Part shown: positions 1 through 64,000 of the stretch, piece by piece | Numbering within the stretch: the stretch's first letter is position 1 | Layout of the letters: the number at the start of each line of letters is the position of its first letter | Source of the DNA: Psammoneis japonica | Lineage: Eukaryota | Direction of reading: 5' to 3' | Length of the DNA: 64,000 bases | NCBI GenBank assembly: GCA_008632985.1 | Contig: QPGO01000001.1 | Coordinates: 528,404-592,403, forward strand | The notes under the pieces: generated by a model | Database searches by the model: none | The model's input: only the letters and a program-made list of their open reading frames with translations | Told to the model about the DNA's origin: nothing | Position numbers and translations under genes: made by a program

Positions 1-222
1 TGATGCAAATATAACATCACATGTCTGCACACACACATGACCTTGAAACGCGCCAGAATTTTTACATCATCAGATTCACCACCACCCGCAAGACTTCTGC
101 GACACCGTGCTAAAGTTCGAGACTAGAGACACGGCACGGAGGAGACATCGTCTCACAAAAAAGCAGACGCAGCCACACAGCTGTCACAGAAGCCACCCGC
201 AACAACAGAGCAGCCGTGCAGC

Positions 223-2778
223 ATGCCCACTTCGACCCTTGAGGCGCCAATCATGAAGGCGTCTAGGGCCCCTTCTACCACAAGTGGCGACAAGTCTGCA
301 ATCAAAACGTTTGACGCGTTTCAAGACAAAAAACAAGACAAGCCGTTTCACGGATTGGAGGAACGTCATGTGGATGGATGCCACCTCAGGACACTTGTGA
401 TGCGCTTCAGCAAGTTCTTGTCGGATGAGCCCATCTGTCGGTATGACAATCCCTCCAACGGGCTAGCAGGAATTGACGGAAAGCAGCGAATTTTTGGAAA
501 GGTCAAAGAAGCGCTAAAAATGAAGTTCCCCAAGCACCCTGACTGGGAAGACGAGGACAAGTGGCACAAGCCTCTGTTCAAAGATGTGGCAAAGGCCACT
601 GATAAAGCCAACCTCCTTAGCATGGAGTGTTCTGACAAAAGGACTTTGCCCCTGGTTCCAAACGTGTCTTCAGAATGTGTTCGAGCCAAGCAGCGAAATG
701 CTGTTCTTACGTCTGACAGAAATTCAATGTTGAGACGCGAGAACGGTGCATTCGCAAACGACATCGAGACGTTGCTTCTTGCTCTTGTTCTGCAATGCAA
801 TTATCCAATGATGAACAATGGCCCTCTTCAGCAGCGTTGCTGGATTTTGATGGGTGCCATGGCTGCTGGACGTGGAGGGGAAGTGAGGCATCAACGGCAC
901 GATGAATGGTTCTGGGATTTATTTTATGAGAATTTGGAAGCAACGTGGTGTGAGCCGAAGACTGTGGATTTGTGTGGACTCCTCTTCCCACCAAACAAAA
1001 AGTCTCATCTCTTTGATCTCTACCATGCTTTCGCGTGTTTCTATTCTTGTGAGAAAGGTCTCTATCGTCCAGACAGCATGGAGAAGGAGCTCCACAAGCA
1101 CACTTTTCCAGACTTGTGGAGCGTGAGCGACAAGTGTGTTGCCGCTAAGTTGACGTCTATTGTTCGAAGCAAGGTCAACCCGGTTCTACAGAACGATCAT
1201 TCTTCTAAGTCCATTCGAGTTGGCATGGCTACATTCTTGAATTCGCATCGAGGAGTGTCAGTTGAAGAAGCGGACGCTCGAGTTGGATGGGCGCCCGGAG
1301 CTGCCAATGGCAAGACTTACAAACGAATTACACCGCAGCTCACTCTTCCAGCGGCAAACGCGATGATGGGCTGGGATGACACTGCCGGCAAGAAATTTGC
1401 TCCAAACTTGGAATGCCTTGGGAGCCATGTGCAAGATGATGTTGAACGTCTCATTGAAAAATTGCACATGATCTCTGACTCTCTTGCTCAATTTCTGAAA
1501 GGAGGGGAGCTGCGTCCCTTCTTGCGTTCTTGCACGGCTAGTGTGATTCGGCATCACGCTGAAGTTTCGAAGGAGCTTCGTCAAAACCATCAAATCGTGT
1601 ACACGTTGGAGCGTGCTGCAGCAGAAGCGAAGATTCGTGATGGTGACACGGCTGACACCTCACAAGTGCTTCGGATCTGGGGAAAGAAAATAGACGCTAG
1701 CTTTCAAGACCGCAACCCGGATCTTTCAAGTGACATCAACCTTGCTTTACAGATAAAGCAGCAGAATGAGCTATTGTCTCGTGCATTGTCAGTGTGTGAT
1801 GCACAACGTACCGAGCTTTCCGAGCAAGCCCACGCGATTCGCAACTTGGAGATGGCTCAGCTTGAGGCCAATCAGTCCAGTAAGAAAAGGAACATTGAAC
1901 TCCTATCATCGGAGGAGGAAGATGGCACGACGGATTTTGCGGACGAAAAAATATCCAATCGAGACGGCGGCATCGAGTGCAACGTCATTGATGAAAACGC
2001 CGGCTCCACTCAAAACAACAATGTGGCTGCCTGTGCTGTAAGCCCACCAGATGCTGATGCCACTACTGCTGATGATGGTGACGCGCCGGCTGCTTCTCGA
2101 CGTCGTGTGGATTCTGACGAGTCAGCCACTGCGACTCAGCCTGTCACGGCCTCCACGCGAAAGCAACGACCTCCCGCTGTCGCGACACTGTTCTCGGCCG
2201 GAGTTGTGAGTAAGAAGTTTTCAAACAAAAAGAAAAAGAAACTGACATTGCAGGAGCAAGTGGATGGCTTGGCAAACAGCACAGGCGCAAAAATCTCTCT
2301 GCATGTATGCCTAAGTTTCTTCAAGCAGCATGGACACCTTTCTTCGTCATCCAAGGAGCGGCTTTTGCACCTCAAGTTTCCAAACAGTGAAGCAGAGCCA
2401 CAGAAGTTTAAAGCAGCTATGGAGCTCCTAGAACACGTCATGACGGAAGACCAGTGGCATACGATGCGCACTCATGACCATGCATCCGTCGAATTCCACA
2501 ATGTTTGTTACGCCGTGCAAAACACTTGCCTGCAAAAAATGAGAAAGATGGAAGAAGACGCTGGCATGAAGAGCCCCCTGGACAACAAGAAGAAGGGAAG
2601 AGCACAGCCTACCTTCATAGGTCTAGGTGCTCGAGTTATAGCGTACAAGAAGAATCAGAACATGTCAACCATCGGCGAGCAGCGAACGAGCGTCTTGGCA
2701 GGGTTTGTGAAAAAGGTTGTATCCAAAGCTTCTGGAACTAGTCCGAAAAAACCCGTGAACCCATGTGCAAAGAATTAG
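223..2778 (+). CDS. Tyrosine-recombinase (Crypton-like) protein, 851 aa, probable transposon recombinase
   Basis: Ordered YR-type motifs: AAGRGGEVR (catalytic R), EPKT (K), HSSKSIRVG (xxxR box), ARVGW (H/W), KTYKR (Tyr nucleophile, codon 1318-1320). Followed by a coiled coil, a low-complexity linker and a basic C-terminal domain. Intronless. True start uncertain. Confidence 0.75.
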   Translation: MPTSTLEAPIMKASRAPSTTSGDKSAIKTFDAFQDKKQDKPFHGLEERHVDGCHLRTLVMRFSKFLSDEPICRYDNPSNGLAGIDGKQRIFGKVKEALKMKFPKHPDWEDEDKWHKPLFKDVAKATDKANLLSMECSDKRTLPLVPNVSSECVRAKQRNAVLTSDRNSMLRRENGAFANDIETLLLALVLQCNYPMMNNGPLQQRCWILMGAMAAGRGGEVRHQRHDEWFWDLFYENLEATWCEPKTVDLCGLLFPPNKKSHLFDLYHAFACFYSCEKGLYRPDSMEKELHKHTFPDLWSVSDKCVAAKLTSIVRSKVNPVLQNDHSSKSIRVGMATFLNSHRGVSVEEADARVGWAPGAANGKTYKRITPQLTLPAANAMMGWDDTAGKKFAPNLECLGSHVQDDVERLIEKLHMISDSLAQFLKGGELRPFLRSCTASVIRHHAEVSKELRQNHQIVYTLERAAAEAKIRDGDTADTSQVLRIWGKKIDASFQDRNPDLSSDINLALQIKQQNELLSRALSVCDAQRTELSEQAHAIRNLEMAQLEANQSSKKRNIELLSSEEEDGTTDFADEKISNRDGGIECNVIDENAGSTQNNNVAACAVSPPDADATTADDGDAPAASRRRVDSDESATATQPVTASTRKQRPPAVATLFSAGVVSKKFSNKKKKKLTLQEQVDGLANSTGAKISLHVCLSFFKQHGHLSSSSKERLLHLKFPNSEAEPQKFKAAMELLEHVMTEDQWHTMRTHDHASVEFHNVCYAVQNTCLQKMRKMEEDAGMKSPLDNKKKGRAQPTFIGLGARVIAYKKNQNMSTIGEQRTSVLAGFVKKVVSKASGTSPKKPVNPCAKN

Positions 2779-2842
2779 GTGAAAGTAAAATGTATGTAAA
2801 GTAATTGTGTGTTACTGTACCAATAGAAGCTTATAGAACTGT

Positions 2843-3278
2843 CTATTTCAAATTTGGTGCGGTGCAACGACTCCAGATTTTGCGTCCGCCAGATTGTCAT
2901 GCGTCCGATCTATTCAGACGAAAAATGTGTGCTTTTCATGCCGACGGCTCCACAACTTGCCAGTCAAAGAAGTGCACCAAAGTAAGGTATAGCACATGCC
3001 AAGTGAAATGATGTGCTATCTATTTCAAATTTGGTTCAGAGAGACGACCGTGCGTCCAGCCGATTCAGACGAAGCAAGTGCTTGTCTCACGATACAAGTG
3101 GGCTAAAATAAAACATGACTACTCTAGGCACACGTCAAGTGAGTAGGTGATACAGTGCTTGTTATAATCGTATAGAATTGTTTGTTTCAAATTCGCTTCA
3201 ATTCGACTACTGTACGTCCGGCAGATTCGGACGAAGCAAGTACCTTTTTCGCCGATGAGTGTGACACTTGCCAATCAT
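2843..3278. repeat. Degenerate tandem copies of the 3' end of the RusA-like gene
   Basis: Motif chain TTTCAAATT...GCGTCC/ACGTCC...ATTCRGACGAA occurs at about 2843-2965, about 3020-3085 and in the gene itself (3184-3278). Copies 1 and 3 also share GCCGA...ACTTGCCA. Confidence 0.6.
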
Positions 3279-3825
3279 CTTGATACAATACTGTGTTTAA
3301 GCTGTCCAAAACAAACTTACAGAGATTGTCAATATCTCCTGCATCCTTGAGACTCTTCCCAGGAAAAGTAAATTCAATCCGAGCCTTCAACAACACACCG
3401 TCACGGAACTTTGGTACTGAATCTAGTCTTGATCGGCAGAGATCTGACACTACACTTGCAAACTCTTTCTCATCAGCTTGGTTTGGATTGTAAACATTTC
3501 CATTCCACCCATGCTTTGGTCTTGACTTTGGTATTGGCTTTCCGACAACGTCAAATTCAATGGAAGATCCGGTGTATGAAAATATGGGCGTGTCCGAGAT
3601 GGAGAATTTGGGCGATCGGATCTTTCGAGGACGCCCTCGTTTCTTCTTCCTTGATGGTTCACCTTTGCCAGCACTGCCAAATCTTGATGATGCCGGTAGG
3701 TTTGGAGCAATAGCCACACTCTCAAAGTCTTTTCCACCTTCGTCGTCGCTTGCGCTGTCTACAACTGTTGCGTCGTCGGCAGTTCCTCCCTCAAAACTTC
3801 GCTTCTTAACCATTCTGCCATCCAT
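3187..3825 (-). CDS. rusA: RusA-family Holliday junction resolvase with N-terminal AT-hook/NLS
   Basis: VVGKPIPKSRP N-terminal strand motif and GDIDNLCKFVLDSLNTVLYQDDWQV (RusA D-x-D-N-x-x-K...D-D signature). KKKRGRPRK is an AT-hook core. Confidence 0.85.
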   Translation of the reverse strand: MDGRMVKKRSFEGGTADDATVVDSASDDEGGKDFESVAIAPNLPASSRFGSAGKGEPSRKKKRGRPRKIRSPKFSISDTPIFSYTGSSIEFDVVGKPIPKSRPKHGWNGNVYNPNQADEKEFASVVSDLCRSRLDSVPKFRDGVLLKARIEFTFPGKSLKDAGDIDNLCKFVLDSLNTVLYQDDWQVSHSSAKKVLASSESAGRTVVELKRI

Positions 3826-3990
3826 TGCACTTTGGGTATTCAGGAAACTTCTCTACAGTATCCTCCACAGTACAGTAGGAGAAAAGGCCTTCCGTATGAG
3901 GATTCGCGTGCGACGGTAACATGTTTCCATCGCTCATCGCGTGAGCTTTCGTGTTTCGATTGATTTTTGATTTTTTTTTCAAATTTCAAG

Positions 3991-4028
3991 ACGACTCAAC
4001 GCACGACTTGACGCACGACTTAACGCAC
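3991..4028 (+). repeat. 12-bp tandem repeat ACGCACGACTYR (about 3 units)
   Basis: ACGACTCA / ACGCACGACTTG / ACGCACGACTTA / ACGCAC. Confidence 0.8.
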
Positions 4029-4079
4029 TCTCACGATTCACAGCCAAGATTCAACGGACGAACTTTTTTTCCTCCGCGC

Positions 4080-4172
4080 GCCCCCTCCGTTTCCCAACTT
4101 TCAGCCGAAAGTTGGAGCGCTTCGCGCTCCAAAAGGGGGCAACTTTCGCCGAAAGTTCGCGCTGCGCGCGAA
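4080..4172. other. Cluster of GC-rich hairpins (possible element terminus or recombination site)
   Basis: CCAACTTTC-agcc-GAAAGTTGG (4094-4115), TTGGAGCGC-ttc-GCGCTCCAA (4112-4132), AACTTTC-gcc-GAAAGTT (4141-4157), TTCGCGC-tgc-GCGCGAA (4156-4172), outer stem GCCCCCT/AGGGGGC (4080-4086/4134-4140). Confidence 0.7.
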
Positions 4173-4355
4173 AGTTCCATTTTTCCGAGGTTTCGAGCTC
4201 GCATGTCAAAACATACCAGGAGACACATGTAGATCATACCGTACAGAGGCACGACCGAGCATCGCGACAATGAAATCGACAGCATCATCGCGTTCTCATT
4301 TCTCATACCGCACTCCTAACATGCATAAAAAAGTTGATTTTTCGCAGTGATAATC

Positions 4356-6278
4356 ATGATGAATCGTCGCAGCCAGGCCTTGAAAGTGTTAGAGAAAAGA
4401 TTTGGCCGTGGTGGGAAGGGCGGCAACGAAGAAAAAGAGGAAGAAGTGCAAGAGGACTTGGAACAAATCCAACAAGAACAAGAACAAACACGATCGAATG
4501 CAGCTTCTGCCGCTGCCAGCGCTTCTCATGCAGACGAAGAGAATCAAGAAGAAGATGATGAAACAACTCCAGCATCTGGCTTGGCCGGTGCTTTTGCTGT
4601 GAATCGACAAGGGATGGTCCGTCGTGGTCGTGTGCAAGCAAGCGGCGACGACACTAGCACCACCATTGTGTCTGACTTGGGGACGGCACAATCGTGGGAT
4701 CCCATGCCTCCTCCACCACCCGGTCGAGATGAAAGCACGCTGTTGGTTGAAGCTCATTTGGCTGAACCAACCGACGATGCAGAACGAATTGCCAGACTCG
4801 AGCAAGAAAACATTCTTCTTCGAAATAAAGTTCCGCTGGTACAAGCTGAGCTTGCTCAAGAAAGTGCGAGAAACAAGGGCCGTCGTCGCAAATGTTTTAT
4901 TTTTCTAGGAATTGCAGCAGTTCTGATCACTGTGGTGGTTGTAGTCATAGTTTCTGTCACTGGAGGCCGTGGCACTTCTCTGCCGTCAACAAGCAATCCA
5001 TCAACGCTTCCGCCTACTAGCCCTTCTGGTGGTACGACCCCCCCGCCGTCTCCAACGTGGTCGCCCACTATTCTACCCACGCAGTCTCCGACTACAGTCA
5101 TCTCTGTGGATTGGCAACCTGTTGGGCAGATCTTGTATGGCAAAGCGGGAGATGATCGTTTTGGCAGTCCCGTCTCCTTGTCTCGTGATGGTATGATTAT
5201 GGCTATTGGAGCAGATCAATGGGAATCTTCTTCCAAACCCGGATATGTTATTGTGCAACGATATAATCCAAGCACCCAACAATGGATACAAATTGGCCAA
5301 GAATTGGTTGGACAAGCCGGCGTTCTCGAATTTGACCAATCTGTTTCATTAAATGGCAACGGCACAATTCTTGCCATTGGAGCTTCATGGAGTGACAGTG
5401 GCGGAGAAAATGCCGGTTATGTTCAAGTGTTTGAATACAACTCAGTATCAGATCATTGGGTCCAACTCGGTAGCAACGTCCTCAAACAAGACGCCAGTTA
5501 TGATTTTGGTATTTCCGTGTCGCTCTCTGACGTGGGAGACATTGTTGCTGTAGGAGCGCACGGTGAAGATCCTGGATTGGTTCGATTGTTTCAATACAAC
5601 CGTTTCACATCATCCTGGAAGCAAGTTGGACAGACACTGGTTCGCAAAGGTGGTGGTGGTGAATTTGGTGAATGGATTTCCTTGAGTCGCTCGGGAACCA
5701 TTGTTGGCATTGGAGCACGGGATTATGATCCGACTGGATTTGGTGTTGTGTCTCTGTTTGAATACAACTCTGCATCGTCAAGATGGGATCCACTGGGTGA
5801 TCCAATCCTTGGAAACATCAATGGATTTTCTGGATTTTCTTATTCTCTCGACGATAGTGGTTTGATTGTGGCGGTAGGTGACGATGAATTTGAGAAAGTT
5901 TTGGTTTATTCGTACGACCGCTCGACGTCGACATGGAATCAACGTGGCCAAACTCTCTTGACGCAGCAGCCTGGTAATAATTTTGGTGTGTCCTTGTCGT
6001 TGAGTGGCAACGGAAATGTTGTGGCGGTCGGAAGTGATTCGAATGACGTTAATGGATTGAATAAAGCCGGTCAAGTCCGAATCTTTCAATACGACAGCAA
6101 CACAACCAATTGGAATCAGCTTGGTGATCCTTTAAATGGCGAGGCTGAATATGATTATTTTGGATATTCAGTGTCCTTGTCGGCAGACGGAAGCGTCGTT
6201 GGAGTTGGCGCGCCTTGGACAAAAGATGCCAATGGATCATCTTTCGGATCCGTGTATGTATTTACATCGAACAATTAG
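4356..6278 (+). CDS. Type II membrane protein with FG-GAP/integrin-alpha-like beta-propeller repeats
   Basis: Acidic N-terminus with GAFAV and PPPPP motifs, a basic stretch then a TM helix (FIFLGIAAVLITVVVVVIVSV), a Pro/Thr/Ser stalk, and about 7 repeats of FGxSVSLSxDGxxxAVGA...GxVxxFxY...WxQxG. Start is among the Met codons at 4347-4359. Confidence 0.85.
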   Translation: MMNRRSQALKVLEKRFGRGGKGGNEEKEEEVQEDLEQIQQEQEQTRSNAASAAASASHADEENQEEDDETTPASGLAGAFAVNRQGMVRRGRVQASGDDTSTTIVSDLGTAQSWDPMPPPPPGRDESTLLVEAHLAEPTDDAERIARLEQENILLRNKVPLVQAELAQESARNKGRRRKCFIFLGIAAVLITVVVVVIVSVTGGRGTSLPSTSNPSTLPPTSPSGGTTPPPSPTWSPTILPTQSPTTVISVDWQPVGQILYGKAGDDRFGSPVSLSRDGMIMAIGADQWESSSKPGYVIVQRYNPSTQQWIQIGQELVGQAGVLEFDQSVSLNGNGTILAIGASWSDSGGENAGYVQVFEYNSVSDHWVQLGSNVLKQDASYDFGISVSLSDVGDIVAVGAHGEDPGLVRLFQYNRFTSSWKQVGQTLVRKGGGGEFGEWISLSRSGTIVGIGARDYDPTGFGVVSLFEYNSASSRWDPLGDPILGNINGFSGFSYSLDDSGLIVAVGDDEFEKVLVYSYDRSTSTWNQRGQTLLTQQPGNNFGVSLSLSGNGNVVAVGSDSNDVNGLNKAGQVRIFQYDSNTTNWNQLGDPLNGEAEYDYFGYSVSLSADGSVVGVGAPWTKDANGSSFGSVYVFTSNN

Positions 6279-6724
6279 ATTTGTATTTGCATTACATGAT
6301 TTTGTCATGTTTGTTGAAAACCAAAAGGGATAAACACGCGAAGAGTAAAACAAGAAGCCAATTCTTCTGCTTGTCTTAAAATCATGGCACATGTATTGCA
6401 ATGCGTAGTGTTGTCAATCCATCGCTTCTTCTCCATAGCCAACTCTCTAACTCTCCAACAAACCATATTATTATTACAATGGCGCAATGGGAAAGGTACA
6501 GGGATTCGACTGAATGATTCCTACAATAGTTCCAAAACACCCCAACGCCGAGGCAAAGATTTCCACAATCAAAAATATCTAAAACAGACTGGCTTCCTGC
6601 ACATCCGCCAAGGCACACTACGACGATCCGGCAATTCCGACACTGACGCCCGATGCATGCAAATCACGTTGAGAAAATAACAACAATTCCATATACTCTA
6701 AAATAACAACAGCTACAACTTTCT

Positions 6725-8537
6725 TCACCTCTCTTTTAAACGATTCTGCATCATGCTCAATCCCAATTCATAAATCGTCGACGACAAGAGTCGTTCTTCC
6801 CGTTTTTGTGCCGCCTTTTCCGACGCACTCTTGCTTTCCAACACTTCGATCTTGTCTTGTTTTTCCTTCAACTTGGCCTTGCATTCTTGGAGTGCCACGA
6901 GATACTTTTCTTGAAATTTCGCCAAGGTCTTTTTCGTGTAGGCTTCGAGTTTTTCCTTATCGGACGAGAGCTTGGCACGGGCCGATTCCTTTTCGGATAA
7001 TTCCAGTGTTAAGCGTTCGACTTGATCTTGAAGCTTCTTGACCGCCTCGTCGGAATTGGATGCAACTGCAGTACCACCACTTGCCCTTAATTCTTGCAAT
7101 TCCTTTTGAAGGTTTTGATTTTCAATTTCAAGTCGCATTGTCTTTTCCTTACTTTGCGCATCATCCACAAGACTCAATCCACCCACCGCAGGCAAAGCAT
7201 CATGATGATCGTGATGAGAATCCGATTGGAGTTTCAATTGCTCCAGTTCTTCTTGATACATTTTTTTCGCGGATTCCGCCGCCGTCCATTGACGTTTGGT
7301 ATCGGCCAATTCGGCAGTCGCCTTGACACTTGCCTCCTTGGCTTGTTCGTTTTCCTTTGTTAATTTTTTGACCGAATCTTTTAATTCTTGTACTTGCTTT
7401 TGCAACGCCGGCATCTTTTTGACTTGAGATTCCAATTCGACAATCTGTCGTAAATACGACGCCGATTGTTGTTCACTTTCCAACAATTTGGAATGAATGT
7501 TATCGACGCCCTCCAATTTGTTACGATAGGCCGACACGGTCGTTTCGGCTTTTTGCAATTGCAACGCCTTGGCATTGGCAACATCCAAATCATCCGCGAG
7601 TTGCGCGTGGGATTCTTGTAGTGTACTCAATTCCGTTTGGAGTGATTCGAGTTGCGATGTTTTTTCCGACAACTCTTCTTCACTGGCAATCAATTCGTCT
7701 TGACGCTTGACCAAACGATCTTGCAAATCTTGAACAAGACCTTGCAACTTTTGTAGCGACGCTGCATCGTCGGCTTCTCGAATGCTCGCTTGCGACTTGA
7801 ATTGAGCAAATTCGCGACGCAAATCCGTCAGGGATTGTTCGACGATTTGAGCATTGGTAGAAGAACTAGTAGTGTTTTCAAACAAGTGCTCGGGTTCATC
7901 ATCTTGCTCTTCCTTGTCTTGATTAAACACCAGTTCCGCGTCTTCTTCTTCTTCATCCTCATTGCCTTGATAATCACTCGTTTGTTCCAACGATGCTTGA
8001 ATAATTTGCTTCATTTGCGATTGAGACGTGGCCGACAATTTCATAATTTTGGCAATATACTGTTGCTTTTGTTGACACGTCACGGCGGCAGCCGCTACAA
8101 TATGCACCAATTTGGAAATCTCTTCCACACTCTCATTCCGAGCAATTTCGGATACCTTGAAGGAAGCAAAAAAATCACACGTCTTTTTCAATTCAACATG
8201 AAAATAATGTTCCATATTTCGCAATAATTTACGTAAATTGCTACTCTTGAGAGCCCAATTGTCACCCAAATGACGAGCAATTGTGGTGGGATCAAAATAA
8301 TCGGGGGCGCTGTAAGAGAGAATACATAACGTGAGTTTGAGTACATGCAGTAGTAAGCAACATACCGTACAACATACGATTCTAAGCATAGACTTACATT
8401 TCTGCCATGCATTCAAAGAGTGCTACACCATCACTCAATTCCTCGAGACTCGTGGGTGGTGTACCCGAAAGAGTTTCAAAGGTGGATAGAAATTCCACCA
8501 TGGCGGCAGCGGCATTGTTATCTGGAGATGACGACAT
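6725..8537 (-). CDS. HOOK: HOOK-family microtubule/dynein adaptor (2 exons: 8537-8398 and 8309-6725; about 574 aa)
   Basis: Hook N-terminal domain (LEELSDGVALFECMAEI|APDYF, NWALKSSNLRKL), long coiled coil, C-terminal REERLLSSTIYELG. An 88-bp GTAAG...TTACAG intron at 8397-8310 restores the frame. Confidence 0.9.
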
Positions 8538-8891
8538 GGTATGGTTGATTACAACGGACCGCCGCAAGTCATGGCCGTGTGTTGTGGCATGTTTGTGTTG
8601 TTGGCACGAACCAGTGTATGGGGGAAGGTGTGTAGGATTTGCGTATGTAGAATTGCACAGTTTGTTTGTACTGAGACGACGGGCGTTGTCTTTCATCATT
8701 ATGAAAAGCTATGTATCTGCTTACCTTATTTTATTCCCAAAAATAAACTCATGATTAAATATAGAATCAATATAAACTTTAGAACTAAATAAATTTAAAT
8801 ACTCATCCGTTACCCTCCAATTCGCAGTCATTGCTCTCATCACTGCACCGCACTCGCCGTTGAAAACACTCTTTATCAACAACAAATCACC
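8538..8891. promoter_or_regulatory. Probable bidirectional promoter between HOOK and V-ATPase c''
   Basis: 354-bp head-to-head intergenic region with an AT-rich core (about 8720-8800). No specific motif verified. Confidence 0.5.
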
Positions 8892-9627
8892 ATGTCTTCC
8901 GATACGTGTTCGTCTGAATTTTGCAATGCCGGTTGGTCCGAAGTCTTGACTCACATGAGTCCCTATGGTTATGCCAATTTTGGCATTGCCTTTGGACTTG
9001 GATTGAGTGTCGTCGGTGCCGCATGGGGTATTTGGTTGACGGGCTCCAGTTTGGTCGGTGCGGCCGTGAAAGCACCGCGTATTCGGAGTAAAAATCTAAT
9101 TAGGTATGTAGAAAATGTACTGGAGAAATAGAGTGAACGCGGAAATGAAAGAATATGGGAGAAAAACAACAAAAACACAACAACATGGCGTTCTCTCTCT
9201 TTGCACTGTATCACTAGTCACTCACACTCTCTTACTATCTCTATTCTCTTACTCTCTCTACAGTGTCATTTTCTGTGAAGCCACCGCGATTTACGGAGTC
9301 ATTATGGCTATTATTCTCGCCAACAAGGTCAAGGCTCCCGACGATGCCGTTTATTATCTAGATGAAAATTGGGATTGGGCCGGATACTACTATGCCGGTT
9401 ATGGCATGTTTTCCGCTGGACTTAGTGTCGGCTTGACCAATATTGCCTCGGGCGTGAGTGTCGGCATTGCCGGATCGTCGTGTGCTCTGGCGGATGCACA
9501 AGATGCCAGTTTGTTTGTCAAGATTTTAATTGTGGAAATTTTTGCGTCGGCGCTTGGTATTTTTGGAATTATTGTCGGCATTATTCAATCGAATGCGTGC
9601 ACCTTTCCCATTGCGCCGTTGGCGTAA
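8892..9627 (+). CDS. VMA16: V-type H+-ATPase proteolipid subunit c'' (21 kDa); exons 8892-9103 and 9264-9627; 191 aa
   Basis: [11 protein letters not shown]...[17 protein letters not shown]...[36 protein letters not shown]. 160-bp intron GTATGT...CTACAG. Confidence 0.95.
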
Positions 9628-9899
9628 GTAGTATTCTATATTTGGAGTAGGAGTAATAGCGAGTTGGAGAAGAAAAGCGATGGATTTGAACGCGACACGA
9701 GGCACTGCAATGCAGGTATATCATGATTGTAGGACAAGTAGCAAGCAGTAGATACTGGCTTTTGTTTTTCACTTCTCCCGCGTTTCTCTCTACGGAGGGT
9801 CCGGAACAGGTCGCCTTTTTGACTCGCCATTTAAAAACTTACTCCATTCCACGGAAGCACCAAAAGTTTTGATGTGTGAGCCGCTCTACTCTTCCCCCC

Positions 9900-10354
9900 G
9901 AGAGTTCATCGCCACAGAATTGGAACCAATGCTGAATTGCACTCACAACACATGCTCGAATGACAGTTTTGTGTCTCCACCCCACCATATATTATGATGA
10001 TGAATGCAAGACGACTTGAAGAATCGCAACCTATACTGGTACACAAGCGGATTAGGGCTACACTGTATTGAGTATAGCTCTTGAGAAGAGAGTCGATGCC
10101 TGGTAGAGAAATGTGGAACCAGACTCCACTTGTGCCCCAGTGTCTGGCATGCCCGAGTGTAGCACAAGACGGGGCTTTTGAGCATGTAATTTGCATATAA
10201 CCGTAGTCGGGTCTTTTGTGCCAATGACGATTGATTGGCCAAAGGGCTCGAAAAAGGAATTCAATCGAGTGTGGCAACTCGGGAGAACAACAACAGAGTC
10301 CCGCCAAAGGGTTTTCCTCTCAAAGGTGTTACGCACATTGCTGGTTTTGAGCAC
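9900..10354 (-). pseudogene. Possible decayed gene fragment (P-loop/sulfotransferase-like start motif)
   Basis: PRLVLHSGMPDTG resembles the LxLHxGxxKTG motif. No intact ORF. Confidence 0.25.
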
Positions 10355-10705
10355 CTAAAAGTGTATAGTGGTCACCCAATATTTTGCGGCCTGCGTAAAA
10401 AGATACTGTAGTTATTTGGAGTAGGAGTTGGTTATGAAGAAGAGGCGATGGATTGAACAACACTGTGAACTACAATATGCATGCCATGATCGTAAGAAAA
10501 GCATTATAGATGCTGGCTTTTGTTGTAGGTATGGTGCTATGTTGCTCTCTTTTGATGTTCTACAAGCATGACAATGATGCGTCGGTCGTCTTGAGTAAGA
10601 AGGATCACTTTTTACTCAATCGAAGTTTTATTCTTCATGACTGCCAAAAACTGCCATTCTACAAACTGAAGGGGCAACATCATGAAACACATATATTACG
10701 CATCT

Positions 10706-12603
10706 CTAATTGTTCGTCGATGTAAATACATACACGGATCCCATATTTTTGCCATGGACATCAGTCCAAGGCGCACCAACTGCAACAAGACTTCCGTCTG
10801 ACGACAAGGACACTGAATTTCCAAATCCGCAAAACTCAGTCTCGCCATTTAAAGGATCACCAAACTGATTCCATTTAGTCGTGTTGCTGTCGTATTGAAA
10901 GATTCGGACTTGGCACGCCTCGGCTATTCCATCAAGGCAATGATAACGACTTCCCACAGCCAAGGCATTTCCATTACTACTCAAAGACACTGACCAACCA
11001 AACCAATCATCGGGCTGTTCCGTCAAGAGAGTTTGGCCACGTTGATTCCATCTAGACGTCGAACGGTCATACAAAAAAACACGGACGCTATCGTTGCCTA
11101 GACCTAAAGGTGAACCTACGGCCATGGTCAAACCACTATCGTCAAGAGAAACAGAACATCCAAACCCACCACCTTCAACTTGGCCTTTGATTGGATCACC
11201 CAGCAGCTCCCATTTTGAAGAAGCAGAATTGTATTCATACACAGCCACCTTGCCAGTATCATTATTTCCACCCGAATACTCATGATACGCTCCAACGCCA
11301 ACTATGTAGCCCGAGCGGCTCAAAGAAACGGAAGCACCATATTTATCACCACCACTTTGACCAAAGAGTGTTTGTCCGAGTTGTTTCCAGGATGAACTGC
11401 CGTGGTGGTATCGAAACAATCGAATAGATCCACAATTTGCGCCATGTTCCGGTTCATCCCCAAAGTCTCCTACAGCAAGAATGTCTCCTGCATCCGAGAG
11501 CAACACGGAATCACCATATAGATCCAAATTGGTTTTTCCAGGAATATCGCTGCCGAGTTGGACCCAACTATTCAATGAAGAGTCGTATTCATACACCCGA
11601 ACTTGACCGACATACCGACCACCACTGTCAGTCCATGATGGAGCTCCAACGGCAAGAATTGTGCCGTCACCATTTAACGAAACAGACTCGCCGAAACCGT
11701 CATGGTCGGTTTGTCCAAATAATTTTTGGCCAATTTGTGCCCATTTTCGGGTGTCAGGATTGCATCGTTGCACAACAACACTGCCGGGATTTGAATTGTC
11801 GAAATACGTAACTGGCGCTCCAATGGCCATGACACTGCCATCATGAGACAATGACACCGAATTGCCAAAATTATCGCCTATCGCTTTGCCACGCAAAACT
11901 TGACCAACGGGATTCCAATCAGCAGGAATGACTGTAATCGAATCAGGTGCAATCGAATCGGTTTCACTGTTACGGCCGAACGGAATTCCAAGTGCAATTG
12001 CCACAATGATTACAAATTGTACAATTCCCATGCAAATCAAGCACACACAATAATGGCGCTTTTCCCTTGCACTTCCTAAAGCAGTCCCCGCCAAACCCTC
12101 AACCTCCCGTTCTTCCTGAGCAAGTTCAGCTTGAGCAAGCGGGACGGCCTTTCGAAGAAACACGTTTTCTTGCTCGAGTCTACATCTTCCAGAGCTTCTG
12201 TTGGTTCAGCCACAAGAGCTTCAACCAATAGCGTCCTTGCATCCCGGCCGGGTGGTGGTGGAGGCATGGGATCCGATTGTGCCGTTTCCAAATCAGATGC
12301 AATGGTGATGCAAGTGTCGCCGTCGCATGCTTGACCGCAACGGACCTCCCCTTGTTGGTTCACCGCAAAAGCACCGGCCGTTGCAGATAGAGGAGCAGCG
12401 ACTTCATCGACTTCTTCTACCTTTTCTTCTCCCTCATGCTTTTCATCTACGAGGATGCCGTTGGCAGAACCAAGAGCACACTTTGATGCTTGATCTTGTG
12501 CACTTTGTTCCAACAACCCTTCTTCTCCTTCTTCATGCCCGTCCTGACTTCTACCACCAAGACGTTTCTCTAATGCTTTCATGACCATGTTGCGACGATT
12601 CAC
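10706..12603 (-). pseudogene. Inverted, frameshifted paralog of the 4356-6278 FG-GAP membrane protein gene
   Basis: Colinear with paralog 1 (GAFAVNQQG, DPMPPPPPGRD, ...GSVYVFTSTNN). Frameshift at about 12183 (GAAGATGT|AGACTCGAG versus CGAATTGCC|AGACTCGAG). ATG-AAT-CGT has become GTG-AAT-CGT. The stalk is shorter. Confidence 0.75.
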
Positions 12604-12956
12604 AATGGCGATTGATTCAATCAACTTTGATGTTGCTTTCTGTTTTCTGTATAATAATGATGTGAGAACATGCGAAAGGAGAACTCGTTTCGTTTTCTCG
12701 CGACATCCCAGTCAAGTCATGTCTGATGATGTCTGCGTAGAATTTTAGCTGCGTGGTCTGTTGGTTTTTATTACACAGGCGTTTGCGAATCTGATTCCCG
12801 CGACATCACAAGTCATGCCATCATCGTTGTGTTGTCGAATGAAGGCGCGCGCAAATCTGCGACACAGTGATGGTTTGCATGGAGCGTTGCGTTCATGTGT
12901 CACGGATTTGGTGTCACGGATGCGTGGTCGTTTGCGATGTTGTCCACTGCAAGGTA

Positions 12957-15900
12957 CGTGTCTGACTGTTGGTGGATGGCAAGCGGATGCAAGTGATCAA
13001 AATGTCCTTTGACCAGTGGAGAGCGCAAATGAAGGACGACATTTGGGGTCATTTGTTCCGTGGCGCACTGCCCACTCAGCATCAAAGGGGCAGGAGCAAA
13101 AATGAAAACCATGTGATTTTTGGAGCAAAGTGTTTGGAGCAGAGCGGCTGCGGACTTTTTGTTTGTGGCGCTGCGACTGTTGCAGATTTGTGTTGCAACA
13201 TCTTGTTGGGCAAGTGGTGTCAGCGGCCGTTGTGCTGGAAATGGCGGCACTGGCATCGAGGCGTTCTTGGAGACGGTTGAGTTGATTGCAAAAAGGTGGA
13301 GATGAGCTGCAAGAGGGTTGTTGGTGTGGCCACACCAAGTTTTCAATTTTGGGGTGTGCATCCAAACACGACTGGCAAACAGTTTTTTCAGCGTGCCCAT
13401 TTCATCTGCAGCAGCTGCCAGCCCCACATTGCAGAGTGGAGTGTGACTTGCGTTTTGCTTTTGCTTTGCCATCTGCAGCTGCAGCTGCTTTTTGTCAATG
13501 TTTTGGAGGCAGGTTTGGCCAGGGCATTCTTTGTGACAGCTCGACTGGCCATGCACCAGCACCAGCTTGGGCTGCAGCTCTTGATCTGCTCAAGTGTTGA
13601 CCCCACAGGCGGGGTGTGCCAGAGCACCATCAGCAAGGGGGGGGGGGTGTGTTTTCTTGCACATCAAAAAGGAAAGATGCAAATTTGAGAAATGGCTGAA
13701 TGTGCTGCCAAAAAAGAGCAGAGGTTGGAGTCAAATAAAAAAATGAAGCCTGGCCACCCACCTGCTGAGCTTGAGATGGTGGTGAAGTGCAAGCCTCGTG
13801 AAGTCGACGTTGGAGCGCCAGGTGAAACACGCAACTTCTCAGCCAGGGGCAGCACAACAAAAAAAATGACAAGCCTTGGAGCAATGGGCACTCTTGTTGT
13901 CACACTCAGGATGCAAGGCATTGCCAAGCTCTTTGGCATGACCCTGGTTGTTGGGTCAACAAAGGGGCTGTGGCTGCCTTTCATCCAAGCAAGGTGCCAT
14001 TGCAGCCAGGACTTGTGTGGCCTTGGAGCACATTGTTGTGCCGCACACAAAATGAGAGTTGAACTGTCTTGGCTGGGTTTTGCAATTCTGCCTCAGTTTT
14101 GCAGCCACACCTTGTGTGTGTTTTTCTGTGCAAGCTCTTGTGCAGATGTCGCCTTTCTCTGATGGTGTGACGATGGTTCCTGCCTGCCCATTCAGACCAT
14201 TTGTTGTCAACATGCCCCCAGCATGCTGTGATCATTGGCAATCTCATGCAGTGGCGAAAATGATTGGCATCAAGCTCTCTTTTGGTTTGTTTGCTTGGCA
14301 CTCTTCTGTGGTGTCTTTCCTTCTCATGTGCAAAGCTTCCCCAAAATTTTCAGTGCAAACCCTGTGTGTTCTGCAAGTTGTTTCAGATTCTCCACGCCTC
14401 TCAAGTGGTGCCAACAACCCCCCTTCTCTACCTGTCATCAATTCAAGTTCCCCGCTTCACAAGGCAAACAATCTTCTGTTGTTGCTGCTCTCAAAAGCTT
14501 GAAATTGAGACCAACTCAGTGTGCACTGGCTTTTCTTTTGCATGCAAACAGTTGTGCTGCACAAGTTTCAGTGCTTTTCTGCATGTCTCAAATGTCATTT
14601 TGGACAACCTTCTGCCCATTGTCTGCTTGAGTTCTTTGCTCTGTGTGGTGAACAATTCTCCTTTGTTGTTGTGCTCCCACAAGACCAAATTTGAGACTGA
14701 CTCAGTTGGTGCTGGTCAATTGTGTGCTGCTCTTTGGCTTCTCATGTTGAATTTTTTCCAGACTGCTCATTTCACCTTGCCACCAGATCTGATCCCAAGA
14801 GAAATGTTGCCTGCAGCATTGAATGCTTTGCTTTTGAAATCTTGTTTTGCTGGCCCTGTTTTTGTTGCTGCCAGTCACTTCCGGTGGGCTCCACAGTCTT
14901 GTGACATCAATCTTCACACTTGCCATTGTGCACCCCTGCTGCATCACAGTTGCTGCTTGCTCTTGTTTTGCACTTTTTTCTCTGCATGGACAGCTGTGGT
15001 GTGATGCCATGTTGCTCTTTTTTAGATTTTCAAAAAGTGCAATGACAACATGAGTTGGCATTGTCCTGAGCAAGGAGCACTGTTTTGCTGTGCTCAATCA
15101 AAGCACCTCAAATTGGAAAAAGATGTGCCAAATGAGCACTTTTGCATTGGAAGCCACCATGGCTGAAAGTTCATGCAGAGCCAGCAGCTGACCCAGCAAA
15201 CCTCTTGGAAATGTCAATCCCACAAGGAAGCTGAAAATTCAAACACAAAGCAAAAAGGAGCTTGCTTGCAGCAGCCCAAAACTTGCTCAGGCCCAGCCAG
15301 CAGCACATTTTTAAATCCTCCATGAAACAGAAGCCAAACAAGATGAGTGGCCACCCACCCAGAGCCTGGCCCAGACAACATTTTCTGGACAGTCCAAGAA
15401 CTCTCAACCTTTCCTTTGCTTCTTTTGACATTGTCATCATCATCTCCTTTGTGATGTTGCCATTTTGCCAGTCTTGGCCATCATGACAATGTCCACATCG
15501 AGGCTGGCACTGCCGCATCCAGGAGGGCACACATTGTGATGCCCACCAAAGTGCACCCCATCTGATTTTGGCTGGAGAGCAATGACTCCCTGTCTGTCAT
15601 TGAGCTGCCATCCATGGAAAGAACAAAAACAACAGCAAGGTTTGCACAAGGCTGCCAACCAGCTGCAGAACACTGCCCAGACTCTTGGGGATTTTTTTTT
15701 CAAAGAGGAGCGCAGTTCTTAACCAACACAAGATTGTGGAACTTCTCTTTTGCAACTGCCAAAACATCTGTGGTTGCACCCAAATCATGTTGCTTGCAAA
15801 AGAAAAGGTGCAGCTGTCACTGCAGTGTCTCTTTTCTCTTTTGATCTTTGCTCGCACACACTGTGCATCTTGCACGGGGTGCTCAAAGACAGCCCCGTTG

Positions 15901-18900
15901 CAGCCACACACAGTGGTGCCAGCCATGGACACCAAGCCCAGCCCACCAGGAACCAGATGAAAACTGTGCTGCCATGAGTGACAGCTCAGCAAAAAGCCCC
16001 GCACCTTGTGGACAAGGCACCAGGGTGCTGCACCACACACACCACACAAACCAAAACAGAGGCAAGAGGAGCTCCGTGTGCCCCTGAGCAGGGTTGCAGC
16101 TCCCTGCTTCAATCTCCCAGTCACATCAATGTGCTCAACAATGGAGGGTGCCACAGCCAAGTGCAATGGCAGCAAAAAATGATGCCCAACACACCGAGGG
16201 AAGTCATGACACACTGCAACCTCCCCACAGCCACCTGTGCACCAGCAGTGGTGCCTGTGTGGCCCACAATGATGGCACAAAAGAGCAAAAAAAAAAAAGA
16301 TGATGAGCGAGGTCAAAGCAGTGACAAGCAACAAAGCTGCTTTATGTCAGTGGCTTTTGTGGACAAATTGGCATTTGCTGTGCCCAACGCCTGGGCCCTC
16401 CCGCCGCATCGCCTGTCGCCGCACGCAGATGACGCAGACAGACGTGCCAGATTTGGATTGCTCTTTTGTCACATCACGTTTTTTTTTATGCAATAAATTG
16501 AACGATGAGATGTGTCTGCTTTCACATTTATGCTTGTGCCGCGATGAGATGCGGGTGTCATGACCCCAAATGCCTTCAGCCGTGTCAAGGATGGACTCAT
16601 CGGTGGAGAGAGGTTGTGACGCATCGAGTTTGCCAGTTTGCAGCACATGTCATGCATTTGTGTAGCTGTTGCGGTTTTTGCCAAGCACCAGAGGCATGTC
16701 ATCAAGAGCCAATGGGAATTTCACCACTTTTCGACGTCAGCTATACACGCCCTCAGCTTCTACATGGGTTTCTACGCACCTTCTCGCACTGATGTCGCCC
16801 TTCTCAGACGGTGTTGATTTGGCTCCAACAAGCCCATTCTGCCCACGTTTACCAATGGTACATCCTTGTTGCAGCATGATGAGCAAAGTTCATCAGTGGA
16901 AAACGACGAGTGTCCCGGCCTTTTGGTTCGTAAGCTGGTTGTTATTTCTCGTAATTTTCTGTTGTCTCAGAAAATTTTCTACACAGGTTCTGGCACAAAT
17001 TCTACGCGGATCTGCAGATGCTGCTGACGATCTACATGTCACTTCCCCGGCCTACTTTTATCCTTGCGAATCGGTTCTCAACGCCACTTCTTTTCCTTGC
17101 CATGCAATCAAGTCCTTCACTCTTTATGGTGCAAGTGCTGCTTCTGTTGCGGCCCTTTTCAGCAAGAATGTTGGTCATCCTTCGGAGTCATTTGATTGTC
17201 GTCGATTTGCTGCTCCCATCGGTCTTTCTGCACAAGATCTGGCATTGTTTCTACGTGCCACCTCTGACTGTCTACATGTCACTTCTCCGGACTGCTTTTG
17301 TCCTTGCCAATCGGTCTTCAACCTCTCTGCTTTTCTCTGCCGTGCAATCAAGTGCTTCGCTCTTTGTGGTGAATGTGCTGCTTCTTTTGCGGCCCTTTTC
17401 AGCAAGAACACAAGTTGTCCTGTGGTGTCATTTGATGGTCTTCAGTTTGCTGCTCTCAGCAGCTTTTCTGTGCAAGACTCAGCATTGTTTCAACGTGTCA
17501 AGAATGTTTTCTCCGATGACCTGCTCGTCTCACCTTCAAGGCTGCCTTTGTGGACCATTTTAAAAACCTGTCTGAGTGCAGTTGTCCGTTGCAGTTGTGG
17601 TGTGCCTTCTGTGGCTGTCATCAACAAGCATGCAATGAATCCCTCATGTGAATCATTCCTTTTAAGTTGTCTTGGCGGGGTGTCATCTTCTGGTGACACC
17701 CACTCCAGCTGATCCCATGCCAGCTCCTGCCGCACTTGGCTGTGTGCTGGGAGTGTGGGTCAGCCGGCACCGGCCTGGCTGACAAAGGAGTGACAGCACT
17801 TAAAAAATGGATCTGTTTTTTTTTTTAATGGGAATTTCACCACTGCACATGCAGCAATGCAGAATGCCGCAATGCCAAGTGTTTTTGCAGTGTTGAAGGA
17901 ATGACTCACTCCCGCGGAGCACACTTTTCAGTCTGGCCAGCAAATTTTTCTATGCGATTTCTACGTCCCACGCAGAGTTCTACCGGCAGGTTGCCTTGGC
18001 ATTTGCAAAAAGCACCCTCCGCCCCATGATGGTGTCACGCCCTGCTCACGCTCACCATGGCACCGGCTGCACTGTCGTTTGTTGTGCTGAGCAGGACTTG
18101 GTCAGCTTCCATGCAACATGGGTTCATCTCTTTCGAGAGGAAAGTCAATTGACAGGCGTCATGAAGAAGGCCTCTTTTCATCTTTCTGGGGCACTGTTGC
18201 CTCACTCAAGACAACTGTCAAGTGCACAGACACTTTGGAAAAATGGCATGTCATGCAAAGACACAATGAATCGTTGATGACCGGGGTTTGTGTGAAAGTG
18301 ACAGATCACAGGAGCAAAATGTAACCACCAAGGGAGAGAATCTTTAAGCGTCAAAGCCAAGCTGACTTTGCAGAAGCAGCGGCCATCAAATCAGCTGTGC
18401 GCAGATCCCCACCTTTCCTGACAGGCTGCTGCTCGGAGTGGGTGTGTTTCACCATCCTTGTTGAAACAACAAGATTCTGTGATCATGTGATCATCCCAAG
18501 GCTCTGAGAGAATTGTTTTCAAATGGCTGGGAATCCAAAATGAAGTGGACAAGACAAACAGGCAGCAATTGAGAATTCTTGAAGAACCAACAAGAATGGA
18601 TCGCCCAAGTGCCAATCAGATGCTTCTTGGCATTGCCCCAAAAGGCACTTGCTGAAAGCAGACACAATTGGAAATGAAATTTCTCACAAAAATGCCCTCA
18701 TCTGTCAACAACCAGCTCCACACCGAAAAGGAAGAAAGGCCATCATGTGCTGTCTTTAAAAAGAAGAACTCAGTGCGGAGCCACCCTGCAGGGAACCATT
18801 CAGTTAGTCTGGAATCCCTTGGAATGGGTGCGCACACTGTCAAACCTTCAAAAGGAGTGAGGCAAAGAATGTGAAGGGGGGTGCCTCATCCATGAATCTA

Positions 18901-19260
18901 GAATGAGCCCAAGTCTCAGAGCACTCGCGTTGGCGAGCATCATTCCCAGGCCTTCCATGCACAGAGAGGCAACAAAGAGAAGCCTTGTGTCAACTTGAAA
19001 GGCTTCAATTTTGTTTCTCTGTCAAGCGTTGTTGACAAATCGAAAGACAAGAAAAACAAGGGGCAAGCACAGATTGTTGCAGACACTGATCTACCGTGTC
19101 TTTGGTCGATGAAACCAAAAAAATGCGCAAGAAGTGTGCAACGATTTTGAGGCCGTTGCGATCGACAGAGCACCCAAGTTCACATTGACAACGCTCAAGG
19201 GCGGTGTCGAAATGCTGGTGCAAAAGAGGTTTGGTTGTGTGGGGAGGTTTCAGAGGCACC
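12957..19260. repeat. Highly degenerate TpA-depleted repeat/transposon remnants (unclassified)
   Basis: Near-absence of TA. Related motif GATGTCGCCYTTCTCWGAYGGTGT at about 14146 and 16791. No recognisable intact domain. Confidence 0.55.
17032..17500 (+). repeat. Tandem duplication, 240-bp period
   Basis: CTACATGTCACTTC at 17032 and 17272. Shared TTGCGGCCCTTTTCAGCAAGAA. The second unit carries TA->TG changes (CTTTATGG->CTTTGTGG). Confidence 0.8.
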
Positions 19261-19267
19261 ACACAAT

Positions 19268-19663
19268 GACGGGTTCCAATCCCAGGTGGGACTCCGTGTG
19301 ACATTGGGCCCGTAGACTTCTACGTGCGAGCTCTGTGTTAAAATTATGAATTAATAAAAACACAAATGATCGCCAACAGAAAAAGAGGCAATTTTACGAA
19401 CGTATCTCCTCCTTCACACTTACAGTACATGAACAATAGTTTGCATGGGTATATTCTACAGACATTAAAGAATATACCCAGCGTTTTTTCATTGTCATAA
19501 ATGTTGAAAATAGAAAGCCTTTGGCTTCGCAAAATAGGAAGTATGAAACAATTTCGTAGAATATCACACGTAGCCATCTACGTGCGCGACATACGGCGCG
19601 ATCCAAAAACTATTGATGTCACAGTTCAGCACTACGAGGTCCCACCTAGAGCTGGAACACGTC
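19268..19663 (+). mobile_element. MITE, GAC-TIR family, copy A (young, TA-rich)
   Basis: Imperfect TIRs GACGGGTTCCAATCCCAGGTGGGAC / GTCCCACCTAGAGCTGGAACACGTC; 4-bp TSD CAAT. Confidence 0.9.
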
Positions 19664-20760
19664 CAATGGCAGAGGTCAACACAGGCTCACAACCTGTTAG
19701 AGACTCCAATGTGTCGCGCGGCTGTCACCGCTTTTCTTGTTTGTCCTCGGCAGAGTGATTCAAGCCAGGAGACAAGACACAACAGGACCAAATCTAACAG
19801 GCAGGAGTGGAGATGGCTTTGCTGGCACTGCAGGAAGCCCTGCTCCCAAACCCAAGCTGGACGGCAGGCCAGAGGGTGGGAGAGGCAGGGGCGATTGACT
19901 GTCTGGAGCCCGGCTTGCTGTTGTTGGGAGAAGAGTCATTCTGACTCCCGTGCAATGTGCAGCACTTTCAACGGGAAGGAATTGGGAATCCCTCTTTGCA
20001 GATCTCACGAGGACAGCGGCTGTCACTGTTTTTCTCGTTTGTCCTCAGCAGAGTGATTCAAGCTGGGAGACAAGACACAATGGGACCAAATCCAACAGGC
20101 AGGAGTGGAGATGGCTTCACCAGCACTGCAGGAAGCCCTGCTCCCAAACCCAAGCTGGACAGCAGGCCACCAGCACCACCCACAACAGCGCGGCAATGCA
20201 GTGGAGGACCTGTGACTTGGGCGGGAGGGTGGGCTGCATCTGGTGCCGGGGTGGTGACCAGTGGCCGCTGACGCAAGGATCCAATGGAGAACAGCGATCG
20301 GGATGGGTTTTACCTGGTCTGGCGGAGGATCCTCTTTCTTGCAGTGACGGATTTGTCAGGTGAGATTAAAATCCATTTGGCCTTGGGGTGTTTTGTGTGG
20401 GTCTGGGGCCCCCATTGCAGAAAACATTTGGCCAACCGACCGCGCGGCATCTTCAGCGGTGCGTGCTCGGACGGGATGGCCACATGGGGTGATTTGGCCA
20501 GTTCTGCATCGGTGCATGAAGCCACAAGCGCCAAGATTTGTTCTGGGGACAAACAGTGTTAAAATGTTGCAAAGAGGCAGCAGTGGTCAGTGATTGAAGG
20601 CGGGAGGCATCGTCAGCAGCGGTGTTCAACGGCCCCGGCAGATGATCGTGCAACGTTGGTGATGGGTGGCATGGCATGGGAGCTTGGCTCGGGGCTTGGC
20701 AGTGGTGGAAGAGCCCTTGTGTTGCCAGTGCATTGTGCCTGAACTGTCAGTGTGCTGCAG

Positions 20761-21229
20761 GATGGGTTCCAGTCCTGGGTGGGACTCCGTGTGACATTGG
20801 GCCCGCAGAATTCTACGTGCAAGCTCCGCAGCAAATTTGCACTGAAATGAAAACATGTGTGATTGCCAACAGAAAAAGAGGCAATTTTACGAACGCATCT
20901 CCTCCTTCATGCTTGGAGCACATCATTGACAGTTTGCCCGGGTGTGTTCTTCAGACATTGAAGAACATGCCCAGCGCATTTTTGTTCTTGCAAATGTTGA
21001 AAATGGCCCGGGTGTGTGTTCTTCAGACATTAAAGAACACACCCAGCACATTTTCATTCTCATGAATGTTGAAAATAGAAAGCCTTTGGCTTTGCAAAAC
21101 AGGGAGCATGAAACAATTTTGTAGAATGTCACACGTAGAAATGTGCGTGCGCGACATGCGACGCGATCCAAAAAACCATTGATGTCACAGTTCAGCAGTG
21201 CGAGGTCCCACCTAGAGCTGGAACGCGTT
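20761..21229 (+). mobile_element. MITE, GAC-TIR family, copy B (inserted in the Ngaro element; internal duplication)
   Basis: Homologous to copy A; TSD GCAG; multiple TA->TG/CA changes relative to A. Confidence 0.9.
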
Positions 21230-23377
21230 GCAGGTTGGTGCATTCCCATGGATCAAAACAATCAGTGGTGGCATGGGTGTGGAGCATGCCACCCACTAAT
21301 TCAAGGTCAGTGTTGGCAATGGAGCCATTGGGGTTGTCGAAGGTTGCCAAATCCATGGTGACATCACGGGGAAAGGACATGTGCCATGCCACAGGGCCTG
21401 AATCCTGCTGGTGCCGGGGCCGACCTTGGGGTGAATGCTTCACCCGGGCCACCCGGGGGACAGCAGTGGGAGTCAGGAGGAGGACACCACCAGCACTGTG
21501 GCCAGCGGCGTCGTGACAGCCGTTCACGGTGAAGTCCAAAGGCGCAAGCTCTTGGATGCGCACAGGACAATCTTTGATGGTTGTGGTGAGATCGCAAAAT
21601 TCATCCAAGACACTGTGCACGGTGGGAGTCAAGCAGACATGGGAGTTGGGCAGGGTGTGATGGAGAGCATCTTGCAGCTCAGAGAAAAGGCCTTGGGAGC
21701 CAGGAGTGGCAAGCAAGAGTGAACGGAGTTCTCCAAGCAACTTGTGGCAGTTGGTGGCGGCAGCACATTGATGGGTTCAGGGGAAGTCCTGGGTGAGAGT
21801 GTCGCACAGTCAACCTGAACGTCGGGTGGTGAGACGCAGTGTCACAGCTTTGGTGTCGATGAGCCATCCGAGGACCTCTTTTTGTGTGGACCAGGAGGCG
21901 TCACCTTTGCAAAGCTTCTTGACAGAGATCGGTTTGGTGTGGCGAGGTGAGTCGTCTGGGGCCAAGGGACAAAAAATGTCGTCAATTGCAGCCATCAGAG
22001 TGTGACGCACATTCAAACAGGCAGCGCGTGAGCCCTGTGCGGCCCCAATGTAATCATCAACATGTGTCTCCACATGAGCAAGGTGATGGCGGTGTCGATG
22101 TCCAAGGTGTGGGTCAGGGACGTTGGGAATTGGGACGGTGATGGTGTCGGGCAGCGGCGGCGGTGTTGGCCGCAACGGCAGGCAGCGACTCATGGCAGCA
22201 TGCTCCAAACAATGAGGTGGTGCCTGGCAGTTGCAAAGGAGGAGTTGGTTGGTGATGTCAGCACCAGTTTTGGTGGTGGTGCTAAAGGCAGGTGGCAAAC
22301 TCTTCCATCCCATTGGCAACTTGGCAGGGATGGCGACAAGTGGTGGCTCGCCTGGCAGACTGGGGAAGGCAATGGCCAGGACCTGTGCATGGTCCAGTGC
22401 CAACGTCATGCAGTGGAATCCGTCGGACATGTCAAAGGCTCTCGGTCCTGAGTCCCCGAGCTGGGACCATTGCCAATGACCCATTTGGTCGTCCAATGCT
22501 CCGTGGCCCAAGTGAAGAGTGCATCTTGCTCTGCTTGACTGTGGCCTCCACGATTGGCGCGGGTGTTGCAATTGGAGTTGCGCTGTCCCTTTAGATGGAA
22601 AGGGAGGCACCACGGATTCCCACTGGCATCCATCGGCAGGGCAATGTTGGCCGCAGCACACCTGTCCTTGACTGCATGGGAGCGGACCCCCGGCCTGGCG
22701 CGAATCTCATCGAATCGCGTGTCGCAGCGCTCATTGCAAATCAACGTGTTGGCACCTGGGCTTGCCACTCTTGGGGGAGTGGTAGGTTGCTGTGGTGCAG
22801 CAGGCGGTTGGGGTGCTGCCAGTCAAGCTTGGTGCGGCAAGACGGCCGCAGGCAAGTCGCACCTCCAATGCATGGCACCTTTGGCAGCCAGGCAAACAGC
22901 GGGTTGTCCTTCAAAGGGCAGGGGTTGGTCAGTGCGTGCCTGGTCAGTGAACCACTGCCCGATCTCTGTCTGGGCCCAACGTTGGAGGTCTGCCGGCAAA
23001 GTGGGGTAGCGCACCATTTGTCGGGCCATCTCGTTGGCACACAAACATCCATCGCACAGCATTGTTGTCCCAGCCAAGTCATGACCACATGCTGGGTTCC
23101 TAAACTGGTGGCGAGGATGACCTGGTGACGCTGCAGCAGGAGTGTTGGGCTCCCTGCATTGTGGTGGCGACCCTGGCTTCATCGGGTGCCTCCAGGATCT
23201 GAGTGTCCGCTGCACTGGGTGCGTTGTCTCCACCATGGATTTGATGGCAGAGTGCGTTGCGGTGCACAATTTGCTCTTCTTGCTTGGGCGTCGTGAGACC
23301 AAAGATGAAGGGATTGATCCCTTGGGCAAGGTCGTCTTGATTGTGTCCAGCAAAATTCTTTTGGAGCAACTTGGACA

Positions 23378-23766
23378 GACGCGTTCCAGGTCCAGGTGGG
23401 ACCTTGCACTGCTCAACTGTGACATCGATGGTTTTTTGAATAGCGTCGTATGTTGCGCACGTACATTTCTACGTGATTTTGGCGAAATTTTGCATCATTT
23501 TATGGCACAATTGTCAGGCGATCCATTCAACAACTTTTGACATTTTTTTCTTCTACGCCATTCTCGAGTGTCTTAAGAATGGTGCAGGGCAGGCATGTTG
23601 TCCAAAACTTCAAGTACGAACAGAGATGTGTGTGCTACAAACTTGGCTGTTTGTTTCATGCTGAAGACAAATGTGTCCATCAACCAGAGTACGAACTGCA
23701 GAGCTCGCACGTAGAATTCTGCGGGGCAAATGTCACAAAAAGTCCCACCCAGGACTGGAACCCGTC
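23378..23766 (-). mobile_element. MITE, GAC-TIR family, copy C (inserted in Ngaro gag)
   Basis: TIRs GACGCGTTCCAGGTCCAGGTGGGAC / GTCCCACCCAGGACTGGAACCCGTC; TSD GACA; same subfamily as copy D. Confidence 0.9.
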
Positions 23767-24922
23767 GACACCAAATTTGCTGACACGGGCACATTGAAGT
23801 GCACCTCAAGGGCCTCACGTTGTTCGTTGACGTTGCCTTGGACAGAGGCCACCCATCCGGGCTTGAGCGCAGATGCCAAGTCGGCCCACATCTGCGGCAA
23901 TTGGGTCTCTTGGCAGATCTGACACAGGCGCATGATGATGAGCGTGGCTTGCACACCAAAAGCCTCCCGCGGGGTCTTGCCGCGTGCGCCAGCTTGTGAG
24001 CGTGCCTGCGCATCCAACCTCTGCTGACGTTGCTCTGCGTGAGATTGTCAATGGCAGCAATCACAGGCTGAAAATGCTGCAATGTTTGCCCTTGTTGCCC
24101 CACACGGTTGGGCAAATCCCGATTGACCTTCCTCTCAAAGTGCTGAGTGAGGGATTTGTTCAGTGGCTGGGGCAGAGTGGGCCAGTCCCTGATCACAGCC
24201 GAGGCTGCATGATCCTGCTGGGCAGCTGCACATGCCACCTTAAGGAAATCTAACAAGGGGCGGCACTCGTTGACTTGATTTGCCGCAGTCGCCGCACCAT
24301 GGATTCGTGCGAAGGCCGGTTTGGGCGTCAGTGCAGTCAAGAGTGGAAGATCAACATGACTGAAAGGCACGAACATGCAATTGCGTGTCCGCACCTCTGC
24401 TGCATTGGCAGTCTGATTGGCAACATGGGGGTGAAACCCCTCTGGGTCTGCCGTGATGGCGGCCAAAATCGCGGCATCATCCAACATGTGTGCACCATGG
24501 GGTGCAAGATTCATCATCTCCACCGGGAACTTGGTGCTGGTTGATGCTGGTTGACCGCCAAATCACCTGCAATGCCGCAGTTGCACCCATCCCAGGGTTG
24601 GGCTTGTCCCACCACCGTTGTGGGGTGTGCAGACAGCCTGTGCAAGATCTGGACACGTCCGGGCTTGTTGGCTTGGCCTGGTGAACGACAGTGCATGGCA
24701 ATCATTGGCATGTCGTGCTCTGATGCGGCAGCAATCCTGGCGCACAAAGCTTGAGGATTGAACCTTGACGGTCCATTGATGCCAGCTGCAAAGTCCATCA
24801 TGGCTTCTTGGTGCTGCTGTCCCTGGTGCGGGTCACAGTTGGCTGCTCCACAGCAGTCGGCGTGCATCAGCATTGCCCACGGTTGCGGCGGCACTGGCGC
24901 CACATTGGGTCCCTGTGCAGCC

Positions 24923-25120
24923 GGTGCCTGACCAGGAGCTTGAGGTGGTGCCAGTTGCTGTTGCCCAACGGGTGGTTGCTGCACCGGTTGATTCATGGGG
25001 GGTTGCTGTCCTTGCAGCGGTGGTGCCTGACCAGGAGCTTGAGGTGGTGCCAGTTGCTGTTGCCCAACGGGTGGTTGCTGCACTGGTTGATTCATGGGGG
25101 GTTGCTGTCCTTGCAGTGGT
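24923..25120 (-). repeat. 99-bp in-frame tandem duplication in the gag-like Q/P-rich region
   Basis: PPLQGQQPPMNQPVQQPPVGQQQLAPPQAPGQA occurs twice. Confidence 0.85.
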
Positions 25121-25539
25121 GGTGGCTGTGGCTGCTGCAGCCCTGGAGCAGGCTGCCATGGCTGTTGGCCCACCGGTGGTGCCGGATGTGCGGGTGCGGT
25201 GGTGGTGCGCTCTGCTGAGCATTTGCATTTCCCAGGTCCGGTGGAGTGCCAGGATTCAACATGATGTTTTGAATTGGTTGCACTCCTGCTTGCATGAAGA
25301 AAGGATGAGGAAAAGTCAACAACAGCGGCGGAGGTCTCCTGCATCGAACTCAACAGCGATTGGCTGTCTAGAGCCCGGCTTGCTGTTGTTGTTCTCGAAA
25401 GAAGGAAAAACAAACGAAAGCTGGAGAAGAGTCATTCTGACTCCCGTGCAACGTACGGCACTTTCAAAGGGAAGGAATTGGGAACCCCTCTTTGCGGATC
25501 TCACGAGGACAGGGAGTGACCTCTTCCACTGACACAGAT

Positions 25540-25799
25540 GGCCTGTTCCAGCTCCAGGTGATCCATGCGGGTTCGATTCCCATCATTTGACAATTTGTGC
25601 ATTTGGCGCATTGAACTTTTTCAAAATCCGTTTTTTGCCAAATCAAAGGGCAAGTGCACACTTTGCATGCATTTTTGGGTGTGCAATTGCCTTTCGATTT
25701 TCGAAAGAATCAAAATTGAAGGAGTTTGATGCGCTGAACTGTGCAGAAAATTGGCCTCTCGTGTGATGAAAAGCGGATCACCTGGAGCTGGAACATGCC
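25540..25799. mobile_element. 260-bp MITE related to the GAC-TIR family
   Basis: TIR GGC(C/A)TGTTCCAGCTCCAGGTGATCC at both ends; 4-bp TSD AGAT. Confidence 0.85.
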
Positions 25800-26529
25800 A
25801 GATGTCACAAGATCGAAAGAAGTCAAAGGAACGACCAGTCAAAAAACAAAGGATGAGCATGCCATTGGACAATGTGACGACCACAAATGCGCATTGCGAG
25901 GTTGACAATTCACCCCACACTCTGTCACACATTGCCCGCGCTCATGTCACAACAAGAAAATGCTGCACATTGGAGCACAGACCAAAAAAGAAGGTGAAAC
26001 AAAAGAAACACAGTTGGAGGACAACAACAAAAATGAACCATTGCACCACTTCAGTCGATGAAACATTTTGTGACATGTGCGGCACTCGTCAAAACCTCCC
26101 CAATGTGTGCACATGATGTGGGCAAATGAGATGAATCTTGTGCACAACTTGCCCCATGGAAAGACGCGACCATGACGGTGCAAACGACGAAAAAAGGGGT
26201 CTGTAAGTCGTTCTCCATTTTTGATTTTTGTGCAACTGGCCAGATTTAGCTCAGCACTGAAAAATGTAACGATCCGTGTGATGATGGAGGTCTTTCTCTT
26301 CCTCTTCTTCCCGCACCAATTACAGACCTCCCAAGCTGGGAGTGGATGGGCGGGCCGGGAGCGATAATGACTGTTTTCTGGCTTTTTGAATCAGTGATCT
26401 GATGGAAGGACAGGCCGAGTGCGACCATTGTATTTTTATTTTTTCCCTCGCGGTCCGCCATGGTGGTGTCATAGCTTTTTCCGTTGCCGCTGTCACCGTC
26501 GTCCCTGAACAACAAAACGGTATCATACC

Positions 26530-27682
26530 ATGGCAGAGTGCTACTCAATCGAAAAGGCCGCTGATGGATCTGCAGGTCAAAAGAGGTACAGGAAAAGCAC
26601 CACATTGACCTTTCAGAACGCCTGCAGCATCAGAAAGCTGCTCTTGCAGAGGCTGAACGGCGTGTAGAAAAGCTGCGTCATGACATTATCAAGACAGAGG
26701 CAGAGCTGAGAAAAGCAACATTACTCTCCCCTTCAGAAGCGCCAGTACAGGACGTGTTGGGGAGTCCGGATATCGTGGTGAATGAGATCTTTGCGTTTCT
26801 CTCCATACCTGACCTCGGGCGTTCTGCCGCTGTCTGTCGCGAGTGGACAAGTTATGCTCGTAAGGAACATCTCTGGCGAACTCATGCAATGAAAAAGTGG
26901 CCGCATACTCCGTCCTCTGCCATATCCAACTTTTACTGCTATTGCCGAAGTCAGATTACTCAAAAAAAACTTTCGAAGGGGAGCTCATTTATCCACATTA
27001 CAACAAGCAGGTGAATAGCAAGTATGCCGACGACGAGTACTACATTCTCTATGAGCTACCGCGTATTATGGAAGATACCGAGGATGGACAACAGAGACCT
27101 GTATCTCGATGTGTAAAGTTGGACGAGTCTCTTGAAATCCTTGAACAGAATCATTATGAGGAGTCGATCTGTAACTGCCGCAATCGTTGAGCACACAAGT
27201 CGGCTTTTTTACGTCTGCCGCTTGAATTGATTTGCAGCTCCTTTCCAGTACGTGAACTTCTCCAGAGATTCAGGGAACTCAAGATATCCATTCTTCGGAG
27301 ATCAGACAGCAAAATGGCGCTGATAATGGACCCTGGCAGCCAACGATATTGCAACGGATGGGATTGATGACTGGCATCCTGAAGATGTCATCACTCAGGA
27401 CACTACCAGTACCTGAGAGATATACCAAACTTTTTAGACACGAGACACAAAACATCTATTGGAGACAGGTTGCCACTTGGATTACGAGCCAAAGCTGTTT
27501 TGCAGTTTCCCTCTGACCGCGAATTCGTGGGAGGACGTCCCGTCGCCGAGCTTGGAGTTGATACGACGTATACTTGGCCTCATCGAGATGATCTCTTACA
27601 GGTGCGCTTCGAGTCACTGATTCTTGGTTTTGATCTGCATGATCAATCCAGGGAGGAGAGTTATTTTATGAGACACACATGA
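26530..27682 (+). pseudogene. F-box protein pseudogene (several frameshifts)
   Basis: Coiled coil then VLGSPDIVVNEIFAFLSIPDLGRSAAVCREW...LWR (F-box). Frame breaks at about 26605, 26965 (poly-A) and further downstream. End approximate. Confidence 0.7.
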
Positions 27683-28169
27683 CTCCAGCCTATGATAAGG
27701 CGTGTCTAAATCAATTCCTCGAAATGGCTGGTGTTGAATGGCATTGATGGGTTTTTTTAATTCAAACTTCATCTTGATGCAGTTATTGAACCTAAGCCCG
27801 GCAGTGATGAAGACACTTGATTTCCGCAATTCTCTGCATAACACTAGTAGGTTGAAACCAAGTCCAATATATGCCTTTACATGAGTGCGTTTTAGCAAAG
27901 CTACCTACAGTACAATGATTTCCATTTCGATTCCCTGCTAGTCGTGCATTGGTAGAGCTTTTCCGTCGCCATAACACAATTTTAGTAGAACTTGTGCCAG
28001 CCCAAAGGAAAATCTAAGTATAACATTTGTCAGATAAACGTTGATGTCATTCGTGTCAAATTCCAAGACAGACCACAAGAAACAATTCATCAAAATTCAA
28101 GCGTGAAGGGGAGTGGAAGAGTCGTCCTCGCAACACTGCCCAAAGCTGATCTTGTGGCCAGCTTGCAAA

Positions 28170-29900
28170 GTTAAATCTAGAAAGCATTTAAAAGGATGAT
28201 GATTGTTGTTGTTGTTCAAAATGCCAGATGAAGGAGAATGTTGCATGTTTATTGCCACAGGCTTCCACCCAATCAAAATCAGCCCATCGGCTCTTGGAAA
28301 GACCCAAATGCTTCAAAGGAGAGTGGTCAGCCAATGTGCAAAGGCAACGCAATGCCAGTCATCTTTTTTGTAGAGTTGCACTCTCCATCCCACCCACAAC
28401 AATCTTTGATGATGCAACACACTGCATTGCAACCAAACAATCCTCCCAGCTAAAATGGTCAGAAGGGGGGGGGCGCAGATGGGCTTCACCTGATGCTTGG
28501 TGGCCTGCAGCTCAGCTTGTGCCATTTCTTCAAGCACTTCCCCAAAGCCAGTGAGGAGCTGTGCCACACCCCTGTCTGACATGGTTTGTGTCTTCATTTG
28601 TGGTCAATGGCTTTGCAAGACATTCAGTCATGATGTGCCATTGGTGGAAACTGTCCAAAGTGAGCCCATCTTGGCCATTTGTGAAGAAAGTGATGTGAGG
28701 TTGCAGCCAGCAAAGCATGTGTGTGGCACCATTTCCCAGAGCATGGCAAGCAGCCAAAAACTTTGGAGCTTCAAAAAATGCCAAAGGAGCTTGGGGGGCT
28801 GCTCCCCTGTCTTGACAATCAAAAGTGTCTTGGGTTTCTGGGTCACAGAAGTCAAACCTCCTGAGGCAACAAATGCTTGGAGGTGAGAAGGTTTTACATC
28901 ATTTTTCAAAAGACAGGTCACTTGCTTCATAAATGAGATTGTCCAACATGTCATCTGACAATCCTTCTGTGTGACTTTCAACAGCATTGTGGAGTGCATC
29001 CAGATTCTTGTTGATCTCATGCAGAGCACATGCTGGAAATGACTCATCAGCTTGTGGTTCAAAATTTTAAACAAGGAGAAAGCATTGGTGGTGTGCTCAC
29101 TGAAATCATCAGCACCTGTGGGGTCAACCATCTCAACCAAGATTGGAGCAGCAGGTTTGGCCGCAACAGTGTCCCTCTCAGCCATTGAAGCAGGAGCAAA
29201 GGATGCTGAAATGGCTGCATGGGCCCAGCAACTCCTCAACTTGCCACATGGGTCTTGGCAATCCAGCCAATGAGGCAACAGGGTGCAAGTCCAAAAAGTC
29301 AAGGTCACTTGGTTCTTCAGCCAGGTCATGGAGCACTTGTGTTCCATCTTCTTGACCTTGTCCAACTTCACACACGTGAACCTTGTGGTTGAAGAACTCA
29401 GATGCCATCTTGGATGCTCAAGTCAAAACAACAGAGCCTGTGTCAACTGACAGTGCATGGCCCATCTGCACAATCTTGACCAGATGCAGAGCTTTTGTCA
29501 TGAGCTCAGTGCAATTCTTGCAAGGGCAGGACTCAAGCAATGGTGCCTTGAGCTTGTCCTTGGCAGACTCAACATCAACAAGAGCACTTGCATTGCAAGT
29601 GTCCAGAGCGGCCATGAACAATGCTGACCCTTGATGATCCTTGAAGTTCTTCATGTGGTTGAACTTCACTTGGATCTTCTTGCAGAATGTTTCCTTGATG
29701 CGAGACTTGACAAACAGTCAAGAGAGACTGATGTTGTCCATCTCATGCTGATCACAGCCTTTGTCACCAGAAGCCTTGGTGCAAGTCTTGTGCTCCTTCT
29801 CAAGGTCACAGACAGCAGCAATGATGGCATGAAGACAACTGAATGGGGGGGGGCACACAACCTTGCTGTTAGATCGCTTGAAGCAGCAGAAGTTTTGCTG
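28170..29900 (-). mobile_element. Degenerate, internally deleted LTR-retrotransposon remnant (Copia-like gag)
   Basis: TpA-depleted block. A Zn-knuckle-like CLPCSGKWCHTH and a QWHIMTECLAKPL segment resembling the Copia RNase H end (ADxxTKPL). Confidence 0.4.
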
Positions 29901-30262
29901 CCTGTTCAATTCCACGAGGTCTCAGATGGCTGCTGCCGCCCCAGAGGTCAACATTGATGACATTGTTTCAACGGACAAACCTTTTGTTGGACCAGGAAGA
30001 GAATCTCTTGATGGATCTGTCGAAAGAGAAGCTGTTGAAACACGGAATAATTCTGACGGCGGCTCGGCCAGAGTTGGAGACGAGAGTGCCACATCTGGTT
30101 CGCTCTCCAGTGGTGAGGAAGACATCGAGAAGGTTGTCTGTGTGCCTGCAGGTGCTGCACGAGAGGACTCTAGGTATCGCCATTCATGATGTGGAAGCAA
30201 TAGATCTCGACTGCAGTCGGCAGGGGCCACGAAAACAACTTGCCGCTCTATAAAGTTTATCA

Positions 30263-32115
30263 CTATTTTTTTCGCATGACATCTCCGGAATGAAGGATGG
30301 CACCATCTTGGGCATTTCTGTTTTGGTAGTCAACCGTGTCCATCAGAGTTTTGCCCTTGTACACAAGTCGCATCCAAAAACTTTGTGTTTGTGCCTGGGT
30401 AGCCCCACACATCCCTGAAGACAACCCTTTGAAGGTCAGAAGAAGCGCTGTACGTTTGCCCTTTGGAAAGAATCTTGCTTGTGCCACTAGCATGTACACG
30501 AGAAAAATGCATGCCCTCTTTGTGATAGTTCTTCCGAAGCGAGTTTTGTACGTGCTGGCGCAAGTATCTCGCCATTGTAGCTTGGATGGTGGACACCTTC
30601 CACCAACAAACGCAAAAAATCCGTGCCAGGTATTTACCGTAAGGATATGGTTTATCTGCGTCCGAAAGTGAGTAAAACTCATCACATGATAAGTTGAAGC
30701 TGCCTCCGGTCCTGTAGGTTCCGGTTGACCAAAGTATCGGTCGTAGCGATTTGCCCGCTCTTGCGTTGTCGTACCGAGGCAGGTTGATCGGTAGAAATAG
30801 ACATGAAACATGCAGAGACGAAGGCTTACAGACATTGCATCAAGCGTCAAGCAAACCCTCTCTTCGGCCTTCTCGGCAGTTTCAGGCCTTCCAAACTCAT
30901 CCTGCGTGTGCTCCAGTTGAGGGTATTTGGTGCAGCACCACAAAACGCCGCGATCGAAATTCTCCGTCAAGTACGTTCCCCGAAGGTCATTCCAACCAAA
31001 ATCCTTTTCGTCCACCACCATGAGCAGTGGAAGAATAGAACCAAGACTTGGACAGGACTTCTTTGTGCGGTATTGCTCAGAAGAGACAAATTTGCGAAGT
31101 CGTAACAATGCCACGCGTTTGACGTTGGGGAAATGGTGGGCTAGTGCCAAGAACAACCGATGAATGTTCAGGAGACCAGTAAAGCTCTTTCGGCTTGCAG
31201 AAATCCCTTGGTCCGAAAGTAGTACTGCAAAGGTGTTGACGATTTTTGGCATAACGTCCAATACCATCTCCTCAAATGTGTCATTTCGATCACCACCCTT
31301 CCTAGCTACCGGGTACCACAGCCTGATTATTGTCTTGCGAATAAGAGGCAGAGCACGTCGGAAATGATCTTCCGTGAAGTAGAGAGGCAAGAACAGCTCA
31401 AACTTGTTGCCAAAGGCATCGGCGCGAATGCGGAATTGTTTGAATGCGGTGATGCTGAGCAGATCTTGGGACAGGTCAATGTAATCCACGTTCTTAGTTC
31501 GCGGATTGACAGTATGGATATAGCTGACGCCTACTCCCAGTACATCTTCGAAAAAGGTCTTTTGGGTAGAGAAGCATTTCAAGCGATCGACGATCTTTGT
31601 CAAAGACATTTGGTAAAGCAACTTCCAGTACTTCATATTCTTCGACGTCAATTCACTTTGCGGAAAGCGTTGACGAAACATGGTCTGCCACAGATACCCT
31701 TCTTCCGAAATCTTCTTGGAGAACTTGGAACAAGCTCCCAAGGAAGCCATGTCTTAGACGTCATAAGGTAAATCCAACAGCAGACATTTCGGTTTACACT
31801 CTTGCTCCGGTTCTTCCTGACGAGAAACCAATTCTGCTTGAAGAGATACTTGTTCCTGATCAGCAGCGGCTGCAGCAGCAGCAGCTGCTTCTGCAGCGCG
31901 TCTACGAGCATTTCGGCGCTGGTTCTTTAGAGAACTCTTGCTGAGTAGGACTCGGCTTTGCATGTGGGTTCAAAGATGAATTCTTGGAAGCAGCAAAAAC
32001 CTGGGTAGGACTTGGTTTCAGATGCTCGCTCTTTTTAGACCCGACGGCTACCCAATCACTGCCATCAGTCTCTTGTAGACTCACGGCTGGAACCGGCTTC
32101 TCGGGAGAGAGTCAT
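30263..32115 (-). pseudogene. Disrupted F-box protein gene with a large C-terminal domain and TerD-like tail
   Basis: PAM2-like SSLNPHAKP; F-box LLLDLPYDV*...SLGACSK...LWQTMFRQRFP with an internal stop at 31754-31756; frameshifts at about 30575 and 30365; tail FLDATC...TVDY...AILHSGDVM. Confidence 0.6.
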
Positions 32116-32468
32116 GGATGCTTGATTTCTTCTTCTTTGACGATGGAGCCTTTGCAGTAGGCCGCTCTAAAGCAGAGCTTTTCCAACAATCCTCAGACGA
32201 GTAGGACTATTTCGCAACCAACTTTGGCTCGCCTTTGATGTGCTCCTGGATTTTCATTCCACGTCAAACTTGCAAACAGACGAAACACTTGCGCAGACAG
32301 CGAATCCAATTCAATCCACATCTGGATGAATCGAACCGTTCCGGGATCATTTAAATGTTCCTGTACAAGGCTCTTGATTTTGTGGTATCTTGGTCAGGCA
32401 GTAGCGGCTCTTGCCCTTTTGCGAGTACTAGTTGCTCACGGTTGTGACGGTATTTCAACGTTTCAGTT

Positions 32469-33089
32469 TCAATTGTTCAATCCGAATCTCTCTCGAAAGG
32501 ATTCAACTATCATTTGATGACACACCATGTCCTTGTCTCGACACCTTGTTCCCTGATTTAAACACTGCCCTTTTGGCTCGCCGTATAGTTCTGAACCCCA
32601 AATGGCACTGGTTCGTTCTTGTGGCACTTGTTCAAAATACGGATTCTCGTTGTTGTGTTGTGAGACATTGTAAAAGTTAACAAAGTAGCTCACGAGCCAA
32701 TCCGCGTGCATGCAATTGCCAGCCTTCTACCATTTTCTATAGAGTCGATATGGCTGTTCTACAAGATAGGAATTCATGAGTTCCACAACACTCATGCCTT
32801 TGCGATAGAATTGACAATCTCCAATCAAATTTTCCTGTGTTCGATTGCAAATCCCATCAGAACAATCAATTGGTCGCATCAGATTAAAGAGCGCACCCTT
32901 GTTGAACACCATGCCAAATCCGCCCCAAGCAAAGGTAAAGTTCACCTCTTGCACGCTGTGCCGGACCCGACAGCCGGCATGGAAAATACATTGTTCCGGA
33001 AAGTGAGCGACCAAGATGTGCTTCCTGGTGATATATGTTCTCTTGCATGTAGCAAGGCATTGTGACACAGTCGCCCCATGAACGAACAT
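32469..33089 (-). pseudogene. Fragment of a Fringe/GT31-like glycosyltransferase gene
   Basis: FTFAWGGFGMVFNKGAL..LMRPIDC followed, after a stop codon, by HADWLVSYFV. No N-terminus visible. Confidence 0.4.
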
Positions 33090-33247
33090 CTACAATCCTT
33101 GATCTATGAGATTGACATTTTCGGAAACGACATTGTTGCTCCTTTGTAGCATTTCGAATGACGATTCTTTTTATCTGCACTGGTGGAGTTGAAGATGGCG
33201 GTCTCAATAGCACATCGCACCATTCTAATTTCTCTGTCGCAGAATCG

Positions 33248-36200
33248 TCATGCTTGACTGCGCATGTTTACCTGAGCCTCGGCAAATCTTCCTTGTTGAA
33301 ACAGCACACGCGTCAATCCTCTCCGGTACTTTTGGGTCTCGTGGTGCTGGTTCCCGAGTTTCTTCACAGCTCCCTCGAGAGCCAAACGAGTGTATGTTTC
33401 CGCGTTGTCGAACCTACATTGCCTTTCATAAAATTTGGCAAACTCATACGTTGTCAACAGTGTGTCTGGATGATCGGGCTCAAGATGCTGGCGCATTAGG
33501 AGCAATGCCTCTTCGAACAAAGGTCCCGCCTCTGCAATTTTTTCCTGGTCACGGAGGGCGACGGCAACACCAGTCATTGCGATGAGCGTTCCAGAGTGTG
33601 TCAAGCCAAACACAGAGCTGTATCCTGCAAATGCTTCCCTAAACAGCTCTTCTGCCTTTTTGTTGGCAAAAAGATTTTTTCGAACATTGCCCAGGTTATA
33701 AATGACTGCGAGTGTGTCGGGGTGCTGGCTGCCCAGCAAGCGTCGCTGTACAGGCAGTATCCTCTCGAGAAGCTCACCAGCTTCTGCATATTGTCTAGCA
33801 TCTTTTAGCGCAACCGCCAAATCGTTCACACTAGCAAGCGTGTGATGGTGTTCCCTACCAAGCTGGCTTTCTGAAACAAACACAATGTGTCTGCAAAGCG
33901 GTATGGCTTGTTGAAACTTCCCCTGTTTCCTCAGCATACGAGCTGAGTGGGTTGCAATCAATAGAGTGTCTATGTGGTCGTTGCCAAGCAGTCGACGGAA
34001 GTAGTTCAAGGTTTTAGAATAAAGGGACTCAGCGTCTGCAAAATTTCCTTGGTTTTCATAAAAGTTTCCCATGTGTATGCTTGCTTCTGCGGCCTCGCGA
34101 CTGCCCTCGCCACACGCTGTTTTAGACACTGTAATTGCCTCCTGCAGAAGCGGTTCTGCCTCAGGCAGTTTCCCTTGATCGACAAGACACCGGCCCAAGA
34201 GAGACAAGCATGCGAGTGTGCACTTATCTTCACTACCAAATCGGTTCTTACATGTTCTGAGTGTCTCATCAAGAAGTTCGACCGCTTCGGGCAGTCTGCC
34301 GAGTGATGCGAGCACGATTGCCAGGTTGTAGGCGGTTTGGAGAGTGGGCTTGTCGTCATGCCCGAGCAAAGTGCGTTGGCAAGTCAACACATCCTGCAAC
34401 AACTTCTCAGCATCAGCCAAACATCCTTTCCTCCTTAGAAGCTCAGCCAAATTGGCTGTCGAAGACAGGGTGGCTCGATGTTCCTTGCCATACCTTTTTT
34501 GAAAAAAATCAATCACCTGGCGGCAGGTTTTTTCAGCTTCCGAGAATCGACCTAAATGTTTCAGGAAAACGGAGTAGTTGCTGAGCGTCATGTTCAACCA
34601 TACGGGATTGCACGTTGGGTCTTCTTGAAGTTCATCTACTACTAAGCACGCCGAATCCGCGAGCCATGAGCGTACTTGTTGACCAACAGCACGATTCACC
34701 GCGTGCAGCCCTTTCTGTTGCATGTGTTGGAGAATCACCTCGCGGTCCCTTGAGTCCTCGGCGGTGGCATTATACGCATCAATTTTCGAGAGCGATTCAT
34801 TGAAGTTGTCTACGCCCATCTCCATGTTTCTGAGCACTTCACGTAGCTCTTGTGGTGGCAACAGTACGGAAAACCTTGCATTAGCTTCTACAGTGCAGAA
34901 AATCTCCCATAGAACCCAAGTCTTCCCTAATGCCCCCATCACGTCATCCAGCCGTTCAAGCATCAAGACAGTCTTTCCTATTTCGTTGATCTGTCCTTCA
35001 AGTCCATGGACCAGCTGTTTGCTGAAGGTTGCTCGATAATCTTTGCATCCAGTCCAAACGAACTGGTTAACACAGAATATGTCCATCCAGAAGTGCTCTT
35101 GTCCATCCAACTGGCTCAAGGTTCTTATGAATTGCCGAAGCGTGTACATTCCTGTATATGATAGGAATGATGTTGGCTCGGAGACGACAGAGCTGTCTGC
35201 CTCAAACGCACTAACAATATGTTGAACCAGCGGTCCGTTATAGATGCCTCGCCGCCGCAAGAGCTCGATGACACAAACCTTGCGGAAAAACCACAGCGGG
35301 CAGTCTAGCTTGATGAGTTGTTTAACATATCGAATCTCGCAGAAGACGTGCAGGAACCAATCAATTTGGATTCCCTTCCATTGAACCAGTTCGCCATCCA
35401 TAGATGTATTATTCAGCATTTCCAAAACGGAGTCAACAGTGGAAGAATCCTCCATTGGAGGGTCGCAATCTTTGTCGTAGAGTTGTATTGCAAATGCGAT
35501 TTCCTGACGAAGGACCGTCTTACCACTAACGCCAACATTCGTTTTGACCCATGTGTCGAACTCGCTAGTTGCTTGAGTTGTGTTTTCAGTTCGAGTCCAT
35601 TCTGGGATGAAGTGGCGCTGTTGCCCTTTGTAAATATCTTCAATTCGATCCACAGCCATCTTGACGGAAGAATCGTTTTCGTAGCCGGGGTCCTCTTTCA
35701 GGATGGTGGCATCGTCGTAAAGCTGTTTTGTCGTAGCTATACAGTAGGTGATTTCGTCCGAGGAAATCGTTTCTTTGTATTTGTCAGTTACAGTGAGCAT
35801 CACTTCAGCCAAGTGACGCACATATAAGCTTCTCAAATGGCTCGTCATCTGCACCACCAACAAGTCGTCAGAAGCGTCGGTGGCATGAATGATAACCGAG
35901 AGGGAGCTGTACAAGTCTCGGATCTTCTTTAGGTTTTCAAGTGCGGTACTGATGTTTTTTTCTCGATTGTATTTTCCTAATTTCTCGCGGTAGAGTTTCA
36001 AACTCTCTATACGGCTCTCAAGTTGCAACTGCAATGTCACCGTCCCGAGACTCTTGACGGAAGGTTCAAACCCTTGAGCAGCTCCTTCTTTGAACCACTT
36101 CTGAGCTTCACGAAGGTCCCTTTTTACAAGACGGCCTATCGCATACATGGTTCCCATATTGTGTTGGGCTCCAGGAATGCCTTGGAGAGTTGCCATGTCA

Positions 36201-36883
36201 AGCCAATTGCGGACTTCTTCGTAATCCTCGGGAACACCAAGTCCTTCGTGGTACATCCAGCCAAGGTTGCATTGCGCAAGGGAGTAGCCTTGTTCCGCTG
36301 CAACCTGGTACCATTGACGGGCCTCCCCATAATCCTGTGCGACACCGAGTCCGTGTTGGTACATGTGTCCAACAAGGTTCTGCGCGTGAGAGTTGCCCTG
36401 CAGGGCAGCCTTTTCGGCCCAGCTTCTCGCAACCACATAATCTTTTGATACCCCAGCTCCCGTGCAGTAGGCAAAGCCAACGCTAGCCTGGGCGAGGGCA
36501 TTTCCTTGCTCAGCGGCTTTAACATACATAGCTACAGCTTGAGATTTGTTTTCCTTGAATCCGCCTCTTCCGTGAAACAGAATTTCTCCCATAAAATACT
36601 GAGACATCGGTTCTCCTTCTTGTGCCATTTCTTCGAGACCAGCCTTGAGGGCTTGGAGCCATGCTTGATTGGCCTTCTCCTCACTTTTGTCGAGAAGAGA
36701 TGACCTGACCACCTCGGGTTCATGAAGTTGGGCTGTAAACGCAAAATAGATGGGATCGTTCTTATTGTTTTCTTCTTGCCCCAGCTGATGAACTGTTTGC
36801 TGGGCAGTGACCCAATCAACACGCATTTCGTTCATTCCGTACAAGAGAGCGTTGATTCTGTCGTACACGAGGTGACTCGTCAT
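33248..36883 (-). CDS. Sel1-like repeat + HET-like domain + kinesin-light-chain-type TPR protein (about 1210 aa)
   Basis: 5-6 SLRs (AQxxLGxMYxxGxGVxxDxxEAxxW), a central FLSYTG...FWMDIFCVNQ...KTWVLWEIF segment, and about 9 TPRs (LGxxHPDTLxxxxNLA...A). The ORF is open to 37015; the likely start is MTSHLV at 36883. Confidence 0.85.
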   Translation of the reverse strand: MTSHLVYDRINALLYGMNEMRVDWVTAQQTVHQLGQEENNKNDPIYFAFTAQLHEPEVVRSSLLDKSEEKANQAWLQALKAGLEEMAQEGEPMSQYFMGEILFHGRGGFKENKSQAVAMYVKAAEQGNALAQASVGFAYCTGAGVSKDYVVARSWAEKAALQGNSHAQNLVGHMYQHGLGVAQDYGEARQWYQVAAEQGYSLAQCNLGWMYHEGLGVPEDYEEVRNWLDMATLQGIPGAQHNMGTMYAIGRLVKRDLREAQKWFKEGAAQGFEPSVKSLGTVTLQLQLESRIESLKLYREKLGKYNREKNISTALENLKKIRDLYSSLSVIIHATDASDDLLVVQMTSHLRSLYVRHLAEVMLTVTDKYKETISSDEITYCIATTKQLYDDATILKEDPGYENDSSVKMAVDRIEDIYKGQQRHFIPEWTRTENTTQATSEFDTWVKTNVGVSGKTVLRQEIAFAIQLYDKDCDPPMEDSSTVDSVLEMLNNTSMDGELVQWKGIQIDWFLHVFCEIRYVKQLIKLDCPLWFFRKVCVIELLRRRGIYNGPLVQHIVSAFEADSSVVSEPTSFLSYTGMYTLRQFIRTLSQLDGQEHFWMDIFCVNQFVWTGCKDYRATFSKQLVHGLEGQINEIGKTVLMLERLDDVMGALGKTWVLWEIFCTVEANARFSVLLPPQELREVLRNMEMGVDNFNESLSKIDAYNATAEDSRDREVILQHMQQKGLHAVNRAVGQQVRSWLADSACLVVDELQEDPTCNPVWLNMTLSNYSVFLKHLGRFSEAEKTCRQVIDFFQKRYGKEHRATLSSTANLAELLRRKGCLADAEKLLQDVLTCQRTLLGHDDKPTLQTAYNLAIVLASLGRLPEAVELLDETLRTCKNRFGSEDKCTLACLSLLGRCLVDQGKLPEAEPLLQEAITVSKTACGEGSREAAEASIHMGNFYENQGNFADAESLYSKTLNYFRRLLGNDHIDTLLIATHSARMLRKQGKFQQAIPLCRHIVFVSESQLGREHHHTLASVNDLAVALKDARQYAEAGELLERILPVQRRLLGSQHPDTLAVIYNLGNVRKNLFANKKAEELFREAFAGYSSVFGLTHSGTLIAMTGVAVALRDQEKIAEAGPLFEEALLLMRQHLEPDHPDTLLTTYEFAKFYERQCRFDNAETYTRLALEGAVKKLGNQHHETQKYRRGLTRVLFQQGRFAEAQVNMRSQA

Positions 36884-37074
36884 GTTGACAAGAATCGAAC
36901 CTTTGGTTAATGATGAGAACAGTGTTTCTTCCTCGCAGCGAAGAAATAAGCACCATTGAATAATCCAGAATGCGCGGGTTGGGGGACGTGTACTTGTACC
37001 GCGGTAGGGCCCCATGTCTCTGGACAGCTGCTGTCAACCGTGTGTAGGATTTGTAGGGGAATGTGAGTTTCTTA

Positions 37075-37552
37075 CAGAGCATCCGGGTTGTAACAGGAGT
37101 TCGTACCGGTACGTGCGTAATGTGTGATGAGGTTCATCGATTTTTGCAAGAGTCGTTGGGAACTGACAGTTTTCACGGAGCATCCGGGTTGCAACAGGAG
37201 TTCGTAGATCCTGCGTGTGTAATGCATGGTGAGTTTTCATCGATTTAACTGTCACACATGACAACTTGTTGCCCTTTTGCATGAGTTTTGAGCAGCGCGC
37301 ATCTTGGGGCCCTGGACCAACAGTTGACAAGTGTGACCTCATTCTGATGGAGCCGGCCGGCCGGCACCGCACCCACCCCAGTGCAGCACAGCAGCATTCT
37401 GCACTGCACACCAGAACTTTCAATTGTTCATGTGGCCTCCAATGTGTCATTGCGAGTTGACAACCCCAGTGCCGGCAGCATTCTGCGTTGCACACCAGAA
37501 CTTTTAAAATTGTTTGTGTGGCCATCAACGCATCATTGCGAGTTGACAACCA
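37075..37552 (+). repeat. Two short tandem duplications at the gene/repeat border
   Basis: GAGCATCCGGGTTGYAACAGGAGTTCGTA twice (about 37077 and 37178); an about 87-bp unit ending TCATTGCGAGTTGACAACC twice (37375-37552). Confidence 0.7.
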
Positions 37553-37662
37553 CCGATTTTTCACTCACGACACCACCGTGATGACACGTTCTGTCGAATG
37601 AGCTCGGGCCCACCCGGAACAGTTGCCAAGCCATTTGGGCACAGCTGTGTCAATGAGATGCT

Positions 37663-38057
37663 GACGGGTTCCAGTGCCAGGTGGGACTTTTTGTGACATT
37701 TGCCCCGCAGAATTCTGCGTGCGAGCTCTGCAGTTCATGCTCTGGCCAATGGACACATTTGTCTTTGACACAAAACAAACAGCCAAGTTTGCAGTGCACA
37801 CATCTCTGTTCGTACTCAAAGTTTTGGACAACGCGCCTGCCCTGCACCATTCTTAAGACACTCGAGAATGGCGCAGAAGAAAAAAACATCAAAAGTTGTT
37901 GAATGGATCGCCTGACAATTGCACTGTAAAATGATGCAAAATTTCACCAAAATCACGTAGAAATGTGCGTGCGCGACATGCGATGCGATTCAAAAAACTG
38001 TCGATGTCACAGTTCAGCACCGGCAGCACGAGGTCCCACCTGGACCTGGAACGCGTC
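37663..38057 (+). mobile_element. MITE, GAC-TIR family, copy D
   Basis: TIRs as in copy C; TSD TGCT. Confidence 0.9.
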
Positions 38058-38574
38058 TGCTGCTTGCGGATCACACACATCTCATTGGCTCAGCAATTTT
38101 TCGTGGTTCACAAAAATGAATGATGGCAAAGGTTTCACGTGTTGTTTCATCATGTGCTTGGTGTCAATCCCAGTGGAAAACTGCACAGGCCTGCTCTGAG
38201 CCACAAACGCACATGCGACACATGCTGATGACCTTGTGCAGTCTTGCCATGGTCAGTGCCCCCAAGAAAGGCTTGTTTTTAATCTGTTCTTGAAACTGCA
38301 CTGACAAATGCCCCAAACGCCTGTGGTGGACAGAATTTGTTCAAACAGCAGCACTGTCCAGACACATCCCCAAGGGTGCAGCACCAGATGCAACTTCACC
38401 AGTCTTTGCTGTGGCTGGGCTCCAGCCAGCTGCTCTGGCTGGCAGCAGAGAGCACCATAGAATGGACTGCTGGAAATCCCAGAAATGACCTGAAACAGTC
38501 ATTTCTTGACGTGTCTGACAACCATGTTAAGAAATCACTGAATGAAAAGTGTTTTTGGACAAAGCTTTCATCAA

Positions 38575-41018
38575 CGGGGACCCCCCACAAGTCTGTGCAT
38601 TGTCCACAGCTCCTTCAGCTCCATGATTGCTGCGTGACATTTTTTCATTACAAAAACAGCAAACCAACCGTGGAGATTGCCGAGGCCGCATGGCTTCTCA
38701 TTGCCACTTTTCCAGCTGTGGTTCTAAGCACCGGCTAAATGCGCTCATCAAAACCCGGTTTTGCGCTCATTTGTGCGCTGAAACTGGCTGCGTGCATTCT
38801 GCGTAGATGCAGTGCTGACAGATGACGTCACAGCCTCCCTCCACCCCTGCGCGCACTGTCTGCGCGCACTGTCTGCGCGCTGCCGCGAGCTTCACAACCG
38901 TGACTGAGATCTCAGCATGCGACATTCTTGAGAGATCTGCATGTTTGAACAACTGAACAGCAAGCACTGTCACTTGCTTGAGCAGGTGACAGCTGCAAAT
39001 GCATGCAACAGTGAGTTTTATGACATGGCTGTCACTTCTTGTCTCTGCTGGAGAGGGCTGATTGCTTCTGTTGCAGTTGCAAGCTCATCACGAGTGCGTT
39101 GCAACGTTTGGGTGTGGCGCCACATAGAATCCTGGCATGTTTCTACGCAGCAGTGCATTTTTGCGCATTTGGTGCAAAATGAGACCCAAAAACTCAAAAA
39201 TGCGCACTGCGCATTTAGCCGGTCCTCATGTGGTTCCATGTGTGAGGATGGACAGCAACCTCATGCTGAAGCCACTGCAATGTGGTGGCTTTCCAGGACT
39301 CCATAAAAGTCCAGTGTCTCATCTGCCCTCTAAGGCGCATCAAACTCAGTTGCCCTCCCAGCAAACAACTGCAGAGGCAAGTGCCACTGCGCTGTTGCTC
39401 TGGCGGGTGAAGAACTCCAACACAATTGCTGTGAGGCACAGAGTTTTGAAGGGTGTCTTCCTCAAAGGATTGGGGACAAACATCTCCTCAGCAATGCAAG
39501 GGTGAAAAGGACTCTGTGCGGCAGTGGTGGAGGCAATTCAAACATTGTTGGCAGCAGGCCACTCGCACAAGAAGAACAAAGGTGGTGCTTCTCCTGATGC
39601 TTCTGGCAATTTGGAAAAATGTCACAGCAATTCAGAATCCAAGACTCTTGATGATGGTGGATCCAAAGAATTGGGTGAGAAATTGGTTGATTTGTTGATT
39701 GCTTCTGCAAATGAGCTGCGGCAGAGCAGCACACCCTTGCATGCCGGCATGCAGCAGGATGACACTTGAGAGCGGTTTCTCTGTGTTGGAGTTGCTTGAG
39801 CACAGCAATGGCTGTTCACACATGATCACAAGACACCAATGCAATGCTTTGCAGAGTGTTTCCATTTGACAACGACCGGAATCAAGGCCATCCGTGAGAA
39901 CACAACATGACTGGTGGTGTGTTGGGTGTTTCTCTGTGTGGGAGTTGCTCAAGCACTGCAGCAATTGCCATCACAAGACGCCAATGCAATGCTCTGTAGA
40001 GTCTTTCCATCAGACACAACCTGGAATGAGAGTGACAGAATCAAAACCTGGAATGCAGAGTTGTGGCAAATGCTGTGCATGCTGACAAACAGCAGTGTTT
40101 GCAGTTGCAGTTGTCCCAGCTCAGACCATGTTTCTAACCCTCAAACTGTCATTCTTTGATGGGCAGGCATGGTGAGTGTCCCACAAAAGACAGTTTGACT
40201 TTCCTTTTTTGTTTCCGGTGCCTCTGACTGAATGCATGTTTGTTTGTTGCCACCAATCCACAAAAGACAAAGCTTGTGGTGATTTTCATGTTCAAAACTT
40301 CTCTGTCAACAAAGGGACAGCCAAGGGCATTCTGCATCTCTTGCTTGTGCCTCTTCCTTCATTTCTTTCCATCGGCTTTGCCTTCCATTTGGGCAACCTG
40401 GTGGAGGCATTTGTTGTGTCACTGGCTTGGCGACGGCAACATAGAGACAAACAATTGTTGTCACAAAAACACCTGATGCTGTCAATCCTTTTAATCAAAT
40501 GTCACCAATGTGAGCAGAACAAATGATCTGTGTGAAAGTGTTGACAACAGGACAGTTGCAATGACCAAACAAATGCTTGTAAGATGCAAGATGTTGGCGC
40601 AACATGACAAAGAACATTGACATTTTGCGACTCACCCGTGGCACTGAAACCCTGGTTTTCTTCCATGCTGGCCCCGTGCATCATCCACCAGGATTGCATG
40701 CTTCTCTTCATTGGCTTTTTCTTCCATTTGAGTGGGCTTGGAGGCGTTTGGGGCATTGCTGCTGACTGGCAACTACAGCAACATTGAGATGCAACTGTCA
40801 TTGTTGCAAAACACTTTCTGCTGGCAATCCTTTTCACCAAATGTCAGCAACAGGAGCAGAACAAATGATTTGTTGAAAAGGATTGCCAGCAGAACAGCTG
40901 CAACAAGGTTGGCATGCAACAGATTCAAAGGGAAGTTGTTGTGGTTGATGACACGACAGGGACATGTTCAAGAAAGTTGCTCGATTGGACAGACGTGCAG
41001 ACTTGCGGGGGGTCCAAG
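38575..41018 (+). mobile_element. Non-autonomous TTAA-type (piggyBac-like) element, older copy of 57133-58710
   Basis: TIR CGGGGACCCCCCACAAGTCTGTGC / GTGCAGACTTGCGGGGGGTCCAAG; flanks TCAA and TTGA (both derivable from TTAA); colinear with the 57133 copy. Confidence 0.8.
38725..39228. mobile_element. hAT-type MITE nested in the TTAA element
   Basis: 8-bp TSD TGTGGTTC (38717-38724 and 39229-39236); TIR TAAGCACCGGCTAAATGCGC / GCGCATTTAGCCGGTCCTCA; absent from the 57133 copy. Confidence 0.85.
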
Positions 41019-41144
41019 TTGATTAAAAAAGTTGCAAAAACACAATTTGGTCATTTCCCATTTGTTGCTTCTACAAAACAACTTGCAGTTTCAGATTCAA
41101 CAAATCCAGTTTGTGATTTTGAAATCTTGAATCATGTGGTTTAA

Positions 41145-43396
41145 GGCTGGATCAATGTTTGGCAGCATTTTTTAAAATGGCTCGTGATTTTGTGATTTTC
41201 TTGCACTTCGCCCATGTCATTTTGCAATGCCTCTGAGACTGGCCACACAAAAAGGTGCTGACGGAGCTCAAAACAGCTCGGATGTTCGATTTTCAGGCAC
41301 TTGCACTGATTGAAAGCTCTTGTCGAGTGCTTTTCAGCCACGTGTGTGTTGTTTGTCAACTCCTTTTCCCTGATGAATGGAGGCCGGTGTGACACTTCAA
41401 CGGTCAAAACAATTTGTCATGGAGCATGTGCACACATGAAATTTGGTCATTTGTCATGCGATTGCATTCTGTGTGCTTTTTCTCAACGAACATTTTGGCA
41501 GCTTGAGAGTGCCCGTCAGCACCTTTCCATGTGGCCAGTCTCAAATCATGCATCTCTCGTGTGCACAGCATTTTTGTGTGAAATGCTTGAGCAGATGGGC
41601 TTTGCAGGTGTCTGGAATGAAGACGTTCTTCAAATGATTTTTTCTTTGGTGTCCAATTCCTCATTGCATGTGTGTCACAAACTTCCTCAGCAAACTCAGC
41701 GCTGATTGTGCAACAGCACATTGGACACAGAGATTGCTTTGCAGGTGGAACACCCACCAGAAAATGTCGCAGAAAAATTGCTCATGTTGACATCCAAATG
41801 ACTGCAACAATTTTGCCAAAAATCATCCGTTGTGTTGCAAATCCTCATTTGTCACACTTTAAAACACAAACGGCACAAAAAAATGACATTGCAACACTGG
41901 TGCAAGTCTTGTTGGTGTTGCAAAACATTCAAATTTGGACAAATCTGCACTTTTGTTGGTGAAAACTCGTTTGCAAGTAAGAGACCGTGCAAAAACTGCA
42001 CAAATGTTGTTTTTGTGCATGATTTGGGTCACTTGTGGCTGGAACACGTGAAGGGAGCACCATTTTCCAGTTGGTGCTCGACAATGATGCACACGGCCTC
42101 AAAAACAAATTTGATGTTTGTCACAGAGTTCCATTCTCAACTCAATCCCACAATTTAACAGGGGCTCTTCCCCAGTTTCTGTGCATGACTTTGGCATGCC
42201 CATTGTCTGGAGGGGGCACAACTCTGCATCCAGACACAACGCCGAGTCCCAACAATGTCTGCTGATGAGCAGAGCCGCGGCAAAAGCAAAATGACACTGT
42301 GCATCTAAACAGAAACGAAACACAAAAACTTTAGAGGACAACAACAAACAAACATCATTGACACACTCGCCACATTCAAGTTGCCTTCTTTCAATGCTGT
42401 TGCCACTGCATTGCAGCCCCAGCAACGGTCAATTCATTCACACAGTCATGTCGCGGCAACAAAAATGAATGAATTGTCTGCATCTGAACACAAAAGAAAC
42501 ACAAAAACAACAGATGACACCAATGAACAAATGAAAAAGGCATGCTCACAACACTCGATTCACCCCACATCAAACATCAACCCCATTGCCGCTGCAGTGC
42601 ATGCAGCCCCAGCAATGGTCAATCATTTGTGAGTGGAGCCAAGTTGCAAAGAAAGCAAAAAACACCCTCTCCATCTGAACAGAAAAGAAACACAAAAACT
42701 TTAAAAATTGCCAACAAACAAATGACATCATCACAAACTGCAAATTTGAGTTGCCTTGTGTCAATGCAAGTGCCCCTGTGATGTTGTCCCCATGGCGGTG
42801 CATTCATGAATGGTGCCGTGTTGCCATGGTGCGGCTGCTGCTGTTGATGGTGCACGTCATGGTTTTTTGATGAACAAGACATTTTTGAATTGTCTTGCCA
42901 CCCAACAACAGATTCTGCTTTTAACACACTGCACATGTGCTCCTTGTGAAAGATTTTGTCAGCCAACAACTGCATTGTTTAAGATCACATGCAGTTTCAG
43001 ATTGTGGCAAAACAGTTTGAGATTGCAGCAAATCTCAAACTGGCTGGTTTGAGATTTGTGAATCTCAAACTGCACAGTTTGAGGATGGATTGTCCAGATG
43101 AGGTCTGTTTGTTGGCATTTCCTGGAAAGTTGTGGCATGTCTCCCATGAGCAGTGCAATTTTGGTGAAAAACAGTGGTTTGTCAAATGTGACAACTGCAC
43201 CAAATCCAACAATTGGCATTTGAGGGTTGAAGTGTGCAGCTCACATGCAGATCTGACAGCCCTGATGGAGGCTGGACACACTCACAAGTGTTTGGGGGTG
43301 CTCAGAGGCATCACAAAACAACACGGGTGAAGTGCAAGAAAATTTCAAAATCACAAGCCAATTAAAAAAAATGCCTCATCTGGGCAATCCATCCTC
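41145..43396. mobile_element. Mosaic of TIR-element fragments (GGMTGGATC-terminus family at 41145 and, inverted, ending about 43396; right end of the 56776 element at about 41790-42050)
   Basis: TTAA|GGCTGGATC at 41141; 43100-43396 is the reverse complement of sequence at 50512-50780; 41820-42049 matches 57105-57128 plus 58715-58913 without the nested insert. Confidence 0.6.
42285..42760 (+). repeat. Degenerate tandem repeat, about 3 units of 180-190 bp
   Basis: CATCTRAACA(G/C)AAA.GAAACACAAAAAC at about 42302, 42481 and 42672. Confidence 0.65.
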
Positions 43397-44894
43397 AAGA
43401 TCAAGCATGGTTCAAGAGTGGAAAATGAGCAAAATGTCCCAAAGACAATGTTTGGACACAACAAGTCATTTTGAAAGAAAGCAAAGAAAATGTCTTGAAT
43501 GGTCTTGTGCATCATTCATTTCCATTCATGCCAGCAATCTTCAACTTGGCAAAAACATTTGAAATGACCTGATTCATTCAGTCATTTTTGGCAATGTCCC
43601 TGAACTCCAAGAGAGAAAATTTGTTGCATGCATGTTAAAACAGCAATGAATGTGTGATGAGCAGAACAAAAAAAATCCATCACCAACAAATGAGTGACAG
43701 TTGTTGTCACTTGGGAAATCCAAATGCTTTGAGAGAAACTCAAAGCATCCCAGTGATGTCCATTTAACATGAGACACAACGCATCTTGAAGAGCTCTTCT
43801 CAAGCTTTCTGCCAACGTGCAGGTTGTGGGGTTGTTGAGGACATCCTGAAAACCAGGCCTGCAGGGAGCGTTGACCACTTGTCTTTCTTTGTGGGTGCAG
43901 GTGTGTGCCGTTGCATGCTGCATTGCCTGCATGTGCGCAGGGCCCCACCACCGCGGCCGGCAGATTGTGGCGGCAGAGTGGCATGGCCACCACACCGGTG
44001 ACGTGGATGACCATCATGTTTGATGTCTCATGCCATTTTTGGGGCTGCAGCAAGGTGCACGGACACTCTTTTTTTCCAATTTGTTGCCATGACAATGCAT
44101 TGCACAAACTCACTTGTTGTTTGATGTGTTTTCCCCAATGTGAGTGTTTCATGCAGAATTCACAATTGGTTGTCATTGTCAACAATTGAGTGCATTTTTC
44201 AACATGCCACACCGGCAATCCCAGTTTTGACAGCACTTTTGAGCTCTCCTGAAAACAGTTCCACACGCACCCATCGCAGGGAATTGTTGATTTTTCAAGG
44301 ACATCCCCATGACCTCCAATGTCCCCAATGATCATTCCAAGAATTCGAACAGCTCATTTGTGCCAAACAACCCATCCCATTCCAAAATCCGAGGGACACA
44401 CTTTCAAATTCGGACAGACCAACTGCCCAACTGCCCGACCCCCCGACTGCCCAACTGCCTGACCCCCAACTGCCTGACTGACACAAAAACGTCTGCAATC
44501 ACCAACCACTGAGTGGTCAATGAAAAGTTTGCAATGTGTTTCAATGGCACGGCATGGAGATCTGAATGAATGAAAAAATGGCGACAATCGGCCTGTCCTT
44601 CTGTGCATTTAGAAAACTTGTGTGGGATTCTGTGCGTGCAATTTTGTGTGGGGCGATGCCAAATGGCAGTTGCGCAGCCATCAGCTCCTCATTCAAATTT
44701 GTGTGGGGCCAATGCAAATGGCACTTTTTTGATGATGATGTGGCAGCAGTGTCTTCAGTGCATTCCTGCAGCCACACCACAGCACATGCTTTGTGATGTG
44801 ACAATGTGATGTGTTGGAAAGTTTGAAATGGAGAGCTGCCTCATTGGCGGCATCTCTGATGGTGTTGCTTTCAACATGATTTTGTGAACTGAAT

Positions 44895-46790
44895 GTGGTG
44901 GCACTGGCGGCAGCAGGAGCCTTTTGCTGCATTTGCACTGGCAGCAGTTGGAGCCTGTGTGCCGCTGGCAATTGAGGTGGTCATGTCCTTTTTTGTCTGG
45001 TGGCGGTGGGTGTCCCTCTGCACGCTTCTGGCGCTGGTGGTGGTTGGAGCTTTTTTGCTGCCACTGGCAAAGTGGGAGCCTGTACACAGCCACCAGCGGC
45101 ACTGGTGGCAGTGAACACATGTGTGCCACTGGCACTGGAGGCAGTTGGAGCCTGTTGTTGCTGGCACTGGTGGCAGCGGGTGCCTGTGTGCCACTGCTGC
45201 ACTGGCGCTGGTGGCGGTGGGAGCCTGTGTGGCTGCTGGCACTGGCTGCGGTTGGAGCCTGTGCACCACTGGCTGTCAAGGTGATTTGAGCCTTTTCATC
45301 TGGTGGCAGTGCCCACCCCCATGTCCCACTGGCACTGGTGATGGTTGGAACTTTGTTGCTGCTGGCAGTGGTGGCTGCCAGTGGGAGCCTGTGTGTGCCA
45401 CTGGCGCTGGTGATGGTGAGAGCATGCACGGCTGCCAGCACTGGTTGAGGCAGTTGGAGAGCATGTGCACTGGTCCGCCAGCACTCAAGGTGGTTGGAGC
45501 CTTTTTGTCTGGTGGCGGTGGGCACCCCTGCATGCTGCTGACACTTGTGGTGGTTGGAGCTTTCTTGCTGCTGGCAGTGGTGGCAGTGGGAGCCTGTGTG
45601 CTGCCAGCAGTGGCAGTGGTGGGAGCCTGTGCACAGCCACCAGCAGTGGTGGCTGTGGGAGCTTCTACACTGCCAGCAATGGGGCAACGTGCTTTTCAAA
45701 AATCCGGTTCCCGTGCCAATCTACACAATTTCTGTGCATGTAGAATGTGCGGTGAATTTCGTGGTGATCAATTTGAATTCACTCCAACACACACAAACAT
45801 CACGGCAACAACGCCGCAACATCGGCTGTGGCCACACACAACAACAACAGCCAACTGGGGGGTTCTGGTGCACCAAGACGACAACTCACATGACAACAAA
45901 TGCAGCAAAAATGTTGGATGACAATGATCAAGTTATTTTGGGAGCTGGTTGAGCGATTGGTGACAACTGATTTTTTACATGCACAACTTGGTGCTGAAAG
46001 CACGCAGAGTTTTCAGCCATGGTGGGGCTGTTGATTTTCACTTTTTGTGGAGTGCATTTGGAGTTTTCTCGTTTGACTGCATTGATGAATCACTGAATGA
46101 GCATGCAACAAGAGATTTTGATGAAACGTTGGATTTTCACTCATCATGGAGGACTGTCGCGGGGTTTTTAGCACGGCGAAGCATGAAGGGACAATTTTTG
46201 CCCGGATTTTGCAAAGATCCTGTGTCCTGTCGAATTCGCATGCATGACATCAGTGGATTTGTGTGTTTTTTACATGCAAGAAGCATGTTGACATTGACAT
46301 GCCAGCACTGGTTCTGTGCAAGTGGGGTTCCACTGGGAACCGAATTTTTGAAAGTGCGTTGCCCCGTTGAGGCAGTTGGAGCCTTTTGCTGCTGGCACTT
46401 GTGGCAGCAGGTGCCTGTGCTCTGCTGCTGTGGCGCACTGGTGGTGGTGGGAGCCTGCACAGCCACTGGCGCTGGCATCAGTTGGAGCCTGTGCACTGCT
46501 GGCCATTGAGGCAGTTGGATCCGTTTTTGTCTGGTGGCAGTGCCCACCCCTCTGCATGCTGCTGGCGCTGGTGGTGGTTGGAGCATTTTTGCCACTGGCA
46601 TTGGTTGCAGTGGGAGCCTGGTTGCTGCTGGCATTGGTGGTGGTGGGAGCCTGTGCACAGCTGCCAGCACTGGAGGAGGTGGTTGCATGGTGGGGGCACC
46701 TGCCCCTGCATGCTGCTGGCAGTGCTGACACTGGCAACAGTTGGAGCCTTTTTGCAATGATGGTTCTGGTGGTGGTGGGAGCTTGCCAAC
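44895..46790. repeat. GC-rich minisatellite arrays (about 30-35-bp unit), 44895-45690 and 46365-46790
   Basis: Recurrent TGGCACTGGTGGCAGTGGGAGCCTGTG / GCAGTTGGAGCCTTTTTG(T)CTGGTGGC variants. Confidence 0.75.
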
Positions 46791-49700
46791 CATTGGCGGT
46801 GGGATCTTGAGATGACCGCTGACTCGTGGAGAGATTGCTTGGGGTTTTAGCACAATTTCATGTTTAAAAACCAGTGCTTCGGATCATTGACACAGATGCA
46901 AATGAAGGTGATCTCTTGTCTCTTTGCACTCTTTTGATGATGTGGTGCAATTGTGTCTTCTTTTTAGCATCGCGGCCGAGCAATTGATCCAATGCATTTG
47001 TGCAGCATGCCTCAGTGCTGGACAACACGGCGAGACCATGCATGGCCTCTTGTGCATGGCAGCGCAGCATTGCCAACATGCACCTGGGAAGCATGACCAC
47101 AGGAGGGCATGGCTCCATGTATCAGGCAATCTAGAAGAATGCCAAGAGAGCACCCGTGTGAAGCACTCTAACCTGTTGTCTGGCCCACAACAGCAGTGTG
47201 ATTCCACACGATGACATCACTCATGCATGGCGCGTGATGGTGTGATTTGCACGATCCACAATGCAAATGCACAATCAATTGGCATGATCCAAAATGCAAA
47301 CAAACAGGAATTTGGCAAGATTTCCCACTCACATGATTCCATTTCTCCACACATGAACTGGCTCACAATTTTCACAATGACACATTTGTGACACACCTGC
47401 TTTTTCATCACCCGTTGCATGCACAGGGCACAGTGATGTTGCTCCTGCACAGCATGCGAGGTTACAAAATCTACAAAAACGAATGCTGCGACATGTTGGC
47501 AGGACCGACAAACTCAAAAACCACCCTGAAGAAGCGTCTCAAGCCACCAATTCTGTTTGCACAGCTGGAGAAGAAGGAACCACAGCAGGGTGAGTGCCAG
47601 ACGTTCAAGCTGCACAACAACCCCGCTGATGCTGACAGTCCAATGCATGAGATGGGTCCACCATGCTTTTCTGCGGGAACATGCAAGGAACTTTTCATTT
47701 TTGTCTGCAACACCTGGCGACTGCATCAAGGACAAAACATCACTGCAGGGTGGGCAAAGTGTGCACTTGTGCGCAGGCTTCATGAGGGTGATGCCCTGAC
47801 AACCTTCAATGGTGCCGCTGATGCGCAACCTTCTGAAACCAACACTGCACATGCTGCATGCATGGCGAAGCTGAAGGAAAGCATCTTCCCTCACAGGGTG
47901 GTGCTGTTGCAGAAACGTTGTTTGTGAGACTTCGTGCACAAACCAACTGAGGTTTCTGCTCATGACCATGTCGTGAGGGCTGTTGAAGTTGATGGCTTCA
48001 TCTCTCAGTTTCCACCTGTGACGCAGGGAGGAGAAACACCAGAGCCATTGCCCAATGACAAACTCTGTGACTTGAACTCTGCATAATTTTGACCCGTTGG
48101 CTCATGCCATGTCCGAGTTTGTACAATTCTGCTGGCGGATCGAGCAGGTCGAGTCCACCGAAGGTAACCAGGACCAACATGCCAAGGTTCCACGCAAGCA
48201 GGGCCACAGAACGGACAATCCTGAGCCATTGATCACAAATCAGAAGAACACCCAGAAGTCATGCATGCTCCACGGGACTGACTGTGGACATCATGCGGAC
48301 AATTGCCGTGCACTCAAGCACCGCGTGAAACGTGTCAAGACCAGCCATGCCAATGGTGGAGGCAGCAAGCCTGACAAAAAACTTCAGAATGAAGAAGACA
48401 TTCACACCATCATTGGCATGAAGGTAGATGAACATTTTGCCAATGCTCAGAAAAAGCACAAGGCATGTGAGGAAGAGCTCAATCACTTCCGCAACCTCAA
48501 CTTAAGTGATTCCGACAATTTGGACGCCTGAGAAGGGGGCCGACACAACACTGGCAGTTTCAATGCATTGGACGAATGTGTGAATGAACAACTGACACAC
48601 CATCGCACACATGTTGCAGACCAATCCCGCAAACAAGTTAAAAAGACTCACCTCACACCAATCTTGTTTGCAGCTGTGAATGCTGAGCATGGCAAAGCAA
48701 GACTCAGACTGTCAAGGCGCTGCCAGATGGTGGTGCCAGCAGCGCTCCACTGGACAAGTGACGCTGCAAGTGTTTGTGAACCCGTTCAATGGCTGAGACA
48801 AGCTGGACAATGGCAGCAGGCTCATTCAGTGTAGTCAGTGATTGCGCCGTCAAATTTAAGTCACCAGAACCATCCGAGACTGCAGAACTCACACATGCCA
48901 TCCACGTGCACAATGGAAAGTTGGGCAAGTGCGACATGATCATTGGACAAGACATTCTGGAGACACAAGGCATGGACATTGTCTTCTCTAAACAGATGAC
49001 AGAGTGGCCAACAGTCAATGGAGAAGTGCCAATGTGGCACGCAGATGTGACAGTGGAAACCTCCTTCTTTCTCAACAATCCAGAAGCCTCAACTTCGGAA
49101 ACCGACTGGATTTCACGCAGCAGTTTGGATGCCAAGTGTGCGCCGGCATGGCTCAAGGACATGACACAAGGGGCAACAGGACTTTCTGTTGCACAACAGG
49201 ACAACCTCTTGGCATTGTTGAAATGCCATGAGTCCTCATTTGATGGGACATTGGGAGAATGGAAAGGAGAACCCTGCCACATCCAACTCAAGGATGACGC
49301 AGAACCACACCACGCTCGTCTGCACAAAGTGCCTCGTGCACACAAAGCTGCGCTGTGCAAAGAAGCAGAGCGCCTTGCACACACAGGTGTTCTCAAACGT
49401 GTCAACCGATCCCAATGGGCAGCTCCATCATTTGTCACACCAAAGAAAGACTCAACGGTGTGGTTTGTCAATGATTTCCAGGAGCTGAACAAATGGACCA
49501 AGCGATTGCCTTGTCCAATCCCTCACTTGATGGGACATCAGGAGAATGGAAGGGAGAACCCTGCCATGCCCAACTCAAAGAGGAAGTGGAGTGCCTTGTG
49601 CACACAGGTGTTCTCAAACATGTTGACCAATCCCAATGGGTGGCTCCATCATTTGTCACACGGAAGAAAGACTTGACGGTGCAGTTTGTCAATGACTTGA

Positions 49701-50511
49701 GGGAGCTGAACAAACAGATCAAGTGATTGCCTTGCCCAGTTCCCAATGTCCAAGACATGCTGCTGCCAAAGCTCAAAGGCTTTGTGTGGGCTGCATCATT
49801 GGATCTTAACACGGGGTGTTGTCATGTTTGTTTGGATGCTGACAGCAAGAAGCTGTGCATGCTCATCTTACCGTGGGGAAAGTGTGAGATGCAAGTGTCA
49901 ATCATGGGGTTGTGCAACTCACCAGACATCTTCCAAGAAAGAATGTCAGGCTTGTTTGAAGATCTGTTGTTCATTCAAACGCACTTGGATGACCTTCTCA
50001 TCGCAATGAAAGGCACCTGTGAAGATCACCCCAAGAAACTAGAATGAGCACTGTTGAGGGTCCAGAAAGCAGGGCCAAAGGTCAGCACAACTAAGTCGCA
50101 CTTCTGTCAAACCCAATTGGAGCACTTGGGTCATCTCGTGAACAGAGATGGCATGCAACCAATGCGCAAAAAAGTTGAAGCCATTGAACGCATCGTGAAG
50201 CCTGCAAATGAGCACGACCTGCGCTCATTTGTGGGTGTGGTCAACTGCCATCGCGACACGTGAATTGGACGTTCTGAAGTCTTGGCTCCACTGACACAAC
50301 TTGTCAGCAAGACTGTTTGGTGGGAATGGACATCCGTTGAAGATGAGGCATTTGAAACTGTCAAATGGGTGCTGTTGACGAATGATGTCTTGTCAACACA
50401 TCCTGATTTTGGCGAGCCCTTTGAGATGCATGCCGATGCCTTGAAATGTCAATTGGGAGCAGTTGTGTCCCAGGATGACAGACCAATCACATTCCACAGC
50501 AAAAAGCTCAA

Positions 50512-51005
50512 GGCTGGATCATTGTTTTGCACTGTTTTTTTAAACTGCACTTCGCCCGTGTCATTTTGCGATGCCTCTGAGCACCCCCAAACACATGTGA
50601 GTGTGTCCAGCCCCCATCAGGGCTGTTGGACCTGTGTGTGAACTGCACTTGTTAACCTTCAAACGCCAACCATTGTCTTTGGTGTGGTTGTCATGTTTGA
50701 CGAAGCTCCGTTTTTTGCCAAAATCTGACTGCTGACAGCAGACAAGCCACAACTTTCCAGGAAATGCCAACAATTGGCATTTGACCGGCCACCGACACAT
50801 CTGCAGTTGTCAAGCTGCACATCACGCATGGTTGCAACCATCACACGTGCATTCTCTGTGTTGTCTTACAAACAGACAAAGTTCAACCTGTCACTGAATT
50901 TTTGTTTGGCTGATGCGCGCAGTGTCAGTGCGACAAATCTGGGTTGTTTTTAAATGTTTGCAAGCTCTCCAAATGAAGTTGACCGCAAAACGATGATCAA
51001 TCCTT
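50512..51005 (+). mobile_element. Non-autonomous TIR element (GGMTGGATC termini) inserted in Gypsy RNase H
   Basis: TIR GGCTGGATCATTGTTTTGC / GCAAAACGATGATCAATCC; interrupts K-L-N-D at a former TTAA site. Confidence 0.7.
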
Positions 51006-51009
51006 TTAA

Positions 51010-51511
51010 CCCTTCAACCACTGGACTTGAGCAAATCTCCACGGGTGGAGATTTGCTTGCTTGCATCACAAACACAGTGCACGAAGCAACTTCAGACATG
51101 TGCGACATTTTGTTTGCGCGATTTTGTTTTGGACCGCGCATTCGCCAAAAATCTGGGGGAACCCTTTTTGTAATTTTGAAAGTTCAATGTCAACTTTTGA
51201 CACCGGGTTCTTTGCAAGCTGCATCTGTGAACAGAGAGGAACTAAATCTCAACATTCAACAGAGTGCAGGTTGTCATGAGCTGCTGTCACAAATGGAGCA
51301 ACAATGCCACACCCTTGGAGCAAATCTCCACCGGTGGAGATTTGCTCCCAAAATGAGCAAATGCACGTGGTGTGCTTTACGCAGATTGTGCATGATGTGA
51401 CATTTTTGTGCTGTGTCCATTGCATTGTTGTGAAAGTGCATGACACATCACAGATCCTCAAGTGGAGCAAATCTCCACGGGTGGAGATTTGCTCCCCTGG
51501 TGGTTGAAGGG
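51010..51511. mobile_element. piggyBac-type MITE with three internal palindromes
   Basis: TTAA|CCCTTCAACCAC ... GTGGTTGAAGGG|TTGA; GAGCAAATCTCCACSGGTGGAGATTTGCT at about 51029, 51318 and 51465. Confidence 0.85.
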
Positions 51512-51682
51512 TTGATGATGCACAACTGAGCTGTGCAACAACAGAGAGAGAATTGCTTGCCATTGTGGAGACGTTGAAAGAATTTCGAACAATGCTCCTT
51601 GGTCATCGTGTGATCGTGTGCACTGATCATAAAATCTCACGCACAAACTGTTCAATGCAAAACGCGTGATGTGCTGGCAGTT

Positions 51683-51973
51683 CAATGGCAATCTTTCGTG
51701 CCACAGAGTCATTGTTTCATGATGAAATTGTCTGTCCGTCCACCCTTGGTGAATTTTAATTCTGCGAAAAATGGACTTTGCTGCAAACTGATCAGGCGCA
51801 TTTTTAGAACAACACATTTGCAGAAATGCGCCTGATCAGTCAGCAGCAATGTCCGTTTTTGCAAAAGTTTTGAGATGACAACAGTTTTGGTGCAAAAACA
51901 TGTAGATTCTGTGGACGTCCACAAGCAATTTGTGCGATTTGTGTCACGGGTCATTTTCGAAAGATTCCTGTTG
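51683..51973. mobile_element. Short TIR insertion splitting the Gypsy RNase H end (RW...EEYG region)
   Basis: CAATGGCAATCTTTCG / CGAAAGATTCCTGTTG inverted ends; internal inverted repeat CTGATCAGGCGCATTT...AAATGCGCCTGATCAG; TSD unresolved. Confidence 0.55.
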
Positions 51974-53757
51974 ACATGTGAAGAACACGGTCCCAAATTG
52001 CATCATGTCAAGGGCACCCACAACCCAGTTGCTGATGCTCTTGGTTGCCTTTGGCTGGCACCACCTTTGCCTTCCGAATCCAATCCAGATGCAAAAGACA
52101 CTCCATTGAGTCATCCTTTGCATGAAGCTTTCAATGCAGACGGGCTGGATGTCGCACCTCTGCCTGTTGGCTTCAAGAGGACAAGTGCGTGCTGTCGCAA
52201 GCTGAGGACTCGTCTGACTGCTCCATTCGCGTGTGTCATGGGGGAGGGTCATCACGACAGTCAACATGTCACAAGGACAAAATCACAGCACCACAGTCTT
52301 TGCAGGTTCTGCCAACTGAATGGCACCATGAGACACTGTGTCATCCAGGTGAGGCACGTGCGGACATGTCCATTGCCCAGCACTTCTGCTGGCCTGGCAT
52401 GAGGTCTATGGTGCATTCTACGTGCATTGATTTCGATCGATGTCAGAGGACAAAACACCAAATGCAGTGTCATGGGAAGCTGCCAGAAAAGGTCACTGAG
52501 ACAACTCCATGGGAGACTCTGTGCATTGACATGACAGGCCCCTGTAAAATCCAAAGACATGGAAAGGACACCTTGCAATTGTGGGTGGTCACTGTGATCG
52601 ATCCGGCAACTGGATGGTTTGAGATCAAGGAAGTGTCTGCGAAATGCGCAGACGCAGCAGCAAATGTTGTGGAACAAACTTGGCCATGCCGATGTCCGTG
52701 GCCAACCCAGGCAGTGCATGACCGTGGGACAGAGTTCATGACAGATTTTAGCCAAATGATCAAAAATGACTGTGGGATTCTGAAGAAACCCACAAGTGAA
52801 TGCAATCCACAGGCGAGCGCCACAGTGGAACGTGCGCACCAGACACTTGGTGATGTGGTGTGTTCATTTTCAGTGCAAGACACGGAAGTGGACAAGGATG
52901 ACCCATGGAGTGGCATTCTGTCTGCTGCAGCCTTTGCTGTCAGAGCTGCGGCACACACAACCACACATGCAAGCCCCGCGTGGTTGGTCTTTGGACGGGA
53001 TGCAATTTCATCTGTTGCCCATCATGCTGAGTCGAAGCACATGGAAACCAGAAAGCAGAAGCTTGTTGACTGAAACAACAAGCATGAAAATCAGAAATGC
53101 AAAGAGCACTGATGTGCCACTGGGCAGTTGGCACTCACAAAACAAGAACAATCTTCTAAGCACAGTTCTGACTGCTGTGCAGGACCTGCCAGAGTTGTCT
53201 GTGTGTGTGACAATGGCACGTTGCACACCCAGAACAGAGCGCTGATGGATGCGCACAATCTGCGGCAGATTGTGCCCCATCACCAGCAAGACATTCTGTC
53301 ACTCAACAGCCCTGATCATGGGAGAGTGTGCAGCATGCCTCAGCACTGGACAACACTGCAAGACCATGCAGAGCCTCTTGTGCATGGCAGTGCAGTGTTG
53401 CCAACACGCACCTGGGAAGCACGACCATGGGAGGGCGTGGCTCAATGTCTCAGGCTGTCTAGAAGGATGTTAAGATGGCACCCGTGTGAAGCACTCTAAC
53501 CCGTTGTCTGGCCCACAACAGCAGGGTGGTTCCACACAATGACATCCCTCATGCATGGCGCGTGATGGTGTGATTCGCACGACCCACAATGCGAAGGCAC
53601 GATCAATTGGTGCGATCCAAAATGCAAACAAACAGGAATTTGGCAAGATTCCCTGTTTGCACAACTCCATTTCTCTGCACATAAACTGGCTCATAATTTT
53701 CACAACGACACATTTGCAACACATCTGCTTTTCGTCACCCATTGCATGCACAGGGCA

Positions 53758-56700
53758 TTTGCACTGCATCAGATTTTCAACTCACATGCCTGGCAACACA
53801 CGGACAGTGCGACCATTTTTTCCACAACTTCATGCCACAAATCACCAAACACTTGTCACTCTTCATGCACAATGCACGTTTGATCACTCTGAAGAGGAAA
53901 TTTTCCATTTGTTGCCAGTTTGTGCCAGAGCCACCCTGAAACTTGCAGTGCAAAGTCTTGCTGCTTTCCAACTCCTCCCTCCGACGACCCGAAACCAACT
54001 CGCGGTGAAGCATGAGAATGTGTCAAACAGTGGCGGCACCAGCTGTTGTTGGCTCTGCCACTTTTTGCACCACTCTTCTTTCACACATGCAGGTCAATTG
54101 GCCACGCTGCATGATCACAGCAACAGAAAGTGCAGCAATGGGTGGTGCCATCATTGCAAAGTGCCGATGGTGTTTCCTGCATGGCCATGTGTTGTTTTGT
54201 GAGAGGCACAGGTGAAACATTGGAGGGAGTCTCTGCAGAATGACTCTGTGTGGCCTCCCGGTGCAAACTGGCAATGAATGGAAAATTTCCTCTTCAGAGT
54301 GACAGAACAAGCTTTGCATGCAAAGAGTGATTGGCACTTTGCAGTGGTCCATGGGCAATCGTCCAGCCATGCAGGTGGCTCTTCACAAACTGTGCAGGGC
54401 CCTGGGGCATGCACTGGAACTTGTGCAGAATCCTGTGACAACACAACTCCATTTCTGTGATGACAACAAGCAGCAATGCACGGTCCAATCTGGTGCACTT
54501 TGCATGATGACATGAAAGAGGGAATCCTCTTCTTTCCTTCATTCCTGCTGAAATGCTCCCAATTTGGCATGTCATTTAGTCTTGGCACCAAACACCAGGG
54601 TGCCGCACCCGCATTTTTTCAACAAGGAAATTGTTGTGCATTTGACCAAGAAATTGGTCAACACAATTGATTGCAGTCATTCTGGTCCTCATTCAGGAGC
54701 TTTTGCTGTGATGATGCAAGATCAAAATCTCTTTGACATGTGCCAAAATGAAAACCCAGGGTGGCACACCCGCGCGCGTGAAACAGCTGCATCTCTTTTA
54801 GACCAAATGCTTTGCCATTGGTTTCCCATTGAGACCTCTTCAGAACTTGACACAGAACAACAGTGTGGCATCATGTCATGTCGAAAGTGTGTTGGCAATG
54901 TCAAACAGAGCAGCTGTGAACAGAAATCCGGGCCCAAACAACAGTGTGCTGCAAGAAATGGCCATGCATGTTGCACTTTGATGTGTCTTGACATGGCAAA
55001 CATCATGGAGCCAATGCAGTTTTCATGGATGATCTCTTTCTGTCATTGTTGTGAAGAGGTTGAGTTGCTGGTTTGGTTTCCTGGGGGGCTTTGGTTGTGA
55101 CACATGGCGCAAATGGTTGCGGGCCTTGACTTGTGCCTCCATTGCTGTGCAGTGCGGATGACATCTTAACAGTTGACGACATTGCCGTGGTGAGTTGGTT
55201 TCTCTGTTTTCTCATTTTGTGACATTTGTGTGCTCACCAAAAATGTTGTTTGTGCTTTGTCACAGCTTCACAGGTGAAGCAATCATCTCGCATGGTCGAT
55301 CATTGCATCTGCAATGTCAGCATCTTTTTCATGCCTTTTGAACCATCACAGCACATTCATTTGGGAGCCTTGTGCTTCACCCCACTCTGCATCCTTTGAT
55401 GTGCCTGTTGCAAACACCAAGCTGGATTTGTGACTCGCTTTGTGTCCTTCTTGGGGTCTTGGTTGGCGCAAAATGACGGCATGTCATTTTCTGGCCATCA
55501 CAATTTCTGAAAAGTGCACGCCGCACAAACAAGATGATGCGATGGACCCTCGGGGATGCCCATGATGTTGGCACTTGTCAGACAGCCTCAGCACAGTTCG
55601 AACAAGGTACAATTGTGAGTGTGTTGTGGTTGATGGATGTTTGGGGCGTTTTGACAAACTCGCAGACCTCGCCAGCTCTTTTTGGTGTGTCTGTTTCATG
55701 CATGCAGGTGTCTGGTCCATGGCAAGCCTTCTTCCTGCTGTGCAACCACATTGTCTTCCTTGTCTAAGACATGATGTCACCCATGCCATTTTGGGAGATC
55801 TTGGTGCAGCACCAACAAGTCCAGGCTTTGAAATGGGCAAAATGGGGAGATGGAGGCTTGCGTGGCTGGGATCCTTGCTGGCTCTCAAGTGTGTGGATGT
55901 CACGAACCACTGGCGACACTTGGGGCCATGAAATTTGGCAGCGCAACTCAGCACTTTCTCTGAAAGGTGTTCCAGTGAGTGTGCTGAGATGTGAGGCCTC
56001 AGTGGCTTGTTGTTGTCTGCATTGTTCCATTCATGTTTTCATTTTGCCTGCCATTTTGCCAGCATGGATGTCTGGGACTGTGCGAGCTTGCAGCAGCTTT
56101 CCCAGGCCAATGTTCCACATGAAATGAGTCTTTTGATGTCATTTGTTGATTTGGGGAAATTTGTTTGTGAAACGTTCAGTCTAGCGAGGAAATGGATAAA
56201 ACAATTTGGAGCCGGTTGTAGAAAAGTGATGAAATTTTTGGCGAGCATGCTGTTGTGTGTCAACGGCAGGGACATGGATGTCCAGTTAGATGGGAAGTGA
56301 CACACCCACGTGGTGGCCACAGGGAGCTTGAGACCTTTGCGTTGATGTTGAGGTTTGTCCAACATGCGCAGACAGACAAAAATCAAATGTTAAAAATCAA
56401 CATGGGCAGCCCCTTTGACAGGCCAAAAGTGGGGGAAACTGAATGTCAACTCTCACACACACCACACCGACATGATGCCACATCAACTTTGTTCTGTTGT
56501 TTTGTTCTCCTTTGTGATTCCACTGTTGCTCTCTGTTGTGATCACATGCCAATGCACTTGCTTCTCTGTTGGCTTGTCATGAGCAAGCGCATCTTGCAAG
56601 CGCCATTTTGCTTCCTCTTTGTGGGGTTGAACCTGAATCTTGTGAGGATTTGCCAGCCAATCAGTGGTTGAAAGCTGCAAAGCAACAATCAACCAAAACA

Positions 56701-56771
56701 CAACTCTTGGAAGGAGTGGCTGTAAAATGGCAAGGTGCACAACAATTTCTGTGTCAGAGAAATTGTGGGCC
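53758..56771. repeat. Unclassified TpA-depleted transposon remnants
   Basis: Same compositional signature. Inverted homology CACTCTGAAGAGGAAATTTTCCATT (about 53885) versus AATGGAAAATTTCCTCTTCAGAGTG (about 54278). Confidence 0.45.
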
Positions 56772-56775
56772 AATC

Positions 56776-58913
56776 GACGTGTTCCAGTCCCAGGTGACGC
56801 ACAAAACGACAATCGATTTTGAGTGTAATTTATGCATCCTTTAGTGTATGAAGCATTTTCACACAAAATACTTAGACAGATTGACTTTTTTTAGGCTTGT
56901 AGAGCATGAAAATTTAAATAATTTTTTGAGGGGTATTCAAGTCCTCATGGGATATGTATCATAAACTTCCTCAGTAGACTCAATTCTGATTGTACGTCAG
57001 TAGATTTATACTTAGATTTCTTTGTAGGTAAAAAACCTACCAAATGGCATCGTAGAAAGACACATTTAGGTAACATCCAAATAACGGCCATTTTTTTGCC
57101 GAATATCATCCGTTGTGTCACGAATCTTTTAACGGGGACCCCCCGTAAGTCTGTACATCGCCCGTGGCTGCTTCAGCTCCGCGATAGCTCCGTGAAATTT
57201 TTTTATCACAAAAACAGCAAACCAACCACGAAGATCACCGAGGCCGTAAGGCTTCTTATGACCGCTTTTCCAGCTAGGTTGCCATGCATGTGGATGGACA
57301 GTGACCTCATGCTGAAGGCACTGCAACGTGGTGTCTTTCCATGACCACATAAAGATGACATCTCATCTGCTCTCCGAGGTGCCTCAAATTCACTTGCCCT
57401 CCGAGTAGACGACTGCGGAGGCAAGCGCTGCCATGCTGTTGCTCTGGCGGGTGAAGAACTCCAGCGCAATTGCTGTGAAGCACAGGAGTTTGAAGGGTGT
57501 CATCTTCAAAGAATTGGGAGCAAACATTTCCTGAGCAGCGCGAGGGAAAAGGACGGCACGGCAGCAGTGGAGGCCACTCAAATGTTGCAAGAAGCAGGCC
57601 ACTCACAAAAGGAGAATAACGGTGATGCTGCTCCCCAAGCTTGTGGCAATTCGGAAATGCAGCAAAGTGATTCAGAATCCAAGACTGTTGGTGATTGTGG
57701 ACGCAAAGAACCGGGTGAGAAATTGGTCGACATTGATTGGTCCATTGATTTTTTGCAAATGAGCTGCAGCAGCATGCCGTTGCATGACGATTGAGAGTGG
57801 TTTCTCTGTTTGGAGCCACTTGAGTGTGGCAACAACCATTGTCACATGATTCTAAGACACCAACGCAATGCTTTGCAGAGCATTGCCATTCGTCAACGAT
57901 CGGAATCAAGGCATCTGCGAAAACGCAACACGACTGGCGTGTTTGGTGTTTTTCTCTGTGCGGGAGTTGCTCGAGCACTGCAGCAGCCACTGTTGTGGTG
58001 TAAGACACCAATGCAATGCTTTGTAGAGTGTTTCCATCAGGCGCAACCCACTGTAGAATCGAGAGTTGCAGCATCAAAACCTGGAATTTAGAGCTGCACA
58101 TGCTGGCAAAAACAGCAGCGCGTCCAGTTGCAGTTTTCCCATTTCTGTCCATGTTTGTAACCTTCTGCTGTCAATCCTTTTGACCAAACCTCATCAACAG
58201 GATCAGAACAAATGATCCGTGGGAAAGCATTGACAGCCGGACAGTTGCAACGACCAAACAAACGTTTGTAAGATGCCAGACATTGGCGCAACACGAGAAA
58301 GAACATCAACATTTTGCGACTTGCTCCTCGTGCTGAAATCCTGGTCATCTTCCACACTAGAACCATGCATCATGTGCCGGCATTGCATGCTTCTTTTCGT
58401 CGGAGATTTCTTCCATTTGGGTGGGCTTGGAGGCGTTTGGGGTGTCGCTGCTGATTGGCAACGGCGACATTGATTTGCAATTGTTGTTGTCACAAAACAC
58501 TTTCTGCTGGTGATGCTTTTCGCCAAATGTCCCCAACAGGAGTAGAACAAACGATTTGTTGAAAACGATCGCCAGCAGGACAGCTGCAACAACGTTGGCA
58601 TGCAACAGACTCAAAGGGAAGTTGTCGCGTTGATTGACACGAGAAGGGTTGCGTTCCACTCAGAAAAGTGGCTCAATCGGATGGACGTACAGACTTACGG
58701 GGGGTCCCCGTCAACGCAATGAAAAACACAGATGGCACAACAACAATGACATTGCAACACTCACACGAGTCTTGTCAGTGTTGCAAGACATTTGTGTTTG
58801 TGTGAATCTACACTTTTGGTGGTGAAAGTTTGAACGTAAGTTAGGGACCGCGCAAAAATCGCGCAAATGTCGTTTTTGTGCACGATTTGGTTCACGTGCG
58901 GCTGGAACACGTC
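56776..58913 (+). mobile_element. GAC-TIR-family non-autonomous element (about 556 bp net) carrying a nested TTAA element
   Basis: TIR GACGTGTTCCAGTCCCAGGTGA / TCACGTGCGGCTGGAACACGTC; 4-bp TSD AATC. Confidence 0.85.
57133..58710 (+). mobile_element. Non-autonomous TTAA-type (piggyBac-like) element, 1578 bp
   Basis: 24-bp perfect TIR CGGGGACCCCCCGTAAGTCTGTAC; flanks TTAA (left) and TCAA (right); no recognisable ORF. Confidence 0.88.
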
Positions 58914-58917
58914 AATC

Positions 58918-61900
58918 CAATGTGAAAATGAAAGTGATCTTTTGTGAGCGTTTTGAAATCATGATCAACTGAGTCTCTTTGAAATGTCCAGAGATTCTGC
59001 AAAATGTCTCGTTGCAGATTCTGTGCTGGTCTTTGCATGTGGGTTCGACGCTCTTGCTCTGTCTTCTAAGAAATGCACACATGTTGGGTCACGCAGATTT
59101 GACATGACTGATGTGTGCATTTTGTCACACTCCCTTCAGCAGTGTTGGGCGGAACGGTGATGTGTCCAACAATCTGCCAGCAGAGAAGGAACTTTTTGTG
59201 TCTGAGAAAGTCATGCTGCAGCAGAGGCTTTGTGAACATGTCTCCAACTTGATGTGATGCATCAACAGGACAGATCAAAACAACTCCCTTGTGAACATGG
59301 TCCTTGAAATGATGAAGCATGTTGTTGAAATGTTTGGTGTCTGTGGTTGCATCTTGGGCAGACGTGCCATCTCAAGAGCACTGGAATTGTCCTCAAATGC
59401 CTTGCAATGGACCTTGGGTGTGTCTGAGATGAGCGGGAGTGACCGTTTTCCTTGAGCTCATTCAGAATGTTCACAATTGGAATGGCGCTCCGAAGACTTT
59501 CTGAAAGTGCAATAAATTCTGCTTCAGCTGCACTTGGTGCCACTTGAGTTTGCAATTTGGATGACCATGCAATCGGACATCCTGCAAATGCAATGACGCA
59601 CAGCAACCTGTCCTTGACTTGGCAGTGCTTGTGTCACAGGTTGCAGTTGGCTTGCTCCAATTGCCTGCAAAGTTGGCATTCGCGCAAACTTCCAATGACT
59701 TGTCCTTGGGATGGATCTACATGCTGCGGTCTGTTTTTTGGGAGCTTGCAATTTTATAAAAACAACCTGGATTCTTTTGCTGAATGCACGCACTCACTAA
59801 AAACAAAATTTCGGTGACAGGTCGAACTTTGTCCGTTTCAAAGACACCACAAAATGCACAAACAATGGTTGTGAGCATGCGCAACTTTTACCTTGTCAAC
59901 AGCAGACATGTCCACAGCCAGTCAAATGCCACTCATTGGATTTTCCCAAAAAGTCGCAGCCAATCTGCCATGAGAAGCCCGATTTCAGTGATGGTTGGCG
60001 GTTTTTTCAACCTGGCAACAGGGCATGGGCCGACAAGTGGCATTTGAAGCTTTGAATTTGCAGCTCTCATGCCAGTGCAACAGCCCTGAGAAGGGCTTGA
60101 CGAATGCACAAGTGCTTGGGGGGTGTTCGAGGCAGGTCAAAATGACACAATGAAGTGTGGGAAATGCGAGCCATTTTAAATTAGACCGCAGCACGTAGAT
60201 CCATCCTCAATTGAATCAAGCATGATTCCTTCTTGGGCAGCATTGTGAAGGCACTTGCAAAGCCACGGTGCAGCTTTGCTGTGCGCTCACTTTGGGTCTT
60301 CGGAAAATCAGGTGATTTGATGTGCCACACAAGCAATGTCGGGTCGAGTTCACTTCTCGAGGAAGTTGAGTTTGCCGACCACAGCTCGGCAGTGGAAGCT
60401 CCCTTCAAATGATGAGTCATTCTTGTTTTGATGTGGCATCTTGGAGGAAGGAGCTGGAGTGGATTTGCTGGCTGCTCTTTTCAGCAAGTTTGCCATTTGC
60501 AGCATCTGTTGGATGAGGTGCGGTTGCACATGCTTCACACGACCATCAGGAAGCATCTCGACATTGATGCCGAGGTGGTCTTTGATGCTCCCTTGATCAT
60601 CAATGTCAACGTTTTTGTTCTTGACATCCAGAATTGCTTTGCAGATTGCATCTTTGTCAGGAGAAGCAAAAACACCGTCATCAACACAGTGCACAAACAG
60701 CACGTTGCTTCGGCAGCACAGGCATCTGTCAACATTGGATTGTTTGAATCCAATTCTGAGCAATCCCTCTTTGAGATGTTCTCCCCAAACTCGTCCTGCT
60801 TGCTTTTGTCCATGCAGATTCTTCAACAGTTGCAAAACACAATGAGTCTTGCCATCACCACATTTTGTCTCAATTCCTTTGGGCAATTCCACACACATGT
60901 TGCACTCAATGTTGGCATGTGGATGGGCAAGGATGAAGTCAACTTGGCGTGTGTGCCATCTGTTGAGGATGGATGGGATGAGGATCAATCATGTGGTGCA
61001 CCAGTTTATGACTGGGGTGCATGTGTCAAAACAGTTGACTGCACATTCCTGTTTTCCATGGCGCACATTCAATCTTGCTTTCCACTTGTGTGCTTTCTGA
61101 GTTTTGATGTCTTGCTTGTGTTTCATGGACCATGCTGAAGGCAAGACCTTGACTCCCTCTGGAACTTGATCTCTGGGAATCAATCTCCAGTGTTTGTGCT
61201 TGATGTGGTCATTGACCTCTTTGACTGCTGCCTTTGTAAATTCATCTTGGTCAGGTTCATGCATGGCTTCATCAAAGTGCATGATGTCTTGGTCGGATGG
61301 AGTCACAAATGATGGGGGTTGGCCCATGTCATCTTGGAGACAACAATCTTCCTTGTGCATTGTTTGGCACTCACACTTGGCTGCCCCATGTTTGCTTGTG
61401 TGGGGGCATTGTTGCCAGCGAGTTCTTGTTTGGTGCCTGTGAGCACTTCATCAGGTGAGCCAAATTCTGTGTCCTTGATTTGTTGTGGAATCACAGGTTC
61501 CAGATCAACTCTTGGTGCTTGAGCTGCTGTGGGCTCCCTTGACTCTTCTGATTGCCAAAACATGTTGAATCGACTTGGCCCAGCTTGTTTCTTGAAGCCT
61601 GCTGCAGTCTGCCATTGGGAAAATGTTGGAGGATTTCCAGCAGATGGTCTGACAGTTTCAAAAAAGTCATTGCATTGCAAATGGAATTGTGGTGACATCA
61701 GGCCTGTTTCCAAATTCAAGACTGGTGATGTCAAACTGGCATGTCTTGGTGATGGACTAAGATTGATTCCAAGTCTTGCTCTTTGGCTCCACTTTGGCAT
61801 GCGTCCTCCACCTTGCAATCTGTTGTTCAGAGCACAGACTGGGCATCCGAATTTGTGGTGAGCTTTGACGGAAGCAAACCTTTTGATCAGTGAGGAACCA

Positions 61901-64000
61901 TCAGCGTGATCAGGCAAGGAGTTCCTGATTTCATTGGTGCAACACAAGGTGCTCAGCCACAAGTTCAATTTGATTGCTGATGGCCATCTTGCCTTTGCAT
62001 GGAACAATTGCTTGCATGCTTGTTCTTGCAGGTCGCAAATCTGCTTTTCAGCAGTGCCATTTTGAAAGTGAGCATTTGCTCAACAGCAGGAAATTGTCTG
62101 TCCCTCTTTCTCAACATCTTGGATGAATGCATTGTTGGTGAATCTTCCGTTGTTGGCATGGCAGTGTTTGATTTGGACATGATGTCGGTGAGCAAAGGCT
62201 TTGAATGCTCTCTCAGCCTTCAAGGTGTCCTCAGAGGCAAGTGATCATTGTAAGTGGATGTGGCTGAGTCCACTGCAGTGATCCACAAACACCATCACAG
62301 CCTTGCATCTCTGTTTTGCAGGCCTTCCTTTGAGCTGAGGGACAAATCCAGTCATTGGACTTTTGAGTTGGTCAACAGACACAACTTCTCCCGGTTTTGT
62401 GGCAACGTGTGTGTGCCCTCTGTCTTGCTTGGACTTGGTGTGCCACGGGTGCCAAGTCATGGCTCCACAGATGCACCCTGTGCACTTTGGGTTCTGAACT
62501 TTGGTCAGTCGTCTTGGAAGGACACCAAGCGCTGCCAGCAGTGTTGTCATCTTGAATGATGCACGGCCTGACTGGCAATGCCAACGCAACAATTCTCCTT
62601 GGTCGTCGTCAGTGGCAAGGATGTCCTCATCAGGGATTGCATTGATTGGATCTCAGAGTCTTGTCTGGACTTCTTTGGAAGCAAGATCTTTCATGTTCTC
62701 TTCATTCTCATCAGGAACAGAGTGTGGTGAGTGCCTGTCTTGTTCATTTGCGGGTTGAAACAAAGTCTTCCCACTGTCAATGTTGTTGTGTGCTCCTTGC
62801 ATCTCGTCAGGTCGCAACTTGGCAGAGTCCTTGAAGGAGTCTTGTGGTGCTGCATTGGCATCTTTGTCTGAGTCACTGTCATCAGATGGAATTGCGTGGG
62901 TCTGGTGCATGACTTGCTCAATGTCGTCAACCCTTTGTCACCTGGCACAGAATGGAAGCTGGCCATGTTTGTCACAGGATCCCATGGGATGAAGCGTTGG
63001 CACTTCCTTTGATTCCACATGAGCAGGCAACCGTCTTCTTGGTTGACCAAGATGGTTCCATGAGGCTCAGGCCTGTGTTTGTTTGCCTGTGACTCTGTTG
63101 TTGAGGACAGAACAGACACACAGGTGAGTTTGGCATGCAGAGTGCTTTGTGAATGGTGAAGGTGTGGATTTCGCCATTGTCATTCTCAATTTTCCATTTC
63201 AGCATTCCTCTCCCTTTGACCTTTGGGAGCTCGCCTCCAATGCCATTCACTTTCATCTTGACTGGTTTGAGTTCACTGATGAAGTGCTTGCAATTGTTTG
63301 ACATGGTGCAAGAGGCATGGTTGTCAACGCCAATCATGAAAGAGTCCGAATCACAAGTGGCCTTGTTTTCATGGTTGGCTGAAATGCCTTGGAACAAGTC
63401 CGTTGAATTGCTGGCCACAGGTGTGAAGGCAACTTTGTGGGTTGCTTGCTTTTTGGCCACTTTGGTCAAGTGACCTCTTTGTTTTGCAGTCATGCACCTT
63501 GGACAGTGCCTGCTTTTATTTGGTGGCAAGTCTTTGCACAGCACTTGTGCATCAGCTGGGATTTGTGAAATGATCCACTCACTCAACATCATTGTTGGTG
63601 TCATGACTTTCTTGAATGTCTTGTGAGGAAGGCCGAAAGTGACAACTGGAATTGTTGGTGCCAGCAGAGGTGCCGCAATCATCATGGCCATTCAGGCCAC
63701 AGCAAGGGTTCCAAGGAACAGTGTTGCAATGAGCTTCATGCAGTGTGTCCATGTGAAGAGAGCCCTTGTGACCATTCCAAAGAACAGTCATTCCTCAGAT
63801 CAGACATCCTCGAGGATGGTGGCAAGCGCATTTGCGAATGAAACTTTCTTCAAGGAGTCCGCATTGTCACCTGGCTCTTGTGACTTTCTCAACCTGCAAC
63901 CATTGGTCCATTGTCATCCAGCAGGTGAATGACCCACGTGGTGTGGCATTGACACCAGCAGCACTCGCGGTTGCCATGAGTCTTAAAGTGGTGCTTCTTG
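58918..64000 (-). mobile_element. Degenerate Ty1/Copia (CoDi-like) LTR retrotransposon, 5' part outside the window
   Basis: Protease IGVDNHASCTMSN, integrase (VSVDQL, VFVDHCSG), RT (WKARLN, QVDFILA, LHGQKQAG, FVHCVDDG), RNase H (CANANFAG, SAAEAEFIALS, GDMFTKPL) in Copia order. PPT GAAGGGAG then TG LTR start at about 59129. Confidence 0.9.
59709..60206. mobile_element. TIR element (GGATGGATC termini) inserted between Copia RT and RNase H
   Basis: 24-bp TIR GGATGGATCTACRTGCTGCGGTCT; flanks TTG and TCA, both derivable from a TTA duplication. Confidence 0.8.

Follow-up and report, generated by a model that had tools for sequence, protein, structure and literature searches.

A footprint of TpA-directed A:T>G:C mutation in transposon-derived DNA of a probable diatom

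The 64-kb stretch of DNA analyzed here (hereafter, the window), which comes from a probable diatom, contains long fields of transposon-derived DNA from which TpA has been nearly erased. We consider it highly probable that these fields bear the footprint built up by a DNA-level process that turns TpA into TpG or CpA in transposon-derived, probably silenced DNA, with adenine deamination as the putative chemistry, and that this process is of the same kind as one described in the alga Bigelowiella natans. Our data support a directional, TpA-specific A:T>G:C process that is confined to transposon-derived DNA and spares host genes.

A dinucleotide count across the whole window yielded 1,060 TA (observed/expected [o/e] ratio 0.25), together with o/e values of 1.59 for CA, 1.55 for TG, and 0.59 for CG. 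As the preliminary description of this DNA had stated, AA, TT, and AT are still common (o/e 1.22, 1.21, and 0.90). In 1-kb bins, 1-9 TA (o/e 0.01-0.15) were typical of positions 13001-16000, 20001-26000, 28001-30000, 37001-56000, and 59001-64000, within which the bins 23001-24000 (13 TA, o/e 0.23), 28001-29000 (12 TA, o/e 0.16), and 37001-38000 (16 TA, o/e 0.26) were richer; gene bins held 16-59 TA (o/e 0.26-0.75). A two-state HMM was fitted to P(A|T), with values of 0.128 for genes and 0.0197 for repeats; it assigned 40,733 bp in seven segments to the depleted state (TA o/e 0.04-0.11, CpG o/e 0.17-0.58, TG/CA o/e 1.5-1.9) and 23,217 bp in seven segments to the normal state (TA o/e 0.46-0.86, CpG o/e 0.82-1.10). 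The GC content was 0.48-0.56 in the depleted segments, 0.46-0.48 in the three large gene segments, and 0.39-0.47 in four small TA-normal islands. The depletion of TpA is genuine and far exceeds chance. Bins and segments alike bear out the earlier observation that the transposon fields are nearly devoid of TpA and that adjoining genes have ordinary TA content; even the single TA noted by eye at 13736 within 12957-14428 is exact, the consecutive TAs lying at 12955, 13736, and 14429.

The large TA-normal segments carry HOOK, FG-GAP, F-box, and TPR/Sel1 genes. The block at 1..12772 (TA o/e 0.48, CpG 0.98) holds ORFs at 127-2778 (+), 4338-6278 (+, FG-GAP), 6725-8422 (-, HOOK), and 10706-12205 (-, FG-GAP), and the block at 30171..37246 (TA o/e 0.51, CpG 0.86) holds ORFs at 30263-31753 (-) and 33248-37033 (-, TPR/Sel1), whereas the segment at 26247..28189, with an F-box ORF at 26565-27014 (+), is a host-gene island between depleted blocks. 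The first depleted segment (12782..16737; 11 TA, o/e 0.04; CpG o/e 0.33) showed no recognizable transposon protein in a Pfam scan, and it is followed by a small TA-normal island defined by the HMM (16742-17059). Segment 2 (17061..19305; TA o/e 0.11, CpG 0.48) includes a 240-bp tandem duplication (17024-17497), segment 3 spans 19705..23437 (TA o/e 0.10, CpG 0.55, GC 0.56), and segment 4 (23717..26246; 5 TA, o/e 0.04; CpG 0.58) includes a TA-free gap of 1,118 bp (24251-25369). Segment 5 lies at 28197..30169 (8 TA, o/e 0.06; CpG 0.17). The 19.6-kb segment 6 (37250..56824; 102 TA, o/e 0.08; CpG 0.41, TG 1.85, CA 1.82) harbors a degenerate Gypsy element (47541..53343, +) with reverse transcriptase (RT), RNase H, and integrase, and segment 7 (57279..63999; 33 TA, o/e 0.07; CpG 0.43) a near full-length degenerate Copia element (58940..63652, -) with gag-pre-integrase, integrase, and RVT_2. 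In all, the depleted segments contain Copia, Gypsy, three of the four aligned MITE copies, and much unidentified DNA. The small TA-normal islands, in turn, are unmutated or little-mutated repeat copies in the case of all of 19313-19698 and 56826-57275 and part of 23441-23712. The families named in the preliminary description are therefore confirmed for Copia, Gypsy, and one MITE family but not for Ngaro or large satellites: Pfam scans of the window gave zero tyrosine-recombinase matches, and large satellites were not among the repeats seen, the TA-free, TG/CA-rich tandem arrays at 45127..45670 (periods of 33-209) being short.

To consider whether the bases are real, we turned to a public run (X1) of one sample. 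Positions 12001-16266 were matched by a 5,244-bp k-mer contig from this run (depth 65) with no differing letter over 4.3 kb, and 28301-29601 by a 1,301-bp contig with one differing letter, although X1 and the probable source share a sample series, and X1 is of unrecorded library type and is possibly the assembly's own input or polishing data. Since such deep, exact contigs would be unobtainable from noisy long reads, a consensus or nanopore-type basecalling artifact appears to be excluded, and the preliminary concern that short reads might restore TA is answered by contigs that are equally TA-free. We regard it as extremely unlikely that the pattern stems from modified bases miscalled in the assembly or from transposon families that were TA-poor from the start. 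Miscalls of a modification read on both strands would not be expected to strip ~95% of TA from a consensus, and a native origin is contradicted by the existence of paralogues with normal TA and by Tyr codons, which require TA, at 54 conserved positions now occupied by Cys, His, or other residues. The same contigs bear on a duplication trigger of the kind known from RIP, which operates in the sexual phase, as far as present-day copies are concerned: only one X1 contig had at least 85% likeness over most of segment 1, no second contig at this likeness was found for bins 13335-14001 and 15336-16002, and the summed depths of these bins (65.3 and 68.2) compare with a contig depth of 65.4.

The claim that homologous copies differ by TA to TG and TA to CA was borne out by 48 intra-window repeat alignments comprising 9,259 columns. 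TA stood opposite a different dinucleotide in 130 cells (53 CA, 50 TG, and 27 other) and opposite TA in 30 further pairs. TG was opposite CA 189 times between paralogues; such independent outcomes at the same site indicate that mutation followed insertion. The paralogue at 41629-41843, for instance, has 0 TA against 19 in the copy within the TA-normal island 56826..57275 (35 TA, o/e 0.83; CpG 1.01), these sites now being 8 TG, 8 CA, and 3 other.

A TIR-bearing MITE family provided a graded series of four copies. The copy at 19268..19662 (+) is TA-normal, with 29 TA and 20 CG in 411 bp, and looks young and unmutated, the family to which it belongs being present in very many copies; the others are a partly depleted copy at 23376..23766 (-; 11 TA, 19 CG), one inside segment 3 at 20761-21228 (7 TA, 19 CG), and a strongly depleted copy with intact CpG at 37663..38059 (+; 4 TA, 22 CG). 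This gradation implies that TA loss accumulates, and the TA-normal copy, only a few hundred bases away from depleted DNA, implies that targeting does not simply cover whole regions without a break. TA, TG, and CA co-occur at six columns of the alignment. That MITE copies are affected shows that the process acts at the DNA level and strikes DNA transposons and retroelements alike.

Direction and context were obtained from two LTR elements, with the MITE family as a further basis, all in one 64-kb window. At columns conserved among polyprotein homologues, none of 54 Tyr residues is kept in Copia and Gypsy (30 Cys, 19 His, 5 other), and 49 of the 54 codons are now TGY or CAY. The loss is complete both in Copia (0/23; 14 Cys, 6 His, 3 other) and in Gypsy (0/31; 16 Cys, 13 His, 2 other), whereas 78-100% of control residues are kept, including Phe (20/21), Trp (16/17), Lys (16/17), and Asn (14/15) in Copia and Gly (39/40), His (13/13), and Asp (28/30) in Gypsy. 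Counting non-synonymous changes at conserved columns, with context read from present-day neighbors, 117 of 131 inferred A:T>G:C changes lie at TpA; for the two elements, A>G follows T in 24/28 and 43/48 cases and T>C precedes A in 17/17 and 33/38. The sense-strand outcome of 67 TG to 50 CA means that both strands are hit, and the order of TG and CA along the seven depleted segments shows no runs (z -0.34 to +1.26). Beside the 131 A:T>G:C changes, the polarized set contains 80 CpG-type G:C>A:T changes, 56 transversions, and 56 multi-step changes, so that the long-term footprint mixes processes, with the saturated TpA changes as its largest class. The core proposal of the preliminary description, a distinct A:T>G:C mutator acting on repeat fields, thus holds, at the DNA level and on both strands, and neither of two findings that might have undone it was obtained: A>G is not elevated in every context, and the consensus elements are not natively TA-free, as the lost Tyr (49 now Cys or His) and the TA-normal paralogues attest. 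General GC-biased conversion is excluded by the same concentration at TpA and by the persistence of AA, TT, and AT.

It is very unlikely that the changes arose in RNA, with retrotransposon transcripts being A-to-I edited at UA and edited copies reinserted. Copia and Gypsy are retroelements, and RNA adenosine deaminases typically prefer a 5' U (10.64898/2026.01.13.699255, main text); nevertheless, the TIR-bearing MITE family, which has no RNA stage, is changed likewise, the two strands are hit near-equally, resident degenerate copies are saturated, and the TG/CA columns between paralogues point to mutation after insertion.

The loss of TpA is accompanied by CpG decay, as had been noted from the sequence (CG to TG/CA): CpG is low in every depleted segment, and 64 of the 80 polarized G:C>A:T changes in Copia and Gypsy lie at CpG. 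Yet the MITE copies show that TpA loss outpaces CpG>TpG/CpA decay and can be separated from it, their TA falling from 29 to 4-11 at a stage when CpG has not yet been lost. Decay of methylated CpG alone accounts for the CpG loss and not for the TpA loss. In Copia, 7 CGN Arg codons remain and 10 have become CAN or TGN. These observations also weigh on biased repair or gene conversion, in which replication errors or heteroduplexes of diverged repeats would leave T:G mismatches at TA steps, and these would always be repaired to C:G in methylated repeat chromatin. Overactive methyl-CpG mismatch repair would fit the TA>CA/TG outcome and the CpG depletion in all seven segments, and the closest analogue is very-short-patch repair in E. 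coli, which depletes CTAG. We nonetheless judge this explanation quite improbable, given that MITE copies lose 18-25 of 29 TA with zero CpG loss and hence independently of CpG decay events, that TA has gone more completely than CpG (CGN Arg codons survive, Tyr codons do not), and that replication errors would probably supply too few mismatches. A thymine glycosylase acting in a TpG·T context offers an alternative analogue. The earlier suggestion of polymerase-eta-type synthesis coupled to methyl-CpG repair fits poorly: its WA motif predicts AA loss, but AA is in excess, and the MITE copies again lose TA without CpG.

TA loss depends on the flanking bases, being most complete at A-TA and TA-T, with T-TA-A nearly spared. 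Among the 193 TA surviving in depleted DNA, 44 are TTAA, a density of 0.70 of that in gene DNA, and ATAT, ATAC, and GTAT number 0, 0, and 1 (57, 65, and 75 in gene DNA), the baseline being host gene DNA and not unmutated transposon DNA. The per-strand effect of the neighbor on TA survival is strong (chi-square p = 8e-31); the preference of the process runs T>C>G>>A for the base 3' of the A or, equivalently, A>G>C>>T for the base 5' of the T. Re-creation does not explain the sparing of TTAA, because TTGA and TCAA make up just 6.7% of NTGN plus NCAN.

We propose that A:T>G:C changes at the palindromic TA step, on either strand, would arise from enzymatic conversion of adenine to hypoxanthine in DNA, possibly through an ADAT2/TadA-type enzyme resembling tRNA adenosine deaminases, for which the chromatin state of silenced mobile DNA would be the recruiting cue (repetition and foreignness being other candidate cues), neighboring genes being left alone; the inosine would then be copied as G. 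Elements would be disabled by missense and not by new stops, with all Tyr lost and TA-bearing Ile, Leu, and Val codons altered, and TA-containing signals may be lost as well. Judged from the footprint alone, slow, strongly biased decay and episodic hypermutation look the same. The thymine of the step may instead be the modified base: its enzymatic modification at TpA in silenced DNA, e.g., when a TET/JBP-type dioxygenase oxidizes it to 5-hydroxymethyl- or 5-formyluracil, would cause mispairing with G and T>C on either strand. Because TA is palindromic, the 50 cases of T>C before A are inseparable from the 67 of A>G after T, and the flank rule can just as well be taken as a preference 5' of T. 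In addition, dinoflagellate 5-hydroxymethyluracil is reportedly concentrated at TpA and TpC, and 5-formyluracil is a cause of A:T>G:C transitions. We consider this route improbable, though less so than biased repair; the authors of the B. natans study favor adenine deamination in their main text, and the polymerase-read contigs give plain G and C, so any modification has already been fixed as mutation.

If the pattern is genome-wide, TpA-directed A:T>G:C hypermutation of mobile DNA would be documented for a second lineage, phylogenetically far from the first, and would extend beyond viral inserts to LTR retrotransposons and MITEs, where it can approach complete TA erasure. It would also point to a genome-defense logic opposite to that of RIP, apparently GC-neutral, removing stops and disabling by missense. 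Strand symmetry, independence from CpG decay, and the TTAA-sparing flank rule offer handles for an enzyme search, and a natural DNA adenine deaminase, if true, would be relevant to genome evolution and base-editing research. For annotation, depleted fields yield long spurious ORFs (135 stop-free frames of at least 110 aa overlap 12957-64000, gene blocks counted in), and their transposon proteins are hard to recognize because all Tyr are lost.

Among known systems, RIP of Neurospora and other fungi is likewise a dinucleotide-specific transition hypermutation that destroys the coding capacity of mobile or duplicated DNA. RIP, however, is C>T mainly at CpA, creating TpA and stop codons and lowering GC, whereas here the direction is reversed: TpA is what disappears, TAA and TAG stops go with it, and GC stays level or rises a little (0.48-0.56 in depleted segments compared with 0.46-0.48 in large gene segments). 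RIP was accordingly rejected. Deamination of 5-methylcytosine resembles the process in taking a palindromic YpR step to TpG/CpA in silenced repeats, and it is co-present in these segments, but it cannot remove TpA, whose loss here is the more complete. The process is therefore distinct from both, as had been argued. TadA/ADAT2-ADAT3, fungal TAD2/3 mRNA editing, and ADAR share A>I read as G with a preferred 5' U/T. To our knowledge, polynucleotide adenosine deaminases are RNA enzymes without an established natural genome-defense role on DNA. In ADAT2/3 substrates the base after A34 is G, A, or C, fungal TAD2/3 editing targets UAG, and ADAR prefers a 3' G; the order found here (T>C>G>>A) is unlike these and counts against a simple ADAT-type deaminase. 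Amphioxus BjADAT2 reportedly edits DNA (cited in 10.64898/2026.01.13.699255).

A TpA-erasing process has so far been reported once before, in a 2026 preprint on an unrelated alga, the chlorarachniophyte B. natans. The preliminary statement that no description was known in diatoms holds for the literature that we searched for TpA hypermutation, and in general it is outdated by this preprint. According to its main text, TpA>TpG/CpA hypermutation was measured directly in mutation-accumulation lines, with 231 of 302 new mutations falling in two viral inserts; the GC-biased mutations were all at TpA, at ~6e-7 per site per generation, ~1000-fold over background and episodic among lines, and the authors name an ADAT2-like candidate (Mettrop et al., bioRxiv 10.64898/2026.01.13.699255). 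A subset of coding sequences low in TpA (frequency 0.0018) was enriched in RT and DDE domains (10.64898/2026.01.13.699255). As described there, both cases share A>G/T>C at TpA on either strand, foreign or mobile DNA that is hit with host DNA normal, and long-term clusters depleted of TpA with CpA and TpG gained, 0.0018 being comparable to the 1-5 TA per kb found here. The words trinucleotide, flanking, and context are absent from the preprint's main text, supplements aside, and the flank dependence with TTAA spared is seen here. A more ambitious reading, which we offer tentatively and think somewhat likelier to fail than to stand, is that diatoms (stramenopiles) and chlorarachniophytes (rhizarians) share a TpA adenine-deaminating defense against silenced mobile or viral DNA, tetranucleotide-specific (A-TA and TA-T preferred, TTAA immune), acting before and independently of CpG-methylation decay and to saturation; it would be a natural adenine base editor, the mirror image of RIP, and possibly SAR-wide. 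The two cases differ, by the preprint's account, in that B. natans, a rhizarian, provides mutations measured de novo in inserts of giant viruses and virophages, whereas the probable diatom provides a historical footprint only, in LTR retrotransposons and MITEs, near saturation over tens of kb and accompanied by CpG decay.

The TpA depletion of the window is real. Dinucleotide counts over the 64 kb gave 1060 TA (observed/expected [o/e] 0.25), with CA at 1.59, TG at 1.55, and CG at 0.59, and AA, TT, and AT stayed ordinary (1.22, 1.21, and 0.90, respectively). The deficit is uneven: most 1-kb bins of 13-16, 20-26, 28-30, 37-56, and 59-64 kb hold 1-9 TA (o/e 0.01-0.15), another three, at or close to the edges of these ranges, hold 12-16 (o/e 0.16-0.26), and gene bins hold 16-59. 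A two-state HMM on the probability that T is followed by A (genes, 0.128; repeats, 0.0197) delimited seven depleted segments (40,733 bp; TA o/e 0.04-0.11, CpG 0.17-0.58, TG and CA 1.50-1.86) and seven normal segments (23,217 bp; TA o/e 0.46-0.86, CpG 0.82-1.10, TG and CA 0.83-1.80). The segments meet at sharp borders, such as 12772/12782 and 30169/30171. GC content is nearly equal, at 0.48-0.56 in depleted DNA vs 0.46-0.48 in the three large gene segments, and is 0.39-0.47 in the small TA-normal islands. The preliminary description was therefore accurate in reporting transposon fields nearly free of TpA, AA, TT, and AT that are still common, and adjoining genes with ordinary TA content. Its single TA within 12957-14428, at 13736, was exact, the neighboring TAs being at 12955 and 14429; the longest TA-free gap in the window is 1266 bp.

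Normal segments carry long unbroken ORFs (FG-GAP/Kelch, HOOK, F-box, and TPR/Sel1). For the HOOK and FG-GAP ORFs, the closest clusters in a protein atlas occur most often in Bacillariophyta (scores 0.98 and 0.90, respectively), which makes a diatom source likely. Depleted DNA holds a near full-length Copia element (~58.9-63.7 kb, minus strand), a Gypsy element (47.5-53.3 kb, plus strand), MITE copies of one family, each ~400-490 bp long and bounded by terminal inverted repeats (~30 bp), and short tandem arrays. Much of it has no recognizable protein: Pfam scans of 18 and then 105 stop-free frames revealed no family for most depleted DNA, including 12782-16737 and 19705-26246, and 97 of the 105 frames were without one. 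Weak matches to Senescence_reg (15978-16496) and Bacteriocin_IIc (44888-45289) were judged to be due to chance. The list of affected element classes thus held for Copia, Gypsy, and MITEs, but Ngaro/DIRS elements were not found in Pfam scans of the window's stop-free frames, nor were large satellites found within the 64 kb.

A total of 135 stop-free frames of at least 110 aa, many of them overlapping one another on both strands, overlap 12957-64000, a region that takes in two gene blocks (26-28 kb and 30-37 kb). The repeat fields are full of such frames because TAA and TAG have been erased, and gene finders could mistake them for genes. In the TA-depleted block at 19705-26246, GC is unusually high (0.54-0.60), but CpG loss is only moderate (o/e 0.55-0.58); the block contains a 99-bp tandem repeat (24923-25128) and long minus-strand ORFs at 21810-22706, 23573-24562, and 24514-25431, none with a Pfam family. 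The FG-GAP/Kelch genes at 4338-6278 (plus strand) and 10706-12205 (minus strand) are diverged inverted paralogues (71% identity over 1248 bp) with similar upstream regions (9444-9775 vs 6657-6340), and the HOOK gene lies between them.

Tyr codons require TA, and conserved Tyr positions reveal the direction of change. The Copia reference comprised the 56 full-length polyproteins (at least 1150 aa) among 120 retrieved, aligned to the window with tblastn; the Gypsy reference, treated likewise, comprised the first 60 polyproteins of at least 950 aa among 120 retrieved. Columns were considered conserved if at least 15 homologues aligned with at least 70% agreement. None of the 23 Tyr columns among 470 conserved Copia columns was kept (14 Cys [TGY], 6 His [CAY], 3 other), and neither was any of the 31 among 639 Gypsy columns (16 Cys [TGY], 13 His [CAY], 2 other). 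Collectively, 0 of 54 Tyr were retained across 1109 columns, with 30 Cys, 19 His, and 5 other residues in their place. Control residues were mostly retained in Copia (Phe 20/21, Trp 16/17, Lys 16/17, Asn 14/15, Gln 22/24, His 20/23) and in Gypsy (Gly 39/40, His 13/13, Asp 28/30), and other TA codons changed in the expected way (Val to GCA, Leu to CCA/TCA, Ile to ATG/ACA). Both elements were thus originally ordinary and lost TA later, which, for the Copia and Gypsy families, refutes the idea that active elements lacked TA from the start.

Among the 240 public polyproteins retrieved, five (P0008, P0010, P0072, P0108, and P0110, all Cys/His-rich homologues of the Copia polyprotein) are Tyr-poor, at 0.8-1.2% vs a median of 3.6%. 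Where the reference has Tyr, they carry Cys or His (P0010: 51 Cys, 32 His, and 22 Tyr), whereas six control proteins have 0-7 Cys, 3-18 His, and 95-124 Tyr at these positions. Other deposited sequences therefore carry the TA-erasing signature too.

The window was matched by three sequencing runs of one sample, and we compared it with k-mer contigs of one of them, the public run X1. Although X1 is not fully independent (its library type is unrecorded and it may be the assembly's own data), a contig of 5244 bp at k-mer depth 65 had 0 differing letters over 12001-16266, and one of 1301 bp had 1 over 28301-29601. Both span TA-free DNA, so the reads reproduce the absence of TA. Exact 31-mer contigs at a depth of ~65 suggest accurate polymerase-based reads, which would remove a nanopore-style modified-base miscall, and the Tyr evidence is independent of read technology. 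An artefact or a native composition, the least credible of four rival explanations, is accordingly opposed both by these contigs and by the lost Tyr in Copia and Gypsy. Within the depleted segment 12782-16737, the bins 13335-14001 and 15336-16002 had no other X1 contig at 85% likeness or more.

The context of the changes was tallied from a single-step ancestral codon inferred at each changed conserved column. In this tally, which covers non-synonymous changes only, favors transitions where several ancestral codons are possible, and uses present-day neighbors at codon borders, A>G followed T in 24/28 Copia and 43/48 Gypsy changes, and T>C preceded A in 17/17 and 33/38. Likewise, C>T preceded G in 11/15 and 14/15, and G>A followed C in 21/29 and 18/21; transversions numbered 21 and 35, and multi-step changes 19 and 37. 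Overall, 117 of 131 A:T>G:C changes lie at TpA, and A to G is thus not equally elevated in all contexts, which excludes general GC-biased conversion. Since AA is not depleted (o/e 1.22), a WA-type spectrum is also excluded, and the suggestion of polymerase-eta-type repair fits poorly. The reported change of CG to TG/CA alongside TA loss was recovered as well, with 64 of 80 G:C>A:T changes at CpG and CpG o/e at 0.17-0.58. In the Copia element, 7 CGN Arg codons remain vs 10 converted, while no Tyr codon was kept; TA loss is more complete than CpG loss in these old LTR elements.

Both strands are affected. On the sense strand of Copia and Gypsy, TA>TG occurred 67 times vs 50 for TA>CA, and the order of TG and CA showed no runs in the seven depleted segments (z from -0.34 to +1.26, a weak test that native TG/CA dilute). 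In 48 intra-window paralogue alignments (9259 columns), TG faced CA 189 times, so an ancestral TA or CG changed on opposite strands after the copies separated. As had been claimed, homologous copies differ by TA to TG/CA: opposite the 19 TA of 56913-57126, 41629-41843 has 8 TG, 8 CA, and 3 other, and opposite the 16 TA of 19268-19511, 20761-21004 has 2 TA, 6 TG, 7 CA, and 1 other. The trinucleotide context of paralogue transitions (fraction differing 0.073 with a 5' T vs 0.124 with a 5' C) carries little information, since the two copies are mostly both saturated and TA>TG in one facing TA>CA in the other violates the requirement for identical flanks. At 57275/57279, TA-normal DNA (56826-57275, 35 TA in 450 bp) changes abruptly to depleted DNA inside one repeat unit collinear with 38573-42052; this switch reflects either a younger insertion nested there or an edge of the mutation process within the unit.

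The MITE copies separate TA loss from CpG decay. They contain 29 TA and 20 CG (19268-19662), 7 and 19 (20761-21228), 11 and 19 (23376-23766), and 4 and 22 (37663-38059), and TA, TG, and CA are all present in six alignment columns. MITEs have no RNA intermediate, yet they are affected, and the process therefore acts on DNA. RNA editing followed by reverse transcription, third among the rivals, is opposed by this result and by the strand symmetry. Moreover, TA loss in MITEs precedes any CpG loss and so does not arise secondarily from CpG decay or from the repair of such decay. This order, together with a supply of mismatches from replication errors that is probably too low, also opposes biased T:G repair or biased conversion, which we rank second. 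The summed X1 contig depth of the MITE is 20,000-66,000 vs ~65 for single-copy DNA, so the family is probably present in hundreds to a thousand or more copies and would be an ideal clock for TA loss. Its TA-normal copy lies between two depleted blocks; either its insertion is very recent, or the process comes in episodes, as it does in the chlorarachniophyte Bigelowiella natans.

The 193 TA remaining in depleted DNA are non-random with respect to their flanks. Relative to host gene DNA, a baseline that is itself a limitation, TTAA has a density of 0.70 (44 surviving, 36 in gene DNA), CTAA and TTAG 0.42 and 0.35, and most other NTAN tetranucleotides 0.03-0.17, whereas ATAT (0 vs 57) and ATAC (0 vs 65) are at 0 and GTAT (1 vs 75) is at 0.01. 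Reverse-complement pairs survive alike, survival approximates the product of two per-strand factors, and the per-strand neighbor distribution differs from that of gene DNA (chi-square p = 8e-31). The pattern persists in 500-bp tiles with at most 3 TA (62 of 78), where TTAA makes up 26 of 103 surviving TA. Re-creation of TA from TG/CA was rejected as the source of the TTAA excess, as TTGA and TCAA form just 6.7% of NTGN and NCAN. Because TA is palindromic, two readings fit, and sequence alone does not separate them: the rule may depend on the base that follows the target A (T>C>G>>A) or on the base located two positions 5' of it (A>G>C>>T).

Our data thus show a DNA-level, TpA-specific, strand-symmetric, flank-sensitive, and cumulative A:T>G:C process that acts in mobile-element DNA alone and proceeds faster than CpG decay, from which it can be separated. 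The core of the preliminary description, a directional A:T to G:C process at TpA in repeats, is supported (117/131 changes; 0/54 Tyr). As a putative mechanism, a recruited enzyme resembling tRNA adenosine deaminases would convert adenine to hypoxanthine at TpA. We know of no preference of ADAT2/3, fungal TAD2/3, or ADAR that matches the inferred flank order, which counts against this proposal. A mutagenic thymine modification at TpA, the foremost rival, predicts an identical footprint. Chromatin state, homology, and foreignness are candidate targeting cues. CpG loss accompanies TpA loss in all seven depleted segments and is compatible with methylated silent chromatin. As TAA and TAG stops vanish, the elements are inactivated through missense and, we infer, through loss of TA-containing signals.

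The process is distinct from both RIP and CpG decay, as first proposed. The defining chemistry of fungal RIP was tested and is absent from the window, where inactivation is the reverse of that by RIP; CpG decay differs too, as MITEs lose TA first. Literature searches on the phenomenon or on diatoms found no diatom report, in agreement with the preliminary description, and in the literature searched the phenomenon is described solely by Mettrop et al. (bioRxiv 10.64898/2026.01.13.699255). That preprint reports that in B. natans mutation-accumulation lines, 231 of 302 de novo single-nucleotide mutations lay within two viral inserts (giant virus, 186 kb; virophage, 25 kb) at ~6e-7 per site per generation, that the GC-biased mutations were all on TpA, and that the signature was present in just 11 of 15 lines. 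It also describes 124 genomic clusters of TpA-depleted, CpA+TpG-enriched 1-kb windows and a low-TpA CDS class enriched in reverse-transcriptase and DDE domains, and its authors hypothesize adenine deamination by such a deaminase. The process in our window is of the same kind as that first described there in 2026, now in another lineage, and merits follow-up. Compared with the main text of the preprint, the signature is the same, the lineage and target class differ, and the window adds saturation, CpG independence, and a flank rule.

Follow-up and report, generated by a model that had tools for sequence, protein, structure and literature searches.

This locus raises the question of why two copies of one transposon, A and B, located in the same window (the whole 64,000-nucleotide stretch of DNA that was analyzed), carry such different numbers of TA dinucleotides: whether TA was lost from B or gained by A, and through what kind of process. 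A preliminary description had regarded them as a direct before/after pair, with a TA-rich copy A and TA as the ancestral state.

A MITE family and the differences between copies A and B

The diatom-like genome analyzed carries a high-copy, non-autonomous DNA transposon of approximately 400 bp (MITE), of which A and B are separate insertions. Two other copies, C and D, were found in the window, and the four range in length from 389 to 469 bp:

19268..19663 (+): MITE copy A, hardly edited; TA 29 observed/32.9 expected, CG 20/17.4
19264-19267 and 19664-19667: target-site duplication of copy A, CAAT
20761..21229 (+): MITE copy B, edited; TA 7/33.3, CG 19/25.4
20757-20760 and 21230-21233: target-site duplication of copy B, GCAG
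20936..21076 (+): internal duplication in copy B; unit B1 approximately 20936-21004, unit B2 approximately 21006-21076
23378..23766 (-): MITE copy C, of another subfamily than A and B; TA observed/expected (o/e) 0.37
23374-23377 and 23767-23770: target-site duplication of copy C, GACA (TGTC in element orientation)
37663..38057 (+): MITE copy D, 88% identical to its sister C; TA o/e 0.15
37659-37662 and 38058-38061: target-site duplication of copy D, TGCT

All four copies are bounded by perfect 4-bp target-site duplications (CAAT, GCAG, TGTC and TGCT); the ends previously assigned to A and B, lying between CAAT/CAAT and GCAG/GCAG, proved to be the exact ends of the elements. Terminal inverted repeats were also present in the four copies (5' GACGGGTTCCAG..GGTGGGAC vs. 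the reverse complement of 3' ..GTCCCACC..CTGGAACGCGTC), the family termini being GACGGGTTCCAG.../...CTGGAACGCGTC. The family thus presents the attributes of a MITE: terminal inverted repeats, a target-site duplication of fixed length, and short, non-coding sequences in high copy number. In run X1, 4372 contig pieces aligned at 80% likeness or more, and summed depth, which is not equivalent to copy number, was approximately 2x10^5 at the MITE termini vs. 10^2-10^3 between copies; runs X2 and X3 yielded one aligned contig piece each, and the depth evidence for the family is that of run X1. An ORF overlapping B (20646-21062) had no match in the Pfam scan, and no transposase was found within the window. 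A 2,138-bp element (56776-58913) with the same termini as the MITE contained a 287-aa ORF without a Pfam match. Rfam and tRNA scans of the window gave no matches, and a search of metagenomes for the pattern of the 5' inverted repeat also returned 0.

The global alignment of A and B comprised 395 aligned columns with 65 differences, 46 of them transitions; based on the sum over the dinucleotide matrix, 41 of these 46 fell in pyrimidine-purine (YR) cells. TA was shared by both copies at 7 sites, and TA in A corresponded to CA in B at 10 sites and to TG at another 10. There were 0 sites with TA in B and CA or TG in A, the 7 TA of B being a strict subset of those of A, and the resulting 20:0 split had a two-sided binomial p of ~2e-6. 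The alignment also included 6 double differences of CA vs. TG and 9 sites with CG vs. CA or TG. All ten A to B changes quoted in the preliminary description were present in the sequence, including the one in the internal duplicate of B (TTGAAGAACATGCC in unit B1, TTAAAGAACACACC in unit B2).

Copy A indeed has far more TA than B (o/e 0.88 vs. 0.21), but it is not TA-rich in absolute terms: with 29 TA for 32.9 expected it is TA-normal, and its YR dinucleotides are all close to 1 (TA 0.88, CG 1.15, CA 1.13, TG 1.04), its CpG o/e being the highest among the four copies. TA o/e forms a gradient from A (0.88) through C (0.37), B (0.21) and D (0.15) to the flanks (approximately 0.1). Copy A is not pristine: at column 175 it has CA, where C and D keep TA, and at column 40 the TA of its 3' inverted repeat is matched by CA in the 5' one. 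The relationship between A and B is that of cousins, A not being the literal ancestor of B.

Regional limits, polarity and specificity of the change

The window is formed by two compartments, gene blocks and transposon-rich DNA. The blocks, and the features within them used below, are as follows:

13001..26000: TpA- and CpG-purged block, holding A, B and C
28001-30000 and 37501-64000: further purged blocks
30001..37500: gene-type spared block
1-12900 and 26501-28000: other gene-type blocks
52126..53070 (+): Tyr-free remnant of a gypsy-type integrase (Integrase_H2C2), located in purged DNA
60353..60988 (-): Tyr-free remnant of a copia-type reverse transcriptase (RVT_2), located in purged DNA
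56913..57126 (+): second before/after pair, TA o/e 0.88; its paralogue at 41629-41843 is TA-free

Compartment borders were sharp at the 500-bp scale. Pooled o/e values in purged DNA (40,104 bp) were 0.09 for TA, 0.42 for CG, 1.79 for CA and 1.72 for TG, and those of the gene-type blocks (21,900 bp) were 0.50 for TA and 0.92 for CG. The latter blocks contain HOOK, two FG-GAP genes, TPR/Sel1, ATP-synt_C, F-box and RusA, and the TA o/e of 0.52 at the codon junction 3-1 of four genes indicates that the genes were spared, and that amino-acid selection does not account for their TA. Among 50 ORFs from purged DNA, 6 had a Pfam match at E<=0.01; four of these matches were retrotransposon domains (Integrase_H2C2, RVT_2 twice and Pol_BBD), and the remaining two were Senescence_reg and DUF7138 (weak). 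The 400-bp flanks of A are both purged (TA 2/26.2 and 2/20.5, observed/expected), and the flanks of B had TA values of 2/18.8 and 1/17.9. When metagenomes were searched with P0230, a copia homologue partly purged of Tyr, 45 loci with TA o/e of 0.37-0.97 were retrieved, none of them purged like the window.

The direction from TA to CA or TG, proposed earlier with TA as the ancestral state, is supported by the sequence comparisons, mostly through evidence from outside the A/B pair: the two compartments of the window, the Tyr columns of the retrotransposon remnants, the comparison of B1 and B2 with A, the absence of TA excess and the CpG content of A. In the two remnants together, all 11 conserved Tyr columns read His (CAY) or Cys (TGY), with 7 of 7 changed in the reverse transcriptase (3 His, 4 Cys) and 4 of 4 in the integrase (2 His, 2 Cys); a column was taken as conserved when Tyr occurred in at least 50% of the homologues (n = 120 for the reverse transcriptase; 87 of 150 homologues used for the integrase). 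Other conserved residues were mostly retained (56 of 77 columns and 45 of 66 columns, respectively), and both remnants are otherwise degenerate too, with frameshifts and stops. TA loss after the duplication within B, with A as outgroup, ran in the same direction. Divergence between B1 and B2 was almost confined to YR dinucleotides, with 2 sites having TA in A and B2 and TG in B1, 2 sites where A has TA and B1/B2 have TG/CA or CA/TG, and at least 6 post-duplication TA losses, which implies that some of the editing occurred late in the lineage of B itself.

Among the four MITE copies, TA was common to both subfamilies at columns 78, 409 and 422, and CA and TG both occurred at columns 40, 175, 179 and 442. 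At column 442, on which the preliminary description had based its polarity, the states were as described (A=TA, B=CA, C=CA, D=TG), yet the single-site parsimony argument is not decisive alone, since a CG ancestor also yields both CA and TG. Plain parsimony on A-D was likewise rejected as proof of direction, several sites being ambiguous or favoring CA: CA was favored at column 70 (A/B/C/D = TA/CA/CA/CA), and columns 409 and 422 were tied.

The same asymmetry was observed in other pairs. Between C and D there were 35 YR transitions, 2 other transitions and 3 transversions, with 6 sites having TA in C and CA or TG in D, and 0 in the reverse sense. TA in 56913-57126 corresponded to 8 CA and 8 TG in the paralogue 41629-41843 (16 sites, 0 reversed). 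The share of YR transitions among substitutions was 35 of 40 for C/D (35:5 vs. others), compared with 65 of 287 for a gene-type paralogue pair, and 170 double differences of CA vs. TG were counted over 29 repeat alignments.

TA loss depended in part on the flanking bases. When the TA sites of A were classified by their survival context in purged DNA across the window, those kept in B were 6 slow and 1 fast, and those lost 5 slow and 15 fast (Fisher p=0.0087), a result expected whether A never lost TA or lost and then regained it; pooled over three pairs, this test gave only p=0.05. Surviving TA in purged DNA was skewed by context (TTAA 47 of 220, ATAT 0). Regarding a +1-base rule for the edited strand, only GTAG/CTAC showed a clear outcome bias (GTAG to GCAG, 17:1), the other classes being balanced; it is therefore the only context in which parallel changes would converge.

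Proposed process and alternative readings

The main difference between A and B is probably explained by a TpA-specific transition process that acted in the lineage of B, and hardly at all in that of A. The change would be TpA to TpG or CpA, i.e., A to G on either strand, and the same process, together with CpG decay, would have nearly emptied the transposon-rich compartments of TA and CG, with the gene blocks spared by the TpA process and A appearing as a TA-normal islet amid purged flanks. Copy A most likely arrived late, from a source that had not been edited; otherwise it would be an escapee of an episodic, tract-wise process. In the element 56776-58913, one half is TA-normal and the other half TA-poor, suggesting that editing tracts can end inside an element, which weakens the reading of A as simply young. 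We infer that an enzyme is responsible, most likely one that deaminates adenine in DNA and is directed to silenced or repeated chromatin; modification of thymine would produce an identical footprint. The erasure of TpA may serve in genome defense.

It is conceivable, although we lean against it, that the direction is right and that A and B are nevertheless not an in-situ pair, B having been copied from an edited source with most of its CA and TG inherited, and A from an unedited lineage, e.g., in a spared gene block. Consistent with such inheritance, at five TA sites of A (19352, 19356, 19422, 19437 and 19498) 80-94% of the family depth corresponded to one alternative, CA or TG, among the best-supported 41 of 261 variant rows of run X1. 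A mixture would be expected from independent symmetric decay; these five states would therefore be inherited from edited sources, or the TA of A would be private there. In addition, the TA o/e of B (0.21) exceeds that of its flanks, and in 2 contigs of run X1 position 20755 is followed directly by 21229, with 473 bases missing; this empty site for B is either an allele or a paralogue, and indicates that B may be a fairly recent insertion. However, the YR divergence of B1 and B2 arose after the duplication, and contigs of run X1 without the duplication align to B with joints that skip 74-77 bases, so the duplication may be private to B. B may owe part of its CA/TG state to a source copy that had been edited before.

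The preferred TpA-specific process must also be weighed against hypermutability without any dedicated machinery, through spontaneous chemistry or base modification, of TpA and CpG in silent, methylated or poorly repaired chromatin, the copies differing by exposure time. TpA and CpG loss do coincide in the same compartments, and the TA gradient from A to the flanks would fit different exposures, yet we consider this reading unlikely given the extreme specificity of the C/D changes (35 YR transitions vs. 2 others), the sharpness of the compartment borders and the context-skewed survivors. To our knowledge, no spontaneous lesion gives A to G only after T. Moreover, in Bigelowiella natans the process is active in only some of the lines (bioRxiv 10.64898/2026.01.13.699255).

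A RIP-like gain, in which A alone, within a TA-poor family, acquired its TA by C to T hypermutation at CpA/TpG, is very improbable. Column 70, the CA or TG family majority at the five sites mentioned (again among the best-supported 41 of 261 variant rows), and private G to A and C to T changes in A, such as CCAAT vs. CCAGT, could be read in this way. However, a search for TA excess in 400-bp stretches across the window found none (highest TA o/e 0.885), CA and TG are not depleted in A (1.13 and 1.04), and its CpG (1.15) is the highest of the four copies. Furthermore, the Tyr to His or Cys changes at 11 of 11 columns run in the opposite direction, sites with both CA and TG in the other copies would need double hits in A, and TA is common to A and B2 where B1 has TG. 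Just as remote is a read-out artefact, in which TpA of silent chromatin, with its T or A modified, is misread by the polymerase as CA or TG. Some CA/TG sites do differ between the window and run X1, e.g., 19886-19887, where the window has CA and run X1 has TG (3 of 3 contigs there), and run X1 contains only 72% of the sampled window words; nevertheless, different copies have fixed, different states in separate contigs, GTAG gives GCAG 17:1 and not the 1:1 of a strand-blind pick, and the purged retrotransposon remnants are degenerate also by frameshifts and stops. We know of no natural T or A modification that is read as C or G in nearly 100% of cases. Least probable is selection against TA in non-genic DNA, e.g., as protection from a nuclease cutting at TA or from transposons targeting TA, because, even though TA is under-represented in most genomes, hundreds of sites changed in dead transposon remnants with almost no background substitution, and the pattern tracks element borders (copy A), not function.

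There are practical consequences for annotation. TAA and TAG together drop to 3.8 from 14.6 per 1000 trinucleotides in purged-type DNA, where long false ORFs are expected from gene finders and divergence-based transposon ages will be inflated; with every Tyr turned into His or Cys, homology searches for transposon proteins are blunted.

Comparison with known systems

CpG decay, by deamination of 5-methylcytosine in methylated transposons, has also affected the purged compartments of the window (CG o/e 0.42) and gives the same CA vs. TG double differences between copies as those observed, but it cannot remove TA, since TA loss needs T to C or A to G, the opposite base change. RIP of ascomycete fungi resembles the present pattern in being transition-only, dinucleotide-specific and repeat-confined, with sharp borders, transposon inactivation and two-compartment genomes. 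Its direction is the opposite, from CpA/TpG to TpA, leaving TA- and AT-rich repeats. RIP was accordingly rejected for this window, where repeats have TA at 0.09 and CA/TG at approximately 1.75, the maximum TA o/e is 0.885 and the polarity is reversed. ADAR and APOBEC, which the preprint on B. natans also discusses, represent deaminase-type hypermutation against mobile or viral nucleic acids. ADAR is a metazoan enzyme that acts on double-stranded RNA and favors an A with U on its 5' side. Unlike with ADAR, DNA transposons and intergenic DNA are affected here, which indicates that the change was made on DNA.

The closest counterpart is the de novo TpA to TpG/CpA hypermutation of B. natans mutation-accumulation lines (Mettrop et al., 2026, bioRxiv 10.64898/2026.01.13.699255), the only report of TpA-targeted hypermutation found in the literature searched, where no diatom report was found; the preprint makes no mention of diatoms or stramenopiles. 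In B. natans, the target is integrated giant-virus (NCLDV) and virophage DNA, reverse transcriptase and DDE transposase domains are overrepresented among TpA-depleted coding sequences, and a DNA adenine deaminase that is directed to silenced or repeated chromatin has been proposed (bioRxiv 10.64898/2026.01.13.699255). In both systems, A to G/T to C changes are restricted to TpA, which becomes TpG or CpA, the action is regional and aimed at foreign or mobile DNA, and TpA-poor clusters rich in CpA and TpG result. In the window, changes were nearly confined to A to G/T to C at TpA (A/B 20, C/D 6, 56913/41629 pair 16, 0 reversed), with the same polarity and regional confinement, and CpG decay alongside. 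B. natans differs in being a rhizarian with de novo mutations, whereas only the long-term footprint in a diatom-like stramenopile is seen here; its NCLDV region has a Rho_TpA of 0.45, vs. TA of 0.09 over 40 kb in the window, where MITEs, LTR remnants and all intergenic DNA are affected, with strong CpG loss in addition.

The window would thus represent the long-term, near-complete outcome of a B. natans-like process in a distant lineage and on ordinary transposons, and its natural before/after pairs (A/B, C/D and 56913/41629) give polarity, 1:1 strand outcome and flanking-base preferences without experiment. Tentatively, and with a chance that we judge to fall somewhat short of even, this may reflect a dedicated inverse-RIP defense in diatom-like stramenopiles, sharing its origin with rhizarian TpA hypermutation as an ancient SAR immune mechanism. 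Inverse RIP would consist of chromatin- or repeat-guided adenine deamination or thymine modification at TpA in DNA, erasing TpA from transposons to near saturation, with the loss of all Tyr codons and of most TAA and TAG stops. In that case, copy A would represent a transposon not yet reached by a first round of editing. The responsible enzyme is worth seeking in a culturable alga.

Copies of a mobile element and their differences

Four copies of one short element (MITE), located by BLAST and repeat finding, shared imperfect terminal inverted repeats, and each of them was flanked by a perfect 4-bp target-site duplication:

19268-19663, + strand, MITE copy A, target-site duplication CAAT
20761-21229, + strand, MITE copy B, target-site duplication GCAG
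23378-23766, - strand, MITE copy C, target-site duplication TGTC
37663-38057, + strand, MITE copy D, target-site duplication TGCT

Copy B contained an internal duplication of ~70 bp (units B1 and B2). Among the contigs matched to the window from run X1, 4372 pieces matched positions 19200-21300 with at least 80% likeness, and summed depth, which does not equal copy number, was ~2x10^5 at the element termini vs. 10^2-10^3 between copies. Two contigs joined 20755 to 21229, representing an empty site for B. Copies A-D belong to a mobile, high-copy MITE family. A relative of 2,138 bp was also found at 56776-58913; it had the 12-nt termini of the MITE and was flanked by AATC on both sides, again as a perfect 4-bp target-site duplication. 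Its first ~500 bp were TA-normal (36 TA at 56826-57275) and the remainder TA-poor, reflecting either tract-wise editing or a mosaic element. Such a half-and-half element indicates that editing tracts can end within an element, and thus that the TA state of A may represent escape rather than youth.

Identity between A and B was 79-88% over two halves. Their global alignment (395 aligned columns) contained 65 differences, 46 of them transitions, and pyrimidine-purine (YR) dinucleotides took 41 of these transitions (summed from the alignment matrix). TA in A corresponded to CA in B at 10 sites and to TG at another 10, with no site showing the reverse, and all 7 TA of B were common to A; there were also 6 CA-vs-TG double differences and 9 CG-vs-CA/TG differences. 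The A-to-B changes listed in the preliminary description were thus confirmed, every one being found in the sequence. Its "before/after" pair holds loosely, as a least-edited and an edited relative, but not as ancestor and descendant, since A and B are cousins. Nor was A "TA-rich" in absolute terms: its observed/expected (o/e) ratios were 0.88 for TA, 1.15 for CG, 1.13 for CA and 1.04 for TG (TA o/e of B, C and D: 0.21, 0.37 and 0.15). Copy A is a TA-normal islet within TA-poor flanks (2 TA vs. 26.2 expected and 2 vs. 20.5 in the adjoining 400 bp).

At five TA sites of A, one particular alternative made up 80-94% of the run X1 depth matched to A (best-supported 41 of 261 variant rows), and at the CCAT site of B the family had T at 86% and G at 74%. 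Free independent decay fits these one-sided states less well than inheritance from edited source copies or convergence driven by context; taken alone, the majorities could also mean that some TA of A are private. Run X1 contained 72% of sampled window words, and all its matching contigs differed from the window at 19886-19890 and 20719-20730 (e.g. CA vs. TG at 19886-19887); these contigs could derive from another haplotype, a different strain or a paralogue.

Direction of the change

Tyrosine is encoded by TAY codons only, so that transposon proteins provide an outgroup independent of the copy tree. Two remnants were analyzed:

60353-60988, - strand, copia reverse-transcriptase remnant, 0 Tyr in 212 residues
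52126-53070, + strand, gypsy integrase remnant, 0 Tyr in 315 residues

Columns with Tyr in at least half of the homologues were considered conserved (120 homologues for the reverse transcriptase; for the integrase 87 of 150, those covering at least 60%). All seven such columns were changed in the reverse-transcriptase remnant (three to His-CAY, four to Cys-TGY; also 7/7 in a first pass with 118 homologues), as were all four in the integrase remnant (two His, two Cys). Other conserved residues were mostly retained (e.g. G 11/13, P 5/6 and K 7/9 in the reverse transcriptase), and replacement of conserved Arg by Gln, Trp or Cys in places indicates CpG decay concurrent with TA loss. The Tyr columns indicate a direction from TA to CA or TG, with both products about equally frequent. 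Public homologues P0131, P0132, P0301 and P0315 (copia reverse transcriptase, gypsy integrase) showed Tyr to His/Cys changes at 6/7, 5/7, 4/4 and 4/4 columns, respectively, with differing His/Cys choices, which indicates that similarly edited elements are present in other records.

With A as outgroup, two sites had TA in A and B2 and TG in B1, and two further sites had TA in A and TG/CA or CA/TG in B1/B2; no TA gain was found in these units. Together with the Tyr columns, these sites support the polarity proposed in the preliminary description, with TA ancestral. Among the four copies, TA was common to different subfamilies at alignment columns 78, 409 and 422, and both CA and TG were present at columns 40, 175, 179 and 442. 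Copies C and D had TA at column 175, where A had CA and B had TG; some TA was therefore lost in A too.

The same pattern recurred in other pairs. Between C and D (88% identity), TA in C corresponded to CA/TG in D at 6 sites and the reverse at none, with 11 CA/TG doubles; substitutions comprised 35 YR transitions, 2 other transitions and 3 transversions. Segment 56913-57126 (TA o/e 0.88) compared with its paralogue at 41629-41843 (0.00) showed TA loss at 16 sites (8 CA and 8 TG) and no reverse change. In a control pair of gene-type paralogues, YR transitions were 65 of 287 substitutions. A tandem duplicate between A and B (19718-19871 and 20016-20169, 91% identity) had YR transitions at 13 of 14 differences, including 4 CA/TG doubles.

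Two compartments and flanking-base preferences

The window is eukaryotic, and encodes HOOK, two FG-GAP genes, a 1,261-aa TPR/Sel1 ORF, ATP-synt_C, F-box and RusA; tRNA and Rfam scans of its whole length gave zero hits. The HOOK ORF was ~53% identical to its best database matches, and the organism-named ones among 120 listed homologues were all diatom (Seminavis, Nitzschia, Synedra, Epithemia, Cylindrotheca and a Bacillariaceae MAG), so the organism is described here as diatom-like. The RusA Holliday-junction resolvase domain ORF (3190-3852, - strand, E 2e-11) lies in a gene block, and a large inverted duplication (4355-6623 and 9475-12607) carries two FG-GAP/Kelch-like genes with 71-79% identity and an ordinary substitution spectrum.

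Whole-window o/e values were 0.25 (TA), 1.59 (CA), 1.55 (TG) and 0.59 (CG), and dinucleotide composition along the window was bimodal, with sharp borders (500-bp scale):

1-12900, 26501-28000, 30001-37500 (21.9 kb), gene blocks: TA 0.50, CG 0.92, CA 1.27, TG 1.23
rest of window (40.1 kb), remaining DNA: TA 0.09, CG 0.42, CA 1.79, TG 1.72

The low-TA remainder contained MITEs, copia and gypsy remnants and degenerate tandem repeats. TA o/e in four genes was 0.52 at codon junction 3-1, 0.46 at 1-2 and 0.45 at 2-3; junction 3-1 being no lower than the others indicates that the process itself leaves genes alone, and that amino-acid selection is not all that preserves their TA. In purged DNA (TA- and CG-poor blocks 13001-26000, 28001-30000 and 37501-64000), TAA+TAG occurred at 3.8 per 1000 trinucleotides vs. 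14.6 in gene blocks, and TGA at 23.5 vs. 19.1; TAA+TAG scarcity accounts for the abundance, on either strand, of long Tyr-free ORFs that overlap one another and are not genes. A degenerate tandem array in purged DNA (44900-46700, period ~33 nt, GGTGGGAGCCTGT...CACTGG-like units) had TA o/e of 0-0.17 and CA+TG of at most 2.2.

The 220 TA remaining in purged DNA included 47 TTAA, 4 ATAC/GTAT and no ATAT. TA surviving in B belonged to the slow flanking classes (6 of 7 sites, the other being fast), and of the 20 lost sites 5 were slow and the other 15 fast (p=0.0087); the result is compatible both with A never having lost TA and with loss followed by regain. GTAG/CTAC changed to GCAG/CTGC at 17:1, the remaining context classes being balanced. 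This bias accounts for CCCGCAGA in B, C and D vs. CCCGTAGA in A, and since parallel change to one product is expected at that site, plain parsimony is misleading there.

Nature of the process and known systems

The transition process shown by these data is regional, specific to TpA and symmetric between strands; it has flanking-base preferences and co-occurs with CpG decay. The TpA changes would be made by an enzyme acting on DNA; in the simplest chemistry, adenine would be deaminated to hypoxanthine and then read as G, and a thymine-modifying route would be an alternative with an identical footprint. Because CpG loss is co-located, targeting via silent chromatin or repeats is suggested.

Fungal RIP, of which the process is the mirror image, failed as an identity on its defining feature, TA gain. 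No report of TpA hypermutation in diatoms or stramenopiles was found in the literature searched, and neither group turned up when the preprint on TpA hypermutation in Bigelowiella natans was searched for terms. According to that preprint (Mettrop et al., bioRxiv 10.64898/2026.01.13.699255), two integrated viral regions carried 231 mutations, of which 230 were A to G or T to C, all of these at TpA; some lines only were affected, and adenine deamination was proposed. In the features open to comparison (dinucleotide, polarity and regional targeting), the window agrees with B. natans, and its process is classed here as the same kind, one described only very recently. The window is the more extreme case (TA o/e 0.09 in purged DNA vs. 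Rho_TpA 0.45 in the B. natans NCLDV region), and here the process acts on ordinary transposons.

Follow-up and report, generated by a model that had tools for sequence, protein, structure and literature searches.

Our analysis of 64,000 nucleotides of the Psammoneis japonica genome (contig QPGO01000001.1, positions 528,404 to 592,403; the window in the following) revealed a repeat domain at 37500..64000 from which TpA dinucleotides have been erased. The TpA observed/expected ratio (o/e) per 500 nt is mostly 0.00-0.20 in this domain, with one island at 56500-57500, and CpG is likewise depleted. All elements described below, namely members of families A-D and a Copia-type reverse transcriptase fragment, lie within it. 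Host genes are spared: TpA o/e in the window is 0.02-0.22 for elements versus 0.31-0.53 for ORFs and genes. Controls are a region of ORFs and host genes with normal TpA at 127..12205 (o/e 0.31-0.49), where two FG-GAP paralogues about 75% alike escape erasure, and two host ORFs on the minus strand at 30263..37033, one of them TPR/Sel1, which adjoin the erased domain and have an o/e of 0.51-0.53.

One copy of family A occupies 38571..41022 (element 38575-41018; TIR start CGGGGACCCCCC; TpA o/e 0.10) and is flanked by opposite variants of the target-site duplication (TSD), TCAA at 38571 and TTGA at 41019. A second copy at 57129..58714 (element 57133-58710) carries TTAA at 57129, adjoining TpA-richer DNA, and TCAA at 58711. 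The family B MITE at 51006..51515 (element 51010-51511; CCCTT termini) has TTAA at 51006 and TTGA at 51512, has lost 37 of its 41 ancestral TA sites, and sits within a Gypsy-type retroelement with an integrase domain at 52126-53073. These three pairs read as given in the preliminary description of the window; the TTGA at 41019 is correct as a base call, and its position rests on a length alignment to the family terminus, as the right end at 41018 differs from the family end by two changes and is followed by TTGA TTAA. A fourth pair, TTG at 59706 and TCA at 60207, encloses a family C MITE at 59706..60210 (element 59709-60206; 27 of 35 TA sites lost). Here the bases were read correctly, but the label of a TTA-type duplication was not borne out: other copies of this TTAA-specific family are flanked by the 4-mers TTAA, TTGA or TCAA, and in the window the left flank reads TTG/TTGG with one base missing and the right flank TCAA. 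Nested within the first family A copy is a non-autonomous hAT-like element of family D at 38717..39236 (element 38725-39228), with the 8-bp TSD TGTGGTTC identical on both sides and TIR ends TAAG versus TGAG. This difference was likewise read correctly; it is no argument about TSDs, since a TIR end is element DNA. A Copia-type reverse transcriptase fragment of 212 aa follows on the minus strand at 60350..60988.

Family assignments are based on TSDs and termini. The piggyBac rule is CC-pyrimidine termini, and family B, which combines these with a TTAA TSD, is piggyBac-like. Kolobok elements are characterized by a TTAA TSD and 5'-RR...YY-3' termini (PMC9587614); family C, with its TTAA TSD and GG...CC termini, fits this rule and is Kolobok-like. 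The termini of family A begin with CGGGG, neither RR nor CC-pyrimidine, and point to neither group, so that we leave this family unclassified; one 7-kb copy contains DDE_Tnp_4 and XPG-like ORFs, and the length of a 9.4-kb copy comes from a nested Copia-type insert and not from a transposase. Family D has short TIRs, with readable TSD pairs identical in 12 of 14 cases, and is called hAT-like from the 8-bp length of its TSD.

TSD variants were tallied over the copies of the three TTAA-specific DNA transposon families that were returned by our searches, which gave 155 readable ends: 60 TTAA, 41 TTGA, 41 TCAA and 13 others, with no TCGA or CTAA among them. Thus 142 of 155 ends carry TTAA or one of two variants in which only the central TA is altered, evenly split between TTGA and TCAA, and both sides of a TSD are changed in opposite ways in 14 of 26 doubly changed pairs, which fits independent hits. 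The preliminary description had proposed that changes after insertion account for the variants, as opposed to variable insertion sites or random variation, and the tally agrees with this. That the variants stem from variable target sites or from an overhang brought along from the donor site is hardly credible. Non-canonical sites are known from about 7% of piggyBac insertions (reported are CTAA, TTAG and TAAA), and in the erased DNA of the window TTGA and TCAA are 12 times commoner than TTAA (806 versus 66). However, with a variant target each side would show that variant or TTAA, and TTGA would never be paired with TCAA, so that the discordant pairs refute this model; of the reported non-canonical sites, moreover, TTAG occurs once and CTAA not at all in 155 ends, and young copies retain TTAA. 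Specifically, the seven copies with less than 35% TA loss kept TTAA at 13 of 14 ends (the other being TTAG), and three of the seven sit within TpA-erased flanks. Because TTAA footprints that were identical at first have each changed on their own to TTGA or TCAA, we regard TpA hypermutation of the chromosome after insertion as almost certain. Reverse transcription and RNA editing, which had also been discounted in the preliminary description, are excluded as sources, since DNA transposons are affected, on both strands equally and independently in each copy.

The further claim that TSDs are host DNA holds in the sense of pre-existing chromosome, but not in that of ordinary host DNA: in heavily mutated copies 71 TSD ends are mutated, of which 70 adjoin TpA-depleted DNA, and TTAA was kept at four of the five classifiable ends next to TpA-normal DNA (Fisher p=0.014). 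Mutated TSDs nearly always adjoin other erased DNA and are thus no evidence that the process extends into ordinary host DNA. In unique flanks (few ends, 12 versus 5) the nearest 25 nt have a normal TA density, and at 100-200 nt the density is reduced. The outer flanks of L065 and L068 differ.

Inside the elements the same specificity was found. In 56 MITE copies A>G changes affected 1465 of 4227 TpA sites (34.7%), as compared to 141 of 5355 for ApA, 106 of 3151 for CpA and 76 of 3048 for GpA, that is 2.5-3.4% per A outside TpA. Changed sites in 20 young copies of family C amounted to 397/693 for TA, 138/756 for CG and 113/7001 for all others. Both strands are hit equally (TG share of TpA changes 0.48 and 0.43, with no strand excess per copy), neighbouring changes show neither clustering nor strand coordination (same-strand fraction 0.518 versus 0.518 in permutations), and the number of changes common to copies equals the permuted expectation, in line with independent mutation of each copy. 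A 3' C or T raises the TpA rate 2.6- and 3.3-fold over a 3' A, with bootstrap intervals that exclude 1; TAC and TAT are therefore the favoured contexts, and TAG is not favoured. TA is lost and not gained, with C>T at CpA in 1.4%, and alignment columns fall into two clean classes, in which invariant TG/CA columns essentially never turn into TA. Independent proof of the direction comes from the Copia reverse transcriptase, which contains no tyrosine where 8.4 would be expected: all seven conserved tyrosine columns read Cys or His, and the change therefore runs from TA to TG or CA. The reverse course, in which an ancestral TCGA decayed to TTGA, TCAA and TTAA by CpG deamination or by a RIP-like change of CpA to TpA, would suit the depletion of CpG in the domain, but TCGA is absent from all 155 ends, and the invariant columns and above all the seven tyrosine columns refute it, so that we give it practically no credence. 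We consider it very improbable that modified bases miscalled in long reads produced the pattern: short-read contigs of run X1 (288-666 nt) match the erased DNA without substitutions, one of them (59451-59738) agreeing with the left end of the family C element without a difference, with the restriction that X1 may be the source sample and is then not independent. Furthermore, five tyrosine-poor public proteins were found, and the scars are present at the protein level in Copia copies of unrelated public assemblies. Near-identical duplicates differ mostly at CpG (TA versus CG changes 2 versus 7, 0 versus 2 and 0 versus 1), and the TpA-mutating activity may therefore be low or episodic at present.

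As to the underlying process, we lean slightly towards TpA change after insertion, with a TadA/ADAT-type adenine deaminase of the host acting on DNA as the likely agent, and with adenine deamination itself about evenly balanced against other chemistries. Following insertion at TTAA, TpA sites in the element and in both target-site copies would be converted to TpG or CpA on the chromosome, singly, at one site and on one strand each time. The damaged base would be adenine and the agent an enzyme working in repeat chromatin, with inosine presumably copied as G; silenced and probably CpG-methylated chromatin may recruit it. By ruining transposase-binding ends and coding frames the process would act in defence, and a role in host defence is likely. 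ADAT2-like and TadA-like genes are present in the genome, and to our knowledge ADAT2 is present in every eukaryote. A dedicated or expanded deaminase was not seen, as nine PF00383 and five PF14437 matches look like housekeeping proteins. The contexts given in a review table are 5'ACG for TadA/ADAT2 and 5'UAG for ADAR. A search of the genome for an MPG/AAG glycosylase detected none (control recovered in 4/14), which counts in favour of a deaminase. Endonuclease V can act on inosine, and the presence of its gene counts against a deaminase; furthermore, a processive deaminase of single strands would be expected to leave strand-coordinated clusters, and there are none.

TpA is a palindrome, and lesions of A and of T are therefore indistinguishable by sequence. 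A thymine target with the same timing, in which the T of TpA in repeats is modified (e.g. oxidised towards hydroxymethyl- or formyluracil), mispairs with G and gives T>C, would leave the same outcome, with 5'-purine-T-A as the context seen from the T side. Modified thymines occur in other protists. A TET/JBP search of the genome gave neither a match nor a control signal anywhere and therefore carries no weight. We consider this model unlikely. Similarly improbable is a by-product of error-prone, pol-eta-like repair synthesis at T:G mismatches that follow 5-methylcytosine deamination in methylated repeats. This model, too, predicts that TA loss and CG loss covary across copies, as observed (rho 0.74), and 6 of 112 ends read TTGG/CCAA and thus carry a second A change. 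However, the WA signature of pol-eta (TA and AA) is absent, with ApA>ApG at 2.6% versus 2.5% for GpA, TA loss exceeds CG loss about fourfold, with copies at about 50% TA loss showing only 3-11% CG loss, and neighbouring changes are not strand-coordinated. TGG after TGA (17/288) is also in no excess over the change of ancestral TGA to TGG (25/653, p=0.17), and the TTGG/CCAA ends are for this reason inseparable from ordinary TGA>TGG change and were rejected as processive double hits.

A further question is how repeats are targeted. DNMT4/RID-related methyltransferases or homology sensing might mark high-identity repeats for the TpA change, which would fit either chemistry and which we find rather doubtful. 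Several candidate RID/DNMT4-related C5-methyltransferase genes exist in the genome; the provisional name DNMT4 is based on motifs and DNMT1-like best hits. One methyltransferase gene has at least four copies (87-96% alike) and has itself undergone TpA erasure, which differs from copy to copy, and gene pairs with identities of 75% and 85% have escaped it. One MITE (L097) lost 66% of its TA with TpA-normal DNA beyond 200 nt on both sides. Diatom DNMT4 has been reported as RID-related (PMC9998398). On the other hand, the erased methyltransferase copies are embedded in long erased domains, perhaps as cargo of transposons, and no route is known by which a C5-cytosine methyltransferase would produce A:T>G:C.

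An aimed literature search found no diatom paper on a TpA>TpG/CpA signature, and the diatom genome papers checked had no passage on TpA. New are the use of TSDs as a test, the sequence context, and the finding that retroelements of other organisms bear the same scar. The repeat-mutating defences known so far target cytosine. A process that works on the chromosome by A:T>G:C changes and alters most TA steps in transposons of every class would add a second chemistry to genome defence, in a group that includes major marine primary producers. Tentatively, diatoms, and perhaps SAR algae broadly, may possess a dedicated mirror image of RIP, in which repeat sensing guides a natural adenine editor of double-stranded DNA to TpA sites, ending with the erasure of transposons, their termini and redundant gene copies. 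If this were true, the Copia scars in unrelated assemblies would mean a wide distribution, and in the enzyme one would have a natural A-to-G editor of genomic DNA. With the TSD result the main ordinary explanations, RNA editing, reverse transcriptase error and loose targeting, fall away, and discordant TTGA/TCAA pairs provide a cheap clock for any genome. There are also consequences for annotation: since TAG stops and most TAA stops disappear and Tyr turns into Cys or His, dead elements retain long open frames and end up annotated as genes. Transposon ages based on divergence come out too high, and a majority consensus gives the wrong sequence at TA sites.

Among known systems, ADAR and APOBEC leave deamination-type transitions in mobile DNA, as seen here, but their substrates are RNA or cDNA and their scars lie on one strand and only within the element, whereas here DNA transposons and TSDs are changed on both strands and the ADAR context TAG is not favoured. 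Decay of 5-methylcytosine (CpG>TpG/CpA), as in DNMT5-methylated diatom transposons, gives the same products in the same domains and is correlated per copy, but affects a separate class of columns and proceeds at about a quarter of the rate of the TpA change. Fungal RIP (RID/DNMT4, ascomycetes) requires a sexual cycle and homology. It shares dinucleotide-specific transitions confined to repeats, arising after insertion and independently per copy, with ruined termini and ORFs; as to duplication as a trigger, the 87-96% multi-copy block is erased here and the 75% and 85% pairs are not, with the qualification that the block lies in erased domains. Its chemistry is opposite, since C:G>T:A makes TpA and the present process removes it, and RIP proceeds in strand-coordinated runs, of which there are none here. 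A preprint on Bigelowiella natans describes TpA hypermutation of integrated viral DNA, with the same change arising de novo in mutation accumulation and ADAT2 proposed as a candidate (bioRxiv 10.64898/2026.01.13.699255). Both cases have in common T/A>C/G transitions that are restricted to TpA and affect both strands of chromosomal DNA of foreign origin, and long-term TpA depletion with a gain of TpG and CpA. TE-related domains are enriched among depleted Bigelowiella CDS, and here the change is confined to mobile DNA. Bigelowiella is a rhizarian and not a diatom, with local rates raised about 1000-fold in two viral inserts, one of them single-copy, and its depletion is mild (rho 0.45) as compared to near saturation here (o/e 0.0-0.2). 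The 3' pyrimidine preference is unreported in the main text of that preprint, and in Psammoneis the change extends over DNA transposons, LTR elements and a multi-copy gene block, with TSDs that date it after insertion.

TpA occurs at 0.25 of expectation across the whole window, at 0.3-0.5 in its ORFs and genes, falling to 0.02-0.22 in elements within the 37.5-64 kb domain. The window sequence is eukaryotic, and the best matches named for its HOOK gene are diatoms. In the preliminary description, the TTGA and TCAA variants of TTAA target-site duplications (TSDs) were read as the result of TpA mutation in the chromosome after insertion. The bases it named were all found in place; the pattern is real and non-random, and the main claim of this reading is supported by TSD pairs with opposite variants and by TTAA at young copies. 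A TTA-type label for the element at 59709-60206 did not hold, as its relatives are flanked by the 4-mers TTAA, TTGA or TCAA; the window copy has one base missing at its left flank. At 38575-41018, the element has a degenerate right end with TTGA TTAA after it, which is why the right TSD was called by length alignment. The piggyBac-like MITE of the window (family B) lies within a Gypsy-type element. An 883-aa open frame at 127-2778 without Pfam match (TpA o/e 0.31) is not erased, i.e. not depleted of TpA by TpA>TpG/CpA change, and carries motifs that may point to a tyrosine recombinase. A RusA-like Holliday-junction resolvase gene (PF05866), here in a diatom, is located at 3187-3852.

The genome of the same diatom was queried with both ends of family A (CGGGG termini) and with complete copies of family B, the Kolobok-like MITE family C and the hAT-like family D, and the best 30 loci were taken per query in each search. 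For B and C the best 40 of 121 and 134 candidates, ordered by likeness to the window copy, were scored; the set comprises 56 copies, with duplicates with common flanks (L068, L076) and copies lacking the right end (L088, L111) left out. The 112 ends of these best-ranked copies read TTAA (37), TTGA (31), TCAA (31), CCAA (3) and TTGG (3), with seven singletons. Family A contributed 22 left and 21 right ends out of 30 each once one duplicate and truncated ends were left out, reading TTAA (23), TTGA (10) and TCAA (10) among the loci listed, four right ends having common flanks and hence being non-independent. Counting TTGG, GTGG and TTGC as TTGA, and CCAA and TCAC as TCAA, 66 TSD pairs could be classified: both sides were intact in 15, a single side had changed in 25, and neither was intact in 26. 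Of these 26 two-sided pairs in the tally of best-ranked copies, 14 carry opposite variants. Independence would give 11.5, 32 and 22.5 pairs, half of the latter discordant, and the slight excess of intact and two-sided pairs is consistent with copies differing in age. Searches repeated with young copies returned largely the same loci; the new ones, kept outside the tally, gave three TTAA/TTAA pairs, one TTCA/TCAA pair and a few single ends. A 7-kb copy of family A (L165, contig C2, 838691-845705) with TTAA TSD and CGGGG termini encodes a DDE_Tnp_4 transposase frame and, on the opposite strand, an XPG/FEN1-like nuclease frame. Its termini match neither of the rules given for piggyBac and Kolobok in PMC9587614.

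A variant target site can yield the same variant or TTAA on each side but is not known to give TTGA opposite TCAA, and the TpA change therefore followed insertion. Non-canonical piggyBac sites described in PMC3983033 have altered outer bases (CTAA, TTAG, TAAA); such sites were rejected as the source of the variants, with TTAG at 1 of 155 ends. Copies with less than 35% TA loss (ancestral TA sites changed; n=7) kept TTAA at 13 of 14 ends, compared with 24 intact and 71 changed ends in the other 49 copies (p=2e-7), and three of the seven are located in erased DNA. Erased DNA of the window contains 806 TTGA and TCAA versus 66 TTAA. The 8-bp TSDs of family D served as a control: with one unclear pair left out, 14 pairs could be read and 12 of them were identical, the differences being two CpG changes and one A/G. 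In the L137 pair, two CpG sites are unlike on the two sides (AATGTTGG versus AACGTCGG), indicating that CpG decay is also written into TSDs. The remark that hAT termini read TAAG or TGAG was confirmed, the terminal TA of family D being TA at 22, CA at 10 and TG at 9 of 41 ends; this TA is element DNA, unlike a TSD. The TSDs themselves prove the timing of the TpA change.

Adjacent columns of the alignment separate cleanly into a TA/TG/CA and a CG/TG/CA class, and virtually no invariant TG or CA column changes to TA. Relative to inferred ancestral states, A>G affected 34.7% of TpA versus 2.6% of ApA, 3.4% of CpA and 2.5% of GpA, and C>T affected 14.6% of CpG and 1.4% of CpA; the ApA rate is flat, which makes error-prone repair less likely as the source of the TpA change. 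Per-base hazards in 20 family C copies with <3% other divergence were 0.43 for TA, 0.10 for CG and 0.016 otherwise, and one copy (L093) lost 27 of 35 TA with 0.3% other change. TA loss and CpG decay correlate per copy (rho 0.74), the TpA change being faster. In the Copia RT fragment of the window, Tyr is absent (8.4 expected) and all seven Tyr columns conserved in 120 public homologues are Cys or His, which fixes the mutation direction independently at the protein level. Both strands are mutated equally without per-copy strand bias (p=0.43, 0.12), and no clustering of neighbouring changes was found. Outcomes are common to copies at no more than the permuted level, and mutated copies thus did not pass on their scars. 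A competing-risk fit to 2016 site observations gave rates, relative to a 3′ A, of 2.55 (1.5-4.4) for C, 3.29 (2.3-6.0) for T and 1.15 for G; the 5′ base had a weaker effect, with A at the top and G at the bottom. Contigs from a short-read run, possibly of the same source sample, showed no substitutions against erased DNA across 288-666 nt. Near the right end, TA sites within TTTAAA and ATTAGA (family C) and TTTAGA (family B) are near-invariant, with TA intact in 24-27 of 24-29 copies; protection by a bound protein, or sequence context, are possible reasons.

Among copies with ≥40% loss, ends followed by 150 nt of TpA-depleted DNA had changed in 70 cases and were intact in 20, with 2 others; where normal DNA adjoined, the counts were 1, 4 and 1 (p=0.014). 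Within 10-30 nt of the half-erased copies L094, L115 and L117, TA sites survive. The process appears to be bounded by repeat domains. Our analysis showed the TpA change to be post-insertion, chromosomal, TpA-specific, copy-independent, domain-bound and present on both strands. The favoured explanation, at moderate confidence, is a host deaminase that would turn A into inosine within repeat chromatin; that this is an editor of DNA adenine dedicated to repeats is a more tentative reading, and modification of the thymine at TpA, instead of a change to the adenine, seems improbable to us. ADAT substrates have U33 as 5′ neighbour. The TAC/TAT preference fits TadA/ADAT2 better than ADAR, for which the table of a review (PMC10661471) gives the contexts 5′ACG and 5′UAG, respectively. 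The genome encodes ADAT2-like and TadA-like genes and endonuclease V; a search of it revealed no special deaminase, and none of its genes was detected as MPG/AAG glycosylase with PF02245.

Regarding targeting, a C5-methyltransferase gene occurs in at least four copies that are 87-96% alike and each erased differently (L180-L182 and L186; contig C297, 3900-6600 and 36100-40300; contig C301, 34800-36800). The duplicated blocks that contain them reach 8 kb, and the copies have a TpA o/e of 0.00-0.09 and 0-1 Tyr in the catalytic frame. Gene pairs that are 75% and 85% alike are not erased, among them the inverted FG-GAP repeat gene pair of the window (4338-6278 and 10706-12205, ~75% alike). This difference hints at homology sensing, but the erased methyltransferase copies are all within erased domains. 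PF00145 gave 27 matches in the genome, among which are two DNMT2-like genes and several DNMT1/DNMT4-like genes that are intact (L175-L179, L183, L185); diatom DNMT4 is described as RID-related in PMC9998398.

Five of the 120 public Copia RT homologues (P0128, P0130, P0192, P0228, P0230; loci L195-L198) are Tyr-poor with Cys or His at conserved Tyr columns. For two of them, identity to the genome peaks at 63% and 72%, in partial matches among the candidates scored, and they therefore come from other organisms. The metagenome copies L197 and L198, 97% alike, diverge chiefly by TA<>TG/CA, at 39 sites (33 lost in one, 6 in the other) together with 4 TG/CA-split sites, compared with 19 differences at CpG, 14 transitions of other kinds and 10 transversions.

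RIP was ruled out as the identity of the process by its opposite chemistry. A literature search including diatom genome papers, with thin coverage of subscription journals, found no diatom report of the TpA pattern. A Bigelowiella preprint (10.64898/2026.01.13.699255) describes de novo TpA>TpG/CpA change in integrated viruses and suggests it for transposons too. The diatom TpA change operates in the same way but differs in occurring in another lineage, in all transposon classes and near saturation.
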